Below are positions 1 through 58,861 of a stretch of 58,861 nucleotides of DNA, in pieces (the stretch's first letter is position 1; the number at the start of each line of letters is the position of its first letter). This DNA is from Parachlamydiales bacterium (GTDB lineage: Bacteria; Chlamydiota; Chlamydiia; Chlamydiales; JAEYWL01). The translations under genes and the position numbers were made by a program. The stretch spans positions 1 to 58,861 of the forward strand of contig JAGVLX010000080.1 of the NCBI GenBank assembly GCA_020054065.1, read 5' to 3'. The notes under the pieces are model-generated. The model was not told the origin of the DNA. It ran no database searches and saw only the letters and a program-made list of their open reading frames with translations.

Positions 1-127
1 CTCCGTCTCTGCGTTGAATTTACTGCAAAATACTATAATTCCAACTCATTGTTATTTCCCGGTAGGGGGACTCCGCCCTGCTTCGCTTCGTGTTGAATTG
101 AATTTAAGACATAAGAGGCAATGAAAC
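1..127. repeat. Partial composite repeat element, homologous to the one at the window end
   Basis: 77..100 (CCTGCTTCGCTTCGTGTTGAATTG) is the exact reverse complement of 58689..58712. 92..127 (GTTGAATTGAATTTAAGACATAAGAGGCAATGAAAC) nearly matches the last bases of the window. 1..21 resembles a right arm of the CACAGAG family. Confidence 0.75.
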
Positions 128-300
128 GTGGATATTTATATAAACCTAAAAATCAACGAAATAGCAATTTGTTATTTAGGAGGGATGCAAAAATCCATTT
201 AGAATATCTTAGCTGTTTTGCGCCTTGGTTCGATCTTTGCGATAAAATGATGGAAAAGGCTTTAAATCATAAATATGATGAAGCTGTCTCTTTCGGCTTT

Positions 301-2106
301 TTACTCAGCTTTGAGCACTTCCATGAAGGCGCTTTGAGGAATATTGACTTTGCCAATCTCCTTCATGCGCTTTTTACCTTTCTTCTGCTTTTCCCAGAGT
401 TTGCGTTTACGGGTGATGTCGCCGCCATAACATTTTGCGGTGACGTTTTTCGTGATGGCGCTAATCGTTTCGCGTGCAACAATTTTACCGCCAATTGCGG
501 CCTGGATCGGCACACGGAATAACTGTTGCGGGATGACTTCTTTCAACTTCGCGCAGATAGCGCGCCCTTTGGATTCTGCTTTCGTGCGATGCACGAGGCA
601 GGAGAAGGCATCTACCGGTTCTTCATTGACGCGAATTTCTAATTTGATGATATCGCTTTGCTCATAACTATCGAACTCATAATCGAATGATCCATAGCCG
701 CGTGTGATCGATTTCAATTTGTCGTTGAAGTCAGTGATGATTTCGTTTAACGGAAGCCGATAGGTAAGCAGCAAGCGGCGTGGATCCAACGTTTCCGTTT
801 TGATGCAACTGCCTCGTTTTTCTAGGGCTAGCCCCATCATCGCGCCTAAATATTCATTGGGGATAATGATATGGGATTTCACCCATGGCTCTTCCACCCA
901 CTCAATCGTCGTAGGATCTGGATAGTGCGCGGGATTATCTACCTCTTTTACCGATCCGTCTGCCATGGTAAAGCGATAGATGACGCTTGGCGCCGTGCTG
1001 ATGATATCAAGATCAAATTCTCGTTGGATCCGTTCAAAGACAATTTCCAGGTGCAGCAAGCCTAAAAATCCGCAGCGGAACCCGAATCCTAACGCCATGC
1101 TACTCTCTTGCTCGATATGCAAGGCAGAGTCGTTCAATTGCAGCTTCACCAACGCATCGCGCAACGCTTCAAAGTCGGTTGCATCGATCGGATAGATCCC
1201 TGCAAATACAACGGGAGAAATAAGTTTAAACCCTGGCAGCGGTTCTGGAGCGGGATAGCGGTGCAGCGTGATCGTATCGCCGATTTTAACATCGCCGGTG
1301 TTTTTGATGTTGGCGATCATATAGCCGACTTCGCCAGGACGCAAGACATCAACGGGCTTTTCTTTGGGCGTAAACGTTCCCACTTCCAATACATCGAACG
1401 ATTTGTTGGTCGCCATCATTTTGATGAGAGCGCCTTTCCGAATTTCGCCGCTGATGATCCGGATATAGACCATCACGCCGCGGTAGATATCATAGTGGGA
1501 ATCGAACACCAAAGCCCGCAGCAGATCGTCTTCAGGTTCTTTGGGGGGCGGAACTTTCTCCAACACCTTCTCTAAGATCAGATTAATTCCAATCCCCGAT
1601 TTGGCGGAACAGTTGATCGCATCGCTTGTATCCAGGCCAATCACCTCTTCAATCTGTTTGCGTACCCCTTCGACGTCGGCTGAAGGCAAATCGATTTTAT
1701 TAATGACCGGTAGAATCTCTAAGTTTCTTTCCATCGCCAAATGCACGTTGGCTAAGCTTTGAGCTTGCACCCCTTGCCCGGCGTCCACAACGAGCAGCGC
1801 GCCTTCGCATGCTGATAAAGATCGGGATACTTCATACGTGAAGTCGACATGTCCAGGCGTATCGATGAGGTTGATTTGATAAACATCGCCATCTTTTGCT
1901 TTGTAATACATCGTCACCGGATGCGCTTTGATCGTAATTCCGCGCTCCCGCTCTAAATCCATATCATCTAAAACTTGCGCCTGCATCTCCCGCGCCGAAA
2001 CCGTATTGGTAAGTTCCAAAAGACGGTCGGCCAATGTCGATTTCCCATGGTCAATATGGGCAATGATCGAGAAGTTTCGGATTTTTTTTATGTCGTATTT
2101 AAACAT
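301..2106 (-). CDS. lepA: Elongation factor 4 (LepA)
   Basis: [32 protein letters not shown] GTPase motifs; C-terminal [13 protein letters not shown]; 601 aa. Confidence 0.98.
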
Positions 2107-2154
2107 GGAGTTAGATCAGTTAGTGTTTGAAATGATTATAGCAGACATGGCTAA

Positions 2155-2238
2155 TGCGGCCAAGATGACTCGAACATCCACCGAGTTGCCCCGACTAGAA
2201 CCTGAATCTAGCGCGTCTACCAGTTCCGCCATGGCCGC
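2155..2238 (-). tRNA. tRNA-Leu(CAG)
   Basis: Reverse complement GCGGCCATGGCGGAACTGGTAGACGCGCTAGATTCAGGTTCTAGTCGGGGCAACTCGGTGGATGTTCGAGTCATCTTGGCCGCA folds to a cloverleaf with anticodon CAG and a long variable arm; CCA not encoded. Confidence 0.95.
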
Positions 2239-2260
2239 AAAAGAAATGCGAAATAAAAAA

Positions 2261-2344
2261 TGCCGATGGCAGGACTCGAACCAGCACCTAGTTGCCTAGA
2301 GTAGATTTTGAGTCTACCGCGTCTACCAATTCCGCCACATCGGC
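2261..2344 (-). tRNA. tRNA-Leu(CAA)
   Basis: Reverse complement GCCGATGTGGCGGAATTGGTAGACGCGGTAGACTCAAAATCTACTCTAGGCAACTAGGTGCTGGTTCGAGTCCTGCCATCGGCA; anticodon stem GTAGA/TCTAC with CAA; long variable arm. Confidence 0.95.
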
Positions 2345-2386
2345 ATAGATTTCTACCGCGAGAGTATAGTGCAATGCAGAATTAAA

Positions 2387-3271
2387 TCAAAACCTTAAAT
2401 AGTTTTTATACGCCTTCTCCCACGTGACCGTCACTTTTTCCTGCAAATCCCAATCATAACGCACTTGAATGCTTAGGTAAGGATAGGGATGGCGATTGTC
2501 AAAATCACGCCCCTCTTTTTTATTAAACACCTTGACAAACACCTCTTTATTCATCCAAGGGGGAGTCGACACGTTAGTCTCGCCTTTAGTGAAGCGGGAA
2601 AACTCTTGATACTCTTTCAACCCTTGATATTTTGAGGTTTCTTTGTAGTAATCAATAATGTATTTGACAATTTGTTCGGGTTGATTCTCCATCCCCTGCA
2701 CGTAAAAAGAAACTTCCGCCCCCACCTGGTGTTTTGAAGAACTGTTCTGCACCGATGAATCGACATAAGTGTTATGGTCAGGGCAGCGATGGCCGCTGGT
2801 CACCACCACCCGTTTGCCCGATTTATTCTGGATATAATTCAACAGATCTATCAGAATAGGATAGATAAATTCTTTGTTGTTCCTCAAAGGCAAGCTATGT
2901 TTTTCCGCTCCGCCACAATCGTGATAGCGTTGAAGTTCTTTCCCGTTCTCCGCGACAATGCGAGGCGGATTCAAAATGCTGCCTTTACAGCGAAAATATT
3001 CCTTGGTAATCCGCAATTGATTTGAAGATTGCCCTTCTTCCCATGGGTAGGTTGGGGGTGTCTGCGGGTCCGCGGGTGCAGCAGCAAAGAGAAATTCACC
3101 TTGATGGCGATAAACGAACTCGCCGCGCTGATTTGTGCGGCGCACGCTTTCTTCGGCTGGCTGATCGGAGTTCGAGCATCCGGAGCATACAAGGAAGCAG
3201 AGAAATAAATAGGAAGAGGCAAAACAATTTTTCATTGGCATGATCATATGGATTGGGAACGAGAATATCAA
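2387..3271 (-). CDS. Predicted lipoprotein with peptidase M15-like (DD-peptidase fold) region; chlamydial conserved protein. True start is probably 3247 or 3235.
   Basis: Hydrophobic N-terminus ending CSGC (lipobox-like); VTSGHRCPDHN...SKHQVGAEVSF resembles the M15A SGxR..N..SxH motif. Confidence 0.6.
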   Translation of the reverse strand: MIFSFPIHMIMPMKNCFASSYLFLCFLVCSGCSNSDQPAEESVRRTNQRGEFVYRHQGEFLFAAAPADPQTPPTYPWEEGQSSNQLRITKEYFRCKGSILNPPRIVAENGKELQRYHDCGGAEKHSLPLRNNKEFIYPILIDLLNYIQNKSGKRVVVTSGHRCPDHNTYVDSSVQNSSSKHQVGAEVSFYVQGMENQPEQIVKYIIDYYKETSKYQGLKEYQEFSRFTKGETNVSTPPWMNKEVFVKVFNKKEGRDFDNRHPYPYLSIQVRYDWDLQEKVTVTWEKAYKNYLRF

Positions 3272-3931
3272 CTGATACTATTTGATTTTGACGGCCTGCT
3301 CGTCAACACCGAGCAGCTCCACCATCAAGCGTATATCAACCTTTGTCGCAACCGCGGGTATGCATTAGAGTGGAGTTTTGAAAATTTTTGCAAGGTCGCC
3401 CACTACAATTCGGAAGGGATTCGGCGGGAGATTTACCGGATCTTGCCGGAACTCCATAAGCAGGTTCCCGATTGGGATATTTTATACGCCGAAAAGAAGC
3501 AAGCTTATCTGGATTTGGTGGCTAAAGGAGCTGTGCAGCTAATGCCTGGCGCACACGAGCTGCTGGTGCGGCTGCAGCGTGTTGGCGCAAACACCTGTGT
3601 GGTGACCCACTCCGCCGCCGAATTAGTCAATCAGATCCGCCAGCAGCATCCGATCTTGGGATCGATTAAGCATTGGATGACGCGCGAAGATTACTCCAAA
3701 CCTAAGCCCGCGCCAGACTGCTATCATGAAGCGATTAAACGGTATGCGGCGCCGCAAGATGCCGTATTGGGTTTTGAAGATACTCCGCGCGGAATCCGGG
3801 CGTTGATTGAAACCTCGGCCAAAGCCGTCATGGTGGCATCGATCGATTACCCAGAGATTCCAGAATTCATCAAGCATGGAGTGACCCGAGTGCGGTCGCT
3901 ATTGGATGTGTTGACCATCAAAGGCTTATAA
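3248..3931 (+). CDS. HAD-superfamily hydrolase/phosphatase (beta-PGM/CbbY-like)
   Basis: Motif I FDFDGLLVNTE; KPKPAPD; motif IV GFEDTPRG. Confidence 0.9.
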   Translation: MDWEREYQLILFDFDGLLVNTEQLHHQAYINLCRNRGYALEWSFENFCKVAHYNSEGIRREIYRILPELHKQVPDWDILYAEKKQAYLDLVAKGAVQLMPGAHELLVRLQRVGANTCVVTHSAAELVNQIRQQHPILGSIKHWMTREDYSKPKPAPDCYHEAIKRYAAPQDAVLGFEDTPRGIRALIETSAKAVMVASIDYPEIPEFIKHGVTRVRSLLDVLTIKGL

Positions 3932-3933
3932 GA

Positions 3934-3978
3934 CAGGACTCACACGACATCCAGGACAAACAGGACCTTCACGACACA
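3934..3978 (+). repeat. 9-bp-period GAC element (single arm, 5 units)
   Basis: caggactca-cacgacatc-caggacaaa-caggacctt-cacgacaca, starting 2 nt after the HAD stop codon. Confidence 0.85.
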
Positions 3979-4074
3979 TTCGCCTGGCATTTGCCCAAAA
4001 AACCGGTTTGAAAAAAATTGAAAAGAAAATGAGAAGCACACTTACGCATGCTTCTCATTAAAGACGTTAAACTA

Positions 4075-4530
4075 TTAACGTGCGCAGGGATCGCAAGGAT
4101 CGCAAACTGGTGGGCAAGGATTGCACACTTGTTTGTAGTAGTAGTTTGGAACGTAGTCGCATTTTGTGTCGCAGATCGTTCTTGTGCAAGTTCTGCATTT
4201 TTGCACATCATAGTACTCTGGTTCATAGCGGCAGATGGTTTCGCAGTAGTAGTCTGGAACATAACGGCAGCGCTGAACTTCATAATACTTTGGAACTTGT
4301 CTGCAGCATCTTTCTGTATAGTATTGCGGCTCTTCTACACAACGGTAGGTGTTATAGTAGCAAGGCTCATAGTGGCAGAAGCATTGGCAGCCGTTTTCAT
4401 TGACTGGTCCAACTGGATGATCTGCTGGTGGTTGTTGATTATCGTATCCTTGATGTCCTTGATCAGCGTAGACTTGTTGACCCATCAAGGTACAACAAAA
4501 CATTAAACCTGCGAGAAAGAATTTTTTCAT
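4075..4530 (-). CDS. Secreted Cys/Tyr-rich protein with 12-aa repeats (candidate envelope protein)
   Basis: Signal peptide MKKFFLAGLMFCCTLMGQQVYA; seven 12-aa units, most matching CxxxPxYY; 21 Cys and 20 Tyr in 151 aa. Confidence 0.85.
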   Translation of the reverse strand: MKKFFLAGLMFCCTLMGQQVYADQGHQGYDNQQPPADHPVGPVNENGCQCFCHYEPCYYNTYRCVEEPQYYTERCCRQVPKYYEVQRCRYVPDYYCETICRYEPEYYDVQKCRTCTRTICDTKCDYVPNYYYKQVCNPCPPVCDPCDPCAR

Positions 4531-4716
4531 GGCTAACCCCCTGAACTAACGTTAAAAATTAAACAGGCATCTGATTTTTTTTACCGATCTATTCACTGGG
4601 AATCCTTTAAATCGGTTGATTACCTTAGTTATGGGTATGATATTTTTTTGATTTATGGTAAATGATTTTTTTAAATCTGGAAGGACGAGATCCAGAATAA
4701 CCTAATCATAAGTCAC

Positions 4717-5520
4717 TCAGTCATAAATGACTTTAACCAGAAAAAGTCCTTGTGGCGGAACAGACTGACCTGCCTTCCGTCGGTCGCGGCCATGAAAGAT
4801 ACCGGGGATCTCCTCCAGTTTGATCTTCTTAGATGCAGCTGCCAAAGCCGTCCCTACTAGGTTGCGGACCATTTTATAGAGAAAGCCGTCCGCTTCAAAT
4901 TCGAGGCGTACTCCTCCCTCCTCCGGAACGACATCCGCCCGAATCATCGTCCGCACGGGATCATGCGCTGCCACCCCTTCTGTCTGCGAATTGGCAAAGG
5001 CGGAAAAATCATGCGTTCCGAGATAGAGCTCCATGCAGCGTTTAAGCAACTCAAGATCAATTCGATAAATCGGTTTATATACCGTGTTTACTTTAAACGG
5101 ATCTTCAATCGGATCGAGATAGAGATGGTAGTGATAGATCTTCCTTTTTGCTGAATAGCGGGCATGAAAATCGGGCGGGACAGAGTGAATGCTTTTAATC
5201 CGGATATCAGTGGGCAGCAACCCGTTAGCCGCGCGTAAAAAGCGGTAAGCATCTACTGGACGATCGAAGGTGAAATGGGCAGTTTGCCCAAGCGCGTGGA
5301 CACCGGCATCGGTGCGTCCGGCGCCGACCAACTTTACTTCCCGCCGCAGGAACACTTGCAAGATCGATTCGATCTGCTCTTGAATGGATAAGCTGTTAGG
5401 CTGGATCTGCCATCCGCCGTAACGGGTTCCATCATAAGCAATGGTAATCAGATATTTATGGCTATCTTCTTCACCCATAAAGCTTATTGGAGAGAATGAC
5501 ACTGGCAAACTGCAGGTCAT
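4717..5520 (-). CDS. truA: tRNA pseudouridine(38-40) synthase TruA (start may be 5478)
   Basis: YDGTRYGGWQIQ, GAGRTDAGVHA, FHARYSA, FLYKMVR. Confidence 0.97.
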   Translation of the reverse strand: MTCSLPVSFSPISFMGEEDSHKYLITIAYDGTRYGGWQIQPNSLSIQEQIESILQVFLRREVKLVGAGRTDAGVHALGQTAHFTFDRPVDAYRFLRAANGLLPTDIRIKSIHSVPPDFHARYSAKRKIYHYHLYLDPIEDPFKVNTVYKPIYRIDLELLKRCMELYLGTHDFSAFANSQTEGVAAHDPVRTMIRADVVPEEGGVRLEFEADGFLYKMVRNLVGTALAAASKKIKLEEIPGIFHGRDRRKAGQSVPPQGLFLVKVIYD

Positions 5521-6175
5521 CCGGGGTGGTGACTTTTAAATTATAAGGCGACCCTTGGACGATTTTAACTGGCTTTCCCGCCAGCTCGGCGAGGGAAACA
5601 TCATCGGTGACCGTCAATTTTTGACGGTTCGCTTCGCTAAACCCTTGAAGTAAAATATCTTTATGCAACGCTTGCGGGGTTTGAATTTCGTGGAACTTTG
5701 AACGGTCGGGAGTCCTTAACACAAATGCATGGGCATCCGTTTCTTTGATAGTGAACTTCAGCGGCATCGCAGTGGCGGCGGCTCCGTGCGTTTCGGCAGC
5801 ATGCAACACCCGGTCCAACAAACTGTGGGTGATGAAAGGACGCGCTGCATCATGAATGCAGACCAGATTGCTCTTCGCAACCATTTTTAATCCGTTTTCA
5901 ACCGAGTCCTGCCGGCGCTGGCCCGGAGGGGCAAACCGAACCGACACTTGATGTCCCAGAATTTTGTCAGCGCTGGATTCAAACAATAAGAAATACGGTT
6001 CTTCACACACAACCACAAGCTCGCAAATATCGGGATGGGTAAGGAGCGTTTCAAAACTATGGATGGCCAGCGGCTTTTGGCCTAAAAGGAGGTATTGTTT
6101 GGGGATGTGGGAATGCATGCGGCTGCCGCTTCCACCCGCCAGAAGAATCGCGCTGCAGCGCTGGGGTTTGTTCAT
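5471..6175 (-). CDS. ispD: 2-C-methyl-D-erythritol 4-phosphate cytidylyltransferase
   Basis: LLAGGSGSRM..PKQY, RRQDSV, IHDAARP, QTPQ, TDD, NLKVTTPDDL. Confidence 0.95.
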   Translation of the reverse strand: MNKPQRCSAILLAGGSGSRMHSHIPKQYLLLGQKPLAIHSFETLLTHPDICELVVVCEEPYFLLFESSADKILGHQVSVRFAPPGQRRQDSVENGLKMVAKSNLVCIHDAARPFITHSLLDRVLHAAETHGAAATAMPLKFTIKETDAHAFVLRTPDRSKFHEIQTPQALHKDILLQGFSEANRQKLTVTDDVSLAELAGKPVKIVQGSPYNLKVTTPDDLQFASVILSNKLYG

Positions 6176-7158
6176 ATCGACCTCTTCAAACTTATAGACG
6201 TTATTTCAGGCACGGAGAACCATCGGAAAGGGAGGGCGCTTCCGACTCCCCGGTTAATATAAATCCACCGTGCATTCCGTTGCACAAGCCCCCTTCCATA
6301 CTCCTCGTTTTCGAGCAACGCAAAACGGTTACGCATCCACGGGATATTTACTTGAAACCCATGCGTATGTCCACTCAAAATCACGTGTCCAGGATAGCGG
6401 TCTAAGTAAGGGATGGCATCGGGATTGTGGACCAAAATCAAGCCAGGATAGCGGTTATCGTACCCTTTAAACGCTTCCTCTGGATCCATTTTTCCTAAGA
6501 CGTATTCGCCTAAACCGCATAAATTTAGTGCACTGTTTTTAAAAGGAATTAATTGATGCGCATTATGCAGAAGTTTAAACGGGCTTTTCTCGATCAGTTG
6601 CACCAGTTCTTGGTGTAATCCGGTTTGTCGGGCTTGTTCGGTAATGGTTTTCTTTAGAGGGGTTTCTTTCAGCAACCGTTTAAACCCGCTTAATAAGGTG
6701 GATTCATTCGCATCGATGACATCATATTCGCCGTTTGCATTGACCGAGGTAGCACGCGCATAATCATGGTTGCCGAGGATGGCAAAACAACCGAGCGGAG
6801 CATGAAATCCATTAAGGAACTTTTGCAGCCGCTCCCGATCTTCAAGCTGCGCATAGCAAATAAAATCGCCGGTAAACACAATCAAATCGGGTTTTTGATT
6901 CTGGATCCGAGCTTGGATCTTATTTAAAAATCGGTCGGACAAGGCGTGATGTAAATGCAAGTCGCTGAATTGGACAATATGCAGCGATTCCAGTTCACGC
7001 GGAAGGTCTTTAATGGGAAGATTCAGCTGCGTGGTCTGCAGCAAGTTCGGTTCGATAAAACGGGGCCAAATGCCCACCAGGGAGGCGATGCACCATAAAT
7101 CCCAGAGGGTGTGCCCAGCGTATGAGATGAAGCTCTGTTTAATTCGACGTTGTTCCAT
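6172..7158 (-). CDS. Metallophosphoesterase (YkuE/YaeI-like)
   Basis: SDLH, TGDF, GNHD, HNPD, SGHTHG motifs. Confidence 0.9.
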   Translation of the reverse strand: MEQRRIKQSFISYAGHTLWDLWCIASLVGIWPRFIEPNLLQTTQLNLPIKDLPRELESLHIVQFSDLHLHHALSDRFLNKIQARIQNQKPDLIVFTGDFICYAQLEDRERLQKFLNGFHAPLGCFAILGNHDYARATSVNANGEYDVIDANESTLLSGFKRLLKETPLKKTITEQARQTGLHQELVQLIEKSPFKLLHNAHQLIPFKNSALNLCGLGEYVLGKMDPEEAFKGYDNRYPGLILVHNPDAIPYLDRYPGHVILSGHTHGFQVNIPWMRNRFALLENEEYGRGLVQRNARWIYINRGVGSALPFRWFSVPEITSISLKRSI

Positions 7159-7159
7159 A

Positions 7160-7324
7160 AATTACCACCGAGCCACTGAGACCACTGGAAATTACCACTG
7201 AGCCACTGAGATCATTGAGAAGGTATGAGATTGAGATAAGGAGAACCGTTTTCCCTTCTGATCATACAGTTCATCTCAGTTATCTCATATATTCTCAATG
7301 ATCTCAGTGGCTCAGTGGTGAATT
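7160..7324. repeat. CACTGAG-type periodic hairpin element
   Basis: Tandem CCACTGAG units; 7194..7221 is the perfect reverse complement of 7292..7319 (28 bp). Confidence 0.85.
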
Positions 7325-7373
7325 ACTAACGATTTTAGCAGGTTTAGCGGTAGAAATAAATGAAAATAGAAGC

Positions 7374-7409
7374 GCCGAACGGGGGAAGTTGAGTCAGTCC
7401 GCGTTCGGC
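7374..7409 (-). terminator. Possible intrinsic terminator downstream of the SWIB gene
   Basis: GCCGAAC...GTTCGGC stem followed by a T-rich tract on the minus strand; loop is long, so weak. Confidence 0.35.
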
Positions 7410-7428
7410 ACGATGAGATCCAAGAAAA

Positions 7429-7719
7429 TTAGCTCAGGTGTTTTGACACTTTGCCTGGCATTTCAAGCATGTCAATTTCTCTATCGATAGAAATTCCAAA
7501 CACTTTTGCCAAAGTCGCGTCGGCTTTGATTTTACGTTTGTTGGTTTTGGATTGAAGGTTGTGTTTTTTGATGTAGTCCCAGAGTTTCTTTGTCACTTCC
7601 GTACGCGGCATTGGACCACGACCGACCACAGCAGCGAGAGTTTCGCTAATCTGTACAGGCTTTTGAAGCGCAGATGTGCTCTTTTTTTTGCTGGCTGTGC
7701 TACTTTTTGTTGCTGGCAT
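7429..7719 (-). CDS. SWIB/MDM2 domain protein (chlamydial type)
   Basis: PRTEVTKKLWDYIKKHNLQ..NKRKIKADATLAKVFG; Lys-rich N-terminus. Confidence 0.92.
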   Translation of the reverse strand: MPATKSSTASKKKSTSALQKPVQISETLAAVVGRGPMPRTEVTKKLWDYIKKHNLQSKTNKRKIKADATLAKVFGISIDREIDMLEMPGKVSKHLS

Positions 7720-7971
7720 AGTTGCTCCTTTATGGGTTAACTCACATACGTTCGATGTAGAGCTAAGGCTCCACTTTGTTCGTCATAAGGGATTTTTTAG
7801 CCTTCTTGTCATTTTAGTGCAAAACATTTATGACGCTGAAGACGGCATTTCCCTAGAGGATAATTCATATCTTACTGAATAGCAATAAGATAATTCGATT
7901 ATAACCGTTTAATTAAATTTCTGGTAGTTTTATGAACACATTTCCAATAACCCTGAAACCCTATTGTACCC

Positions 7972-10164
7972 ATGGCTGTCACACCCCGCATACCCCTCTC
8001 AGAACGTATCCAGAAGCTATCCCAGACTGTTAAGGAATTCCTTGAGACCACTAGTCCGTTTGAAAAAATTGAAATTCTCAACAATTTATCTGAGGTCCAG
8101 GAGTACCTGAAAGGGCACTCGGCGCTCAGCGATGCCATCGAAGGCCTGCCGACCGAGGGCGAGTTGGCTTTGAAATCGATTATCGCCATCGGAGAAGAAC
8201 CGATCCTCTTCCAAGGACTAGATGAACAAGCTTTGGCGAGTCCGGAGTTCAATCTTTTTTTGGGACAGCTGTTGGATGTGGAGAAATCGTATGACACAAT
8301 CGGCGGGATCATTGGATATCATCTGACTGTTTTAAAATTGATTATCGAAAACAATGAAGCTGGCTGTCAGATGGATCATGCCGTGCGCTACTCCAAACCA
8401 GAGGGATTGAATTTGGCCGAGGATAGCGCAGAAATGCGCCAGGCGGTCATCGATGGCCTCGTTAATTTGCCGCAGCTCGCCACCTTTTATCCTGTCGGAG
8501 GCGCCGGCGACCGTTTGATGCTGAAAGATGAAGAGACCGATGAAATGCTGCCCGCTGCGCGGTTGCAATTTGCCGGCAGAACTTTATTGGAGACCAATTT
8601 TCGGGATTTGCAAGGACGTGAATATTTGTATTACAAAGTGTTTGGCAAGCAGCTGTTAACCCCAGTTGCCATGATGACCTCGCACGAGAAAAACAACCAT
8701 GCACATATCGTCAGTATTTGCGAGCATAAGCGGTGGTTCGGGCGGCCGCAGCATTCGTTTTTCCTTTTCATTCAGCCGTTGGCGCCGGTGATCACCAAAG
8801 AGGGACATTGGTCGTTAAAAGCGCCTCTACACCTGAACTTAAAGCCAGGCGGTCATGGAGTGATTTGGAAGCTTGCACACGATGCTGGGGTATTCGAGTG
8901 GCTTAAAACGTTAAACCGATCCAAGGGAATCGTCAGGCAAATCAACAATCCCATTGCAGGAACCGACAACGGAATTTTAGGATTGATTGGCGTTGGATGT
9001 CAAACGGGAAAGAGCTTTGGGTTTGCGTCATGCGACCGTTTGATTCATGCTGCGGAAGGGATGGATGTCTTGGTCGAACGCAAGCAAGAGAGCGGTTATG
9101 AATACTGCATCTCCAATATCGAATATACGGAATTTACTAAAAAAGGATTGGAAGATGTTCCGGAATCTTCCGACAGCCCCTATTCCGCTTTTCCGGCCAA
9201 CACCAACTTGCTTTTTTTTGACATTGCAGCTGTGAATGAGGCTGTCAAACATAATCCGCTGCCCGGCATGGTTTTAAATCTGAAAAACAAAGCCATTTTT
9301 TTGGATCGCGATGGCACGCGTTCCGAGATAGAGGCCGGCCGACTGGAAACAACGATGCAAAATATCGCGGATAGCTTTGCCGATGTATTTACTGAACCGA
9401 TCCATCATGAAACCTATCAAAAATTGCGCACATTTTTAACTTACAATCAGCGCAGCAAAACCATCTCGGTCACGAAGAGAGTATATACTCCGGGAAAACC
9501 CGCCCATGAAACCCCTGAAAACAGTTTTTACGATTATCAAACGAATAACCGCGTTCTGTTGACCGATCACTGTGGCTTTCAAGTCCCCGCTCAAATTTCT
9601 TTAGATGCCTATTTAAAAGATGGACCGCCCCTTATTTTTTTATTCCACCCTGCCCTTGGGCCATTGTGGAGCATCATCGGCCAGAAAGTGCATGGCGGGC
9701 GTCTGGCGCCTAAAGCGGAGATGCAGCTGGAGATTGCAGAACTGGATGTGAAAAATCTGGATCTAGATGGGAGCCTTTACATCCGTGCTCAAGCCGTAAT
9801 GGGTGAAAAAAATACCCAAGAGCTTTTGCGTTACAGTGAAATGTGCGGCAAGTGTGAATTAATCAATGTCACCATTAAAAACAAAGGGATTGATTGGGAA
9901 CGGAGCCTTCCTTATTGGAAGACGCAATACACCTATCATGAAGCGTTGAAGATCGTGCTGAAAGGCACGGGCGAATTTTATGCCGAAAACGTCACTTTCA
10001 ACGGCAACCATCTGATTCAGGTGCCTGACGGCGTACGGATGACCGCCTTTGAAGAGAATGGAGTTTTGCAGTTCAAATCAGAAAAAATAACCAAGCCAAC
10101 CTGGTTTTGGAAGTACGCGATCACCGACGATAAGCGGATTCAATTAACAAAAGTAAAAGTTTAA
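7972..10164 (+). CDS. UTP--glucose-1-phosphate uridylyltransferase-like protein (long, plant UGP3-like form)
   Basis: YPVGGAGDRL nucleotide-binding loop, FIQPLAP, KPGGHGVIWKL, NIEY, FPANTN; 730 aa. Confidence 0.75.
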   Translation: MAVTPRIPLSERIQKLSQTVKEFLETTSPFEKIEILNNLSEVQEYLKGHSALSDAIEGLPTEGELALKSIIAIGEEPILFQGLDEQALASPEFNLFLGQLLDVEKSYDTIGGIIGYHLTVLKLIIENNEAGCQMDHAVRYSKPEGLNLAEDSAEMRQAVIDGLVNLPQLATFYPVGGAGDRLMLKDEETDEMLPAARLQFAGRTLLETNFRDLQGREYLYYKVFGKQLLTPVAMMTSHEKNNHAHIVSICEHKRWFGRPQHSFFLFIQPLAPVITKEGHWSLKAPLHLNLKPGGHGVIWKLAHDAGVFEWLKTLNRSKGIVRQINNPIAGTDNGILGLIGVGCQTGKSFGFASCDRLIHAAEGMDVLVERKQESGYEYCISNIEYTEFTKKGLEDVPESSDSPYSAFPANTNLLFFDIAAVNEAVKHNPLPGMVLNLKNKAIFLDRDGTRSEIEAGRLETTMQNIADSFADVFTEPIHHETYQKLRTFLTYNQRSKTISVTKRVYTPGKPAHETPENSFYDYQTNNRVLLTDHCGFQVPAQISLDAYLKDGPPLIFLFHPALGPLWSIIGQKVHGGRLAPKAEMQLEIAELDVKNLDLDGSLYIRAQAVMGEKNTQELLRYSEMCGKCELINVTIKNKGIDWERSLPYWKTQYTYHEALKIVLKGTGEFYAENVTFNGNHLIQVPDGVRMTAFEENGVLQFKSEKITKPTWFWKYAITDDKRIQLTKVKV

Positions 10165-10230
10165 TGGACGATATGGACTAAATGGACGATATGGACGTCC
10201 ATGCCGTCCATTTAGTCCATATCGTCCATT
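10163..10230. repeat. 9-bp-period ATGGAC hairpin filling a convergent junction
   Basis: 10163..10187 is the perfect reverse complement of 10206..10230 (25 bp); units atggacgat/atggactaa. Confidence 0.9.
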
Positions 10231-11639
10231 TATTGGCACGCTTGATAATTTTCGATGAAGGGGCAGCCGGCGCAGCTGGCTTCATAATGGGTGCAGAAAT
10301 CGCGATGCAGCTGAAAAGCCCCCTGCTCCAACCGCGCTTTTTGGAGGATTTCCCCTTTCACCGTCTCGCCAAAAAAACGATGCGTCAAGTAGCGACTTTT
10401 GCTGTTTTTATTAGCCGGTAAGGCCTGGTAGAACGCTTCAAAGGCTTTCAAATCATTCCCTTTCAAGGTGCGATATAATAAAGGCAAGATCACATTCACC
10501 AACATCGCGGTTTTTAAATCTTGTCCAACCAATGTCATCACCTCTGCGCGCGGCTGCATTTCAAAAAGCATATGCGTGTTCCAATACGGATCGAATCCAC
10601 TTGGTATCGCATCCAATAACGCTTTTCTTAACGTAGCTGCATGATGCAGTTCGGTATTCCATCGATGTAAAATATTTTTCCACAACACATCCAATCGGAT
10701 TTCAGTAAGCAATTTTGCCAAATAGGCAAGCCGGCGCACCGGATGGTTGAGCGGCCGCACCCGGTCGGTTCTTAGGTTGACTTGGATGAGCGTCTGCCCA
10801 ATCTGGCCGCCCCACAAATTCCGCAGGTATTGATAAGCATGGGAGGCACCCCATCGGCTCAAATACGGTTCTTGAAAGTAACCTGAGGCCCCCAGTAAGA
10901 TGGCATGCATGTGCGCTGCATCATCGATGGGAGACTCGGACAATTGAAGATACAAATCCAAAAAAGGTTCCGCATTATGTTTATAGCCCAACGCCATCGC
11001 CAAACCGGCGCCTAGCTGTTTTTCCACGCTACCTGCATGCTGTTCCAAGTATTCCGCTTTTTTAAGCAGCCGGTGATTCGCCGCTGAGGCAAAAAAATAA
11101 CGCGCATCCTCATTCGGCATCGAATTAAAAATCGCATGGGCGCATTTGCCGCTGCCAACAAATTGCTTATAAGGATACAAATCAAGATCAACCAATTGCA
11201 GAATGCGAGCAGGCGGCACAGTCAAACGGTCTTCAAAATAAGCTTGCTGGACAAAGCGTCCTTTTATTGTGGTTAACATGCGTGTGCGCTCTGGCTTCCA
11301 TAAGGAAAGATGCAACATGACTTTCGAATAGTTCGCATCTTGATGATGGCCGTGGTGATACCAATTTTCATCGGCCATATCGATTTCGATATCGCCTTTC
11401 ACTTCCTGACCATCGATCACCAAATGCGCTTTTAAAAAATCGGGACCCGCTTCGGAATTCCAAATGCCGGGAGAAATCACCTGAATGGCATTTCCTTGAG
11501 GGGATAAAAGGGGATGGAAATATTTTTGCTCATACCACATCACCTGCAGATGCCGCTCGTGCAGGAATTGATAAGGGTGCGCCGATTCGGCACACACCGT
11601 TAGCCGATGAGGAAGAACGCGCGAATAGTCAACAGCCAT
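10230..11639 (-). CDS. DUF2851 family protein
   Basis: ERHLQVMW, PGIWNSEAGPDF, GDIEI, WYHHGHHQDANY motifs; C-terminal CxxxxxxCxxCPF. Confidence 0.8.
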   Translation of the reverse strand: MAVDYSRVLPHRLTVCAESAHPYQFLHERHLQVMWYEQKYFHPLLSPQGNAIQVISPGIWNSEAGPDFLKAHLVIDGQEVKGDIEIDMADENWYHHGHHQDANYSKVMLHLSLWKPERTRMLTTIKGRFVQQAYFEDRLTVPPARILQLVDLDLYPYKQFVGSGKCAHAIFNSMPNEDARYFFASAANHRLLKKAEYLEQHAGSVEKQLGAGLAMALGYKHNAEPFLDLYLQLSESPIDDAAHMHAILLGASGYFQEPYLSRWGASHAYQYLRNLWGGQIGQTLIQVNLRTDRVRPLNHPVRRLAYLAKLLTEIRLDVLWKNILHRWNTELHHAATLRKALLDAIPSGFDPYWNTHMLFEMQPRAEVMTLVGQDLKTAMLVNVILPLLYRTLKGNDLKAFEAFYQALPANKNSKSRYLTHRFFGETVKGEILQKARLEQGAFQLHRDFCTHYEASCAGCPFIENYQACQ

Positions 11640-11684
11640 AAAGGCTGCAAGTTAAGCAGAACTCTGCAATGGAGACAATAAAAA

Positions 11685-12737
11685 TTAGTTGGCTTTCGGT
11701 GTCAGCTTGATGTCTTTATAAGACCATAAGCTGTCAGTTGCTGCGGCACCGGAAAGAACCCCTTGATCATTGATGTCATAAATAAAGATGCGGTTCGGCT
11801 TTCTTAGCCAATCATAACCCGCATCTTTATCTAACAACTCATGGATCATTTTCACTTGCCCTTTTTCCCACAAGGCCGAAATAAAATAATTGTATTCAAG
11901 ACGGTACACTTTCCATCCGACGACCTGATCTTTATTGTTCATCCGCGAAGGTTGAAAATCTTCTAAAATCTTTAATCCCTCTTCAGGCGACCAGAAAAAT
12001 CCATGCACATTTTTTGTTTCGCGATCGACATAACGTCCGATGAATGCTCCACGGTCATTAAAATCCATAATCCATGCATCGGAAGTTGGCAGCGTAGACA
12101 AATCGATCATTTGGTAGGTGTCGTGTGCAGGATCATAAATCGCGTAAATGTGTTTATTTTCTTCCGTTTTATACTTACCCAAGATTTCCCCTTTGTTATT
12201 TAAAGCTGTTGCCACGAAGTGATCCATGTTATAAACAGTGTAACGGCTGTTTTCCCAGATGGCAAAAGGCTTAAAATCTTCATAGGATGAAAAGTGAGTT
12301 TGATTAATGACCAAGATTTGTCCTAGGTCATTAAAACCTTTAACCTTCATTTTCTGATCTTTCCACCGTTCGTCTTTAGGCGGTGTCAAATGCTGGATTC
12401 CGGTTACCGGATCGTAAAAGAAGATGTAGTAGTGCGGTTTAAATCCAGCGACAAAATAATCCAACGCAATCTGTCCCTGATTATTGATGATCGGCGAGCG
12501 GAACCAGTACCAATCGGAGACAATGTTTAACCCCTCATAGCCACTGTCTGGATCGTAGCGATACAGTTCAAAACTGTGCCAGAAATTTTCAAAAAACCCG
12601 ACCGATTGCCCATGCTCATTTGTATCTTTCAACAGGCAGCGATTATGCATTTGTTCGACGGTGTAGGTGTCAAACGCAGACAGCTGTCCGCAGAAAAAAA
12701 GGGCTGCTAAAAGTACGCTAGATAGTTTTTTCATCAA
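11685..12737 (-). CDS. Secreted repeat protein (HAF-extracellular-repeat-like, likely beta-propeller)
   Basis: Signal peptide; recurring (I/F/L)N(D/N)xGQ(I/V) motifs; GFFWSPEEG. Confidence 0.65.
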   Translation of the reverse strand: MMKKLSSVLLAALFFCGQLSAFDTYTVEQMHNRCLLKDTNEHGQSVGFFENFWHSFELYRYDPDSGYEGLNIVSDWYWFRSPIINNQGQIALDYFVAGFKPHYYIFFYDPVTGIQHLTPPKDERWKDQKMKVKGFNDLGQILVINQTHFSSYEDFKPFAIWENSRYTVYNMDHFVATALNNKGEILGKYKTEENKHIYAIYDPAHDTYQMIDLSTLPTSDAWIMDFNDRGAFIGRYVDRETKNVHGFFWSPEEGLKILEDFQPSRMNNKDQVVGWKVYRLEYNYFISALWEKGQVKMIHELLDKDAGYDWLRKPNRIFIYDINDQGVLSGAAATDSLWSYKDIKLTPKAN

Positions 12738-12741
12738 TCAC

Positions 12742-13851
12742 TCATCGCTTTGGTTTCAAGATTATGCCTTGCAGGCTGCCAGACCAGAACGCACCGCGTC
12801 CTGAAATCACTCCATCGTCGTTAATGTGATGGAAGGAAAAATATTGATCTCGCCATCCCTGGGATTGCGGATCTTCATCCAACAATGCTTTAAGAAAGTA
12901 AATCTTTCCCTTTTCATAAATGACCATTTCTTCCCACTTCCCGAAATCTTGAGGATCATACCAGGCCAACACTTGATTCTTATTGTTGAGACTGATGGGA
13001 ATCAATGTTTCTAAAATTTTCATTCCTTCTTCAGGCGACCAGACAAACCCCTCATACCGATAGGTGTATTTATTGTAAAAACGTCCAATCACCATCCCGT
13101 TGTCATTAAATCCACGGACGCGAATAGAGTCGCTAGGTAGGCGTGAGATGTCAACAGGTCGGATGGTTTGATCATTCAGGTTAAAAATCCCATAAATATC
13201 CCCATCCCGTTCAGAAAGATATTTGCCAAACACTTCCTGTTGATTATTTAGGTATAAGGCCGAAAAGTTTTTCACTTGATAAACGGTGAATTGATCTGCA
13301 TGCCAAATCGCAAAAGCGGTCGAGAGGGTTGTTTCAGGACGTCTCGCATTGAGAACCAACATCTGCCCATGTTGATTCAAAGAGGTCACTTTCATCACCT
13401 TGTTTTTCCAACGCGGATCTTTCGGAGGAGTGATGTGCTGGCTACCCTTCACCGGATCGTCGAAAAAGATGTAGTAATCTGGATACAACCAGTTAAACAT
13501 CTCATAATCATACGCAACTTGCCCAAGGTCGTTCAGAAAGGGTGCCTCATAAAAGGCGTAAATCCTAAAATTCAATTCCACGGTATAGTTCCCGATCACC
13601 TCTAAATCCTTAAAGCCGCTTTCAGGATCATGCGTATACAGTTGAGGGGCGAATCCGTTGCCAAAATAGCCCACCGATTTACCCGATGAATTCGTCTTCA
13701 TCACCACATTATAAATCCCCCCGGGATAATTCATTGTCTCAAGATGGTATGTGTCGATCGCAGACAGGACGGGAAAAAAGGCGGCCAAAAACAATAAATA
13801 AAAACGGATGAGATATTTTTGCATAAAACTCATTTTGATATAATAATTCAC
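12742..13851 (-). CDS. Secreted repeat protein, tandem paralog of 11685..12737
   Basis: Shares YYIFFxDPVxGxQHxTPPKDxRWK and GFxWSPEEG with its neighbour; signal peptide; NxxGQ repeats. Confidence 0.65.
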   Translation of the reverse strand: MNYYIKMSFMQKYLIRFYLLFLAAFFPVLSAIDTYHLETMNYPGGIYNVVMKTNSSGKSVGYFGNGFAPQLYTHDPESGFKDLEVIGNYTVELNFRIYAFYEAPFLNDLGQVAYDYEMFNWLYPDYYIFFDDPVKGSQHITPPKDPRWKNKVMKVTSLNQHGQMLVLNARRPETTLSTAFAIWHADQFTVYQVKNFSALYLNNQQEVFGKYLSERDGDIYGIFNLNDQTIRPVDISRLPSDSIRVRGFNDNGMVIGRFYNKYTYRYEGFVWSPEEGMKILETLIPISLNNKNQVLAWYDPQDFGKWEEMVIYEKGKIYFLKALLDEDPQSQGWRDQYFSFHHINDDGVISGRGAFWSGSLQGIILKPKR

Positions 13852-13908
13852 AAATTATTATATAAATTTGAATAAACTACAACTATTTTGTGGTTTTATA
13901 TAAAATTA

Positions 13909-13937
13909 TTGATAATTTAAACCTCATTAACTATTAT
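13909..13937 (+). promoter_or_regulatory. Candidate sigma66 (sigma70-type) promoter of prfB
   Basis: TTGATA-17 nt-TATTAT, 24 nt upstream of the prfB ATG; the region is AT-rich, so a chance match is possible. Confidence 0.4.
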
Positions 13938-13961
13938 AGAAGGATAAACCAAGGAATTTTT

Positions 13962-15057
13962 ATGAATAACGACATGACAGAACGCTTAGCCAATCTCAAT
14001 CAACGCCTCCAGCATATGTCGAGGTATCTTTGACATCGCTTCAAAAGAAGCCAAAGTAAAAGAATTCGACGCTCAAATGGAAGCGCCCAATTTCTGGGAG
14101 AATAACGACCGCGCCCAGAAAGTGATCAGCGAAGCCAACCAACTTAAAATCTGGACCACCCCCTACAAAAACCTGGAAGGGCGCCTCGCGACCGTCCGGG
14201 AACTCCTGCCGGAAGCTTCTGCGATGGGCGATCAAGCGCTGGTAGAAGAACTGACCGGAGAACTCACCAAGGTGGAAGAAGGGCTCGGCGAACTGGAAAT
14301 CAAGAAGATGCTTTCCGGGGAAATGGATAACAAAAACTGTTATCTGAGCATCAATTCCGGTGCCGGCGGAACCGAAGCGTGTGATTGGGTGGCCATGCTT
14401 TCGCGCATGTACCAACGATGGGCCGCGCGCAGAAACTGGCAGGTGGAAATGGTGGATGCCCAAGACGGCGACGTCGCGGGGCTAAAAAGCATTACCTTAA
14501 AATTTAGCGGCGATTTTGCTTACGGGTACGCCAAGGCTGAAAAAGGAGTCCACCGGTTGGTGCGAATCTCCCCTTTCGACGCCAACGCTAAACGGCATAC
14601 CAGCTTCGCTTCAGTCGATGTAACTCCCGAGATTACAGATGATATCGCAATCGAGATCCGTCCGGAAGAGATCCGGGTGGACACCTTTCGTTCCTCGGGC
14701 GCCGGAGGGCAGCACGTCAATAAAACTGAATCAGCGGTCCGGATCACCCATCTAGCGACCGGAATTGTGGTTTCGTGCCAGACGCAGCGGAGCCAAGTGC
14801 AAAACCGGGAAGCATGTATGAAAATGTTACGCTCGAAATTGTACGAAAAAGAGGTCACGGAACGGGAAAATGCCCTAAAGGCGATGAGCGGCGAGAAAAA
14901 AGAGATTGCATGGGGAAGCCAAATCCGCAATTATGTGTTTCAGCCCTATACGCTAGTGAAAGATACGCGGACGAAGATCGAAAGCGGAAATATTCAGGCT
15001 GTGATGGATGGGGACCTGGACCCATTTGTCTATGGGTACTTAAAAGAATTTGGTTGA
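13962..15057 (+). CDS. prfB: Peptide chain release factor 2, expressed via programmed +1 frameshift
   Basis: ORF1 MNNDMTERLANLNQRLQHMSRYL ends at CTT TGA C (14028..14034); the +1 frame continues DIASKEAK into the 14077..15057 ORF containing SPF and GGQ motifs. Confidence 0.97.
14021..14034 (+). promoter_or_regulatory. RF2 +1 frameshift site with internal Shine-Dalgarno-like sequence
   Basis: GAGG TAT CTT TGA C matches the canonical prfB shift cassette. Confidence 0.92.
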
Positions 15058-15574
15058 ACGCATGAATAAAGACCTGGAAGAGGTACCGGGGCTGGTACTT
15101 CGGTACACAGAAATGAGCGACGCCAAATACCTGAAAGAGTGGTTAATGGACCCTTCTGTCGGGCGCTGGTTCCCCATGTCCGAGGAGTCTGAAGTGGATG
15201 ATTCGGTCAGCCGGTGGATCGGATTTTCCCGCTATAAGTGCAGTTTGACGGCCGTGATGAATGGGGTTCCCTGCGGACTGGCGACTCTTTATTTGCATCC
15301 TTATCGCAAACTGGTCCATCAATGCGAGTTTGGCATTATTGTCTCCCACCTGTTCCGCGGCAAAGGGGTGGGTAGTCATCTGTTAGCCGGACTGATTAAG
15401 CTGGCGAAGGAGCAGTTTAAAATCGAATTGATTCACCTGCAAGTGTATTCGGAAAATCCGGCGATCAAATTGTATAAACGCTTTGGATTCAGAGAATTTG
15501 GACGGCAAAACACCTGGATTAAAGAGAACGATAAGGTGTACGCCGGCCGCGTCTTCATGGAACGGATGATTTAA
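15050..15574 (+). CDS. GNAT-family acetyltransferase (start may be 15062)
   Basis: FRGKGVGSHLL acetyl-CoA motif; NPAIKLYKRFGF. Confidence 0.88.
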   Translation: MVERMNKDLEEVPGLVLRYTEMSDAKYLKEWLMDPSVGRWFPMSEESEVDDSVSRWIGFSRYKCSLTAVMNGVPCGLATLYLHPYRKLVHQCEFGIIVSHLFRGKGVGSHLLAGLIKLAKEQFKIELIHLQVYSENPAIKLYKRFGFREFGRQNTWIKENDKVYAGRVFMERMI

Positions 15575-15577
15575 AAA

Positions 15578-15650
15578 ACAGGACCAGGACACACACGACT
15601 CACAGGACAAACAGGACCGGTGCTTGCGTCCTGAATGTCGTGAAACTCCA
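15578..15650 (+). repeat. 9-bp-period GAC element with imperfect right arm
   Basis: CAGGACCAGGACACACACGACTCACAGGACAAACAGGACC follows the GNAT stop; then GTCCTGAAT GTCGTG. Confidence 0.85.
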
Positions 15651-15728
15651 GGGTGTCCTCATCTAACCTTATTCCCCTTCACTTTTAAAAGCGGTTTTTT
15701 TAAACTTAATGCTCTTACTTAGACATTT

Positions 15729-15904
15729 ATACCGAAGAAACTTGAAAAATTGGGGATTTGACAAGGAGGCGCCCTGAATTTGAATCAGGCGTCCTCGCCG
15801 GCGCCGAAACAGCTCAACTTGAATAAGTTGAGCGATGCAGGCGGATTCAAAGTCAGAGGCAAGCCGACGATGTCAAAAACCAATTTTTCAAGTTTCTTCG
15901 GTAT
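15729..15904. mobile_element. Non-autonomous MITE-like palindromic element (176 bp)
   Basis: Perfect 25-bp terminal inverted repeats ATACCGAAGAAACTTGAAAAATTGG / CCAATTTTTCAAGTTTCTTCGGTAT; TA at both ends; internal hairpin 15812..15833; no ORF. Confidence 0.8.
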
Positions 15905-15924
15905 GTAACCTTTTTTAGGATCCT

Positions 15925-16581
15925 ATGACATTGCAGCAAGTTTTAGAAAACGCATCGGGCAAAAAATTGAAACTCAAAATCAACAACAACCGTTCGACAA
16001 TGGTCAGTGTGCGGTGGGAAAGCGATTTAACCCGCGTTTCCCTGCACCAAATGTTTTTAGACGCTCCAAAGAATGTCATGGAAGCATTGGCATGCTACAT
16101 CAAAGGAGATGACCGGGTTCTGGCGCCGAGCATCAAAGCGTTCATCCAAAACCAACTCACCCAGCTGCACTACCCTTCTCCCGCTAATTTAAAAACCGCA
16201 GGCAACCATTTCAATCTCCAAGAACTGTATGACAAAGTGAATGCGGAGTATTTTGAAGGACGCGTCAACTTATCGATCACGTGGTTTGGAAAAGAACGGC
16301 AGCCACGTTCTAAAATCGCGTTAGGGTTGTATTATGATCCCATGAAGCTTATCAAGATCAATCGCATTTTGGATCATGCCGATATTCCTGAATACTTAAT
16401 CTCTTTTGTCATCTATCATGAGATGCTGCACCATGTATGCCCTGCGTATGTGGATGCGAAAGGGATCAACCAAGTGCATACTCGCGAATTCAAGGCCCGC
16501 GAAACACAATTCAAAGATTTCGAGCGGGCTCAAGAATGGCTGCGCAAACATTTAAACCGTTTCTTTGGGGAGATAGACTAG
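15925..16581 (+). CDS. SprT-like zinc metalloprotease domain protein
   Basis: LQELYDKVNAEYF, GLYY...IKINRILD, VIYHEMLH (HExxH). Confidence 0.8.
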   Translation: MTLQQVLENASGKKLKLKINNNRSTMVSVRWESDLTRVSLHQMFLDAPKNVMEALACYIKGDDRVLAPSIKAFIQNQLTQLHYPSPANLKTAGNHFNLQELYDKVNAEYFEGRVNLSITWFGKERQPRSKIALGLYYDPMKLIKINRILDHADIPEYLISFVIYHEMLHHVCPAYVDAKGINQVHTREFKARETQFKDFERAQEWLRKHLNRFFGEID

Positions 16582-16582
16582 T

Positions 16583-17317
16583 ATGGCAGGTCATAGCAAG
16601 TGGGCCAACATCAAACACCGCAAAGGGCGTGCCGACGCAAAAAAAGGAAAGATTTTTTCCCGCCTCATCAAAGAATTGATCAGCGCCGTTAAACTTGGCG
16701 GGCCTGACCCCAAGAACAACCCCCGGCTGCGCCTCGTCATTCAAAAAGCCCGCGTCGCCAACGTTCCAGGGGATAATATTGAACGCAACATCAAAAAAGC
16801 GATGAGCGACGATCAAGCGGACTACACCGAAGTCACCTATGAACTCTATGGACACGGCGGTGTAGGGCTAGTCGTCGAAATCATGACCGATAATAAAAAT
16901 CGGGTGTCATCCGACATGCGGATTGCCACCAACAAGCGCGGTGGAACGATCGCCACCCCTGGCGCCGTGACGTTCAATTTTGACCGCAAAGGGGTCATTG
17001 AAGTGCTGCGCGAAAAAGCAGTGGAAGAAGAGTTGTTCACCACCGCCACGGAGGCCGGAGCCCAAGATTTTGAAACGACGCCCGATCGTTATATCATCAG
17101 CACCGATCCAGCCGATTTATTCACCGTCAAAGATGCCCTAAATGCTAAAGGGATTGAATGCGCTGAAGCCAGCTTGGAAATGGTTCCTAAAACCTATATC
17201 GAATGCGATGCCGAGACAGCTAAAGCCAATTTAGATCTCATTGATTGGCTGGAAGAGTTGGATGATGTGGACTGGGTCTACCACAACATGAAAATCCCCG
17301 ACAACATGCCAGAGTAG
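16583..17317 (+). CDS. yebC: YebC/PmpR family protein
   Basis: MAGHSKWANIKHRKGRADAK; YELYGHGGV; TDNKNR. Confidence 0.96.
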   Translation: MAGHSKWANIKHRKGRADAKKGKIFSRLIKELISAVKLGGPDPKNNPRLRLVIQKARVANVPGDNIERNIKKAMSDDQADYTEVTYELYGHGGVGLVVEIMTDNKNRVSSDMRIATNKRGGTIATPGAVTFNFDRKGVIEVLREKAVEEELFTTATEAGAQDFETTPDRYIISTDPADLFTVKDALNAKGIECAEASLEMVPKTYIECDAETAKANLDLIDWLEELDDVDWVYHNMKIPDNMPE

Positions 17318-17376
17318 GAGCAGCGCCTATCTACACTGTCACTCAATTTCCGTGTACGCCCGAACAGCTTCTTGCT

Positions 17377-18651
17377 TTGGCCGGATCTTACCGAGACCTG
17401 CCAGGGACATTCTTACTCTATTCGGGCGGATCGCACGATTCAGCCCAGCGCTCGATCTTATTTCTCCTACCTTTCAACACGTTTAAGATTGACCGCGCCG
17501 ACAATACGAGCTGGGATGTATTAAAATCTGCTCTCGCTCTTGACAGGTCACCTTATCCCAATTGGACGGGCTATATCGGTTACCGGATGGGAGCTTACAG
17601 CGATCAGGACAAGTGGATGCAAACCGCGTCTGGAACCTATCCCGATCTCTATTTACAGCAAAGCGCTGTAACCCTCATTTGCGACCACCGTTCGCAAAGC
17701 GCGCAACTGATTATCCACGAACAGGCGCAACCCTTTCTGGATTGGACGCAGCAGGCTATTTTAAACCGGTTGCGGGATCCAAAAAATTGGCCTCAGACTG
17801 AATGGAAGATGGATTTAGGTTCTGCGCTGTTGCTTGAGTGTTCTGACACACGCGAACATTTTATCGAGAAAGTCAAACGCGCCAAAGATTACATTTTGGA
17901 TGGCGAAATCTATCAAGTCAATCTATCGCAGCAATTCCGCTATCAATCCACACTCGATCCCTTTATCTTATTTCAACGGCTGCAAGCGCTTAATCCAAAT
18001 CCATTTTCTGCCTATTTGCAGTTGCCGTTCGGATCGATCATCTCGGGATCTCCCGAACGATTCTTACGCAAGCAAGGGCGGCGCTTAGAAACCCGCCCGA
18101 TCAAGGGAACAGCACCCCGCAAAACGTGTCCTGAAGCCGATCAAACCAGCCGGGTTCAACTTATCCAATCGGCAAAAGAACAGGCAGAACTGCTCATGAT
18201 CACCGATCTCATGCGCAATGATTTGAGCCGGGTCAGTACGGCAGGCTCTGTCCGCGTACAAGAGTTGCAGCGCTGCGAAGAGTATACCAATGTCTTCCAT
18301 CTGCTTTCGATTATTCAGAGCACCGTCAAGCCGGATTTACATCCCGTGGATGTGATCCGCGCCTGTTTTCCCGGAGGCTCCATCACCGGATGCCCCAAAC
18401 TGCGCGCGATGGAAGTGATTGAAGAACTGGAAAAACGCCCCCGAGGCATCTACACCGGCTGCATTGGTTATCTGAACGGCAATGGCGATTTTGATTGGAA
18501 CCTCGCAATCCGCACCCTAACGTATCAGCAGGGCATCGTCGACGTGCAGCTGGGAGGCGGCATTGTTGCTGATTCCGATCCGCAGTTGGAATATGAAGAA
18601 ACCCTGCACAAAGGCGCTGGCATAAGAGCAGCACTAGGATGCAACGCATGA
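17377..18651 (+). CDS. pabB: Aminodeoxychorismate synthase component I (anthranilate synthase component I family)
   Basis: GEIYQVNLSQ, SPERF, TRPIKGTAPR, ITDLMRNDL, FPGGSITGCPK, GGGIVADS. Confidence 0.85.
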   Translation: MAGSYRDLPGTFLLYSGGSHDSAQRSILFLLPFNTFKIDRADNTSWDVLKSALALDRSPYPNWTGYIGYRMGAYSDQDKWMQTASGTYPDLYLQQSAVTLICDHRSQSAQLIIHEQAQPFLDWTQQAILNRLRDPKNWPQTEWKMDLGSALLLECSDTREHFIEKVKRAKDYILDGEIYQVNLSQQFRYQSTLDPFILFQRLQALNPNPFSAYLQLPFGSIISGSPERFLRKQGRRLETRPIKGTAPRKTCPEADQTSRVQLIQSAKEQAELLMITDLMRNDLSRVSTAGSVRVQELQRCEEYTNVFHLLSIIQSTVKPDLHPVDVIRACFPGGSITGCPKLRAMEVIEELEKRPRGIYTGCIGYLNGNGDFDWNLAIRTLTYQQGIVDVQLGGGIVADSDPQLEYEETLHKGAGIRAALGCNA

Positions 18652-19352
18652 AACCTTCACTCTTTACAAGTATGCTGGTTAAGGATGGGGTGATTCCACT
18701 TTTTAACGTCCATGCCGAGCGTTTAAAGAACGATTGCGCCCGATTTAATCTGCCGTGCGAGATTACACCGCAGGCTTTGCGCGAATTTGCAGCGCAGTAC
18801 CCTGCCCAACAAGGAACTTGGCGGATGCGGATCATTGTCCATCCTAATGCACCGCAAGAATACACCCTGGATCCCCTACCCGAACCCGTTCCAAAAGCCC
18901 TATCCCTTGTCACTTATCCCCATCCGCTTGACTTTACTTTTGCCTCTTTCAAACGATGGGGTTGTCCGAACCGCAGTGCGATCCAAACCTTCCTGCTACA
19001 ATCAGGCAGCGACGATGTATTAAAAATCCACCCCGATCACACCCTCTTGGAAACTGCGGTGGCCAATATCATTTGGTCCTCAAAAGGAATTTTTTATACC
19101 TCCGATCCCTCCCTTCCCCTCTATTTTGGGGTCACCTTATCTTTATTAAAACAAGTCCACCTCAGCCAAATTTCAATGGCCCAACTTCCCTTGGATTGCA
19201 AAATATTTACTATTAATGCCCTAAGAAAGGTCTCTCCGGTGCGGGCAGTGGATAGGCGCGAATTCCCTGCGGATTGGGAAGCCGCTGAACATTTGAATCG
19301 AGAGCTCGTGCAAAATTCTCTCATCCAAAACTCATTTTTGTTATATAGTTAA
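18639..19352 (+). CDS. pabC: Aminotransferase class IV, probable aminodeoxychorismate lyase
   Basis: HAERL, FK, ETAVANIIW, GVT motifs; overlaps pabB; sequence is divergent. Confidence 0.6.
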   Translation: MQRMKPSLFTSMLVKDGVIPLFNVHAERLKNDCARFNLPCEITPQALREFAAQYPAQQGTWRMRIIVHPNAPQEYTLDPLPEPVPKALSLVTYPHPLDFTFASFKRWGCPNRSAIQTFLLQSGSDDVLKIHPDHTLLETAVANIIWSSKGIFYTSDPSLPLYFGVTLSLLKQVHLSQISMAQLPLDCKIFTINALRKVSPVRAVDRREFPADWEAAEHLNRELVQNSLIQNSFLLYS

Positions 19353-19378
19353 CAGATACAAAATTAAATTAGATTTCT

Positions 19379-20140
19379 ATGCATCAAAAAACAGCGCCTA
19401 TTTCTCAACTCTATCCAGCTTACGAACTTACACAAATCGATCAAACCAACATTCCCAAACACATTGCAATCATCCCGGATGGAAACCGCCGGTGGGCTAA
19501 ACAACGGTTGAGCTCCTCAGCAGTCGGACACCGCGAAGGATGCGATACGATTATCGAAATCGTCAAAGCGGCGCGGGAACTGGGTGTCAAAGCCTTAACC
19601 ATTTACACCTTTTCAACCGAAAATTGGAATCGCCCCAAAGCCGAGATCGATGCCCTTATGAATTTGCTACAGGAGTTCCTGATCCGCGAACGTCAAACCA
19701 TGATCGATTATGGAGTGCGCTTGCAAACGATTGGAATTCCTGAACGATTGCCTGAGTTTGTTAAACAGGAATTGGCGGCGTGCAAAACGGCTACTGCAGA
19801 TGGCAATCAGATTGATTTTATCCTCGCCATCAACTACGGTTCAAAAGATGAGATGTGCCGCACCTTCAAAAAGCTTTTGGAACAAGTTCAAAAGGGCACA
19901 CTGCATGCCGATGCGATCACTCCGGAATTGATCAGTCGCAACCTAGATACAGCCCCTTGGCCTGATCCAGACCTCTTGATCCGCACAGGCGGAGAGCACC
20001 GCACCAGCAATTTCTTGCTCTGGCAAACAAGTTACGCCGAACTCTATCTCAGTGAGATTTTATGGCCTGATTTTTCGCCGCGCGATCTACTGCAAGCCAT
20101 CAAAACATTTCAAAAACGGGAGCGTAGGCTCGGAACATGA
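19379..20140 (+). CDS. uppS: Isoprenyl transferase (undecaprenyl diphosphate synthase)
   Basis: HIAIIPDGNRRWA, FSTENWNRP, DPDLLIRTGGEHRTSNFLLWQ. Confidence 0.96.
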   Translation: MHQKTAPISQLYPAYELTQIDQTNIPKHIAIIPDGNRRWAKQRLSSSAVGHREGCDTIIEIVKAARELGVKALTIYTFSTENWNRPKAEIDALMNLLQEFLIRERQTMIDYGVRLQTIGIPERLPEFVKQELAACKTATADGNQIDFILAINYGSKDEMCRTFKKLLEQVQKGTLHADAITPELISRNLDTAPWPDPDLLIRTGGEHRTSNFLLWQTSYAELYLSEILWPDFSPRDLLQAIKTFQKRERRLGT

Positions 20141-21006
20141 GTTTTTCCTCATTGAGCAATCTTTCTCAACGGCTGATTGTCAGCGGTGGTGCTGTCATTG
20201 TATTGCTGACCCTCATCTACCTTTCCCATCACCCTTTATTTGCTCCTCTCTTCGCGATCGCCCTTGCTTGCGTAGCCGGCTTTGCATTGTGGGAATATTA
20301 TCATATTAGCGAGGTGAAAGGATTTCATCCGCTCATTAAAATCGGATTGTTCACCACGACCGCTTATGTCATGGCGTCCTTCGTCAACATTCAAGAAGGG
20401 CAATCTTCGATCTTGCCGACCTTTATTTTAGCGCTAAGCTTTCTGATGAGCTTTACCTATTTTTTTCTGAATGATGACCAGCCGCTAGGCAACTTAGCCA
20501 TTACCACCTTCGGAATTATCTATCTGGCTATCCCGTTGACCTACCTGCTGAACATCAATTTTGGCATCCCCCTGGAAAATGGACGGGGTGATGGCCGATG
20601 GTGGGTGATCTTTACGCTGGCGGTCACTAAAATGACCGATACCGGCGCATTTTTTATCGGCAAAAGTTTAGGACGCACGAAACTAGCCGAACACATCAGC
20701 CCCAAAAAAACAATCGAAGGGGCCATGGGCGGAATGGTGTTTGCCGTCGTAACAAGCTTTCTATTTCCTTATCTGATCTATGTATTGGCCGGTGAAGGCA
20801 GTTTTTATCTAGAGTTGTGGGAAAGCATCATTTTGGGGATTTTGATTGGAGTGCTTGCGCAAATCGGCGATCTCGGCGAATCGGTCCTTAAGCGAGACGC
20901 AGGGGTCAAAGACAGCAATCAGCTGCCGGGCTTAGGCGGCATGCTCGATATGGTGGATTCTCTTGTTTTTACGATCCCATTAGTCTATTTTTATCTTTTG
21001 ATTTAG
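20137..21006 (+). CDS. cdsA: Phosphatidate cytidylyltransferase
   Basis: Multi-TM; DTGAFFIG, ISPKKTIEG, GDLGESVLKRDAGVKDS, GGMLDMVDS. Confidence 0.95.
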   Translation: MSFSSLSNLSQRLIVSGGAVIVLLTLIYLSHHPLFAPLFAIALACVAGFALWEYYHISEVKGFHPLIKIGLFTTTAYVMASFVNIQEGQSSILPTFILALSFLMSFTYFFLNDDQPLGNLAITTFGIIYLAIPLTYLLNINFGIPLENGRGDGRWWVIFTLAVTKMTDTGAFFIGKSLGRTKLAEHISPKKTIEGAMGGMVFAVVTSFLFPYLIYVLAGEGSFYLELWESIILGILIGVLAQIGDLGESVLKRDAGVKDSNQLPGLGGMLDMVDSLVFTIPLVYFYLLI

Positions 21007-21022
21007 CGAAGAGGAGTATTTT

Positions 21023-21703
21023 ATGATTATCACCATTGATGGCCCGGTTGCCACCGGTAAAAGTACAATCGCTAAAAAACTAGCAGCCTCGCTGGGATAC
21101 ATTTACTTCGACACCGGTGCCATGTACCGTGCATTGACTTATGGGGTCCTTAAAAACAAAATCGATTGCACCAATACCGACCAGCTAAAAGAGTACCTCA
21201 ATCGGTTTAGCTATAAAATCCGTTCTAAGTTCGGTGAAAAGTATTACTATGTGGACGGAGAAGATGTGTCGCAGCAAATCCGTGGTGACGAGGTCACCTC
21301 CAATGTTTCCCGCGTTTCTGCCCTACCCGTTGTCCGGGAAAAACTGGTTTCCCTGCAGCGTGAATTAGCCTCGGGAGTCAATGCCGTCTTTGAAGGGCGC
21401 GACATGGGAACGGTCGTCTTCCCTGACGCCAGGTTGAAAATCTTTCTCACCGGCCGTCCTGAAGTCCGGGCACAGCGGCGCTTTGATGAATTGAAAGAGA
21501 AGTTTCCCGAAGAAGCTGCCAACCTGACGATGGAAAAAGTGCTCGAGGACCTCAATAAACGGGACAACTATGACTCTTCTCGCGAAACATCCCCTCTCAA
21601 ACAAGCAGAAGATGCTTATCTGGTAGATACTTCCGATCTCACGCCGGACGAAATCGTCTTTAAAATCCTGGAATTCAAGGACGCAAAAGCCCGCCAGAAA
21701 TAG
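21023..21703 (+). CDS. cmk: Cytidylate kinase
   Basis: TIDGPVATGKST, DTGAMYRA, EGRDMGTVVFPDA. Confidence 0.97.
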   Translation: MIITIDGPVATGKSTIAKKLAASLGYIYFDTGAMYRALTYGVLKNKIDCTNTDQLKEYLNRFSYKIRSKFGEKYYYVDGEDVSQQIRGDEVTSNVSRVSALPVVREKLVSLQRELASGVNAVFEGRDMGTVVFPDARLKIFLTGRPEVRAQRRFDELKEKFPEEAANLTMEKVLEDLNKRDNYDSSRETSPLKQAEDAYLVDTSDLTPDEIVFKILEFKDAKARQK

Positions 21704-21709
21704 TCGAAA

Positions 21710-21745
21710 CAGGACAAACAAGACTCACACGACATACAGGACGAG
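21710..21745 (+). repeat. 9-bp-period GAC element (single arm, 4 units)
   Basis: caggacaaa-caagactca-cacgacata-caggacgag, 6 nt after the cmk stop. Confidence 0.8.
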
Positions 21746-21841
21746 TTTGCCCCAGGCAAAGAGTCCCATACTCTCGGTTGAAAAGAATAATTATTCGAAT
21801 TAAACTTCTTTTTTTTCATAACTCTTAACCAGGTAGTAATA

Positions 21842-22951
21842 ATGAAAATCGGAGTCCCCAAAGAACAGAAAACGCAAGAATATCGTGTCGGCGCCACCCC
21901 CTCTGCTGTCGATGCCTTAAAAAAAGCCGGCCATCACATCGTGGTCCAATCGGGTGCCGGATCCAAAATCGGTTACAGTGATGAACGTTATGCTGAAGCG
22001 GGCGCACAGATCGTAGACTCCTTGGATGATGTGTACCAATCGGAAATGATCCTAAAAGTTAAAGAGCCGCAAAAACAGGAGTTCCCTCTCCTCAAAGAAG
22101 GGCAAATTCTTTTCTGTTATTTGCATCTAGCCCCCGATCCGGCGCAAACGGCTGAACTAATCAAAAGCAAAGTGGTCGGAATCGCCTACGAAACCGTTAC
22201 CGACTTAAAAGGCAACCTGCCTTTGCTTGTCCCCATGAGTGAAATCGCCGGACGCATCTCGATTCAGGTGGCTGCGACCGCTCTGCAAATGAACTTTGGC
22301 GGCAAGGGGCTGGTCATGGGCGGAGTGCCAGGCGTTCCTCCCGCAAATGTGGTGATTATCGGCGGCGGCGTGGTCGGAACAGAAGCTGCCCGCATGGCGT
22401 TGGGATTCGGATCAGATGTCACGATCATCGACCGCAACCTCAGCCGTCTGCGCCAGCTGGATTATTTGTTTGGACCCCGGCTAAAAACCCTTTATTCTTC
22501 GACCTTAGCCATCGAAGATTCGATCAAGCATGCGGATGTCGTGATCGGGTCGGTCCTGATCCCCGGAAAAAAAGCACCCAAGCTCATCACGCGTAAAATG
22601 ATTGCTTCCATGGAATCTGGCTCGGTCTTTATCGATGTGGCGATTGACCAGGGAGGGTGTTCCGAAACTTCTAAACCGACTACCCACGAAAACCCCACAT
22701 ATCTAGTCGATGGTGTTGTTCACTATTGTGTCACCAATATGCCAGGGGCTTGTTCACGCACCGCGACACAAGCGTTGACCAATGCGACGCTGGAATATAC
22801 GCTCAAGTTAGCGAACAAAGGGTACCGCGTTGCCTTAACAGAGGATCCCGGTTTGCGTCATGGATTGAATGTCTACCGGGGCCATGTCACAAACGAGCAT
22901 GTCGCCCACGACCTAAACTACACTTACACACCTGCAGAGCAGTTGTTATAA
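21842..22951 (+). CDS. ald: Alanine dehydrogenase
   Basis: MKIGVPKE..EYRVGATP, KVKEP, YLHLA, GGGVVG, DVAIDQGGC, HYCVTNMPG. Confidence 0.96.
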   Translation: MKIGVPKEQKTQEYRVGATPSAVDALKKAGHHIVVQSGAGSKIGYSDERYAEAGAQIVDSLDDVYQSEMILKVKEPQKQEFPLLKEGQILFCYLHLAPDPAQTAELIKSKVVGIAYETVTDLKGNLPLLVPMSEIAGRISIQVAATALQMNFGGKGLVMGGVPGVPPANVVIIGGGVVGTEAARMALGFGSDVTIIDRNLSRLRQLDYLFGPRLKTLYSSTLAIEDSIKHADVVIGSVLIPGKKAPKLITRKMIASMESGSVFIDVAIDQGGCSETSKPTTHENPTYLVDGVVHYCVTNMPGACSRTATQALTNATLEYTLKLANKGYRVALTEDPGLRHGLNVYRGHVTNEHVAHDLNYTYTPAEQLL

Positions 22952-22959
22952 AAGTTTTT

Positions 22960-23023
22960 AAACAGGACCACGACAAACACGACCTACAGGACAAATATAT
23001 GTATCCTGTAGGTCGTGTCCTTT
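22960..23023. repeat. 9-bp-period GAC hairpin element
   Basis: AAACAGGACCACGACAAACACGACCTACAGGAC; perfect 15-bp stem 22977..22991 / 23004..23018. Confidence 0.85.
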
Positions 23024-23036
23024 AAAGGATTCATTT

Positions 23037-24755
23037 ATGGACGTACAAGCGCATCACATTTCTTATGCGATAGACAGAAAGCCGCGGGTGGAAGTGACCC
23101 ATACCCAACATCACCTCACTTCCATTTTTAAACAATGCGGTTTTAATCCTGGCAGCCTTACGGCAATCATTTGGGAATGCATGATCAATCTTCGTTGCCA
23201 GCGGCTGGTAGTAAACATCGTCAAGCAAGTGGTTCATAGCGACATCGAACCTACCTCCATGATTGTGGTTTGTGATGCATGCCAAAAAAAATTCAATCAG
23301 TTGGTGTTTACCGCGCCGGTCACTACACGTCCCAATGATTCCGATGAAGAGGAGGATGCTTTAGCCCGTAAACGCTCCGATTATTTATTACGGGCCAGCG
23401 TTAAAATCTTGGTGACCCGGGCAGGGATGCTACCGGATGAGGCTTTTCCTCCTCTCCCTGAAGAGATCGCCCCCACACCCATCTGCGAAAGGCGATTCAC
23501 TTCCCAAGAATATAAAGGATTCATCCTCGCCTTAAGAGAATATCTTCATGCAAAACAGGCGACGTTTACCTCCCAAAAAATCGGAGACTTTGCTCCTGCA
23601 AACCCTTTTGAAAATGCTTGCTGGCATTTTTTAGATCATTTGCAGGAAAACGATCCCGATCAGCCTAAGCTACAACTCCGTTTGTTCCACGAAAAATTAT
23701 ATTCCCGGTTGCGTACGGCTTTATGTAGCGATAGCAGAGAATTCACGTCCGAAACTTCGGGCCATTACCGCAGCATGCTCAAAGATTTCATCCACTGGAT
23801 GTTTACCAGAAACCTAAGAACACCTGATTGGAAAGCGTTTCTGAAGCCATTGATGCCGCCTGATTTTTCTCAGTTCGACCTCGACCATCTCGAGGCTGAT
23901 TTTGAAAAGCTGCGTCAATGGTTTGAAGCAAAGCGTGAATTTTCCGGATCCACTTTTGCGACGAGCATTTTTAAAGAGGGGGATATGTCGTGCTATATTG
24001 GCGACATTCAAATTGATGACCTCACCTGCCATCTCGTGCGAACGGCAGCTTTAGTATGCCCTGGAAATAAAATATTTTCTCTAGTTAATGAATTTGAACA
24101 TTTTGTCATGACAAGCGATCACCCGATCGTTTATTTCAATGGGATGAATACAGCCGAAGAAGTTGCGAAAAGGGAAGGACTGCATCTAGCCGAACGGCAG
24201 CCGCACCTGAGCAAGCTACATGTCTTCACTGAAACAATCAAACTCCATTTTCCGCAATCCCAATTTGAGGATGCGGAATGTTTTATAGAATATTTGATCG
24301 ACAAACAGTTGACCGTGTCCAATGACCACAAGGTATTGTCAGGCAATTTTAAGATCAACTACAACTATCTTAGACAATACATTGCGGGTTTAGTTGCTCA
24401 TATCCATACACACATTTTTAAAAGCAAAAAGACCCTATCGGAAGAAGAACGCATCTTGTTCCATCTGTACGCCTGCCTCGAATTTATGAATTATAAAATC
24501 AAATTCATCCGGCCACGCACTATCTTCTTCGGCTGCCACGGAGGAGTAGACCGCAGCACCATGATGTACACCCTTTGGTGCGGCTACAATCTGCTAAAGA
24601 AAAACCAACTGACCCCCGAAAGGATGGAGGATTTGGCGGTCAACTTCCTGACGCCTGCGCTTCTCCTCAGCAACCGCCCGCCTCATACCACAGAGTATGT
24701 GGGCAGATATTTGGCTGCGTTTAAGAAATTTGGCACCCTCCCGGATGAAGCATGA
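23037..24755 (+). CDS. Hypothetical protein with C-terminal CX5R (PTP/phosphoinositide phosphatase-like) motif
   Basis: TIFFGCHGGVDRS near the C-terminus; the remainder is not recognised; stop overlaps the next ATG. Confidence 0.6.
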   Translation: MDVQAHHISYAIDRKPRVEVTHTQHHLTSIFKQCGFNPGSLTAIIWECMINLRCQRLVVNIVKQVVHSDIEPTSMIVVCDACQKKFNQLVFTAPVTTRPNDSDEEEDALARKRSDYLLRASVKILVTRAGMLPDEAFPPLPEEIAPTPICERRFTSQEYKGFILALREYLHAKQATFTSQKIGDFAPANPFENACWHFLDHLQENDPDQPKLQLRLFHEKLYSRLRTALCSDSREFTSETSGHYRSMLKDFIHWMFTRNLRTPDWKAFLKPLMPPDFSQFDLDHLEADFEKLRQWFEAKREFSGSTFATSIFKEGDMSCYIGDIQIDDLTCHLVRTAALVCPGNKIFSLVNEFEHFVMTSDHPIVYFNGMNTAEEVAKREGLHLAERQPHLSKLHVFTETIKLHFPQSQFEDAECFIEYLIDKQLTVSNDHKVLSGNFKINYNYLRQYIAGLVAHIHTHIFKSKKTLSEEERILFHLYACLEFMNYKIKFIRPRTIFFGCHGGVDRSTMMYTLWCGYNLLKKNQLTPERMEDLAVNFLTPALLLSNRPPHTTEYVGRYLAAFKKFGTLPDEA

Positions 24756-27472
24756 AGCGTTTCGTGATTGGAATCGATTTAGGGACAACCAATAGCTGCC
24801 TCTCTTATCTAAATCTCGAGAAAGGGACGATCCATAGCGTTGAAATTCCTCAGTTGACGGGCGCTGGTGAAGTAAAAACTTCCCCTATGCTACCTTCATG
24901 TTGTTATCTGGCTGCTCCGCATGAGTGGAAACAAGGCGCACTAGACCTGCCCTGGAAAAATGCGTCTATAAGCGATTTTATCGGCAAGCTGGCACGCGAC
25001 CGCGGCGGACAAGTGCCGACCCGTTTGGTGCAATCAGCAAAAAGTTGGCTGTGCCATGGAGCAGCCAATCGACGCGAGCGGATTTTGCCACTCGAGGCGG
25101 CAGAAGAAGAGCGGCGGATAAGTCCGGTGGAAGCAAGCGCAAAAATTCTCGCGCATTTGAAAGCAGCCTGGTGTCATCTCATCGATGATTTTGATGAACA
25201 TGATGTGGTGCTAACCGTTCCAGCGTCTTTTGACGAAGTCGCCCGTAATCTTACGATCGAAGCCGCGCAGCAAGCGGGATATCAACGGCTGACCCTATTA
25301 GAAGAGCCGCAAGCGGCTTTCTACAGCTGGATGGCACATCACTGCAAAGAGCTCGCCCGGATGCCCTCCGGCGCAATCATCCTGGTATGCGACATTGGCG
25401 GAGGCACTACCGACTTCAGTTTAATTGAGGTGACGGGAACCGATGCAGATAAAGAGTTCAGACGGCTTGCAGTCGGTAATCATTTGCTGCTAGGCGGAGA
25501 TAACATCGACCGCGCCATTGCGCACTTTTTGGAACCGCAATTCAATCTAGAACTCAATACAACTCAATGGCTGCAACTCGTGCAGCAAAGCCGATACGTG
25601 AAAGAACAAGCATTAGGCGCTGCGCAAGGCGAACTTAGTATCACCTTGCAGGGCTCGGGGAACAAAGTGGTCGGCAATACTCTGCGCTTAGAAGTCGACC
25701 GCAATGCCATCAAACAGCTGGTCATGGAAGGATTTTTTCCCTATCAAGATTGGGAAGAGGCGATCGTGCTTAAACGCACGCATGGAATTAAAACGTTGGG
25801 ACTGCCTTATGAAGAGGAGCCATCAATCCTCAAGCATCTGGCGCATTTTTTAAATCAGCACCGCCACAATATCCAGAATAAATGGCCAAGTTACATTTTA
25901 TTTAATGGCGGCACCCTTAAGCCGCTTATCCTACAGCAAACGATTGTGCAGGCGCTCGAAAAATGGTCGCAACAGGCGGTCACCGTGCTTCAAAGCACAA
26001 GCCTCGATTTAGCGGTGGCGCACGGCGCAGCGTATTACGGCGGAACCCGCGCGGGCTATGGCGTTAAAATCAAAGGGGGCACAGCGCGCGCCTGTTACTT
26101 GGAAATTGAAACACTGGAAGGCAATGGGCTAGTGAAAAAAGCCCTTACCCTGATTCCAAGAGGCGCTGAAGAGGAGTACTGCTACAAACCCGATCAACTC
26201 TTTCACCTGCGGGCGAATCAGCCTGTCTCGTTCCATGTGCTGACCTCACATACACGCCTTTCCGATGCTCCGGGAACATTAATCGACATGAATGAAACGG
26301 AAATGCATGCGTTGCCTCCGATCCATACTCTGCTGCGTTATGGCAAAAACCATCACGAATCGCTCCCGGTCAAAATGGAAGCCGCGTTAACTCCCCTAGG
26401 CACCATCGAATTAGCCTTGCAATCAGCCGCCACCTCGCACCGCTGGAAGCTGGAATTTCAGCTGCAAAGCGTGGAAGGGCATGTGATGGCAAACGAACAA
26501 GGTGTCTCTGTCCAGCAAGATGAATTGGTCGATCAAGAAGTATTAGAGAAAGGGATCGGAGTAATTGAAGGAATCTTCAAGACGGGTAAGGTAAAACCGC
26601 AAGAAAGTTATAAAGCGCTGGAGCTGGCTTTGCAAAAAGAGCGCTTAGAATGGCCTCCTAGCTTATTACGAGGATTGTGGAGCCCGCTGCTTCAATGCGC
26701 AAGTGAACGTAAGCGTTCTTCCGAATTGGAATCTCGTTGGTGGAATTTAGCGGGATTTTTCTTACGGCCTGGATGTGGATATCCGCTGGATGACCATCGC
26801 TTAAAAGAGTTATGGAAAATTGTTTTAGCGGAACAGAACGCTCCCAAACCCGCCGACGTGCAGTTGCAGCAGTGGATTTGCTTCCGGCGAATCGCTGGCG
26901 GACTCAATAAGGGACAGCAGAATCAACTCGCGCATAGCTGGCAGGGTTCCTTATATGGAAAAAATGGCGGATTGGTAGAAAGTAAAAACAAAAATGAAGC
27001 TTACGCGTTTTCAGAAAAAATTCGTGCATTAGCCGCTTTTGAGCTGATAGAGCCAGCCATGAAGATCAAGCTAGGGAATGCCCTGCTGAAAAAAGTCTTG
27101 GAAGGTTCCGGCACCGCTGCAGAGTATTGGTCCTTAGGACGGATCGGCGCTAGGCAGTTACTATCGGGTTCTATGACCCAAGTAGTGCCTAAGCCGATTT
27201 GTGAGGAGTGGCTGCATGCCATTGCCGATCGATACAGTCAGCTAGATCCTGCGTGGCTTGGTTATTTGATCAGTCAAATGGCCCGCAAAACCGAACAACG
27301 GGAGCACCATCTTTCCGCAAGCTTAACACAGCGTTTGATTGAAATTGCCAAGCAGTTGCCCGAACAAGAGCACTTAATGGAGTTATTGACAACCCCTCAA
27401 AGATTAACTCAAAAAGAGCAAGAACAGTTATTCGGGGAAAAATTGCCAACCGGACTTTTCCTAAACGTGTAA
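24752..27472 (+). CDS. Hsp70-family protein with extended C-terminal domain (DUF3731-like); not canonical DnaK
   Basis: GIDLGTTNS, VPASFD, LLEEPQAAFY, DIGGGTTD; C-terminal WWNLAGFFLRPGCG and YWSLGRIGAR; 906 aa. Confidence 0.85.
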   Translation: MKRFVIGIDLGTTNSCLSYLNLEKGTIHSVEIPQLTGAGEVKTSPMLPSCCYLAAPHEWKQGALDLPWKNASISDFIGKLARDRGGQVPTRLVQSAKSWLCHGAANRRERILPLEAAEEERRISPVEASAKILAHLKAAWCHLIDDFDEHDVVLTVPASFDEVARNLTIEAAQQAGYQRLTLLEEPQAAFYSWMAHHCKELARMPSGAIILVCDIGGGTTDFSLIEVTGTDADKEFRRLAVGNHLLLGGDNIDRAIAHFLEPQFNLELNTTQWLQLVQQSRYVKEQALGAAQGELSITLQGSGNKVVGNTLRLEVDRNAIKQLVMEGFFPYQDWEEAIVLKRTHGIKTLGLPYEEEPSILKHLAHFLNQHRHNIQNKWPSYILFNGGTLKPLILQQTIVQALEKWSQQAVTVLQSTSLDLAVAHGAAYYGGTRAGYGVKIKGGTARACYLEIETLEGNGLVKKALTLIPRGAEEEYCYKPDQLFHLRANQPVSFHVLTSHTRLSDAPGTLIDMNETEMHALPPIHTLLRYGKNHHESLPVKMEAALTPLGTIELALQSAATSHRWKLEFQLQSVEGHVMANEQGVSVQQDELVDQEVLEKGIGVIEGIFKTGKVKPQESYKALELALQKERLEWPPSLLRGLWSPLLQCASERKRSSELESRWWNLAGFFLRPGCGYPLDDHRLKELWKIVLAEQNAPKPADVQLQQWICFRRIAGGLNKGQQNQLAHSWQGSLYGKNGGLVESKNKNEAYAFSEKIRALAAFELIEPAMKIKLGNALLKKVLEGSGTAAEYWSLGRIGARQLLSGSMTQVVPKPICEEWLHAIADRYSQLDPAWLGYLISQMARKTEQREHHLSASLTQRLIEIAKQLPEQEHLMELLTTPQRLTQKEQEQLFGEKLPTGLFLNV

Positions 27473-27479
27473 TTGCAGA

Positions 27480-27497
27480 CAGGACTTTCAGGACGTT
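27480..27497 (+). repeat. Short GAC element remnant (2 units)
   Basis: caggacttt-caggacgtt, 7 nt after the Hsp70-like stop. Confidence 0.55.
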
Positions 27498-27570
27498 TGT
27501 CGAGAATTATCATCTCAATCCATTGATTTTAAGTTGGTTAAAAGATCGCCGCAACTTAAACATTTTAAAC

Positions 27571-27599
27571 TTGGATTGGAATCAGAACCTTACTATATT
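27571..27599 (+). promoter_or_regulatory. Candidate sigma66 promoter of the SNF2 helicase gene
   Basis: TTGGAT-17 nt-TATATT, 27 nt upstream of the ATG. Confidence 0.3.
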
Positions 27600-27626
27600 T
27601 AACTAAATACACCCATGTAATTAAGC

Positions 27627-30600
27627 ATGAAGATCCCTGAGTTCTTAAAACAGTATGAGACGGAAGCGCGGGAGTACCTAAAAGAAAAGCGGGTGACCGA
27701 TGTTGAATATTCGGGCGCTACCTACCAGGTGCAAGTCAAAGATGCGGATTCGGGTGAAAAGGTTTGGGCTTTCCTCCAGCTAAATCCCAATAATACTATC
27801 AAAGACTGCTTCTGTTCTTGCCGGGAAGAAGAGGACAATAACAGCTGTGTCCACTTAGCAACCGCTTATCTCTATATATTTAAGGGACAACCGATTCCTT
27901 TGCATCGACGATTCCAACACTCCCTTTGGAATGCACTCTGCACGCTGTATGGTAACCGCCTCAGCTTTGATACCCATGTGTTAAAAAAAGCAGGTCAGGG
28001 GCACTTTCAGCATACCTCTCATACCGGAAAAAAAGTGTTTTTTTTGAAAGGTAAGACGCAATCTGCACTCAAGCATGTGGATCAAATCGTATTGCATCGC
28101 ACTGTCGAAACCGAAGAAACATCGTTAAAATTCTCAAACCTCTCTCCTGAAGAACTCGCACTCTGGCATGAAGGAAAACCCAGCATCCAGTTGAGTTACG
28201 AATTATCCTTTTGGAGTGATCTTGCTAAATGGCTAATGGCACTCCAAGAAAAAGGAGCAGCCTACAAAATCACCTTCGAGTATGGACCCAACCAGCTTCC
28301 AAATTGGATCACCATTGATTTTAATGAAATCCAGGTCGGCTTTTACCTCTCCGAAGCGAACCTACCGCTGATCATTCCTCCTCTGCATACCGTGGAATCC
28401 CCTTTGAAAGTGTATGATGAGTGGGGCGAAAAAATTGAACGGATCGAATATGTCAAGGAAAAAGGGGAAATCATCATCCACCTCAAGGAACATGCAAAAA
28501 AATCGGTCGTGCACAAACACCACAAAGATGTTAAAGGGTACGAACTCAAAGGGTGGACCTACTATCCCAAAGAGGGATTTTACTCCAAAGGGGAGCATAG
28601 CCTGCTGCAAAAAACAGTCTTAAAAGGGGATCAAATTTCACATGCCTTGAACGAGTATGTAGGGATCATCCAAGAATATTTGGAAGGCACCCAAATCGCA
28701 CCTGATCCTGCCTCACCCTCCTATCAGATCTATTTTGATTCACAATGGGACTTGCATATCGTTTCGTATTTGTTCGAGCGTGGCGACTTGACGCTGCCCT
28801 ACTCGCGCTGTTTCGGCGACTGGGTCTATATCGAAGATGAAGGTTTTTACCGTTTAGAAGGAAAACGATTCGACGAAGTCGAAACAGTGGTGCCAAAGGC
28901 GCGGGTACCTGAATTTATTTCTCAAAATCGTACCTGGCTGAATAAACAGCCAGGTTTTCATACCCATTTGATCAATGTAGAATCCCATTTAACCTATCAT
29001 GTCGATGCGGAAGGGCGGTTAAGTTTCGACAGTCAAATCGATTTGGAGGAATCGGGCCAAAAACCCATTGATTTCCAAAACTGGATCTACATCCCAGGTC
29101 AAGGATTTTATCAGAAATTGGCCAGCCAGCAGAACCTGCCGGTCCGTTCAGGAACCTCCATCAGTGTAGAGCAGCTGTCATTATTCATCAAAATGCACCG
29201 GGATGAGCTAAATAGTGTGCCCGGATTCTTCAGTAAAGAGAGCCCGATCGCCAAGATGGGACTGAATGTTCAGTTGAATGATCAAGGTGTCATTGCCGTG
29301 ACGCCGGATTATCAGCGCCATCCCGACTATAAAGAACGTGAACTGCGGTTTTACGACGAGTATGTCTATATTCCCGGAGAAGGATTCCACCAGCTGCCCA
29401 TTGATCCGAAAATTCCGGAACGGTTCCGCCACCCGGTTGAAATTACCCCCGAAAACCAAGACCTGTTTCTTTCCTATGAGCTCGATCAAATCCGTCCATT
29501 CATCGATGAGATCGATCCGCGCCTGCAACATCCCAAAGAGGTGCATTTGATTTTAGAAGGGATGGAGAAAGCGGAACGGAGCGGACAAGGGTGGTACGTC
29601 ATGAAAATGATCTACCGGACGAATATCGGCAAAGTAGACGTGCAGGCGTTATGGGAGGCCCAGCACGCCAAAAAACGTTTTGTGTTTACTCCAGCAGGCC
29701 TTTTCGACCTCGAAGCCCCGAATTTCAACTGGATCAAATATCTCGGACGCCATCGCATCGATAAACGACGGCATGCATTTTTGTTATCGACCTTGGATAT
29801 CTTGCGGATGCATGCTTTTGAAACGCTCGAATTGCCGAGTCCGCGCAAACACGGGTATGCAAACATTAAAGCGCTGCTGCAGGAAATTACGGAGTTTAAG
29901 GTTCCGGAAGAACCCGATTTAACCGGGTTTAAATCGCATCTGAGGCCTTATCAAGAAAAAGGATTGCAATGGCTATGGTTTTTGTACCATCAATCGCTAT
30001 CGGGGCTGCTCTGCGACGATATGGGATTAGGAAAGACCCACCAAGCCATGGGATTGATAGCGGCGGCGTTGAACTACAACCAAAAGATGGACCGCCCCAA
30101 AAAACATATTTTGATTGTGTGCCCGACGTCGGTCATTTACCACTGGCAGGATAAGCTGCATACGTTCCTGCCCCATTTAAAAGTGTGCACGTTCTATGGA
30201 ACCAAGCGCAGCTTTGAAGATTTTCATAAGCGTTACGACATCTTGCTCACCTCGTATGGCATTTGGCGCTTGGAGAACAAGGTATTGAATGAAGAGCCGT
30301 ATGAATTGGCTATTTTTGATGAGATCCAAGTCGCTAAAAACCAAAGCAGCTTGCTGCATAACACGTTGTTAGACGTCAAAGCCCGCATGCGGCTCGGAAT
30401 GAGCGGAACGCCGATTGAAAACCGGCTGCGCGAACTGAAGTCGCTTTTTGACATTGTTTTGCCAACCTATATGCCGAGCGATACGGAGTTTCGCTCCTTC
30501 TTTGTCAAGCCGATCGAAAAAGAACACGATATCGCCCGGCGCCAACTGCTGTCGCGCTTCATCCATCCATTTATTTTACGGCGTAAAAAACAAGAGGTGT

Positions 30601-31406
30601 TAAATGACCTGCCGGATAAGACGGAGAGCATCTCTTACTGTGCCTTGCTGCCGGATCAATTATCACTCTATCAACAAGTGCTAGAAACCTCGCGCAAATC
30701 CATCTTAGAACAACTCAAGGATGAAAGCAGTTCGATCCCCTATCTGCATGTCTTTGCGTTGTTGACTAAACTCAAACAAATTTGTAACCATCCGGCCGTA
30801 TATTGGCAAAATCCAGCTGAATTCAAAAAATACCAGTCGGGAAAATGGCAGCTCTTTGTCGAACTACTGCATGAAGCACGGGATAGCGGACAAAAAGTGG
30901 TGGTGTTCTCCCAATACCTCATGCAATTAGACATCATCGAAATGTATTTGAAAGAGCATAAAATCGGGTACGCCGCCATCCGCGGCGCCACGACACGGCG
31001 CGGCGAAGAGATCAAACGGTTCCACGACGAACCGGAATGCGAAGTGTTTGTCGGATCGCTGCAAGCAGCCGGATTAGGGATCGATTTGACAGCAGCTTCA
31101 GTTGTCATTCACTATGACCGGTGGTGGAATGCTGCTCGAGAAAACCAAGCCACCGACCGTGTACATCGCATCGGACAGCAGCGCGGCGTACAGGTCATGA
31201 AACTCGTCACCCGTTCAACCTTTGAGGAGCGGATCAACGAAATGATCACCGCTAAAGGACAACTGATGGAAGATGTGGTTGGCACCGATGACCAGGCGGT
31301 CTTAAAAATGTTGACCCGCAACGATATTGTCCAACTGCTGCAAGATGTCCACCTGACTGCGGAAGATGTGACTGAAGTCCTACCCGACGTCGAAGAAGGA
31401 GAATAA
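27627..31406 (+). CDS. SWIM-domain SNF2/SWI2-family helicase (chlamydial type)
   Basis: N-terminal CxC..CxH SWIM; LRPYQEKG, DDMGLGKT, DEIQ, SGTPIEN, QATDRVHRIGQ. Confidence 0.95.
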   Translation: MKIPEFLKQYETEAREYLKEKRVTDVEYSGATYQVQVKDADSGEKVWAFLQLNPNNTIKDCFCSCREEEDNNSCVHLATAYLYIFKGQPIPLHRRFQHSLWNALCTLYGNRLSFDTHVLKKAGQGHFQHTSHTGKKVFFLKGKTQSALKHVDQIVLHRTVETEETSLKFSNLSPEELALWHEGKPSIQLSYELSFWSDLAKWLMALQEKGAAYKITFEYGPNQLPNWITIDFNEIQVGFYLSEANLPLIIPPLHTVESPLKVYDEWGEKIERIEYVKEKGEIIIHLKEHAKKSVVHKHHKDVKGYELKGWTYYPKEGFYSKGEHSLLQKTVLKGDQISHALNEYVGIIQEYLEGTQIAPDPASPSYQIYFDSQWDLHIVSYLFERGDLTLPYSRCFGDWVYIEDEGFYRLEGKRFDEVETVVPKARVPEFISQNRTWLNKQPGFHTHLINVESHLTYHVDAEGRLSFDSQIDLEESGQKPIDFQNWIYIPGQGFYQKLASQQNLPVRSGTSISVEQLSLFIKMHRDELNSVPGFFSKESPIAKMGLNVQLNDQGVIAVTPDYQRHPDYKERELRFYDEYVYIPGEGFHQLPIDPKIPERFRHPVEITPENQDLFLSYELDQIRPFIDEIDPRLQHPKEVHLILEGMEKAERSGQGWYVMKMIYRTNIGKVDVQALWEAQHAKKRFVFTPAGLFDLEAPNFNWIKYLGRHRIDKRRHAFLLSTLDILRMHAFETLELPSPRKHGYANIKALLQEITEFKVPEEPDLTGFKSHLRPYQEKGLQWLWFLYHQSLSGLLCDDMGLGKTHQAMGLIAAALNYNQKMDRPKKHILIVCPTSVIYHWQDKLHTFLPHLKVCTFYGTKRSFEDFHKRYDILLTSYGIWRLENKVLNEEPYELAIFDEIQVAKNQSSLLHNTLLDVKARMRLGMSGTPIENRLRELKSLFDIVLPTYMPSDTEFRSFFVKPIEKEHDIARRQLLSRFIHPFILRRKKQEVLNDLPDKTESISYCALLPDQLSLYQQVLETSRKSILEQLKDESSSIPYLHVFALLTKLKQICNHPAVYWQNPAEFKKYQSGKWQLFVELLHEARDSGQKVVVFSQYLMQLDIIEMYLKEHKIGYAAIRGATTRRGEEIKRFHDEPECEVFVGSLQAAGLGIDLTAASVVIHYDRWWNAARENQATDRVHRIGQQRGVQVMKLVTRSTFEERINEMITAKGQLMEDVVGTDDQAVLKMLTRNDIVQLLQDVHLTAEDVTEVLPDVEEGE

Positions 31407-31509
31407 AAGGACAAACGACAAAACGACCCAAAAGACCAAAACGACATAAAGGACCAAAATGACATATTTTTTAGTCCTTTTGGTCCTTTGGGTCGTTCTG
31501 TCGTTGATT
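31407..31509. repeat. 9-bp-period AACGAC/AAGGAC element filling the SNF2/dnaA convergent junction
   Basis: aacgaccca-aaagaccaa-aacgacata-aaggaccaa-aatgacata, then inverted gtcctttt/ggtcctttg/ggtcgtt units. Confidence 0.85.
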
Positions 31510-32868
31510 TTAGGCGGTCTCTAAATTGCGGCGTACCATCTGGATCATGCGGGTGAGCTGCTCATCTGCGCCAATCTTTTTCTCGATCGCTTTACACGCA
31601 TGCAGGATCGTTGAATGGGTCTTACGGAAATAAAGACCCAGTGTGATTAAAGAATCTTTAACATACTCTTTCGCCAAATACATCGCGACTTGACGCGCAA
31701 TCGCTACATCTTTCAAACGGGAAGAGCCTTTCAAATCATTGATACTGACTTGGAAAATCGCGGCCACCGATTTCAACACTTGCTCGACTGTGATTTTTTC
31801 ACGCGGCGCGGTCACCAACATCTCTTTCAATGTGCGTTCCACCATCTCCTGCGTAATCGCCACATTCAACAGCCTGCAATGCGCGCTCAAACGGTTGATC
31901 GCCCCTTCCAGCTGCCGGACGTTGCTTTGAATGTGCTCGGCAATAAAAAAGGCGACTTCATTCGGAATGGATAACCCTTTCAGCTCGGCTTTATGCTGCA
32001 AAATCGCCACGCGGGTTTCCAACTCGGGCATCCCCATATGGACCACCAAACCCCACTCCATCCGGTCAATCACACGCTTTGACAATTTCAATTGCGCCGG
32101 CGGCTTATCGCTGGTAATCACAATCTGTTTATTTTGATTGATCAAGGTTTCAAAAGTATTGCAGAACTCTTCTTCGAAGTTAAGGCGGTTTTGCAAAAAT
32201 TGAATATCGTCAACCAACAGCACATCGACATCGGAACGGTAAAACCGTTTCATGCGGTCGACCGATTTTTTCCGCAAATGATCGACTAAGTCATTAATAA
32301 ATCCTTCAGTCGTTATGCACTGCACTCGCAATTTCTTATGATTTTCTTTGATATGGTGGCCGATGCTATGGAGAATGTGAGTCTTCCCCAATCCGACTCC
32401 CCCATGGATAAACAAAGGGTTATACGAGACGCCTGGACGGCTGGCCACACCTACCGCAGCGGACTTCACAAACTGGTTGTTTCCCCCTTCAATAAAGCTC
32501 GAAAAGCGGTAGTTGGTGTTTAACTTGATTTCATATAAGCCGGATGACTCTTCAGAGGGGCGTTCTTCAGCAACGGGGGTCGGAGCCGCGGAAGCGGCCG
32601 GGGCCTTTTTGACGGGAGAGGCCACACTAAATTTGATCGCAGGCTCCCCATTCGGCAAAGTAGGTAGAAAAGCGACCAAATCTTTTTTGTAATTGGAGAG
32701 CAGATATTCCTGGACGAAGATGTTGGGGACTTCCAACGTGATCTCCTCGGCCGATGCCTCCACAATGCGAATCGGGGCAAACCAGTTACCAAAAGCTGTG
32801 GGGGTGCAACGATTTTTTACGAATTCGAGAAATTGAGCCCAAGCTTCACGGGTATCGCATGCGAGCAT
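31510..32868 (-). CDS. dnaA: Chromosomal replication initiator DnaA
   Basis: [40 protein letters not shown]. Confidence 0.97.
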
Positions 32869-33381
32869 AGGTGCAGTCCTTCTGTTGAGGTATGAGTTTT
32901 CGGTTTTACTGCTTCACGTTCCAGAGATCTCGATCGCCTTTAAACGGGTGTCTGAGGGCTATTCTGAGGCGCTTCCAAGTTATGAACAATCTTTCCACAA
33001 CCTAGTCTGGAGTCATTTCGCGGAAGACATTAGCATGAGCCATCATACCCTGCAATCAAAATTCTGACACCAAAATGAAGCGATTGCGCTAACACTTTGA
33101 TCCTCAAAATAGGAGGAATTTAAAAAAATTTTAAAGAAAAGTGTTAACGGCGGTTAGGAATCGGATAAGTTATTGAAAATAAGCTATTTAAGTCAATAAA
33201 TGGCCTAAATGGCACAAAACCAGCACTTTAGCCATAATTATGCTAATTATTGTTTTAATTTAATAACCATAGTTAAAAAATACACATTAGTTATTATGTG
33301 TAAATTAACTTTATTTATTCTTAACAATTTAATGTTATTATTAATATCTAACAATAAAAGACATAACCTTAAGAGGTTCAG

Positions 33382-34371
33382 ATGAGTGGACTTGGAATAC
33401 CAAAGATTGACCTACCTGGAATCATCTCGTTTAAGGATTCGTGGATTCCTGCTATGGACAATGACGGAATCAAGCGGGTCGTGGCGATTGCCCTACCCTA
33501 TCTGAAATTAAGCAAGAAAACGTGCGCTGCCGCCGAGTACGGATCGGCTGGGTACGCTGTCCTTAATGGTTGCCGCAATTTTGTCGGAGCCTTCACCTAC
33601 AACGTGAACGATTCGTTCGTAGATCTGATGAAGAAGCAGAAACCGGAGGCGAATATCGCCCCCCGATCGAAAAAAGAGCGGACTTTAGAAGCCTTAAGAG
33701 CCACACGGGATATCGCGCTGGTGGTAGGGATTCTGGCGCTCGCTACCATCAACGATAAGGCCGCCTTGCTGACCGAAATTGGTTTAGCCTTATTCGAGCA
33801 TGCCAAAGATCAAACTCGAACGATCAAAGAAATGATTGCTCTCAATAACCTGACGAAGGCTTTAGACAAGGCCGACACAGCTGAAATCAATAAGGTTCTC
33901 GGACGGTTCAACCCAAAGTCGCCGTTTACCAAAACTTGCCATGAGATCGTCAAATTGTACGTCGATAAGCCTGAGCAAGCATTGAATCTGCTGCAGAAAG
34001 AGCATAAAAAATTGACCAACAAAGCGCTTGAGACCAGTGCGAAGATCGTTAAAGACGGATTATTCTTTGCAGCGATTGCGTTTGGCGGAACTGAGTTAAT
34101 GGTTGTGTCGTTAAGCGCGCGCGTGTTGATGACCACATATAAAGGGATCAAGGATTATGTTGAGCACGATGGCAAGCTGCGTGCAGAAGCGGTCTTCCAC
34201 ATCCTGCTCGCCGGCATCTACGCTTACAATATGCGTCCGCAGGTGAACACCTTGTTGGATAAATATAAGATCAAGCCGTTGGGTCATTTTGATTTTAACC
34301 CCCAGCCGTTCTTGAACGTCTTGCGGAACTACCGGATCTGGAATCCCGATCCCGAGCCAGTAGCGGCTTAA
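33382..34371 (+). CDS. Hypothetical protein with hydrophobic segments
   Basis: 329-aa ORF with GAGG RBS; hydrophobic stretches IALVVGILALA, LFFAAIAFGG..MVVSL, FHILLAGIYAY; no family recognised. Confidence 0.7.
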   Translation: MSGLGIPKIDLPGIISFKDSWIPAMDNDGIKRVVAIALPYLKLSKKTCAAAEYGSAGYAVLNGCRNFVGAFTYNVNDSFVDLMKKQKPEANIAPRSKKERTLEALRATRDIALVVGILALATINDKAALLTEIGLALFEHAKDQTRTIKEMIALNNLTKALDKADTAEINKVLGRFNPKSPFTKTCHEIVKLYVDKPEQALNLLQKEHKKLTNKALETSAKIVKDGLFFAAIAFGGTELMVVSLSARVLMTTYKGIKDYVEHDGKLRAEAVFHILLAGIYAYNMRPQVNTLLDKYKIKPLGHFDFNPQPFLNVLRNYRIWNPDPEPVAA

Positions 34372-34399
34372 TTCAAGCTAAGGCGTCTATTCATTTTGA

Positions 34400-34463
34400 C
34401 AGGACAAACACGACATCCAGGACGTACAGGACAATTTTTTGTCGTGTGTCCTGGTCCTGTTTA
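34400..34463. repeat. 9-bp-period GAC element at the gnd convergent junction
   Basis: caggacaaa-cacgacatc-caggacgta-caggacaat; right arm GTCGTGTGTCCTGGTCCTGTTT abuts the gnd stop. Confidence 0.85.
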
Positions 34464-34464
34464 A

Positions 34465-35916
34465 TTAAGCGTTATAGGAACCGGAACTGACTAGGCCGCC
34501 CGTACCGGTCCAGTTGGTGTGGAAGTATTGACCCCGTTTTTGATCGATTCGTTCGTAGGTGTGAGCGCCGAAGTAGTCGCGCTGGGCTTGCAGAAGGTTG
34601 GCGGGCAGGCGTGCGGAGCGGTATCCATCGAAGAACGCTAGCGCGGTGCTGAAGCACGGCATCGGGATCCCGAGTTCAGCTGCCGTCGAGATCACCTTGC
34701 GCCAGCCTGGCTGGGCTTTATTGAGGGCGTTTTTAAAGAAATCGTCGGTGAGCAGGTTGTTGAGGTTGGGATTCTTTTGGTACGCCTCTTTGATTTTGCC
34801 GAGGAAGACGCTGCGGATGATGCAGCCGCCGCGCCACATGAGGGCGATGCCACCATAGTTGAGTTTCCACTTATAGTCGGCAGCGGCCTGGCGCATCAGC
34901 ATAAACCCTTGCGCATAGCTGACAATCTTGGATGCATAGAGTGCTTGTTCCACCGCATCGATTAGTTCTTGCTTGTTGCCTTTGTAGCGCGAATCCGGAC
35001 CAGTCAAGATTTTGCTGGCAGCGACGCGTTCATCTTTGAGCGCCGAGAGACAGCGGGCAAAAACGGCTTCTCCAATTAAAGTGAGCGGCATCCCAAGATC
35101 GAGCGCATTAATCGCTGTCCATTTGCCAGTCCCTTTTTGGCCCGCAACATCGAGAATTTTATCGATGAGATAAGCGCCATCTTCATCTTTGGTGCCGAAG
35201 ATGTGGCTTGTGATTTCGATGAGGTAGCTGTCGAGGATTCCCTTGTTCCAACGCGCGAACACTTGCTGAAGTTCTTCATTGGAAAGGTTGAGACCGCGTT
35301 TGAGCAAATCGTACGCTTCGCAGATCAGCTGAATATCCCCATACTCAATTCCATTGTGAACCATTTTGACGTAGTGGCCCGCACCTTCTTCTCCCACCCA
35401 ATCGCAACACGGTTCGCCATCCGCTTTAGCGGCGATCGCTTGAAAGATGGGTTTGACCGCTGGCCAGGCGGCGGAGTTGCCTCCCGGCATGATGGAGGGG
35501 CCGTGGCGAGCGCCTTCTTCTCCCCCTGACACCCCGGTGCCGATGAACAAGATCCCTTTTTTTTCTAGTTCTTGGACGCGGCGGTTAGTGTCTGTGAAGA
35601 GGCTGTTGCCGCCATCAATAAGGATATCCCCTTTTTCAAGCAGAGGTAGCAGGGCATCGATATTTTCGTCCACTGCCTCGCCAGCTTTGACCATCAGCAT
35701 GATCCGGCGTGGGCGTTTGAGTTGCTTGACCAGTTCCTCGATCGAGTGGGTGCCGATGATGTTAGTGCCTTGTGCCGGGCCGTTGAGGAAGTCATCGACT
35801 TTGGAAGTTGTGCGGTTGAAGACGGCGATCCGGAACCCGTGGTCGTTAATGTTAAGCGCTAAATTTTGGCCCATGACGGCCAGGCCAATGAGGCCGATAT
35901 CTGCTTCTGCTGCCAT
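34465..35916 (-). CDS. gnd: 6-phosphogluconate dehydrogenase, decarboxylating (NADP)
   Basis: [51 protein letters not shown]. Confidence 0.98.
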
Positions 35917-35976
35917 AGCTGAAAATTTCCTTTTGGTTGTTGTAAACGCTGAATTTATCTAAAATCTTCGTTTTAT

Positions 35977-36049
35977 GTCCTCGTAGCTCAGTGGATAGAG
36001 CGGTTGCCTCCTAAGCAACAGGTCACGCGTTCAATTCGCGTCGAGGACG
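35977..36049 (+). tRNA. tRNA-Arg(CCT)
   Basis: GTCCTCGTAGCTCAGTGGATAGAGCGGTTGCCTCCTAAGCAACAGGTCACGCGTTCAATTCGCGTCGAGGACG; anticodon CCT; CCA not encoded. Confidence 0.95.
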
Positions 36050-36050
36050 T

Positions 36051-36776
36051 TTATTCTTTTTTCGTATTGACGTAGTCCCGAATGCCGGTGGCGATGCCCC
36101 AGGCTAATTTTTTCAAGTACACATCACTCTGTAAATGTTGCAAATCGTCCGGGTTGGAGATGAACCCTCCCTCGACCAGAACGGCAGGCATATTGGTTTC
36201 CCGCACAACCGCCAGGTTGCCATGCTTCACTCCGCGTCCACGTGCGCCGGTGAGTGCAGTCATGTTCTTCATGATCGACTCGCCTAATTTTTTGGACTGG
36301 GAGGAACGTTCTTTGTTGTCGTCCGATTTATAATAATAGATTTCGATCCCCTCTGCCTTTTCGTTTGGTGCCGAGTTGTAGTGGATGCTGACGAACAGTT
36401 CGGGATGGATAGAGTTCGACCAGCTGGCACGTTGCTTCAAAGGGATAAAGGTGTCGTCACGGCGAGTCATAGCGGTCTGAAATCCAAATTTTTTCAAGTA
36501 GTAACGGACATACAGGGCGGTGGTAAGATTGAGATTTTTTTCCATCGTATTGGATCCATCTTTCGCTTCGGCCCCGTTATCTTTTCCCCCATGCCCCGCA
36601 TCGATCACAATCAGCGGTGCTGCAACCCCCCTTTCGCTCGGATCGGCCATGGCAATCTCGGTTGTGGTTTCGACAGGCGGCGAGACGGGAACGGGATAGG
36701 CCCGTGAAACGTAGCGCGGTGCGCACCCGCAAACGAGAACCGCCAAAAGCAACAATCCGAAAAGGTGCTGCTTCAT
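36051..36776 (-). CDS. amiA: N-acetylmuramoyl-L-alanine amidase (Amidase_3); longest ORF extends to 36809
   Basis: IVIDAGHGGKD, EKNLNL, FVSIHYN, VLVEGGF; start 36776 gives an ATGA overlap with murE and an N-terminal LVCGC lipobox-like signal. Confidence 0.92.
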   Translation of the reverse strand: MKQHLFGLLLLAVLVCGCAPRYVSRAYPVPVSPPVETTTEIAMADPSERGVAAPLIVIDAGHGGKDNGAEAKDGSNTMEKNLNLTTALYVRYYLKKFGFQTAMTRRDDTFIPLKQRASWSNSIHPELFVSIHYNSAPNEKAEGIEIYYYKSDDNKERSSQSKKLGESIMKNMTALTGARGRGVKHGNLAVVRETNMPAVLVEGGFISNPDDLQHLQSDVYLKKLAWGIATGIRDYVNTKKE

Positions 36777-38272
36777 CGGCTTCCTTTTGTATGGGAGTGT
36801 GCTTGGCACTCTTCTGCGGCCACTTTCCGGTCATCAAATTCGATCGTTTTGTGGGCAAAGATTTGGGTTTTTTCGTGTCCTTTACCTGCGATCAAGAGGA
36901 TGTCATCGACTGTTGCCATTGCAACCGCTTTGGCGATAGCTTTACGGCGATCCAATTCTTGCAGATGGCGGCTGGGGTGTTTGAACCCGACTTTAATTTC
37001 TTGCGCAATCGCTTCCGGATCTTCAGAGCGCGGATTGTCAGAGGTCACAATGCACACGTCGGAATGTTCTTCGGCAGCCTCTGCCATTTTGGGACGTTTG
37101 CTCCGGTCGCGGTCGCCGCCACATCCGAACACCGTAATGATCCGTCCTGATTTAAACTCTTTCAGGCACTCCAAGACATTGATTAACGCATCGTCAGTGT
37201 GGGCGAAGTCGACAAAAATTTTGTATCCGAGCGCATTCTTTACTGGCTCGAGACGTCCAGGCACTGCCACAAACGACTTAAAGATTTCCGCTAAAGCCGG
37301 CAACGATTGCCCTTTGACAATGCCGACGCCGATCGCAGCCAGCGTATTGTAGACATTAAACCGTCCAACCAACGGGATGGAAAAGAGTTGCGATTGATTT
37401 TGGTAAGTGGCGACAAAGGTCGATCCTGTGCCTGTCAGCTTTATCTGCGATGCTTTTAAGTCTGCGGGATTTTCGATGGCGTATGTGAGCAATTTGGCCG
37501 CGCACCCTTCGGTGATTTGCCGAAACCAAGGGCTATCCGCGTTAACGATCGCTGTTTTAGGCGTGGGATGCACTTTATGGGAGATGGCGGGATTCAGCAA
37601 GACAAACAGCTTGTTTTTAGCTCGGCTGTACGCCTCCATCGTTTTGTGGTAGTCCAGGTGGTCCACGGTCAGATTCGTAAAGATTGCACAATCGTATTCG
37701 ATGTTAGCCACCCGTCCTTGATCCAGCGCATGCGAAGTCACTTCCATCACCGCGCTGGTACAGCCGTTGAGGACCATTTCGCGCAACAGCTTGTTATTAG
37801 ACACCACATCGGCTGTCGTCAAGGTTGCTTGGTAGTGGTGGTCGCCGACAATATTCTCGATGGTTCCCATCAAGCCACACGGCTGCTTCAATTGATCCAA
37901 GAGATGCTTCACCAAAAAAGCGGTCGTCGTTTTTCCGTTGGTGCCGGTGATGCCGACCAAAAATAACTGGTTGGAAGGATGCTGGTAATATTCGGCCGCT
38001 AATGCGCCTTCAATCAGTGCGGGGTTGGGATGGATCACCTGCGTGATATGTTTCAGAGTAGGGTCATATAGATCGGTCAAAATCGCCACCGCACCGGCGG
38101 AGATCGCTTCAGGAATGTACCGGTTGCCATCATGGGTTTTCCCTTTTTTGGCAATAAACAAGTTGCCCGGCGCGACAAGTTTAGAATTTCCGCATAGGCC
38201 AGTGATTTCCACCTCTTTGGAACCTTTGATCGAGTCAACGTCGATATCTTTGAATAATTTTTTAAGTTTCAT
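36773..38272 (-). CDS. murE: UDP-N-acetylmuramoyl-L-alanyl-D-glutamate--amino acid ligase MurE
   Basis: GITGTNGKTT, MEVTSHAL, NLTVDHLDYH, VDFAHT, GCGGDRD, DNPR, AGKGHE. Confidence 0.96.
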   Translation of the reverse strand: MKLKKLFKDIDVDSIKGSKEVEITGLCGNSKLVAPGNLFIAKKGKTHDGNRYIPEAISAGAVAILTDLYDPTLKHITQVIHPNPALIEGALAAEYYQHPSNQLFLVGITGTNGKTTTAFLVKHLLDQLKQPCGLMGTIENIVGDHHYQATLTTADVVSNNKLLREMVLNGCTSAVMEVTSHALDQGRVANIEYDCAIFTNLTVDHLDYHKTMEAYSRAKNKLFVLLNPAISHKVHPTPKTAIVNADSPWFRQITEGCAAKLLTYAIENPADLKASQIKLTGTGSTFVATYQNQSQLFSIPLVGRFNVYNTLAAIGVGIVKGQSLPALAEIFKSFVAVPGRLEPVKNALGYKIFVDFAHTDDALINVLECLKEFKSGRIITVFGCGGDRDRSKRPKMAEAAEEHSDVCIVTSDNPRSEDPEAIAQEIKVGFKHPSRHLQELDRRKAIAKAVAMATVDDILLIAGKGHEKTQIFAHKTIEFDDRKVAAEECQAHSHTKGSR

Positions 38273-38306
38273 GTATCAGGCTATTTTTCAGCAGTTTGTA
38301 GAATGC

Positions 38307-40307
38307 TTATTTATTCCATTTTTCGTACATTTCCTGCAACTGGCGCATTTCTTTGACCCATTTCGCTTTTTCGGCGTTATAGCGGGGATCGGCGACCGGA
38401 TAGCCGAACGGATCGTCCGGTGGGATGCCTAAATATTCTAAAGAACGGCGGGCGATCTCGCGAAAAATAGGGGCGCAGCACGTCCCCCCATGATGGTTTA
38501 ATCCGATTCCCGGAATATACCCATACCACGGTTCGTCCACCGTGACGACCAGGACGAATTCCGGGTGTTCGACTGGAGCAAACCCCACAAAAGAAGAGAC
38601 ATAGAGATTATTTGCATACCCGCCCGCGATGGCTTTCATACTCGTCCCGGTCTTGCCGGCTTCCGTATATCCTGGAATATCGGCGCGACGGGATGTTCCC
38701 CCCGGCTTGGTTACGTAGCGCAGCGCCGTCACAATCCGCTGAAGTGTCTTTTCATCCAATACTTTAGGAAACTTGGCGGCCCGATCTGGATGGGTATTGT
38801 CGAGCAAAATCGTCTCGGTTCCATCGGGCAGCGTTTTAATAATCTTTCGAACAAGGGTTGGCTGTACATGGTAGCCGCCATTCGCAATCGCTGCATAGGC
38901 GATCAAAATTTGCAAACTTGTGACTTGGATATTATGGCCCATCGCCATGGAGAAAGGGGTCGGAGTGGACCATTCCGGCCGACCATTTGGGTGCAATTTA
39001 CCTGGCATGGGCAGAACGCCAGCGCTTTCAGCTGGCAATTCAATTCCGGTCTTCATCCCCATCCCAAAAACCGTTTCCAGCGCATTCCGGTACCACATGT
39101 TCCCTAATCGTTCGATGATTTTTTCAACCAATCGTGCAGGATAGATATTTGAGGATTTCTGGACCGCCATATTCATATTCAAAAATCGATGGAAATGGGT
39201 ATCGGTCAGGGGTTTAGACCGTCCGGGAAAACGGGAGTTGTCGGTCGCCATTTTGGCGTCCGGATCGAAGATGGGCAGCTGCCCTTTCGCTTTTAAGACA
39301 TCATTTGCCAAAAGCGCAATCGTGATCGTCAGCGCCTTCATGATCGAGCCCGGTTCGTTGGCATCGGTGATGGCTTTCACTTTGGTATTTTCAATCAATC
39401 TGGGATCGTTGAAGTAGCGGGTATACTCTTCTGGATTGAAGAAGGGGTATTGGGCCAGCGCATAAATTTCTCCCGTATAGGGATTCATCATCACTGCCCA
39501 TCCAGACGCAGCTTTGACTTTCTTAACCCCTTTTTCTAACTCTTCTTCAGCGATTGCTTGCAGCACATGGTTGATAGTCAGATAAATGTCAGCGCCGTTT
39601 TCCGGTTTGCTGATCACTTCGCCAATCTCCAATGAGTTGCGCGGCGAACGCATCAACCGGCGCTTGCCTTGCTTACCTTGCAAGTAGGAGTCAAAATAGA
39701 GCTCTAGCCCCCCTGTCGGCAGAGCTTGGCGCGTCGTCTCATCTTTTTGCAATTGGACAGTGTGCAGCACTTGCCCTAACAGTTTGCTGTATGGATACGA
39801 CCGTTGGTAATCGCTAATAAAGAACAAAGCGTTACGCGGGATCTCGTTCTCGCGGGCGTATCCGTTCCACCAGGTGAGGATCGCATCGCGCAAATCGCGG
39901 TCAAGCCACATGGCTAATTTGCGGCTGCGGCTTTGGCTGTCGAATTGCGCACGAAAGTGGGGCTGCTCTTCAACGGAAAGATTTAATACCGCTAATAATT
40001 GATCGGCAATGGCGCCGCGATTCTCATCCGGAATCGAGAACGGATCGATATACAAGTGGAATTTTTCCACTTCCAACACAAACGGCTGCGATTTTTCAGG
40101 ATGCCCTTTCTTGATCGATGTGTTAGAGTAAAACGTGCCGCGCTTGAACGGTTCCTTGATGATAAAGTAGTGTTGTTTGCGCCCTTCTTGTACCCATTTA
40201 TCTCCGTCGATGATCTGTAATTTAAAAAATTGAATTAACAGCAATCCGAATAAAAAAAACACTCCTAGTGCCACCCACAGCAGTCTTTTTAAATTACTTT
40301 TGGGCAT
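38307..40307 (-). CDS. ftsI: Penicillin-binding protein 3 / FtsI (class B PBP)
   Basis: N-terminal TM; EPGSIMK (SxxK), KSSN (SxN), KTGT. Confidence 0.92.
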   Translation of the reverse strand: MPKSNLKRLLWVALGVFFLFGLLLIQFFKLQIIDGDKWVQEGRKQHYFIIKEPFKRGTFYSNTSIKKGHPEKSQPFVLEVEKFHLYIDPFSIPDENRGAIADQLLAVLNLSVEEQPHFRAQFDSQSRSRKLAMWLDRDLRDAILTWWNGYARENEIPRNALFFISDYQRSYPYSKLLGQVLHTVQLQKDETTRQALPTGGLELYFDSYLQGKQGKRRLMRSPRNSLEIGEVISKPENGADIYLTINHVLQAIAEEELEKGVKKVKAASGWAVMMNPYTGEIYALAQYPFFNPEEYTRYFNDPRLIENTKVKAITDANEPGSIMKALTITIALLANDVLKAKGQLPIFDPDAKMATDNSRFPGRSKPLTDTHFHRFLNMNMAVQKSSNIYPARLVEKIIERLGNMWYRNALETVFGMGMKTGIELPAESAGVLPMPGKLHPNGRPEWSTPTPFSMAMGHNIQVTSLQILIAYAAIANGGYHVQPTLVRKIIKTLPDGTETILLDNTHPDRAAKFPKVLDEKTLQRIVTALRYVTKPGGTSRRADIPGYTEAGKTGTSMKAIAGGYANNLYVSSFVGFAPVEHPEFVLVVTVDEPWYGYIPGIGLNHHGGTCCAPIFREIARRSLEYLGIPPDDPFGYPVADPRYNAEKAKWVKEMRQLQEMYEKWNK

Positions 40308-40593
40308 GAGGGGACTCCTGGCGCGGAATGATAACCACTTGATCCAACCGCGGATATTTTAAATGGCTGAATTCCGGTTTGCGCGCCAACTCCATCAAAT
40401 GAATCGGACTTTCAAACCGGTCGATCTCGTACTGCAGGCGAGTATTTTCTTCCTGCAAGGTTTTCAGCTGCTTGGCGACAGTGGGAATATGCAAACGCAT
40501 TTGGGTGATCCGGTTTTGCTGATACACCATGCCATAAAGGGTGAGACTGATGGCCGCTACGCATAGCAAAATTTTCACCATCGTCCCATTCAT
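40294..40593 (-). CDS. ftsL: Cell division protein FtsL-like
   Basis: Small TM plus coiled-coil protein between rsmH and ftsI; LQEENTRLQYEI..ESP..L..LAR. Confidence 0.75.
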   Translation of the reverse strand: MNGTMVKILLCVAAISLTLYGMVYQQNRITQMRLHIPTVAKQLKTLQEENTRLQYEIDRFESPIHLMELARKPEFSHLKYPRLDQVVIIPRQESPHAQK

Positions 40594-41510
40594 AACTTTT
40601 CCACGATCCTCATCTTGGCACTGCGGCTGCGCGGATTCAGTTTTAATTCTTCTTCTCCGGCAGTCAAAGGCTTGCGGGTGACTAGGCGTACGATAGGATC
40701 GCGCGGCTGTGCCAGATCGACTGGAGCGTCCAAGGGAAACCGGTTTGCCGCTGCTTCCCGAAAGCGATTTTTGACGATGCGGTCTTCCAGGCTATGAAAG
40801 CTGATGATGCCTAGAATGCCGCCCGGATTCAACCGTTCAATGGCATGCGGCAGCACGGTTTCTAAGACATCGAGCTCCCGATTGACATAGATGCGCAGGC
40901 CTTGAAATACGAGGGTGTAAGGGCTGATCCCTTTTTTGAAGTAGCTCGGAAAAGCAGGTTTAAGGGCATCTACCAGATCTTTCGTCGTTTTAATCGGATG
41001 CTTGCCGCGATGGTGCACAACGGCTGCTGCGGCACGGCGCCACCGTTTTTCTTCGCCGTAATCGCGGAAGATCTCCCCTAACTCTTCTTCCGAAAATGTA
41101 TTGATCACCTCTTCTGCAGTCAATTCTGCTGTCTGGTCCATCCGCATGTCTAGCGGCCCTTCTTGCTGAAAACTAAAGCCGCGCTCTTTTTCATCTAACT
41201 GCATGGAGGACACGCCGAGGTCGATTAAAATCGCATCGGCAGATTCTTTAAGGATCGATTCTAATTCAGAAAAATTACTGTGGATCAGCTGAACACGCGA
41301 TTTCCACGGCTCGAGCCGTTTTTTTGCGATTTGCAAGGCATGCTGGTCTTGATCAATGCCGATGAATTTAGTGATCTCAGGATGCTTGTGCAACACCGCT
41401 TCTGCATGACCGCCGGCTCCAAGCGTACAATCAACGTAGGTCAAAATATGTTTGTTTTGCAAGGCCTCCAACCATTCCTGGAGAAGCACTGAAATGTGTG
41501 GATGAACCAT
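40590..41510 (-). CDS. rsmH: 16S rRNA (cytosine1402-N4)-methyltransferase RsmH/MraW
   Basis: HISVLL, DCTLGAGGHA, DLGVSSMQLD, ISFHSLEDRIVK, NPRSRSAKMR. Confidence 0.97.
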   Translation of the reverse strand: MVHPHISVLLQEWLEALQNKHILTYVDCTLGAGGHAEAVLHKHPEITKFIGIDQDQHALQIAKKRLEPWKSRVQLIHSNFSELESILKESADAILIDLGVSSMQLDEKERGFSFQQEGPLDMRMDQTAELTAEEVINTFSEEELGEIFRDYGEEKRWRRAAAAVVHHRGKHPIKTTKDLVDALKPAFPSYFKKGISPYTLVFQGLRIYVNRELDVLETVLPHAIERLNPGGILGIISFHSLEDRIVKNRFREAAANRFPLDAPVDLAQPRDPIVRLVTRKPLTAGEEELKLNPRSRSAKMRIVEKL

Positions 41511-41516
41511 GGATTC

Positions 41517-42632
41517 CTAAGTACGAAAATTTGCGTTCCGCCCGAACTCCTTTAATGTCCTGAGATGGGATTTAAAGGCCGTCCTAAAAGTCGGATATTC
41601 ATTGTAAGGGATTGTAAACTCTTCTGCAGTTTTTTTCACGATCTCTGCGATCGCCGGATAATGAACATGGCAAATATAAGGAAATAGGTGATGTTCAATC
41701 TGAAAATTTAACCCTCCGACCATATAGGATAGCACCCGGTTATGGCGTGCGAAATTCGAGGTGGTCAGCATTTCGTGCACTGCCCACTCATTAGCGATCG
41801 CTCCTAATGCATTTTTTTGCGGAAACTGCACATTTTCAACGATATGTGCTAATTGAAAGATCACCGACATATAGAAGCTACCGACACATTGGAGCGCTAC
41901 ATAGCCCAGTAAAATCTGCCACCACGGCGCCGACAGCCACACGAGCGGAACCACTAAAAACGCAAAGAGATTAGCGGCTTTTAAAAGGAGCATCTGGCGG
42001 CAATCCTTCCAGGAGAGTTCCCCCTTACGGAGCTCTCGGATCATCCAGGCGTAGTCCCCATACCAGATCCAGACAAAACTGGTCAGGCAGTATAAAAATG
42101 GCGCATACAGATGCTGAAAAGCATGGAAAGGGTATAATTTATCGGTCGGCTGCAAGCGGAGCAAAATGGCCTTATCGATATCCTCATCGTGACCCGGAAT
42201 GTTCGTAAAGGTGTGGTGATACCCATTGTGAGAAATTTTCCAGATATGGGAGCTTGTCCCGATCATATCAAACGTGTACCCTAGCCAGCGGTTGATTTTG
42301 GGATTAGAGGAGTACCCTCCGTGCAACGCATCATGCGAGATATTAAAGCCGATCAATGCCTTAACAAAACTGAGGCAGCCAAAGAGGGTGACGAGCAGCA
42401 CTCCTTGAAACCAATTTGAAAGAATAAGGGCATAAAGCCCTAAGGCACAGGTCATTAAAAGAACTGTTTTTATAACCATCTGAGAATTAGCATGATAGGA
42501 AATTCTCCGCTCCTTAAAGTAAGCGTGGACGCGCTGCTTAACGGTACTATAAAAATCATCCTTGCCCGCTCTTTTCGCAAATTTAATGGGGATTGGAGTC
42601 AAAATAGGTGGGGATTCCGTATGGTGCATCAA
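41517..42632 (-). CDS. Membrane acyl-CoA/fatty-acid desaturase
   Basis: Three His boxes HDALH, HNGYHHTFTN, QIEHHLFP; multiple TM segments. Confidence 0.92.
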   Translation of the reverse strand: MMHHTESPPILTPIPIKFAKRAGKDDFYSTVKQRVHAYFKERRISYHANSQMVIKTVLLMTCALGLYALILSNWFQGVLLVTLFGCLSFVKALIGFNISHDALHGGYSSNPKINRWLGYTFDMIGTSSHIWKISHNGYHHTFTNIPGHDEDIDKAILLRLQPTDKLYPFHAFQHLYAPFLYCLTSFVWIWYGDYAWMIRELRKGELSWKDCRQMLLLKAANLFAFLVVPLVWLSAPWWQILLGYVALQCVGSFYMSVIFQLAHIVENVQFPQKNALGAIANEWAVHEMLTTSNFARHNRVLSYMVGGLNFQIEHHLFPYICHVHYPAIAEIVKKTAEEFTIPYNEYPTFRTAFKSHLRTLKEFGRNANFRT

Positions 42633-42796
42633 TTTACCTCTTCGTTAGCCGAAATCTTGAGCCACAGGATGGAGGAAATTGTGATTTTTTGTCATAAAAT
42701 TTTAATTTATATAGGGTTGATTTATAAAAAAGCCTAAACATGTTAAAATAATCTTATGGAATAAACCGCTAGAAACCCATAAAATTTAAGATTTTT

Positions 42797-43252
42797 ATGC
42801 CTGTAACCATTGATAAGCTCGATATTGGCGTTTATATCCAATACGCAAGATCCATTCAGGTTGTTGAGCAAGTTAAGGAACAATTCCAGCTCGATAAAGC
42901 CAGTGCGATCCCGCCGAACACCCAGTTGATCGATTTTGCCCCTAAACTGGCTGAACTGGAACTGTTGATGGGAATGGTATATTCCCGCGAAAACCCCTGG
43001 GCGTTCTTCTATCCGCCGCCACGGTTCCGGGAACAACGCAAATCCCCATTTGCCCGCTACCGCAAATCAGCGTTATTATCCACCACCGAAGAGGAAGAGG
43101 AGCTGCTCGCGATTTTGGATGGAGTCGATTGCCGGACCGCAGAAGAAGAGGTAGACCGCGACATTTTGAAATCGGCTGTCAGAAAACGGAAAGCGATTAA
43201 TGATATGATCGATGATGTCATCAACCATATTGGAATGTTTGTTCAAGGATAA
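42797..43252 (+). CDS. Chlamydial conserved hypothetical protein (CT273-like by recalled gene order)
   Basis: IDKLDIGVYIQYA, WAFFYPP; lies upstream of a TPR gene; orthology is from memory, not a search. Confidence 0.6.
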   Translation: MPVTIDKLDIGVYIQYARSIQVVEQVKEQFQLDKASAIPPNTQLIDFAPKLAELELLMGMVYSRENPWAFFYPPPRFREQRKSPFARYRKSALLSTTEEEEELLAILDGVDCRTAEEEVDRDILKSAVRKRKAINDMIDDVINHIGMFVQG

Positions 43253-43271
43253 CCTGTTAACGGAAGCACGC

Positions 43272-43667
43272 ATGGCACGCATCAATTGGCTTGAGACAAT
43301 GCGCTGGAACGACGATCAGCTGGAGGAGCTGCGGTTCCTTGGGTATGCGTATTTGCGGCAAGGCAAGTACGACATCGCCATAAGCTTTTTTGAAGCGCTG
43401 TGCGTTCTAGAGCCCGATAGTGCGTATGATGCCCAAACCTTGGGTGCGCTCTATTTACAGATGGGCAATCCCGCCAAAGCCTTAAAATATTTCGACCGGG
43501 CGTTAAAATTAGACGCCGATCATTCGCCTACTCTTCTGAATTTGGCTAAAGCGTTGTTTATGCTAGGCAAAAAAGAGGAAGGGTTAAAACTCGCCAACGT
43601 CTTGAAAGAAGAGTTGAATCCAAGTATTGCGAATTACGCCAAGGCGTTAATTCTGGCGTATAGTTAA
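43272..43667 (+). CDS. TPR protein, type III secretion chaperone-like (CT274-like); longest ORF from 43212
   Basis: LRFLGYAYLRQGKYDIA..FEAL, TLGALYLQMGN, LLNLAKALFMLG TPR-like helices. Confidence 0.8.
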   Translation: MARINWLETMRWNDDQLEELRFLGYAYLRQGKYDIAISFFEALCVLEPDSAYDAQTLGALYLQMGNPAKALKYFDRALKLDADHSPTLLNLAKALFMLGKKEEGLKLANVLKEELNPSIANYAKALILAYS

Positions 43668-43690
43668 ACAGGACATTATTTATCCTGTTT
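43666..43690. repeat. Minimal GAC hairpin at a convergent junction
   Basis: AAACAGGA(C)...TCCTGTTT between two TAA stop codons. Confidence 0.6.
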
Positions 43691-44629
43691 TTATGCGGTT
43701 AAAGGAATTCCGGCGTCTTTAAAAGCTTTTTCCACAAGCGGTTTGGGATTGAAATCAGCTTTGTTTAAAACGGTGCGCTTTTGATTTCCAAGAGCTTCGA
43801 TAAATAATTCCCACGCATCTCTAATTTGAAGACCCACTTGATAATTTCTAGTTTGTTTGAGCTTCTCTTCAAAGAATGGACGCTGCTGATACATAATCGT
43901 TTTACAAAGCTGTAAAAAAGCATATCCAACTGCATCGGTAGGCCCTTTAGCTCCTTTAGCGTGAAGCTTAGCCGGGGTCTTTTGATTCAACACTCTAAGC
44001 TTCCGGTGTACATAGGAATTCAACAAATGATATTCTGCGGTCGCGTGTCTCGACGTGCTTTTTAAATGATCGATTTGAACCATGCGAGATTCAAAAAAGA
44101 GTTTCGTAAAGCGCGCATGTTTATAAGGATCTTTGAGCATATAAAATGTGTCCATTGCATTTTCCAACATGCATACGCCAAAAATAATCGGCGACCCAAG
44201 GATCCAGGTGCCAATCCAACAAACAGAGATGGAGATATTCACAAAATGATCGAATCGGTGGCCTTTATCTGTGACACATCTTTTCATATGAGTAAGCGCA
44301 ATCACAACCTGTTCGACAATCAAGCCGATATCTAAACCCACACAATCAATCGCTTTCGCAACCACGTGAGGAATAATGAGCAGACGCGCCAAGTAAGGAT
44401 GGCGATGCGCGATTTCTGCTTCCTTATGACAAAGAAATTTTGCGCACGCTAAGCTTGTTTTGAGGGATACTTGAGGAAAATTATCGGCCAAGATTCGAGA
44501 GAAAAAGGTACTTCCCCACACCTCATCAAAAAAGATCTCGCTAGGCGCGACGCCAATTTTTTGAGCTATCTTTCTGTATAAGGAAACTACAGGTTTAAAA
44601 GGAGGAAATGTAATAGCAAGATTATCCAT
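43691..44629 (-). CDS. Hypothetical protein
   Basis: 312-aa ORF with central hydrophobic segments and an AT-rich upstream region; no family recognised. Confidence 0.7.
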   Translation of the reverse strand: MDNLAITFPPFKPVVSLYRKIAQKIGVAPSEIFFDEVWGSTFFSRILADNFPQVSLKTSLACAKFLCHKEAEIAHRHPYLARLLIIPHVVAKAIDCVGLDIGLIVEQVVIALTHMKRCVTDKGHRFDHFVNISISVCWIGTWILGSPIIFGVCMLENAMDTFYMLKDPYKHARFTKLFFESRMVQIDHLKSTSRHATAEYHLLNSYVHRKLRVLNQKTPAKLHAKGAKGPTDAVGYAFLQLCKTIMYQQRPFFEEKLKQTRNYQVGLQIRDAWELFIEALGNQKRTVLNKADFNPKPLVEKAFKDAGIPLTA

Positions 44630-44689
44630 CTAATATCCTTTTGTTTATTAGATGGTATATTTTATATTAAAAATAAAATAAATTCAATG

Positions 44690-45868
44690 TTATTGTTTAG
44701 ATAATAATTTCTTTAAAGACTCACAGACACGGGTCACATCTTCTTCTGTAAGCCGGCATTGGAAAGGAAGAGCAAGGGCTTGCGAATAAAACAGCTCGGT
44801 TTGCGGGAAGTATTCACTTAAATCACCCGCTTTTTTAACAAAGAACGGATGTTTATAAACGGGAATATAGAGAACTTGGGAGCCGATATTTGCTTCGAGG
44901 AGCTTTTTCATGAGATCGGCGCGTGTGATTTTGAATCGGCTGAAGTCGATTTGCACCACAAAGAGATGGTAGTTGCTGAACTCATCCCAACGGGGATCCG
45001 ATAGCGTGATTCCTGCGACATTTGCAAGTTGGGAGCGATAATGCTTCACCAAATCAGCGCGGTGTTGAATAAATTGATCTAATCGCTTCAACTGTGAAAG
45101 GCCTAAAGCAGCTTGAAATTCAGTAAAATTGAAGTTTCCCGTCACTGCTTGAATTTCATACCACCAAGGATTTTGGGGGCAGTGTATTTTCTCTGGATTG
45201 CGTTCAATGCCATTGTTGCGGTATAGGAGCAATTTTTGATAAAGCTCCTCATCATTAGTCAACACCATCCCTCCCTCGCCGGTGGTGATGTGCTTGTTGG
45301 GATGGAAGCTAAACACCGTCATATGGCTCCAGGCGCACGATCCAACCAGTTCTCCGGAAGGATAGCGTGAGCCCAACGCATGGGCGGCATCTTCAATGAC
45401 AATCGTATCAGGGTTTTTGATGAGAGCATCGATGCGACGCATATCGAGAGGGATGCCGGCATAGTGGACCGCCATGAAGATTTCCCGTCCGCGGCTGGAT
45501 GGGCGGTTGAGGTTAAACTCCAGGAGATTCATATCCAAATTTCCGGTCGTGCGATCAAGATCGATAAAAACCGGCGTCGCATCAGCATGAATGGCGCCCG
45601 TCAAGGAGCCGATGAATGTATTGGGAGTCGTCACAATCCGGTCATTTTGATTAGTCCCAGCGGCAAAATAAGTGGCATCAAGCGCGCTGGTCCCGTTAGT
45701 AAAGGCGACACCGTATTTTGCTCCGCAGTAATCAGCGATTTTTTGCTCGAACTCGCGTACGAGAGGTCCACGGGTGATCAGCTCACCGGTTAACGCATGG
45801 GCAACCGCTTCCGTATCTTCCGGAGAGATCGACTGGCAGGCATAGGGTAAAAAGGGAGGTTTACTCAT
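44690..45868 (-). CDS. DegT/DnrJ/EryC1/StrS PLP-dependent sugar aminotransferase (PseC-like)
   Basis: LPYACQSI, GPLVREFE, EDAAHALG, SFHPNKHITTGEGG. Confidence 0.9.
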   Translation of the reverse strand: MSKPPFLPYACQSISPEDTEAVAHALTGELITRGPLVREFEQKIADYCGAKYGVAFTNGTSALDATYFAAGTNQNDRIVTTPNTFIGSLTGAIHADATPVFIDLDRTTGNLDMNLLEFNLNRPSSRGREIFMAVHYAGIPLDMRRIDALIKNPDTIVIEDAAHALGSRYPSGELVGSCAWSHMTVFSFHPNKHITTGEGGMVLTNDEELYQKLLLYRNNGIERNPEKIHCPQNPWWYEIQAVTGNFNFTEFQAALGLSQLKRLDQFIQHRADLVKHYRSQLANVAGITLSDPRWDEFSNYHLFVVQIDFSRFKITRADLMKKLLEANIGSQVLYIPVYKHPFFVKKAGDLSEYFPQTELFYSQALALPFQCRLTEEDVTRVCESLKKLLSKQ

Positions 45869-45961
45869 AGTCGAGAGAAGATTACCACAACGGTTATTTG
45901 GATTCTAGATCGTAATCATGCGATTTGCTACCCTACGTGATTAATTTAAGGCTTAATTCTC

Positions 45962-47560
45962 ATGAAAGAGCATACCCTATTTTCCGAATACCTTTCCCAA
46001 ACGCAGAAATTGACCATCGCTTTGGACCGCGGCGAACATCCGCTTCACGATCTACTCGACTGGGTGGATCAGCAAATGCCCTTGTTTCCTTCGATGCCCG
46101 CCTATCAACATTTTTTTAAAGCGGAGAAGGCGTTTTACAAAGGAATGTATGAGCAGGCATTAAAAAGTTACTTGCTCGCGCGTGAGATCCCTGAATTCCC
46201 TTTCTTCTGCTACCGCGCTTCTGCGTATGTTTCCCACAAAATGGGACAAAAAGCGAAAGCGCTGCAATTTACTCAAAAAGCGCTGACGATCCGCCCTAAT
46301 GACTATGTCACATTAAAGATGTTGCAGCAGCTTAACCGAAACGAATCCTCAAACACCTCTGCAAGCCTTGAAACAGAAACGCCGCCGCCGTTTGACGATC
46401 GGGAACTCGAGGAGTTGAATCATATTTTTCAATCCACTTCCGAACCGACGGAAGCGCTGTTCAGTGCTGAGACCTCCGCAGTTGTTCCACCTTTGGAATT
46501 CTTGCCACCCAAAACTGTGCCAGCGCAGATTCAGCGCGCGATTGAAAAAGAACACACCGAGATGGTGGAGGAGTACCGCTTACGGATCCAATCACGAGCT
46601 CATCCATTGGATCATTTTTGCATGGTGCTGCAAAACTGGAATCTCTGGAGCCGCAATGAAATCCCCCTTTTAGCTACCTCTGAAGCAGTGCGCGCGTTTA
46701 GAAGCGGAGTGTTTTTAAAATGGAAAGGGATAGGGATTGCGATCAACCCTGGACGCGGGTTTTTGGAACAACTGCATATCCATGGGTTGTTCGTCACGGA
46801 TATCGATATCGTTATCGTGACTCGCAACGAACCGGAAGCCTATACCGATTTAACCGCACTCTATCACTTGAACTACCAATTAAACAAAGACGCCAAAGAG
46901 CTGCATGTCCTCCAATGCTATTTAACCCAGCCCGTGTATCAACGCACGCATCGGGAGTTGCGCCCCAATTTCAAACAGGAAAAAGGAACGCTGCATACGC
47001 TCGATCTATTTTCAGATGCGCCCCATGGCGAAAAAGCGATCTTAGCCGCTGGCATCCAGCTGCACTATTTTGCGTTAGGCTCGGAACATCTTGGGTGTGT
47101 CTTGGAATTGTCCGAGCATGAACATCAATGCAAGATTGGGTTGCTGTCTGACGCGCCTTGGGATCCGCAAGCAGTAGACCCTTTTGCGGCATGCGATGTG
47201 TTGATTGGGTCTATTGGAAAGACGAACGGCGATGATTTTAATTTCCGGCGTGCTCCCTCCACCCACTTAGGGTTGTCAGGACTCAAGCAGGCTGCTCAAT
47301 TGACTAAACCTAAGCTGCTTATTGCGTGCGAACTGGATGGAAGTTATGGCGATATCCGGTACGATGCCCTTCGCAAATTGCGGCATGAGGTGAACGGCTC
47401 GATTTTACCGGGTGAATCCGGGTTATGTGTGGATTTATATACATTAGCAGTAAAACCTCCAGATTTGGACCGCTTTTACCCGGTCCATGAAATCAAGCTC
47501 TTGAATGGGGCTGAGCCCTTTGCGCCGCTAAGATTCACTACCGCCGATCAGATTTTATAA
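45962..47560 (+). CDS. Hypothetical protein: N-terminal TPR-like region plus degenerate metallo-beta-lactamase-like region
   Basis: AEKAFYKGMYEQALKSY...ALQFTQKALTIRPND (TPR-like); IAINPGRGF..DIDIVIVTRNEPEAY resembles an MBL core lacking HxHxDH. Confidence 0.55.
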   Translation: MKEHTLFSEYLSQTQKLTIALDRGEHPLHDLLDWVDQQMPLFPSMPAYQHFFKAEKAFYKGMYEQALKSYLLAREIPEFPFFCYRASAYVSHKMGQKAKALQFTQKALTIRPNDYVTLKMLQQLNRNESSNTSASLETETPPPFDDRELEELNHIFQSTSEPTEALFSAETSAVVPPLEFLPPKTVPAQIQRAIEKEHTEMVEEYRLRIQSRAHPLDHFCMVLQNWNLWSRNEIPLLATSEAVRAFRSGVFLKWKGIGIAINPGRGFLEQLHIHGLFVTDIDIVIVTRNEPEAYTDLTALYHLNYQLNKDAKELHVLQCYLTQPVYQRTHRELRPNFKQEKGTLHTLDLFSDAPHGEKAILAAGIQLHYFALGSEHLGCVLELSEHEHQCKIGLLSDAPWDPQAVDPFAACDVLIGSIGKTNGDDFNFRRAPSTHLGLSGLKQAAQLTKPKLLIACELDGSYGDIRYDALRKLRHEVNGSILPGESGLCVDLYTLAVKPPDLDRFYPVHEIKLLNGAEPFAPLRFTTADQIL

Positions 47561-47627
47561 AACACAGGACCAAGACAAACACGACACACAGGACAAACAG
47601 GACCAAAAAAATTTGTCCTGGTCGTTT
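47561..47627. repeat. 9-bp-period GAC element filling a convergent junction
   Basis: CAGGACCAAGACAAACACGACACACAGGACAAACAGGACC plus a short right arm GTCCTGGTCGT. Confidence 0.85.
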
Positions 47628-47984
47628 TTAGGGGTGTTTAGGGAGGACGATCGGCTGAATGGTAAAAAATGACCAAAACGTCTGCTGATGACTCATGAAG
47701 TCGTTCATGTTAACGAAAAACTCAGCATTTAACATGTTGTCTTTCGAAAATAGATGACCAAGCGGGAATAGCAAGATTCCGGTCAGTTCCAAGGCAAGCG
47801 GGAGCAACGGCCAGGCGGTGCGATGCTTGATACACTGCGGCACAACCATCACGATATCAAAGAGAGTAAAAAAGGGTGTCACGACCACCGAAACAAGAAG
47901 GGCTATTGGCCATTTAGCTAGCGACTTTCCCTGCCATTCGTTTAATTGAACATTGATATAGCTGCTCGTCGCTAATACCTTCAT
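47628..47984 (-). CDS. Small hypothetical membrane protein
   Basis: Two hydrophobic stretches; ATGA overlap with the aroDE stop. Confidence 0.6.
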   Translation of the reverse strand: MKVLATSSYINVQLNEWQGKSLAKWPIALLVSVVVTPFFTLFDIVMVVPQCIKHRTAWPLLPLALELTGILLFPLGHLFSKDNMLNAEFFVNMNDFMSHQQTFWSFFTIQPIVLPKHP

Positions 47985-49471
47985 AGACTTGCCTCTAATA
48001 CATCTTTGATAATTTGATACACACGTTTTTTATCTAATTGGCCATCACTCCATAACGCAAACTGTTGAGCCGCTTGGCGCGCAAACATTTCCTGTCCATA
48101 TATCACCTTGCACTGTTTTTTGAGAGCTTCTTTTAATAACTTAGTTTCGCGCGGCTTCGTGATAATATCCATCACCACAGCGCCGGCAATCAAATCTTGG
48201 CATGCAATCGGCATGGCATCAATCTCAGGCAGCATGCCGACCGAAGTCGTATTCACTAAAATATCGTAGGGGCCGATATCTTGCAGATCTTCCAATAATC
48301 CGGCTTTCGCCTGAAACTCCGTGGCGAGTTGCTCAGCACGCGCTAGGGTGCGGTTGAGAATCGTGACCGCAGCTCCCCGCTTCACCGCTTCGAATACGAC
48401 CGCGCGGCTCGCTCCGCCGGCACCCAAAACCACCATCTGTTTGCCTTGAACCGGAATCACCTCTTCCAGGGCATCTAACGCTCCCTTGCCATCGGTGTTA
48501 TATCCGGTGAACGCCTCATCTTTTTTCACTAATGTATTGGAAGCGCCGATTTTTTCAACCTCTTCGGAAACCGCATCCAAATCGAGTAAGATCTCTTCTT
48601 TAAGCGGTACAGTCACACTAAATCCAGCAAACGGCAGTTCCCGCACCAGTTGCATGAACCCTTCAAGCTCCAAGTCATGCACTGCGATTTTTATATAGAC
48701 GCCATTATAACTCAATTGAGTGAATACTTGATTGTGGGTTAGATGTGACGGACTTTGAACAACGATACCGCCCAGTAGCGCATAAACTTTGGTCTGAGGA
48801 TTGAGGTCTTTGTAGTGGTAGATGTGCTGCAATTCGTGAAGAGTGAGCTGTCCGGGGGCGGTTTTTTCTGATTCATGGCCGACGGCAAAGTCGGCAAAGC
48901 TGCCGACAACCGGTCCTAGAACGCGCGTCGGGAGACCATATTCGCCCATGCAGAGGCCAGATAGGGCCACACCCTGCTTCGCATGCCGTTGGACAAAGGC
49001 CAGCATCGTGAGGGCATCGGACGCGTTGGCGGCAGGAACGGCGATTTTATATCCATCAGCTGGAACGGTCATCATAGAAGCCAGAAGGTCATCCAAGCTT
49101 TTTGGCATGCTATGGAAGTCATGATATGAATAAATGATTTTGACATCGGGATAGTCGAGCAGCAGCTGGCTGATGATCGTAATGGGGGTGCCGAACTCGA
49201 TATCTAGATAGTCAGGGCCAATGGCAGCAGCTTGATTAAGCAACGCATACAAATCGGAATCGGATTCTGCAAAGGCCCCCCCCTGTTTCTTAGAGCGGAT
49301 TGTAAAGAGGACAGGCAATTCGGCGATTTCCAAGAGGGCGGCTAGTTCGATAGGATCGATGGTGTTCCATCGATCCAGCCTAAATTCAAACGCGTCAGCA
49401 TAACCGCGCGTTTCTTCCATCTGCCTTTCAACATCAGCAAGGGTGGGACCCGAAATGCAAGCGAATAACAT
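47981..49471 (-). CDS. aroDE: Bifunctional type I 3-dehydroquinate dehydratase / shikimate dehydrogenase
   Basis: N-terminal EFRLD..SYHDF (AroD); C-terminal SPSHLTHN, SVTVPLK, GASNT, GYNTDG, LGAGGAS (AroE). Confidence 0.93.
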   Translation of the reverse strand: MLFACISGPTLADVERQMEETRGYADAFEFRLDRWNTIDPIELAALLEIAELPVLFTIRSKKQGGAFAESDSDLYALLNQAAAIGPDYLDIEFGTPITIISQLLLDYPDVKIIYSYHDFHSMPKSLDDLLASMMTVPADGYKIAVPAANASDALTMLAFVQRHAKQGVALSGLCMGEYGLPTRVLGPVVGSFADFAVGHESEKTAPGQLTLHELQHIYHYKDLNPQTKVYALLGGIVVQSPSHLTHNQVFTQLSYNGVYIKIAVHDLELEGFMQLVRELPFAGFSVTVPLKEEILLDLDAVSEEVEKIGASNTLVKKDEAFTGYNTDGKGALDALEEVIPVQGKQMVVLGAGGASRAVVFEAVKRGAAVTILNRTLARAEQLATEFQAKAGLLEDLQDIGPYDILVNTTSVGMLPEIDAMPIACQDLIAGAVVMDIITKPRETKLLKEALKKQCKVIYGQEMFARQAAQQFALWSDGQLDKKRVYQIIKDVLEASL

Positions 49472-49483
49472 AGTGGCGCCTAA

Positions 49484-50014
49484 TTAGGATTGAAGTCCTA
49501 ATATAGCAAGAATACGATTTTCGACATCATGTTCTGATTGGGAATCGATTTTGACTTCATATTCTTGAAGCGCATGGTAGAGGGGTTGCCTTTCCTCATA
49601 AATTTGCTGGAAAATCTTTTGAAACTCCTGTTTTTCCATATACGCTGGCAGCGTAGGTTCGGCTAAGAGGCGTTGTTTGACAAGGTTTTTTTCGGTGTTT
49701 AGAAAAACCAAAGTTCCAAGATGCATGAGCACGTTACGGCTATATTCATCTAAGATCGTGCCCCCGCCGACGGCAATGATGGCTTTATCCAGCTTTTGAA
49801 GGGAACCTACCACCTGGCGTTCGAGCTGTCTGAAGAAATCGGCGCCCTCGCTTTGGTAGATCATGCGGAAGGAGAGTTCCTTGCCAGTTTGCTGTTTATA
49901 AAGATCCTCAATTAATTGGTCGGTATCGTAGAAGCTCCACCCTAAAAGCGTTGAAAGACGCTTTCCCACGTACGTTTTACCGCACCCTTTATGTCCAAAC
50001 AGAATGATATTCAT
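49484..50014 (-). CDS. aroK: Shikimate kinase (longest ORF from 50062)
   Basis: ILFGHKGCGKT P-loop, DTD, FFRQLE, VGGG, ERQPLY. Confidence 0.9.
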   Translation of the reverse strand: MNIILFGHKGCGKTYVGKRLSTLLGWSFYDTDQLIEDLYKQQTGKELSFRMIYQSEGADFFRQLERQVVGSLQKLDKAIIAVGGGTILDEYSRNVLMHLGTLVFLNTEKNLVKQRLLAEPTLPAYMEKQEFQKIFQQIYEERQPLYHALQEYEVKIDSQSEHDVENRILAILGLQS

Positions 50015-50094
50015 AACAACGTAATGATAACACAACAGTTTAAATAAAAGATTAACATTCAAAAAAGGTTTTTAAAAGAAAATACGATGCCAAT

Positions 50095-50133
50095 GTCCTG
50101 TTTGTCCTGTGTGTCGTGTTTGTCCTGGTCCTG
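50095..50133 (-). repeat. 9-bp-period GAC element (single arm) directly after the smc stop
   Basis: Minus strand reads TAA-CAGGACCAGGACAAACACGACACACAGGACAAACAGGAC; 38/39 identical to 47565..47603. Confidence 0.88.
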
Positions 50134-53100
50134 TTATACCAACGACGGTGAAGGAGACTTAGCGAATTCCATCGAAAGAATCTTAGAAACCCCTTTTTCT
50201 TGCATGGAGACCCCATAAAGGACATCGGCGATGGCCATGGTGCGTTTGTTGTGCGTAATGATGACGAACTGGCAGTGTTCGAGGAACTGCTTGAGCACGT
50301 TGACGAACCGTTCGATGTTGGAATCATCGAGCGGCGCGTCCATTTCGTCGAGGATGCAGAATGGGGCGGGTTTGACTTCGAAGATAGCGAAGAGCAGGGC
50401 CATTGCCGTCATGCACTTTTCACCGCCAGATAGGAGGGTAATGGAGCGCATCTGCTTCCCTGGGGGTTTGGCGGTGATTTCCACGCCAGCCGTGAGAACA
50501 TCTTGAGATTCGGTGAATTGGAGGTCGGCTTCGCCGCCATTGAAGAGGATTTGGAAATTTTTCTGGAAGTTGACGCGGATCTTCTCGAACGTTTCTTTGA
50601 ACATTTTGCGGCATTCTTCGTCGAGGCCAGCGATGATGGCGAGGAGTTCTTGTTTGGAGTGGTCCATGTCCCCAATTTGGGAGTAGAGGAATTCGTGCCG
50701 TTGGCGGTGCTGCTCGCACTCTTCGATCGCGGTCATGTTGACGTCGCCCATTTCTTCGAGGTCGTGGCGCATCGCCTTAAGTTGTTTTTCTGATTCAGGA
50801 AGTCCTTTCTCAAGCTTAAACCCTTTTTCGATCGCTTCTTGGATGGTAAGGTGGTACCGTTCGACGATCTCATCTTCGAGGGTTTTGATCGTGGAAGTGT
50901 GCTGTCCAAGCTGGTTGCCGACTTGGTAGTGTTCGGCTTCCAATTTTTTCTGCTGCTGGCGGATTTTGGTGGATTCGTCGTCGGAGGAATCGAGTTCTTT
51001 CTTTTGTTTTTTGACTAAGAGTTCGAGTTCGTGACAGCCCGCATGCATCTCTTTCAGTTGGGCGTCCACCTCTTTGATGGCGGTTTGGAACTGTTCTTTA
51101 GCTTGTACGATCTCTTGCTGCCGGCTGATACTATCGATTTGTTCTTGGCTAGTTTTCTGTTGCTGAGTTTGGCATTCCTGTTCGCGGACATTGAGAATAT
51201 TGAGATGGTAAACCAATTTTTGGTGTTGTTCGAGCAGTTGGTGGTAGGCGTTCTCTTGTTCTTTGTAGTCGCGGTTTTTGACTTTGTAGGCAACTTGTTG
51301 TTTTTCGTAATCTTGGTCGAGCTGGTTGGCCAGTTGCTGCGATTCAGCGGCTTTCTTTTTAGCCTCTTGGTATTTCGCTTCGGCCTGCTCCAGCTCTTGC
51401 TTCCATTTAGCGGTGTGTTCGGAGATCCCTTGGAGGTCGATGGCAACTTGCTTGTGCTCGTTGCGCGCCTTTTCCAGGTCGGAGATCGCTTTTTGCAGGG
51501 CGAAGTTCGCTTCGACAAGATGCATTTCTTCTTTACGGATGGTGCGGTCAAGTTCGCTGTGGCGGTTGTGCTGGTCTTGTTTTTTGTTTTGCACCTCTTT
51601 AAGCAACGTTTCGAAGCGGGCGACACTTTTCTCTTTTTCCGCAATTTGGGTTTCGAGGGTTTTAAGTTCCGCTTCCCGTGTGAAGACGTTCCCTTCGCCT
51701 TGGATAGCGAAGAAAATCACTTTACGGTGGTCGACGAAGATCCCTTGCGGGGTGCACAATTCCCACTCCCCTTCGCGGCAGGCATCCAGGGCATGATTGA
51801 TCGATTCCGTTTCGAAGATGGAGGAGAGGAAGTGGCGGGAGACGGGATCCGCATTGCGCTTAAGCAGCGATTTTGCTTTCGCTGGTGCAGCCGGCTGTTC
51901 CGCTTTTTTAGGCAACGTTTCCAAGCAGAAGAGCGAGAAATCCTTGATGGAATTCTTTTCGGCGAATTCGAGCACTGTCGCGAGGTCGGCTTTAGTTTTG
52001 ACGACGAGCGTTTGCAAATAAGGACGCATCGCTGCAGCTAAGGTCGATTCATGTCCTTGTTCGGTATTGACGATTTCATAGATCGCTTGGATTTTTTGAT
52101 AAAGGGGGCTTTGCGGCTTTTGAGCTTCCTGAAGTAATTTTTTACTGCCCGCGGAGAACCCTTGCATCTCTTCGCGAAGGCGCCACAACACTTTTTGGCG
52201 CGCTTTGGCTTCAGTCACATCTTTTTGCAGCGCTTCCCATTCAGTTTGCTTCTTTTGGATCTCTTGGCTGAAATCTTTCAACAGATTTTCGGCATGGCGC
52301 AGCTCCGCTTTCCGTTCGTCGATCGCTTGCGACAGGGTCGTCATCGCTTTTTTCTTTTCAGCGGATTGCTTTTCGTATTCTTTCATGAGCCGGTCGAGTT
52401 CAGTGCGGCGTGCTTCCAGCTTTTCGTGTTTTTCTTGAAATCCTTCTAATCGGATTTGAGCCTGCTTCCGTTCGCTGTCGGCATGGTGTTCGGCTTGGAC
52501 CGCTTTGACGCGTTCTTGGTTGGCTTTGAATTGGTTTTCACGCAATTTGCCAAGTTCGGTATCTAGGGCTTGTGCAGCCTCCCGCTGGGCATGGAGTTTG
52601 CTTTCCCATTCGGAAAGCTCTTTTTCCATTTTCTTAATCTTAACTTGCCCTTCTTGCTGCTCAGTCTGTAATTGCGTGGTGCGGTTTTTGAGGTCGACCA
52701 AATCTTGTTTATATTGCTGCTCTTTCTGCTTGGCTTCTTTCAGTCGCTCTTCGCATGTCTGCACTTCTTTTTGCCGAACATCCCTGATGCTGCGCAGTTG
52801 ATAAAGCTCTTCTTGTTTCGCTTTTAGGTGATCTTCCGTGTCAGCGACACCCGTCTTGACTGTGCCGTGTTTTTGCTGCAATGCATCTAATGTTTGGTTC
52901 AACGCATCGATCTGCTTTTGCAGTTCTTGAGAACGGTTTTGCGCAGTTTCCCACTTCTGATGCAGCACTTCCCATTTGCCGACTAAAACCGCTTTTTCAA
53001 GCGACTCTAATAAAATTTTGCGGTCTTTGTAGGTACGCGCTTTTTCCGACTGCTTTTCGAGGACGTTCAGCTGCTTCTCCACTTCGCGGTCGATATCGCG

Positions 53101-53673
53101 CAGTCGAACTAAGTTTTGTTCAGTTTGATCCAGCTTCCGCTTCGCTTCATTTTTACGCATCAGGAAGCGGCCGATGCCTGCGGCTTCTTCAAAGATCGAG
53201 CGGCGGTCGGTAGGCGAGAGGTTAATCACCTCGTCGATTTTGCCCTGCTCAAAGATGGAGAACGCATCTTTCCCAATCCCGGAATCCATAAACATGCCTT
53301 GAATGTCTTTCAAGCGGGCGGGTTGCTTGTTGATCAAATATTCCGATTCGCCGCTGCGGTGCAGGCGGCGGGTCACGGCTATCTCTTCATATTCGGTATT
53401 GAGATCGCCCCCGACATCGGTAAAGGTGATGGTGACTTCGGCATAATTTAACGGTTTGCGGGTGGAGGTTCCAGCAAAGATCACATCGTGCATTTTGATG
53501 CCGCGCATCGATTTGGCAGATTGCTCCCCTAACACCCAGCGAAATGCATCCGCGATGTTGGACTTTCCGCAGCCGTTCGGTCCGACAACGCCAGTGATCC
53601 CTTGCGTAAAGGTTAGCACAATGCGGTCAGCAAACGACTTGAATCCGACAATTTCAATTTTTTTTAGACGCAC
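50134..53673 (-). CDS. smc: Chromosome segregation protein SMC
   Basis: GPNGCGKSN Walker A, long coiled coils, hinge, LSGGEK signature, ILDEMDAPLD. Confidence 0.97.
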   Translation of the reverse strand: MRLKKIEIVGFKSFADRIVLTFTQGITGVVGPNGCGKSNIADAFRWVLGEQSAKSMRGIKMHDVIFAGTSTRKPLNYAEVTITFTDVGGDLNTEYEEIAVTRRLHRSGESEYLINKQPARLKDIQGMFMDSGIGKDAFSIFEQGKIDEVINLSPTDRRSIFEEAAGIGRFLMRKNEAKRKLDQTEQNLVRLRDIDREVEKQLNVLEKQSEKARTYKDRKILLESLEKAVLVGKWEVLHQKWETAQNRSQELQKQIDALNQTLDALQQKHGTVKTGVADTEDHLKAKQEELYQLRSIRDVRQKEVQTCEERLKEAKQKEQQYKQDLVDLKNRTTQLQTEQQEGQVKIKKMEKELSEWESKLHAQREAAQALDTELGKLRENQFKANQERVKAVQAEHHADSERKQAQIRLEGFQEKHEKLEARRTELDRLMKEYEKQSAEKKKAMTTLSQAIDERKAELRHAENLLKDFSQEIQKKQTEWEALQKDVTEAKARQKVLWRLREEMQGFSAGSKKLLQEAQKPQSPLYQKIQAIYEIVNTEQGHESTLAAAMRPYLQTLVVKTKADLATVLEFAEKNSIKDFSLFCLETLPKKAEQPAAPAKAKSLLKRNADPVSRHFLSSIFETESINHALDACREGEWELCTPQGIFVDHRKVIFFAIQGEGNVFTREAELKTLETQIAEKEKSVARFETLLKEVQNKKQDQHNRHSELDRTIRKEEMHLVEANFALQKAISDLEKARNEHKQVAIDLQGISEHTAKWKQELEQAEAKYQEAKKKAAESQQLANQLDQDYEKQQVAYKVKNRDYKEQENAYHQLLEQHQKLVYHLNILNVREQECQTQQQKTSQEQIDSISRQQEIVQAKEQFQTAIKEVDAQLKEMHAGCHELELLVKKQKKELDSSDDESTKIRQQQKKLEAEHYQVGNQLGQHTSTIKTLEDEIVERYHLTIQEAIEKGFKLEKGLPESEKQLKAMRHDLEEMGDVNMTAIEECEQHRQRHEFLYSQIGDMDHSKQELLAIIAGLDEECRKMFKETFEKIRVNFQKNFQILFNGGEADLQFTESQDVLTAGVEITAKPPGKQMRSITLLSGGEKCMTAMALLFAIFEVKPAPFCILDEMDAPLDDSNIERFVNVLKQFLEHCQFVIITHNKRTMAIADVLYGVSMQEKGVSKILSMEFAKSPSPSLV

Positions 53674-53688
53674 GATTTAAATCCCTAT

Positions 53689-54204
53689 TTATTCGAGATC
53701 CCAATAATAGATGGCGTGGAACTTCCCTTTGCCATTTTTTACATGATCCGCCGTTTTAGACATCCCTGCCTTCGAAAAGATTGCGTGGGCGCGAGTGTTG
53801 CCTACCTCTGGGTCAGCTATTATACGTCTCAGAGGGCGATTTTGCAAAAGAATAGTGACAAATTCTTGGATAATTGGCACCGACAACCCTTGGTTGAGGA
53901 AGAGGCGGTTCCCAATGAAGAGATCCAACCCAGCCGTTTCTCCTTCCGTAGAGCGCCATTGGGCATAAGGATGCTCGTTTTCAATGGGATATAACTGAAT
54001 ATAGCCAATCGCATTATACTCGATATGGATGATATAGGATTCGACATTGCGGGGCGTGAAATAATGATTTAACACCTGTTCGATCGTCCGGTCGCCATCA
54101 TCCCAAAACTGCTTGACGTGCTCCTCTTGGAGCCACGCATGCAAGAGTTCTAAGTGGCTGGATTTTAAAGGAACAAAAGAGATTTGCAAGGTTCTATGAC
54201 GCAT
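53689..54204 (-). CDS. GNAT acetyltransferase (AAC(6')/Acetyltransf_8-like); longest ORF from 54315
   Basis: WLQEEHVKQFW, IGYIQ, GLDLFIG, NQGLS, DPEVGNTRA..KAG. Confidence 0.75.
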   Translation of the reverse strand: MRHRTLQISFVPLKSSHLELLHAWLQEEHVKQFWDDGDRTIEQVLNHYFTPRNVESYIIHIEYNAIGYIQLYPIENEHPYAQWRSTEGETAGLDLFIGNRLFLNQGLSVPIIQEFVTILLQNRPLRRIIADPEVGNTRAHAIFSKAGMSKTADHVKNGKGKFHAIYYWDLE

Positions 54205-54259
54205 CGGAGCAACCTCGGGTAAAAGGATCAGTGTACGGGTTGCTAAATTAAAAATAAAA

Positions 54260-55657
54260 CTAAACCTTAACCGCGTAGTCGATCCGGTCAACGCTCCAGG
54301 GAGCGTTCGAGACATGCCCTGATTTAAGGACTTCCAGCTCGGCTTTTTGGGGATCGCAGATCACTTGCCCGATGCACGCCGAAGCTCCGCGTTTGATTTC
54401 ACTCACCTTGCTGCCGCTTTTCTCATCGTACACGCTGACGATGCCGCTGATGTTCCCCAAGAAAATCAGTTTGCGAATGCGGTCGTAGGCAATCGAACTG
54501 GTGAAATCCGACGCCCCTTTTTCAGAAACCACCTTAAATTCACTTTTGATTTCGCAGCGTGTGAGATCCCAAACAGCGACCGCATGCACCTTCAAATCGT
54601 TTGTCAGGTAGGCAATAAACAATTGGTTGGATTCCTCTTCATAAAAAGAGGTGAACATGAAACAGGAATCCGGCAAGGTGATTGCCCCTACAATAGTTCC
54701 TAAAGCCATATTCATCACTTGCACCTTGCCTGCATCGTCGCAATAGGTCAGGGTTTTATTTTTATGAGAGTAATTGACAAGCGCCGGATATTTATTCGGC
54801 AATTGTTGGAGGCAGATCCCTGTACTTAAAGACCAGATATGAATAGCCCCTGGCGCAATGGAAAAAATACAGTCCAGCGTTTCATCGATGATGATTTGTT
54901 CGATATGGGCCGCAGCACCCGTTACAGATTCGGTTTGCACTTCCTCTTGGGTGGCGATATTTTTGATAAACAGCTGATGGAATTCCGATCCCGCTACAAC
55001 AAATTTTTCGCTGCAGGCAATAGCTGTATGGCGTCCTGGCAACATTTGTCTTAAAGTCACTCTACCGCTTGCCATGTTCCATACCGCTAACCGGTCATGA
55101 TGGGTTCCTGTAATGGCAGCCACATGATGTGCGGATAGGCCGGTTTTCATCACCGGTTCGGGAGTAATTTCTAAGGGTATCTGCTGATCGATGCGCTTAT
55201 CCCATACGCTTCCGCTCGCAGGATTTTCTCCATTGCGCTTAGGGTGATTATAGTCGTACATCGACACCAACAGCTCGCGCGAGGGATGAATCATTAAATC
55301 ATGGATACGCCAAGACGGTTCAGTTACATGCTGAGGTTGATACATTTGCGCTTGGAATTGCTGCCGCACGACGACCGCCAGTTTGGCGGCTTCATACCAG
55401 TTTTTCACTCCTTCTGGGAGTTCCGTCATTCCAAATTTACCCTGGCACAGCGGCTTCCAAATCCGATCCTGTTGGACCAGGTTGCGTAGGCGCCTATTGA
55501 CGCGGCTGAGGGAATAAAAATCTTTTAACTGGGGAAGTTTTTCGAGAATCGAAAGGATGACATCTTGACTGTGTTGGGAGAAATCGACCCGTTTTGGGGT
55601 AAATTTTTCGACAATTGCTTTTTTAAAACTGTTAAACCCTTCTAAAATGCAATCCAT
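54260..55657 (-). CDS. F-box protein with WD40-like beta-propeller (eukaryote-like, candidate effector)
   Basis: DVILSILEKLP..DFYSLSRVNRRLRNLVQQDRIWKPLC F-box; repeated (I/V)W(N/S/D) strand ends. Confidence 0.8.
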   Translation of the reverse strand: MDCILEGFNSFKKAIVEKFTPKRVDFSQHSQDVILSILEKLPQLKDFYSLSRVNRRLRNLVQQDRIWKPLCQGKFGMTELPEGVKNWYEAAKLAVVVRQQFQAQMYQPQHVTEPSWRIHDLMIHPSRELLVSMYDYNHPKRNGENPASGSVWDKRIDQQIPLEITPEPVMKTGLSAHHVAAITGTHHDRLAVWNMASGRVTLRQMLPGRHTAIACSEKFVVAGSEFHQLFIKNIATQEEVQTESVTGAAAHIEQIIIDETLDCIFSIAPGAIHIWSLSTGICLQQLPNKYPALVNYSHKNKTLTYCDDAGKVQVMNMALGTIVGAITLPDSCFMFTSFYEEESNQLFIAYLTNDLKVHAVAVWDLTRCEIKSEFKVVSEKGASDFTSSIAYDRIRKLIFLGNISGIVSVYDEKSGSKVSEIKRGASACIGQVICDPQKAELEVLKSGHVSNAPWSVDRIDYAVKV

Positions 55658-55799
55658 AACATCCTAAATAAAATTACATTTTTAAACATTAACTCATTAA
55701 TTTCAAGTTTTATCTTAAAATCATATAATAAATAATTAATTATTATCTTTTTTGAAATTTTATTCTCATAGATCTACATCGACAAGAACGCCAGAACAG

Positions 55800-55939
55800 A
55801 AATTAACCACAGAGACACAGAGGCACAGAGAAAAACAAATAAAATTGATTAGATGCCCACAGCCAGGATATTTTGAGATTGGAAAGATTTGTTACTATTA
55901 ATTTTCTTCTCTGTGCCTTTGTGTCTCTGTGGTTAATTT
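55800..55939. repeat. 8-bp-period CACAGAG hairpin element
   Basis: 55801..55830 AATTAACCACAGAGACACAGAGGCACAGAG pairs with 55909..55938 (29/30, the mismatch being G-U compatible). Confidence 0.9.
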
Positions 55940-56088
55940 GTAGGTCATAATGCCCACCCAGGCACGGGCACGAAGGATGCGAAATGACTTGAAAACCGAT
56001 GCCAAAAGCGACTTTTTTTGATTTATGCAATTGCCGCTTCAAGGTATGATTTGCGTCATACACTCACTGTTAAGGAGACTCAAATTCC

Positions 56089-57393
56089 ATGCTCGATATC
56101 AAGTTAATACGCAAGGACCGCGCTGCGATCGAAAAGAAACTCAAGACGAAAGATCCGGAAATTGATTTAAGTTATATCTGCGACCTGGACCACCAAATTC
56201 GGGAAGCCAAAACCAAAGTGGAGCACCTGAAAGCCAAACGGAATGAAGCGTCGCAAAAAATTGGCGAACTCAAACGCAAGAAAGAGGATACAACCGCCAT
56301 CATGGCCGAGGTCGCCCATTTTGCGGATGAGATTCACGAATTGGATCGCTTGGTAACGGACCATGAAGCGAAGATGACCTATGCGCTCGCTAAAATTCCC
56401 AATCTCCCGATGGATGAAGTTCCGGTTTCCCAAGACCCAAAAGATAATCAAGTCTTAAAAGAAGTCGGCAAGAAGCCCGCCTTTGATTTCCCGTTTAAAA
56501 ACCATGTCGAATTGAATGAGAAGCTCGGATTGTTTGATTTTCCACGCGGAGCAAAAGTTTCCGGCAGCGGCTGGCCGATTTATCGCGGATTAGGCGCCCG
56601 CCTGGAATGGGCGCTGATCAATTACATGCTTGAGATCCAGATTAAAAATGGATTCGAGATGTTTATACCGCCGTTGTTGGTGCGTCCAGAGTCCATGTAT
56701 GGATCGGGCCAGATCCCGAAATTTGAGCTGCAAATGTTCAAGATCCATGACAGCGATTATCAGCTTTACCTGATTCCCACCTCAGAAGTGGTTTTAAACA
56801 GCTTGCATGCCGATGAAGTGATCCCGGAAGAGCAGCTGCCGCTTAAATACACGGCGTATACTCCCTGCTTCCGCCGCGAAGCTGGCGCTGCCGGATCGCA
56901 AGAGCGCGGGCTTATCCGGGTGCATCAGTTTAATAAAGTAGAGATGTTTTGTTTCACAAGACCGGAAGAGAGCATGCAAGTATTCGGCCAGATGCTGGCG
57001 AGTGCGGAAGAGGTGTTGCAAGGATTAGGGCTGCATTACCGCAATGCGTTGTTATGTACGGGAGATATGTCTTTCGGCTCCGCCTATACGGTTGATATCG
57101 AAGTGTGGCTGCCGGGGCAAAACCGCTATTATGAAGTGTCTTCGGTTTCGAATTGCACCGATTATCAAGCGCGCCGTTCAAACGCAAAATTCCGTCGCAA
57201 TGATAAATTGGAGTGGGTCCATACGTTGAATGGTTCTGGATTAGCGACCTCTAGGCTGATGGTGGCGCTGCTGGAAAACAATCAGAATGCGGATGGTTCA
57301 GTCAATATCCCGCAGGTGCTGCAAAGCCGCCTGGGAGGGCTGACGAAGCTAGATATTCACCACAGAGACACAGAGGCACAGAGAGGAAAATAA
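56089..57393 (+). CDS. serS: Serine--tRNA ligase
   Basis: MLDIKLIR, LIPTSEV, FRREAG, RVHQFNKVE, EVSSVSNCTDYQARR, TLNGSGLA. Confidence 0.98.
   Translation: MLDIKLIRKDRAAIEKKLKTKDPEIDLSYICDLDHQIREAKTKVEHLKAKRNEASQKIGELKRKKEDTTAIMAEVAHFADEIHELDRLVTDHEAKMTYALAKIPNLPMDEVPVSQDPKDNQVLKEVGKKPAFDFPFKNHVELNEKLGLFDFPRGAKVSGSGWPIYRGLGARLEWALINYMLEIQIKNGFEMFIPPLLVRPESMYGSGQIPKFELQMFKIHDSDYQLYLIPTSEVVLNSLHADEVIPEEQLPLKYTAYTPCFRREAGAAGSQERGLIRVHQFNKVEMFCFTRPEESMQVFGQMLASAEEVLQGLGLHYRNALLCTGDMSFGSAYTVDIEVWLPGQNRYYEVSSVSNCTDYQARRSNAKFRRNDKLEWVHTLNGSGLATSRLMVALLENNQNADGSVNIPQVLQSRLGGLTKLDIHHRDTEAQRGK
57359..57384 (+). repeat. CACAGAG-family arm inside the serS 3' coding sequence
   Basis: ACCACAGAGACACAGAGGCACAGAGA, identical to 55806..55831. 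Confidence 0.88.
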
Positions 57394-57399
57394 ATTCGG

Positions 57400-58674
57400 A
57401 TGGTTATGACAAAAAATCCGACGATAATTGACTTCATCAACTTTTTGGATGCGTCCCCGACAGCGTGGCACGCGGTCGAAAATGTCGCTGCCAAGTTAAC
57501 CGCAGCCGGGTTTGAACAAATGGATGAAGCAGATGCTTTCCCCGTGAAACTCGGGGGTAAATACTTTGTCATCCGGAACGGCTCATCGCTGATGGCCTTT
57601 TCCCTTCCTAAACAAAAAACAGTAGACGCACGCATCGTCGGCACCCATACCGATTCGCCGGGATTAAAAATTAAACCGCGCGGCGAATTTCAGCGTGAAA
57701 ATATGGTGATGCTTGGCGTCGAGGCCTATGGCTCCCCTATCTACGCAGCGTGGGTGAATCGGGATCTGGGAATCGCCGGAAGAGTGGCATATGAAGAAGC
57801 GGGGCACGTTAAACAGAAGCTTGTCACCTTTGACAACCCTTCTGTGTTTATCCCACAACTTGCGATCCACTTCGACCGCACGGTAAATGAAAATGGGCTG
57901 AAGTTAAATCCGCAAGATCAGCTGTGCGCCTTAGCGGCATTAAGCGCTTCGCAAAAAGGGACAACGTTTTTAACTGATTTAATCCACGCGAAAATCGGGA
58001 AAGCACCGCTAGCGTTCGATCTTTTCTTGTATCCGCTTGAAAAGGCGCGCCTCTCCGGCGAATTGATCACTTCAGCGCGTTTAGACAATTTAAGTTCTGT
58101 CCATGCAGCGCTGACCGCCTTGATTCAGGCGAGCGAAAAACCTGGCCAACATATGCAAATGGGCATGTTTTGGGACAATGAAGAAGTAGGCTCTAGAACG
58201 GCACAAGGAGCCCAATCGCCGTTTTTTCAGCATACGCTTGAACGGGTATGCTTGGCGTTAGGCTATACGCGCGAAGAATATTTGCAGCTGCTAAACCGTT
58301 CATTCTGCATTTCAGCTGATATGGCGCATGCCATTAACCCTAACTCGCCCGAAAAACATGATGCACGCCATCCGGTGTTGCTTGGCCAAGGGGTGGCCCT
58401 AAAGACTAACGCAGACCATCGCTATGCCAGCGATGCGGATGCTGGAGCGTGGCTGCATCTTTTATGCAAGAAACACAAAATCCCGTTGCAAGTATACAAC
58501 CATCGTTCCGACTTACCGTGTGGCACAACCATCGGACCGATTCACTCAGCCGTCACGGGAATCAAAACAGTGGATGTGGGCACACCGCAATTGTCGATGC
58601 ACTCTACCCGTGAGCTGGCTGCCGTCAGCGATCACTTGGATCTTTGCCGCCTGCTGGAAGTGTTTTTAAATTAA
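57400..58674 (+). CDS. apeB: M18-family aminopeptidase
   Basis: HTDSP, RLDNLSS, DNEEVGS, SADMAHAINPN, CGTTIGP, SMHSTRE. Confidence 0.92.
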   Translation: MVMTKNPTIIDFINFLDASPTAWHAVENVAAKLTAAGFEQMDEADAFPVKLGGKYFVIRNGSSLMAFSLPKQKTVDARIVGTHTDSPGLKIKPRGEFQRENMVMLGVEAYGSPIYAAWVNRDLGIAGRVAYEEAGHVKQKLVTFDNPSVFIPQLAIHFDRTVNENGLKLNPQDQLCALAALSASQKGTTFLTDLIHAKIGKAPLAFDLFLYPLEKARLSGELITSARLDNLSSVHAALTALIQASEKPGQHMQMGMFWDNEEVGSRTAQGAQSPFFQHTLERVCLALGYTREEYLQLLNRSFCISADMAHAINPNSPEKHDARHPVLLGQGVALKTNADHRYASDADAGAWLHLLCKKHKIPLQVYNHRSDLPCGTTIGPIHSAVTGIKTVDVGTPQLSMHSTRELAAVSDHLDLCRLLEVFLN

Positions 58675-58688
58675 TTTAATCCACCCTC

Positions 58689-58861
58689 CAATTCAACACG
58701 AAGCGAAGCAGGTCCTCTATGGCCCTCTATCGGTAAATAACTAGAAGAAAAATTCAACACAAAGGCACGAAGGCACAGAGACACGAAGAGATTTCTTAGT
58801 GTCTCTGTGCCTTCGTGCCTTTGTGTTTGAATTGAATTTAAGACATCAGCGGCAATGAAAC
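58689..58861. repeat. Composite repeat: module inverted relative to 48..100, CAC-family hairpin, and a terminal motif shared with 92..127
   Basis: Perfect 29-bp stem 58756..58784 / 58799..58827; 58689..58712 is the reverse complement of 77..100. Confidence 0.85.

Follow-up and report, generated by a model that had tools for sequence, protein, structure and literature searches.

The window analysed here is the whole of contig JAGVLX010000080.1 (58,861 nt, positions 1-58,861, forward strand) from assembly GCA_020054065.1 of an uncultured Parachlamydiales bacterium (G000). It carries 11 short repeats that follow stop codons, which raises the question of what these elements are, how they came to lie at gene ends and what they do there. 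They had been described from the sequence alone as 9-nt GAC units, and all 11 are indeed present as arrays of 9-nt units with in-phase GAC. The explanation favoured here, at a probability of roughly 60%, is that they descend from an IVS-like selfish element, lack its gene and would act as hairpins at RNA 3′ ends; we infer both this function and the mechanism of mobility from the comparisons below.

Make-up and abundance of the family

Arrays with at least three GAC at a period of 9 nt number 234 across the genome, against 12-20 (about 17) in shuffled sequence, and period-9 arrays of other trinucleotides show no comparable excess of genome over shuffles. The arrays form about 161 elements, which fall into three subfamilies, A (CAsGAC), B (AAsGAC, as AAsGAC-CnA) and C (ATGGAC). 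The invariant part of the unit is GAC and not GGA; AGGA is present in many units, and the CACGAC and AACGAC units have no GGA. The number of units per arm varies and their order differs among copies, one array consisting of 8 perfect CAGGACGTA units, and the outer ends are defined (ACAGGACCAGGAC; AAGGACAAACGACAAAACGAC) and common to scores of copies. Both the GTAG/CGTC REP signature and canonical U-tract terminators are absent from the elements, which bears out the proposal of a REP-like dispersed family devoid of either; no description of it was found in Rfam or in the searchable literature, in agreement with the view that it is undescribed.

Elements of the window

By our own gene calls, all six convergent junctions of the window (3932, 10165, 31407, 34372, 43668 and 47561) carry an element. 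At 10165..10229 a near-perfect subfamily C (ATGGAC) hairpin of 65 nt (-49.3 kcal/mol; the hairpins carry no strand) fills the whole gap between the convergent stops 10164 and 10230, and at 31407..31505 a subfamily B (AAsGAC-CnA) hairpin (-43.5 kcal/mol) lies between the stop of an SNF2 helicase gene (31406) and that of the convergent gene dnaA (31510), its substitutions relative to a ~97%-identical relative being concentrated in the 3′ arm. The asymmetric subfamily A hairpin at 34397..34462 (-29.7 kcal/mol) ends 2 nt short of the convergent gnd stop (34465), and the relative has at this site a 1.1-kb two-ORF segment together with a degenerate GAC remnant and REP hairpins. Another asymmetric subfamily A hairpin, at 47561..47627, combines a 5-unit GAC arm with a short GTC arm and fills its convergent gap; the relative carries a CACAGAG-octamer array instead at this post-stop site. 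The mini-hairpin at 43668..43690, with one unit per arm (ACAGGAC...ATCCTGT; -5.4 kcal/mol), fills a 23-nt convergent gap and is the weakest family member of the window. The single GAC arm at 3934..3978 (+ strand; subfamily A, 5 units), which starts 2 nt past a HAD hydrolase stop codon (3931), has no GTC partner and stays unpaired in a fold of -9.5 kcal/mol, and the relative has a different repeat there (CCCGTGCC...CCATCCTATTACCC).

Two further subfamily A hairpins are an imperfect one at 15578..15660 (outer end ACAGGACCAGGAC; -31 kcal/mol), 3 nt past the stop of a GNAT gene (15574), and one at 22960..23027 (-27.9 kcal/mol) after the alanine dehydrogenase stop (22951), whose palindrome reaches into its TTTAAA flanks and which is kept in the relative except for two substitutions and a 1-nt indel. 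The remaining elements are a 4-unit subfamily A single arm at 21710..21742 (+), 6 nt after the cmk stop (21703) and kept in the close relative; a two-unit remnant (ACAGGACTTTCAGGAC) at 27479..27498 (+), 6 nt after stop 27472, where the close relative is 24 nt longer (CAGGAC plus 2 nonamers) through a unit-level indel between ACAGGAC repeats; and a subfamily A single arm at 50095..50133 (-), directly after the smc stop (50134-50136), where TAA is followed by CAGGACCAGGAC.

Placement and structure across the genome

Coding sequence makes up 85.5% of the genome and 92% of the family's arms are intergenic; for 134 of the 211 arms a stop codon on the same strand falls within -70..+40 nt, the outer end of the element lying mostly 0-5 nt from the stop codon, so that the post-stop, 3′-biased placement first noticed in the window extends to the whole genome. 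Between tandem genes, 49 of 68 elements are closer to the upstream stop than to the next start (p = 3.6e-4). The claim that every convergent junction carries an element is true of the window and does not hold genome-wide, where occupancy is 25% (68/276) at convergent, 6% at tandem and 3% at divergent junctions, and 34-36% for convergent gaps of 20-400 nt. The element itself does not include the stop codon; TAA, TGA and TAG all occur before it, TAA being dominant (most cases, against 58% TAA genome-wide), and the abutted genes keep their native stops, their C-termini showing no truncation relative to orthologs. The CACAGAG octamer family has a post-stop habit like that of the GAC elements, and the GC-rich REPs of the genome lie at a median of 76 nt from the stop, unlike the GAC elements, whose tight spacing was counted against the selfish-element reading. 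Arrays of the sister genus (G001) and of Chlorobium are farther from stops than those of G000.

The majority of elements fold into long, very stable hairpins (median -45 kcal/mol), in which the order GAC arm, loop, GTC arm was found in 50 cases and the reverse in none. It is mostly because of this fixed arm order that the GAC strand is sense to the preceding gene; the rule had been thought to hold always, and at least three GTC-first (antisense) single arms after a stop (C118:6965, C82:4764, C138:1185) depart from it. Truly unpaired arms make up 26 of the 161 elements, 9 of these 26 at contig ends, and since such arms are few and not uniformly sense, the suggestion that primary sequence matters beyond the stem is weakened. 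Gap structure amounts to -0.37 kcal/mol/nt in convergent, -0.21 in tandem and -0.17 in divergent gaps, the convergent ones being filled by one or another hairpin family. Canonical terminators are found at 4-9% of gene ends, against a background of 2%, and an RNase III gene is present. Judged from sequence, RNA-level roles such as 3′-end protection or termination are plausible. The arrays of Chlorobium ferrooxidans mostly take the form of single arms behind canonical terminators, and an RNA hairpin role therefore fits poorly there.

Turnover between relatives

Occupied sites are not conserved between genera, with 3 of 468 ortholog pairs occupied at their gene ends in both G000 and the sister genus (1.6 expected, p = 0.2). 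The ~97%-identical relative differs by the 24-nt unit indel and by one inverted palindrome core, at 4 junctions a different repeat family occupies the same position after the stop, and 4 of the junctions compared are conserved. Unit slippage, arm-to-arm inversion and wholesale replacement are far faster than the divergence of the flanking genes. A comparison of orthologous junctions for empty sites had been suggested; no truly empty site was found in the comparisons with relatives, and no target-site duplications were found at the elements, both of which count against the selfish-element reading.

Gene-bearing copies and their homologues

Each of the three subfamilies has one copy in G000 that bears a four-helix-bundle-suffix gene (TIGR04258), so that the advice to look for the motif around four-helix-bundle genes proved fruitful. 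In the B-type copy (C75:19925-20580), an arm is directly followed by the ATG of an intact 182-aa ORF and then by a GTC arm; the A-type copy (C26, about 6840-7515) has a frameshifted gene and an A-type 3′ arm ending GTCCTGGTCCTG, and the C-type copy (C26:486-857) a C-type arm and a truncated gene. The damage to two of the three genes was counted against the selfish-element reading. The loops of gene-less B elements (GGACCAAAA...TTTTGGTCC) match the immediate flanks of the gene, GGACCAAAAA before the ATG and TTTTTTGGTCC after the stop.

The intact ORF scores 73.9 bits against TIGR04258 (cut-off 40) and 26.5 against TIGR02436 (cut-off 24). The best matches of its structural model (pLDDT 91.8) are two S23p-family structures, 2gsc and 2rld, and, within the DGR complex 8ub7, the chains of Avd (TM 0.71-0.72 relative to target length), so the predicted fold of this cargo protein is S23p/Avd-like, with sequence similarity to Avd undetectable by phmmer. 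The protein is not a known transposase, and no candidate mobilising enzyme was found.

Cargo homologues number at least 8000, the best 120 of them at 69-77% identity. Among 80 homologous loci sampled from Chlamydiota, Bacteroidota, Ignavibacteria, Chlorobi, Planctomycetota and Chloroflexota, 62 have GAC-nonamer arrays (at least three in-phase GAC) within 160 nt of the gene, array density being 3.85/kb near the gene versus 0.03/kb farther off, and the same S-GAC word recurs across phyla. In the other phyla, the upstream neighbour shows no preference for the gene's strand (37 vs 30), which was also counted against the selfish-element reading. Of 41 genomes from this order, G000, G012 and G028 have the gene, with arrays adjoining it every time, in G028 a 10-copy perfect GACAACGTG array. 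High array copy number is confined to some lineages, and the sister genus has roughly 70 or more arrays, yet no four-helix-bundle-suffix gene was detected in its assembly, which is 91% complete; this, too, counts against the selfish-element reading.

Alternative explanations

A rather unlikely alternative is that the elements are non-mobile cis elements evolved by the host, two-way terminators or mRNA stabilisers kept by selection, with only a secondary likeness to the gene flanks. The scarcity of canonical terminators, the highly structured convergent gaps filled by some hairpin family, the abutted native stops with unaltered protein ends and the 4 junctions conserved in the relative are all in its favour, and it is opposed by the chance-level sharing of occupied ends with the sister genus, by different families at the same place in close strains, by the gene-bearing copies and the same arrays beside the gene in many phyla, and by a copy-number explosion in some lineages only. 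It is improbable that any post-stop seed expands in place by slippage and becomes palindromic by fold-back copying at gene ends, without transposition, in the manner of STRR, the short tandemly repeated repetitive sequences of filamentous cyanobacteria. The STRR, whose units are heptamers, are likewise dispersed, intergenic arrays of a short tandem unit with several unit families per genome, and the unit indel between strains, the perfect 8- and 10-copy arrays, the varying unit order and the post-stop CACAGAG family would all agree with such a process; however, the defined outer ends in scores of copies, three discrete subfamilies each matching a gene-bearing copy and an identical S-GAC word across phyla speak against it, and we know of no GAC-arm/GTC-arm hairpin rule, post-stop anchoring or cargo gene described for STRR.

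Mobilisation in trans by a RAYT-like Y1 transposase of the genome, a gene type that the sequence-only reading had suggested searching for, appears more doubtful still. REP/BIME/REPIN elements with their RAYT transposases, known from enterobacteria and Pseudomonas (PMC3733652), are, like the GAC elements, high-copy extragenic palindromes biased to 3′ ends and convergent junctions, vary between strains at fixed places and are thought to affect mRNA ends, and PF01797 (Y1_Tnp) has 7 hits in G000 and 3 in the sister genus. However, 6 of these 7 loci were inspected and GAC arrays are missing from the 4 kb around every one of them, most bearing GC-rich REP-like hairpins of their own; separate classical REP/RAYT sets exist in the same genome, and no inspected RAYT is flanked by GAC elements. 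A REP is a single 20-40 bp palindrome, whereas the GAC arms are tandem nonamers of variable number without the GTAG/CGTC head, and across phyla the arrays co-occur with the four-helix-bundle-suffix gene. Least credible are CsrA/RsmA-type periodic binding sites, which the AGGA in many units had suggested, or parts of a DGR-like retroelement combining an Avd-like protein with a reverse transcriptase, to which the Avd fold of the cargo protein would point. Avd, the accessory protein of DGRs, is a basic four-helix-bundle protein that forms pentamers and binds nucleic acid. Both are largely refuted by gene absences, with 9% of the assembly missing: csrA is absent from G000 and the sister genus, and reverse transcriptase from G000 and most array-rich genomes (absent from G000, G012, G028, G041, G043 and G050). 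The invariance of GAC and the units lacking GGA also oppose the former, and no template/variable repeat pair accompanies the GAC elements.

A proposed IVS-like element at the ends of mRNAs

The gene-less copies would be MITE-like, their parent being a small selfish palindromic element. MITEs such as Correia/NEMIS of Neisseria, whose hairpins are transcribed and RNase III-processable, and the RPEs of Rickettsia are likewise short, non-autonomous palindromic repeats, abundant in small genomes; their hallmarks, namely inverted repeats of unique sequence, target-site duplications and a transposase-encoding parent IS, were not found for the GAC elements. The closer parallel may be the S23p-bearing IVS of 23S rRNA known from Leptospira and Coxiella burnetii, which has terminal inverted repeats forming a long stem (28 bp in Coxiella) that is an RNase III substrate, a small S23p/four-helix-bundle ORF and gene-less hairpin versions, and is distributed sporadically, with horizontal spread (PMC4990558). 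Inverted-repeat bounds, a four-helix-bundle ORF, sporadic or horizontal spread and gene-less hairpins are common to both; IVS lie in 23S helices 9/25/45, whereas the GAC elements follow the stop codons of protein genes, have arms of tandem S-GAC nonamers in variable number, a cargo of the "suffix" clade (TIGR04258) and, in each genome, ~160 copies without the gene, and cleavage of their hairpins by RNase III is putative.

The full element would run from a GAC-nonamer arm through the four-helix-bundle-suffix gene (TIGR04258) to a GTC-nonamer arm, and would be of the same kind as the S23p-bearing IVS, but in mRNA 3′ regions. Because S-GAC stays fixed at its 9-nt period while the spacers drift, the highly conserved cargo protein most likely recognises this unit. 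Gene-less hairpins would have expanded to ~160 copies in this chlamydial lineage, copies surviving only at insertion-tolerant places, that is, right after stops and above all between convergent genes. Transcription of either strand would there yield the same 30-40 bp hairpin, which most likely serves as a two-way RNA 3′-end structure, either as a barrier to exonucleases or read-through or as an RNase III site.

The GAC nonamer family and its hairpins

The GAC family is a real and strong finding in the source genome, G000, a Parachlamydiales draft of 2.39 Mb and 46% GC in 144 contigs, of which the window is contig C31. With an array defined as three or more GAC spaced at period 9, this genome holds 234 arrays against 12-20 in locally shuffled sequence, and no comparable period-9 excess was present for other trinucleotides across the genome. 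The 11 places in the window listed by the sequence-only reading all carry 9-nt units with in-phase GAC. The arrays fall into three subfamilies that together comprise 211 arms, namely A (CA[G/C]GAC-AnA, 126 arms, outer end ACAGGACCAGGAC), B (AA[C/G]GAC-CnA, 61 arms, outer end AAGGACAAACGACAAAACGAC) and C (ATGGAC-nnn, 24 arms), and the arms merge into 161 elements. The GAC itself is invariant, with the base before it being C instead of G in 29% of units. No Rfam match to the elements was found, tRNAs being all that Rfam reports within the window, nor was any description of the family found in the literature searched, including that on chlamydial repeat families and on TIGR02436.

Both hairpins and single arms occur, as had been noticed in the window: 101 of the 161 elements fold as hairpins (median -45 kcal/mol), and 26 arms are clearly unpaired. 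In two-arm elements the GAC arm invariably precedes the GTC arm (50 versus 0), so that both strands read alike and any upstream gene faces a GAC arm. The earlier claim that the GAC strand is always sense to the gene it follows is mostly explained by this order, and it fails for at least three unpaired arms that stand GTC-first directly after a stop codon; nine other unpaired arms lie at contig ends. Arm-to-arm co-linearity, considered as a possible trace of hairpin-templated repair, was by a crude method 0.50 within elements and 0.43 between them.

Placement after native stop codons

Genes were taken from ORF calls scored by codon bias (1862 genes, 85.5% of the genome), and 92% of the family arms are intergenic with respect to them. 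Occupancy is highest at convergent junctions (68 of 276, 25%), lower at tandem ones (68 of 1190) and lowest at divergent ones (8 of 253, 3%); when only gaps of 20-400 nt are considered, the values are 34%, 11% and 2%, respectively. An element at every convergent junction is therefore a property of the window (6 of 6), which is richer than the genome average, and does not extend to the genome as a whole.

The elements are anchored to the stop codon. A same-strand stop lies within -70 to +40 nt of 134 of the 211 arms, and the canonical outer end begins 0-5 nt past the stop in most aligned cases, e.g. TAA followed by CAGGACCAGGAC, by AAGGACAAACGAC or by ATGGACGAT. In tandem contexts the element lies a median of 11 nt past the stop and 62.5 nt ahead of the next start, and 49 of the 68 elements are closer to the stop (p = 3.6e-4). 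All three kinds of stop codon (TAA, TGA and TAG) precede elements, and the C-termini of the abutted genes fit their orthologs, judged by tail length, as well as those of control genes do; the elements thus sit after native stops and supply none, which rules out that they provide the stop codon or truncate the protein. A link between the stop and the GAC reading frame was also dropped, the skew in subfamily A being mild (39/29/25). The flanks of the 26 complete A-type elements have in common only A-rich or T-rich sequence or stop codons.

Gene-bearing copies and the cargo protein

The search for four-helix-bundle genes flanked by the motif, proposed with the sequence-only reading, led to gene-bearing copies on contigs C75 and C26 of G000. 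In the B-type copy (C75:19925-20580), a B-type GAC arm leads directly into the ATG start of an intact ORF of 182 aa (C75:19975-20523), beyond whose stop lies a GTC arm, also of B type. The A-type copy (C26, about 6840-7515) has a frameshifted gene and closes with an A-type GTC arm whose end is the canonical GTCCTGGTCCTG, while in the C-type copy (C26:486-857) a truncated gene lies downstream of a C-type arm. Each subfamily therefore has its own gene-bearing relative, with the cargo gene present in these 3 copies only, against about 158 copies without it. Where B copies lack the gene, their loops match the sequence found immediately on either side of the cargo gene, which fits their origin by internal deletion of a gene-bearing form.

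The C75 ORF scores 73.9 bits against TIGR04258, the four-helix-bundle-suffix profile (cut-off 40), and 26.5 against TIGR02436 (cut-off 24), and stays below the cut-off for PF05635 (22.2, cut-off 33.8). Its predicted model (pLDDT 91.8) has as its top structure matches 2gsc and 2rld, of the S23p family, and the Avd chains of the DGR complex 8ub7.

Distribution across phyla

The cargo protein has at least 8000 homologues, the best 120 of which are 69-77% identical to it; cultured carriers include Ignavibacterium album (IALB_0127) and Chlorobium ferrooxidans DSM 13031. The class proposed here, a TIGR04258 gene with at least three in-phase GAC within about 160 nt, was found at 62 of 80 GTDB loci drawn from Chlamydiota, Bacteroidota, Ignavibacteria, Chlorobi, Planctomycetota, Chloroflexota and others, as well as at the C75 and C26 copies. 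Of 41 genomes from this order, three (G000, G012 and G028) have the cargo gene, with arrays alongside every time. Array density is 3.85/kb near the cargo gene versus 0.03/kb beyond 400 nt, an approximately 120-fold local enrichment, and the core common to loci of many phyla is S-GAC with varying spacers. In other phyla the cargo gene shows no orientation bias relative to its upstream neighbour, so co-transcription with an upstream host gene was rejected there; the downstream neighbour is on the same strand in 51 of 65 loci overall. Several Bacteroidota loci (e.g. L023, L026, L034, L043 and L044) place the cargo gene after a gene ending in ...ELYK and before one starting MSNI(S/G)G.IKSI.DIF, an arrangement suggesting either a site that insertions hit repeatedly or a position conserved within an operon.

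Large gene-less expansions are found in G000, in its sister genus G001, in the Parachlamydiaceae MAG G048, in two other Chlamydiae MAGs and in Chlorobium ferrooxidans DSM 13031. The G001 arrays have different spacers and an additional outer module, and no cargo gene of this kind was detected in that genome. It does carry a canonical four-helix-bundle gene (C12:7160-7760; PF05635, 82 bits) between long inverted arrays of CTTGAT/CTTAAT hexamers, which suggests that different clades of the protein pair with different tandem units. G048 has 377 overlapping matches to the four-unit pattern, and its arrays abut stops too. Those of C. ferrooxidans are mostly single arms lying a median of 44 nt past a stop on the same strand, in many cases downstream of a canonical terminator. 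About 40 such arrays were seen in this cultured strain (L269-L298), ending in ...AAGGACGAA, and several have a conserved module of ~50 nt upstream (ATCTGTTnCGCGATTCGATTGCTTCGTTGGGCGGTGCTCGAAAAGAGATC).

Turnover between relatives

Across genera, occupied sites are not conserved above chance: the comparison of 468 ortholog pairs between G000 and G001 (amino-acid identity 55%) has 3 gene ends with an element in each genome, versus 1.6 expected (p = 0.2), and such conservation was rejected. A search of JGI metagenomes for closer relatives with alanine dehydrogenase as the query gave a best match only 69% identical, too distant to help in finding empty sites. A relative ~97% identical to G000 was recovered from a Logan assembly, and roughly 11 junctions were compared. 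The element is conserved at four. At window position 27480 there is a 24-nt indel (6 + 9 + 9 nt) between ACAGGAC repeats, and at C112:24790 an inverted palindrome core with a two-unit difference. The GAC hairpin that stands alone at 34372-34464 of the window corresponds to a 1.1-kb two-ORF indel in the relative (L262:3990-5215), which contains a canonical terminator (GGCGTCC-TTTT-GGACGCC-TTTTTT) and two extra ORFs of 190 and 133 aa, neither with a Pfam match on record. At four further places (3932 and 47561 in the window, C53:7964 and C53:10785), another repeat family occupies the same post-stop position, the replacing families being a GGAT hairpin, CACAGAG octamers and a CCCGTGCC/CCATCCTATTACCC element. 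Turnover between close strains is thus fast.

Heptamer units of the CCCGTGCC type followed by CCCCATCCTATTACCCATAAGTC were seen in the relative at L263:1617-1667 and L260:4056-4123, two post-stop places that are GAC-occupied in G000, where the heptamer repeat itself has 11 loose matches. A nonamer family with GAT for GAC (CAGGATAAC / CCAGGATAG) forms similar hairpins in G000 (C8:4129-4310, C26:38604-38848 and C15:2570-2765) and takes the place of a GAC element at one junction of the relative (L260:1246-1320).

Within G000, CACAGAG octamers lie a median of 13 nt past the stop and the abundant GC-rich REP family 76 nt, so tight post-stop anchoring is a trait of tandem-unit hairpins and not general to the genome. 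The REP-like palindrome TTTGGAGTGCGGTAACTTGTTACCGCACTCCAAA (495 half-site matches, e.g. C1:12625-12762 and C41:1149-1187) is often nested within larger palindromes at convergent junctions and shows no tight anchoring to stops. Further tandem-unit arms, mostly in hairpins, were seen in the window at 7173-7322, 55806-55938, 57359-57384 and 58752-58830. One hairpin is built of ACCACTGAG/CTCAGTGG units (-79 kcal/mol) and two are built of CACAGAG-type octamers (-64 and -75 kcal/mol); the remaining copy is a single CACAGAG-type arm at the 3' end of a gene. Hairpins with GCAAAGnn-octamer arms (ATCGCAAAGAAGCAAAGGAGCAAAG...) stand at convergent junctions at C2:6580-6656, C19:3352-3427 and C30:32188-32335. 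Gene fragments of PDDEXK_3 (GxxExxY-type nuclease) were found at C116:7049-7359, C23:25-189 and C49:7-111, two of them at contig ends, and a 22-nt tandem duplication (TGTGCTACTTTTTGTTGCTGGC x2) at 7675-7717 of the window lies in or beside a weak 96-aa ORF call (7429-7719, minus strand).

Comparison with known systems

The outline of the initial interpretation, an undescribed REP-like family, holds, the likeness consisting in high copy number, extragenic location and 3'-end bias; its RAYT and CsrA parts do not. In REP/REPIN-RAYT systems GTAG or CGTC heads a 20-40 bp palindrome and the RAYT (Y1 transposase) gene is flanked by inverted copies of its own repeat, whereas the GAC elements, as already remarked from the window, lack both this head and a U-tract, being built of CAsGAC/AAsGAC/ATGGAC units. 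Y1 genes do exist in G000, with seven PF01797 matches, but the six RAYT-like loci inspected (C75:31022-31366, C71:1055-1387, C55:34-380, C72:5-241, C102:2800-3087 and C134:15145-15408) have no GAC array within 4 kb, and a RAYT was rejected as the partner. Most of these loci lie between their own GC-rich inverted REP-like hairpins, with CACAGAG octamers near several, and it looks as if classical REP/RAYT systems coexist with the GAC family. That the units might form an array of CsrA/RsmA sites was rejected for lack of csrA (no PF02599 match in G000 or G001), and it is GAC, not GGA, that is invariant. A MITE would be expected to show a target-site duplication and a transposase-bearing parent; no direct repeat flanks the 26 complete A-type elements, and the parental cargo is a four-helix bundle. 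A diversity-generating retroelement was likewise rejected, no reverse transcriptase (PF00078) being found in G000 and five other array-bearing genomes. Intrinsic terminators combine a short GC-rich stem with an immediate U-tract, while the GAC stems are 30-40 bp long with no more than TTT after them; throughout G000 few sites resemble canonical terminators, with a passing score at 4-5% of element-bearing gene ends versus a 2% background, and terminators of this kind were rejected for want of enrichment.

The closest described system is the S23p-bearing intervening sequence (IVS) of 23S rRNA, a selfish element whose 28-bp terminal stem is cut by RNase III (PMC4990558). Both have an S23p/four-helix-bundle ORF inside the element, here in the gene-bearing copies only, and terminal inverted repeats forming a long stem, here the GAC/GTC arms. 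They differ in location, since an IVS sits in helices 9, 25 or 45 of 23S rRNA and all GAC copies adjoin protein genes. Three conserved 23S/16S rRNA motifs, searched in order to look for an IVS in G000 rRNA, had no match in the assembly. The RNase III gene, rnc, is present.

Interpretation

The conserved four-helix-bundle-suffix protein probably recognises S-GAC units, and the GAC elements are probably mobile now or were so formerly. Their hairpins, once transcribed, may act as RNase III sites or as 3'-end structures that work in both directions. A broader and tentative reading, to which we give a probability of roughly 0.3, is that S-GAC nonamer palindromes together with this protein constitute an undescribed class of selfish elements across bacterial phyla, IVS included. 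An Avd-like oligomer would then read one 9-nt unit per subunit, as opposed to a transposase acting on inverted repeats of unique sequence. The first nucleotides past the stop codon would form a single "landing pad", contested by hairpin families made of short tandem repeats such as GAC nonamers and CACAGAG octamers, and this contest would account for different families at identical post-stop places in strains ~97% identical. The intervening sequences of 23S rRNA would be only the long-known special case.

If this is true, the S23p/"23S rRNA intervening sequence" proteins, long a puzzle, are part of a far broader family of elements, which also colonises mRNA 3' ends and can number hundreds of copies in one genome. 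S-GAC at a 9-nt period would also be a concrete candidate ligand for this large protein family without known function, and that function would be open to direct binding assays. For the chlamydiae, this reading suggests that hairpin repeats which evolve fast and can stand in for one another, and not classical terminators, mark the gene ends of these compact genomes. This bears on operon prediction, on 3'-UTR annotation and, because contigs break at these repeats, on assembly, and the speed with which one repeat family gives way to another at a given post-stop site is worth study at the population level.
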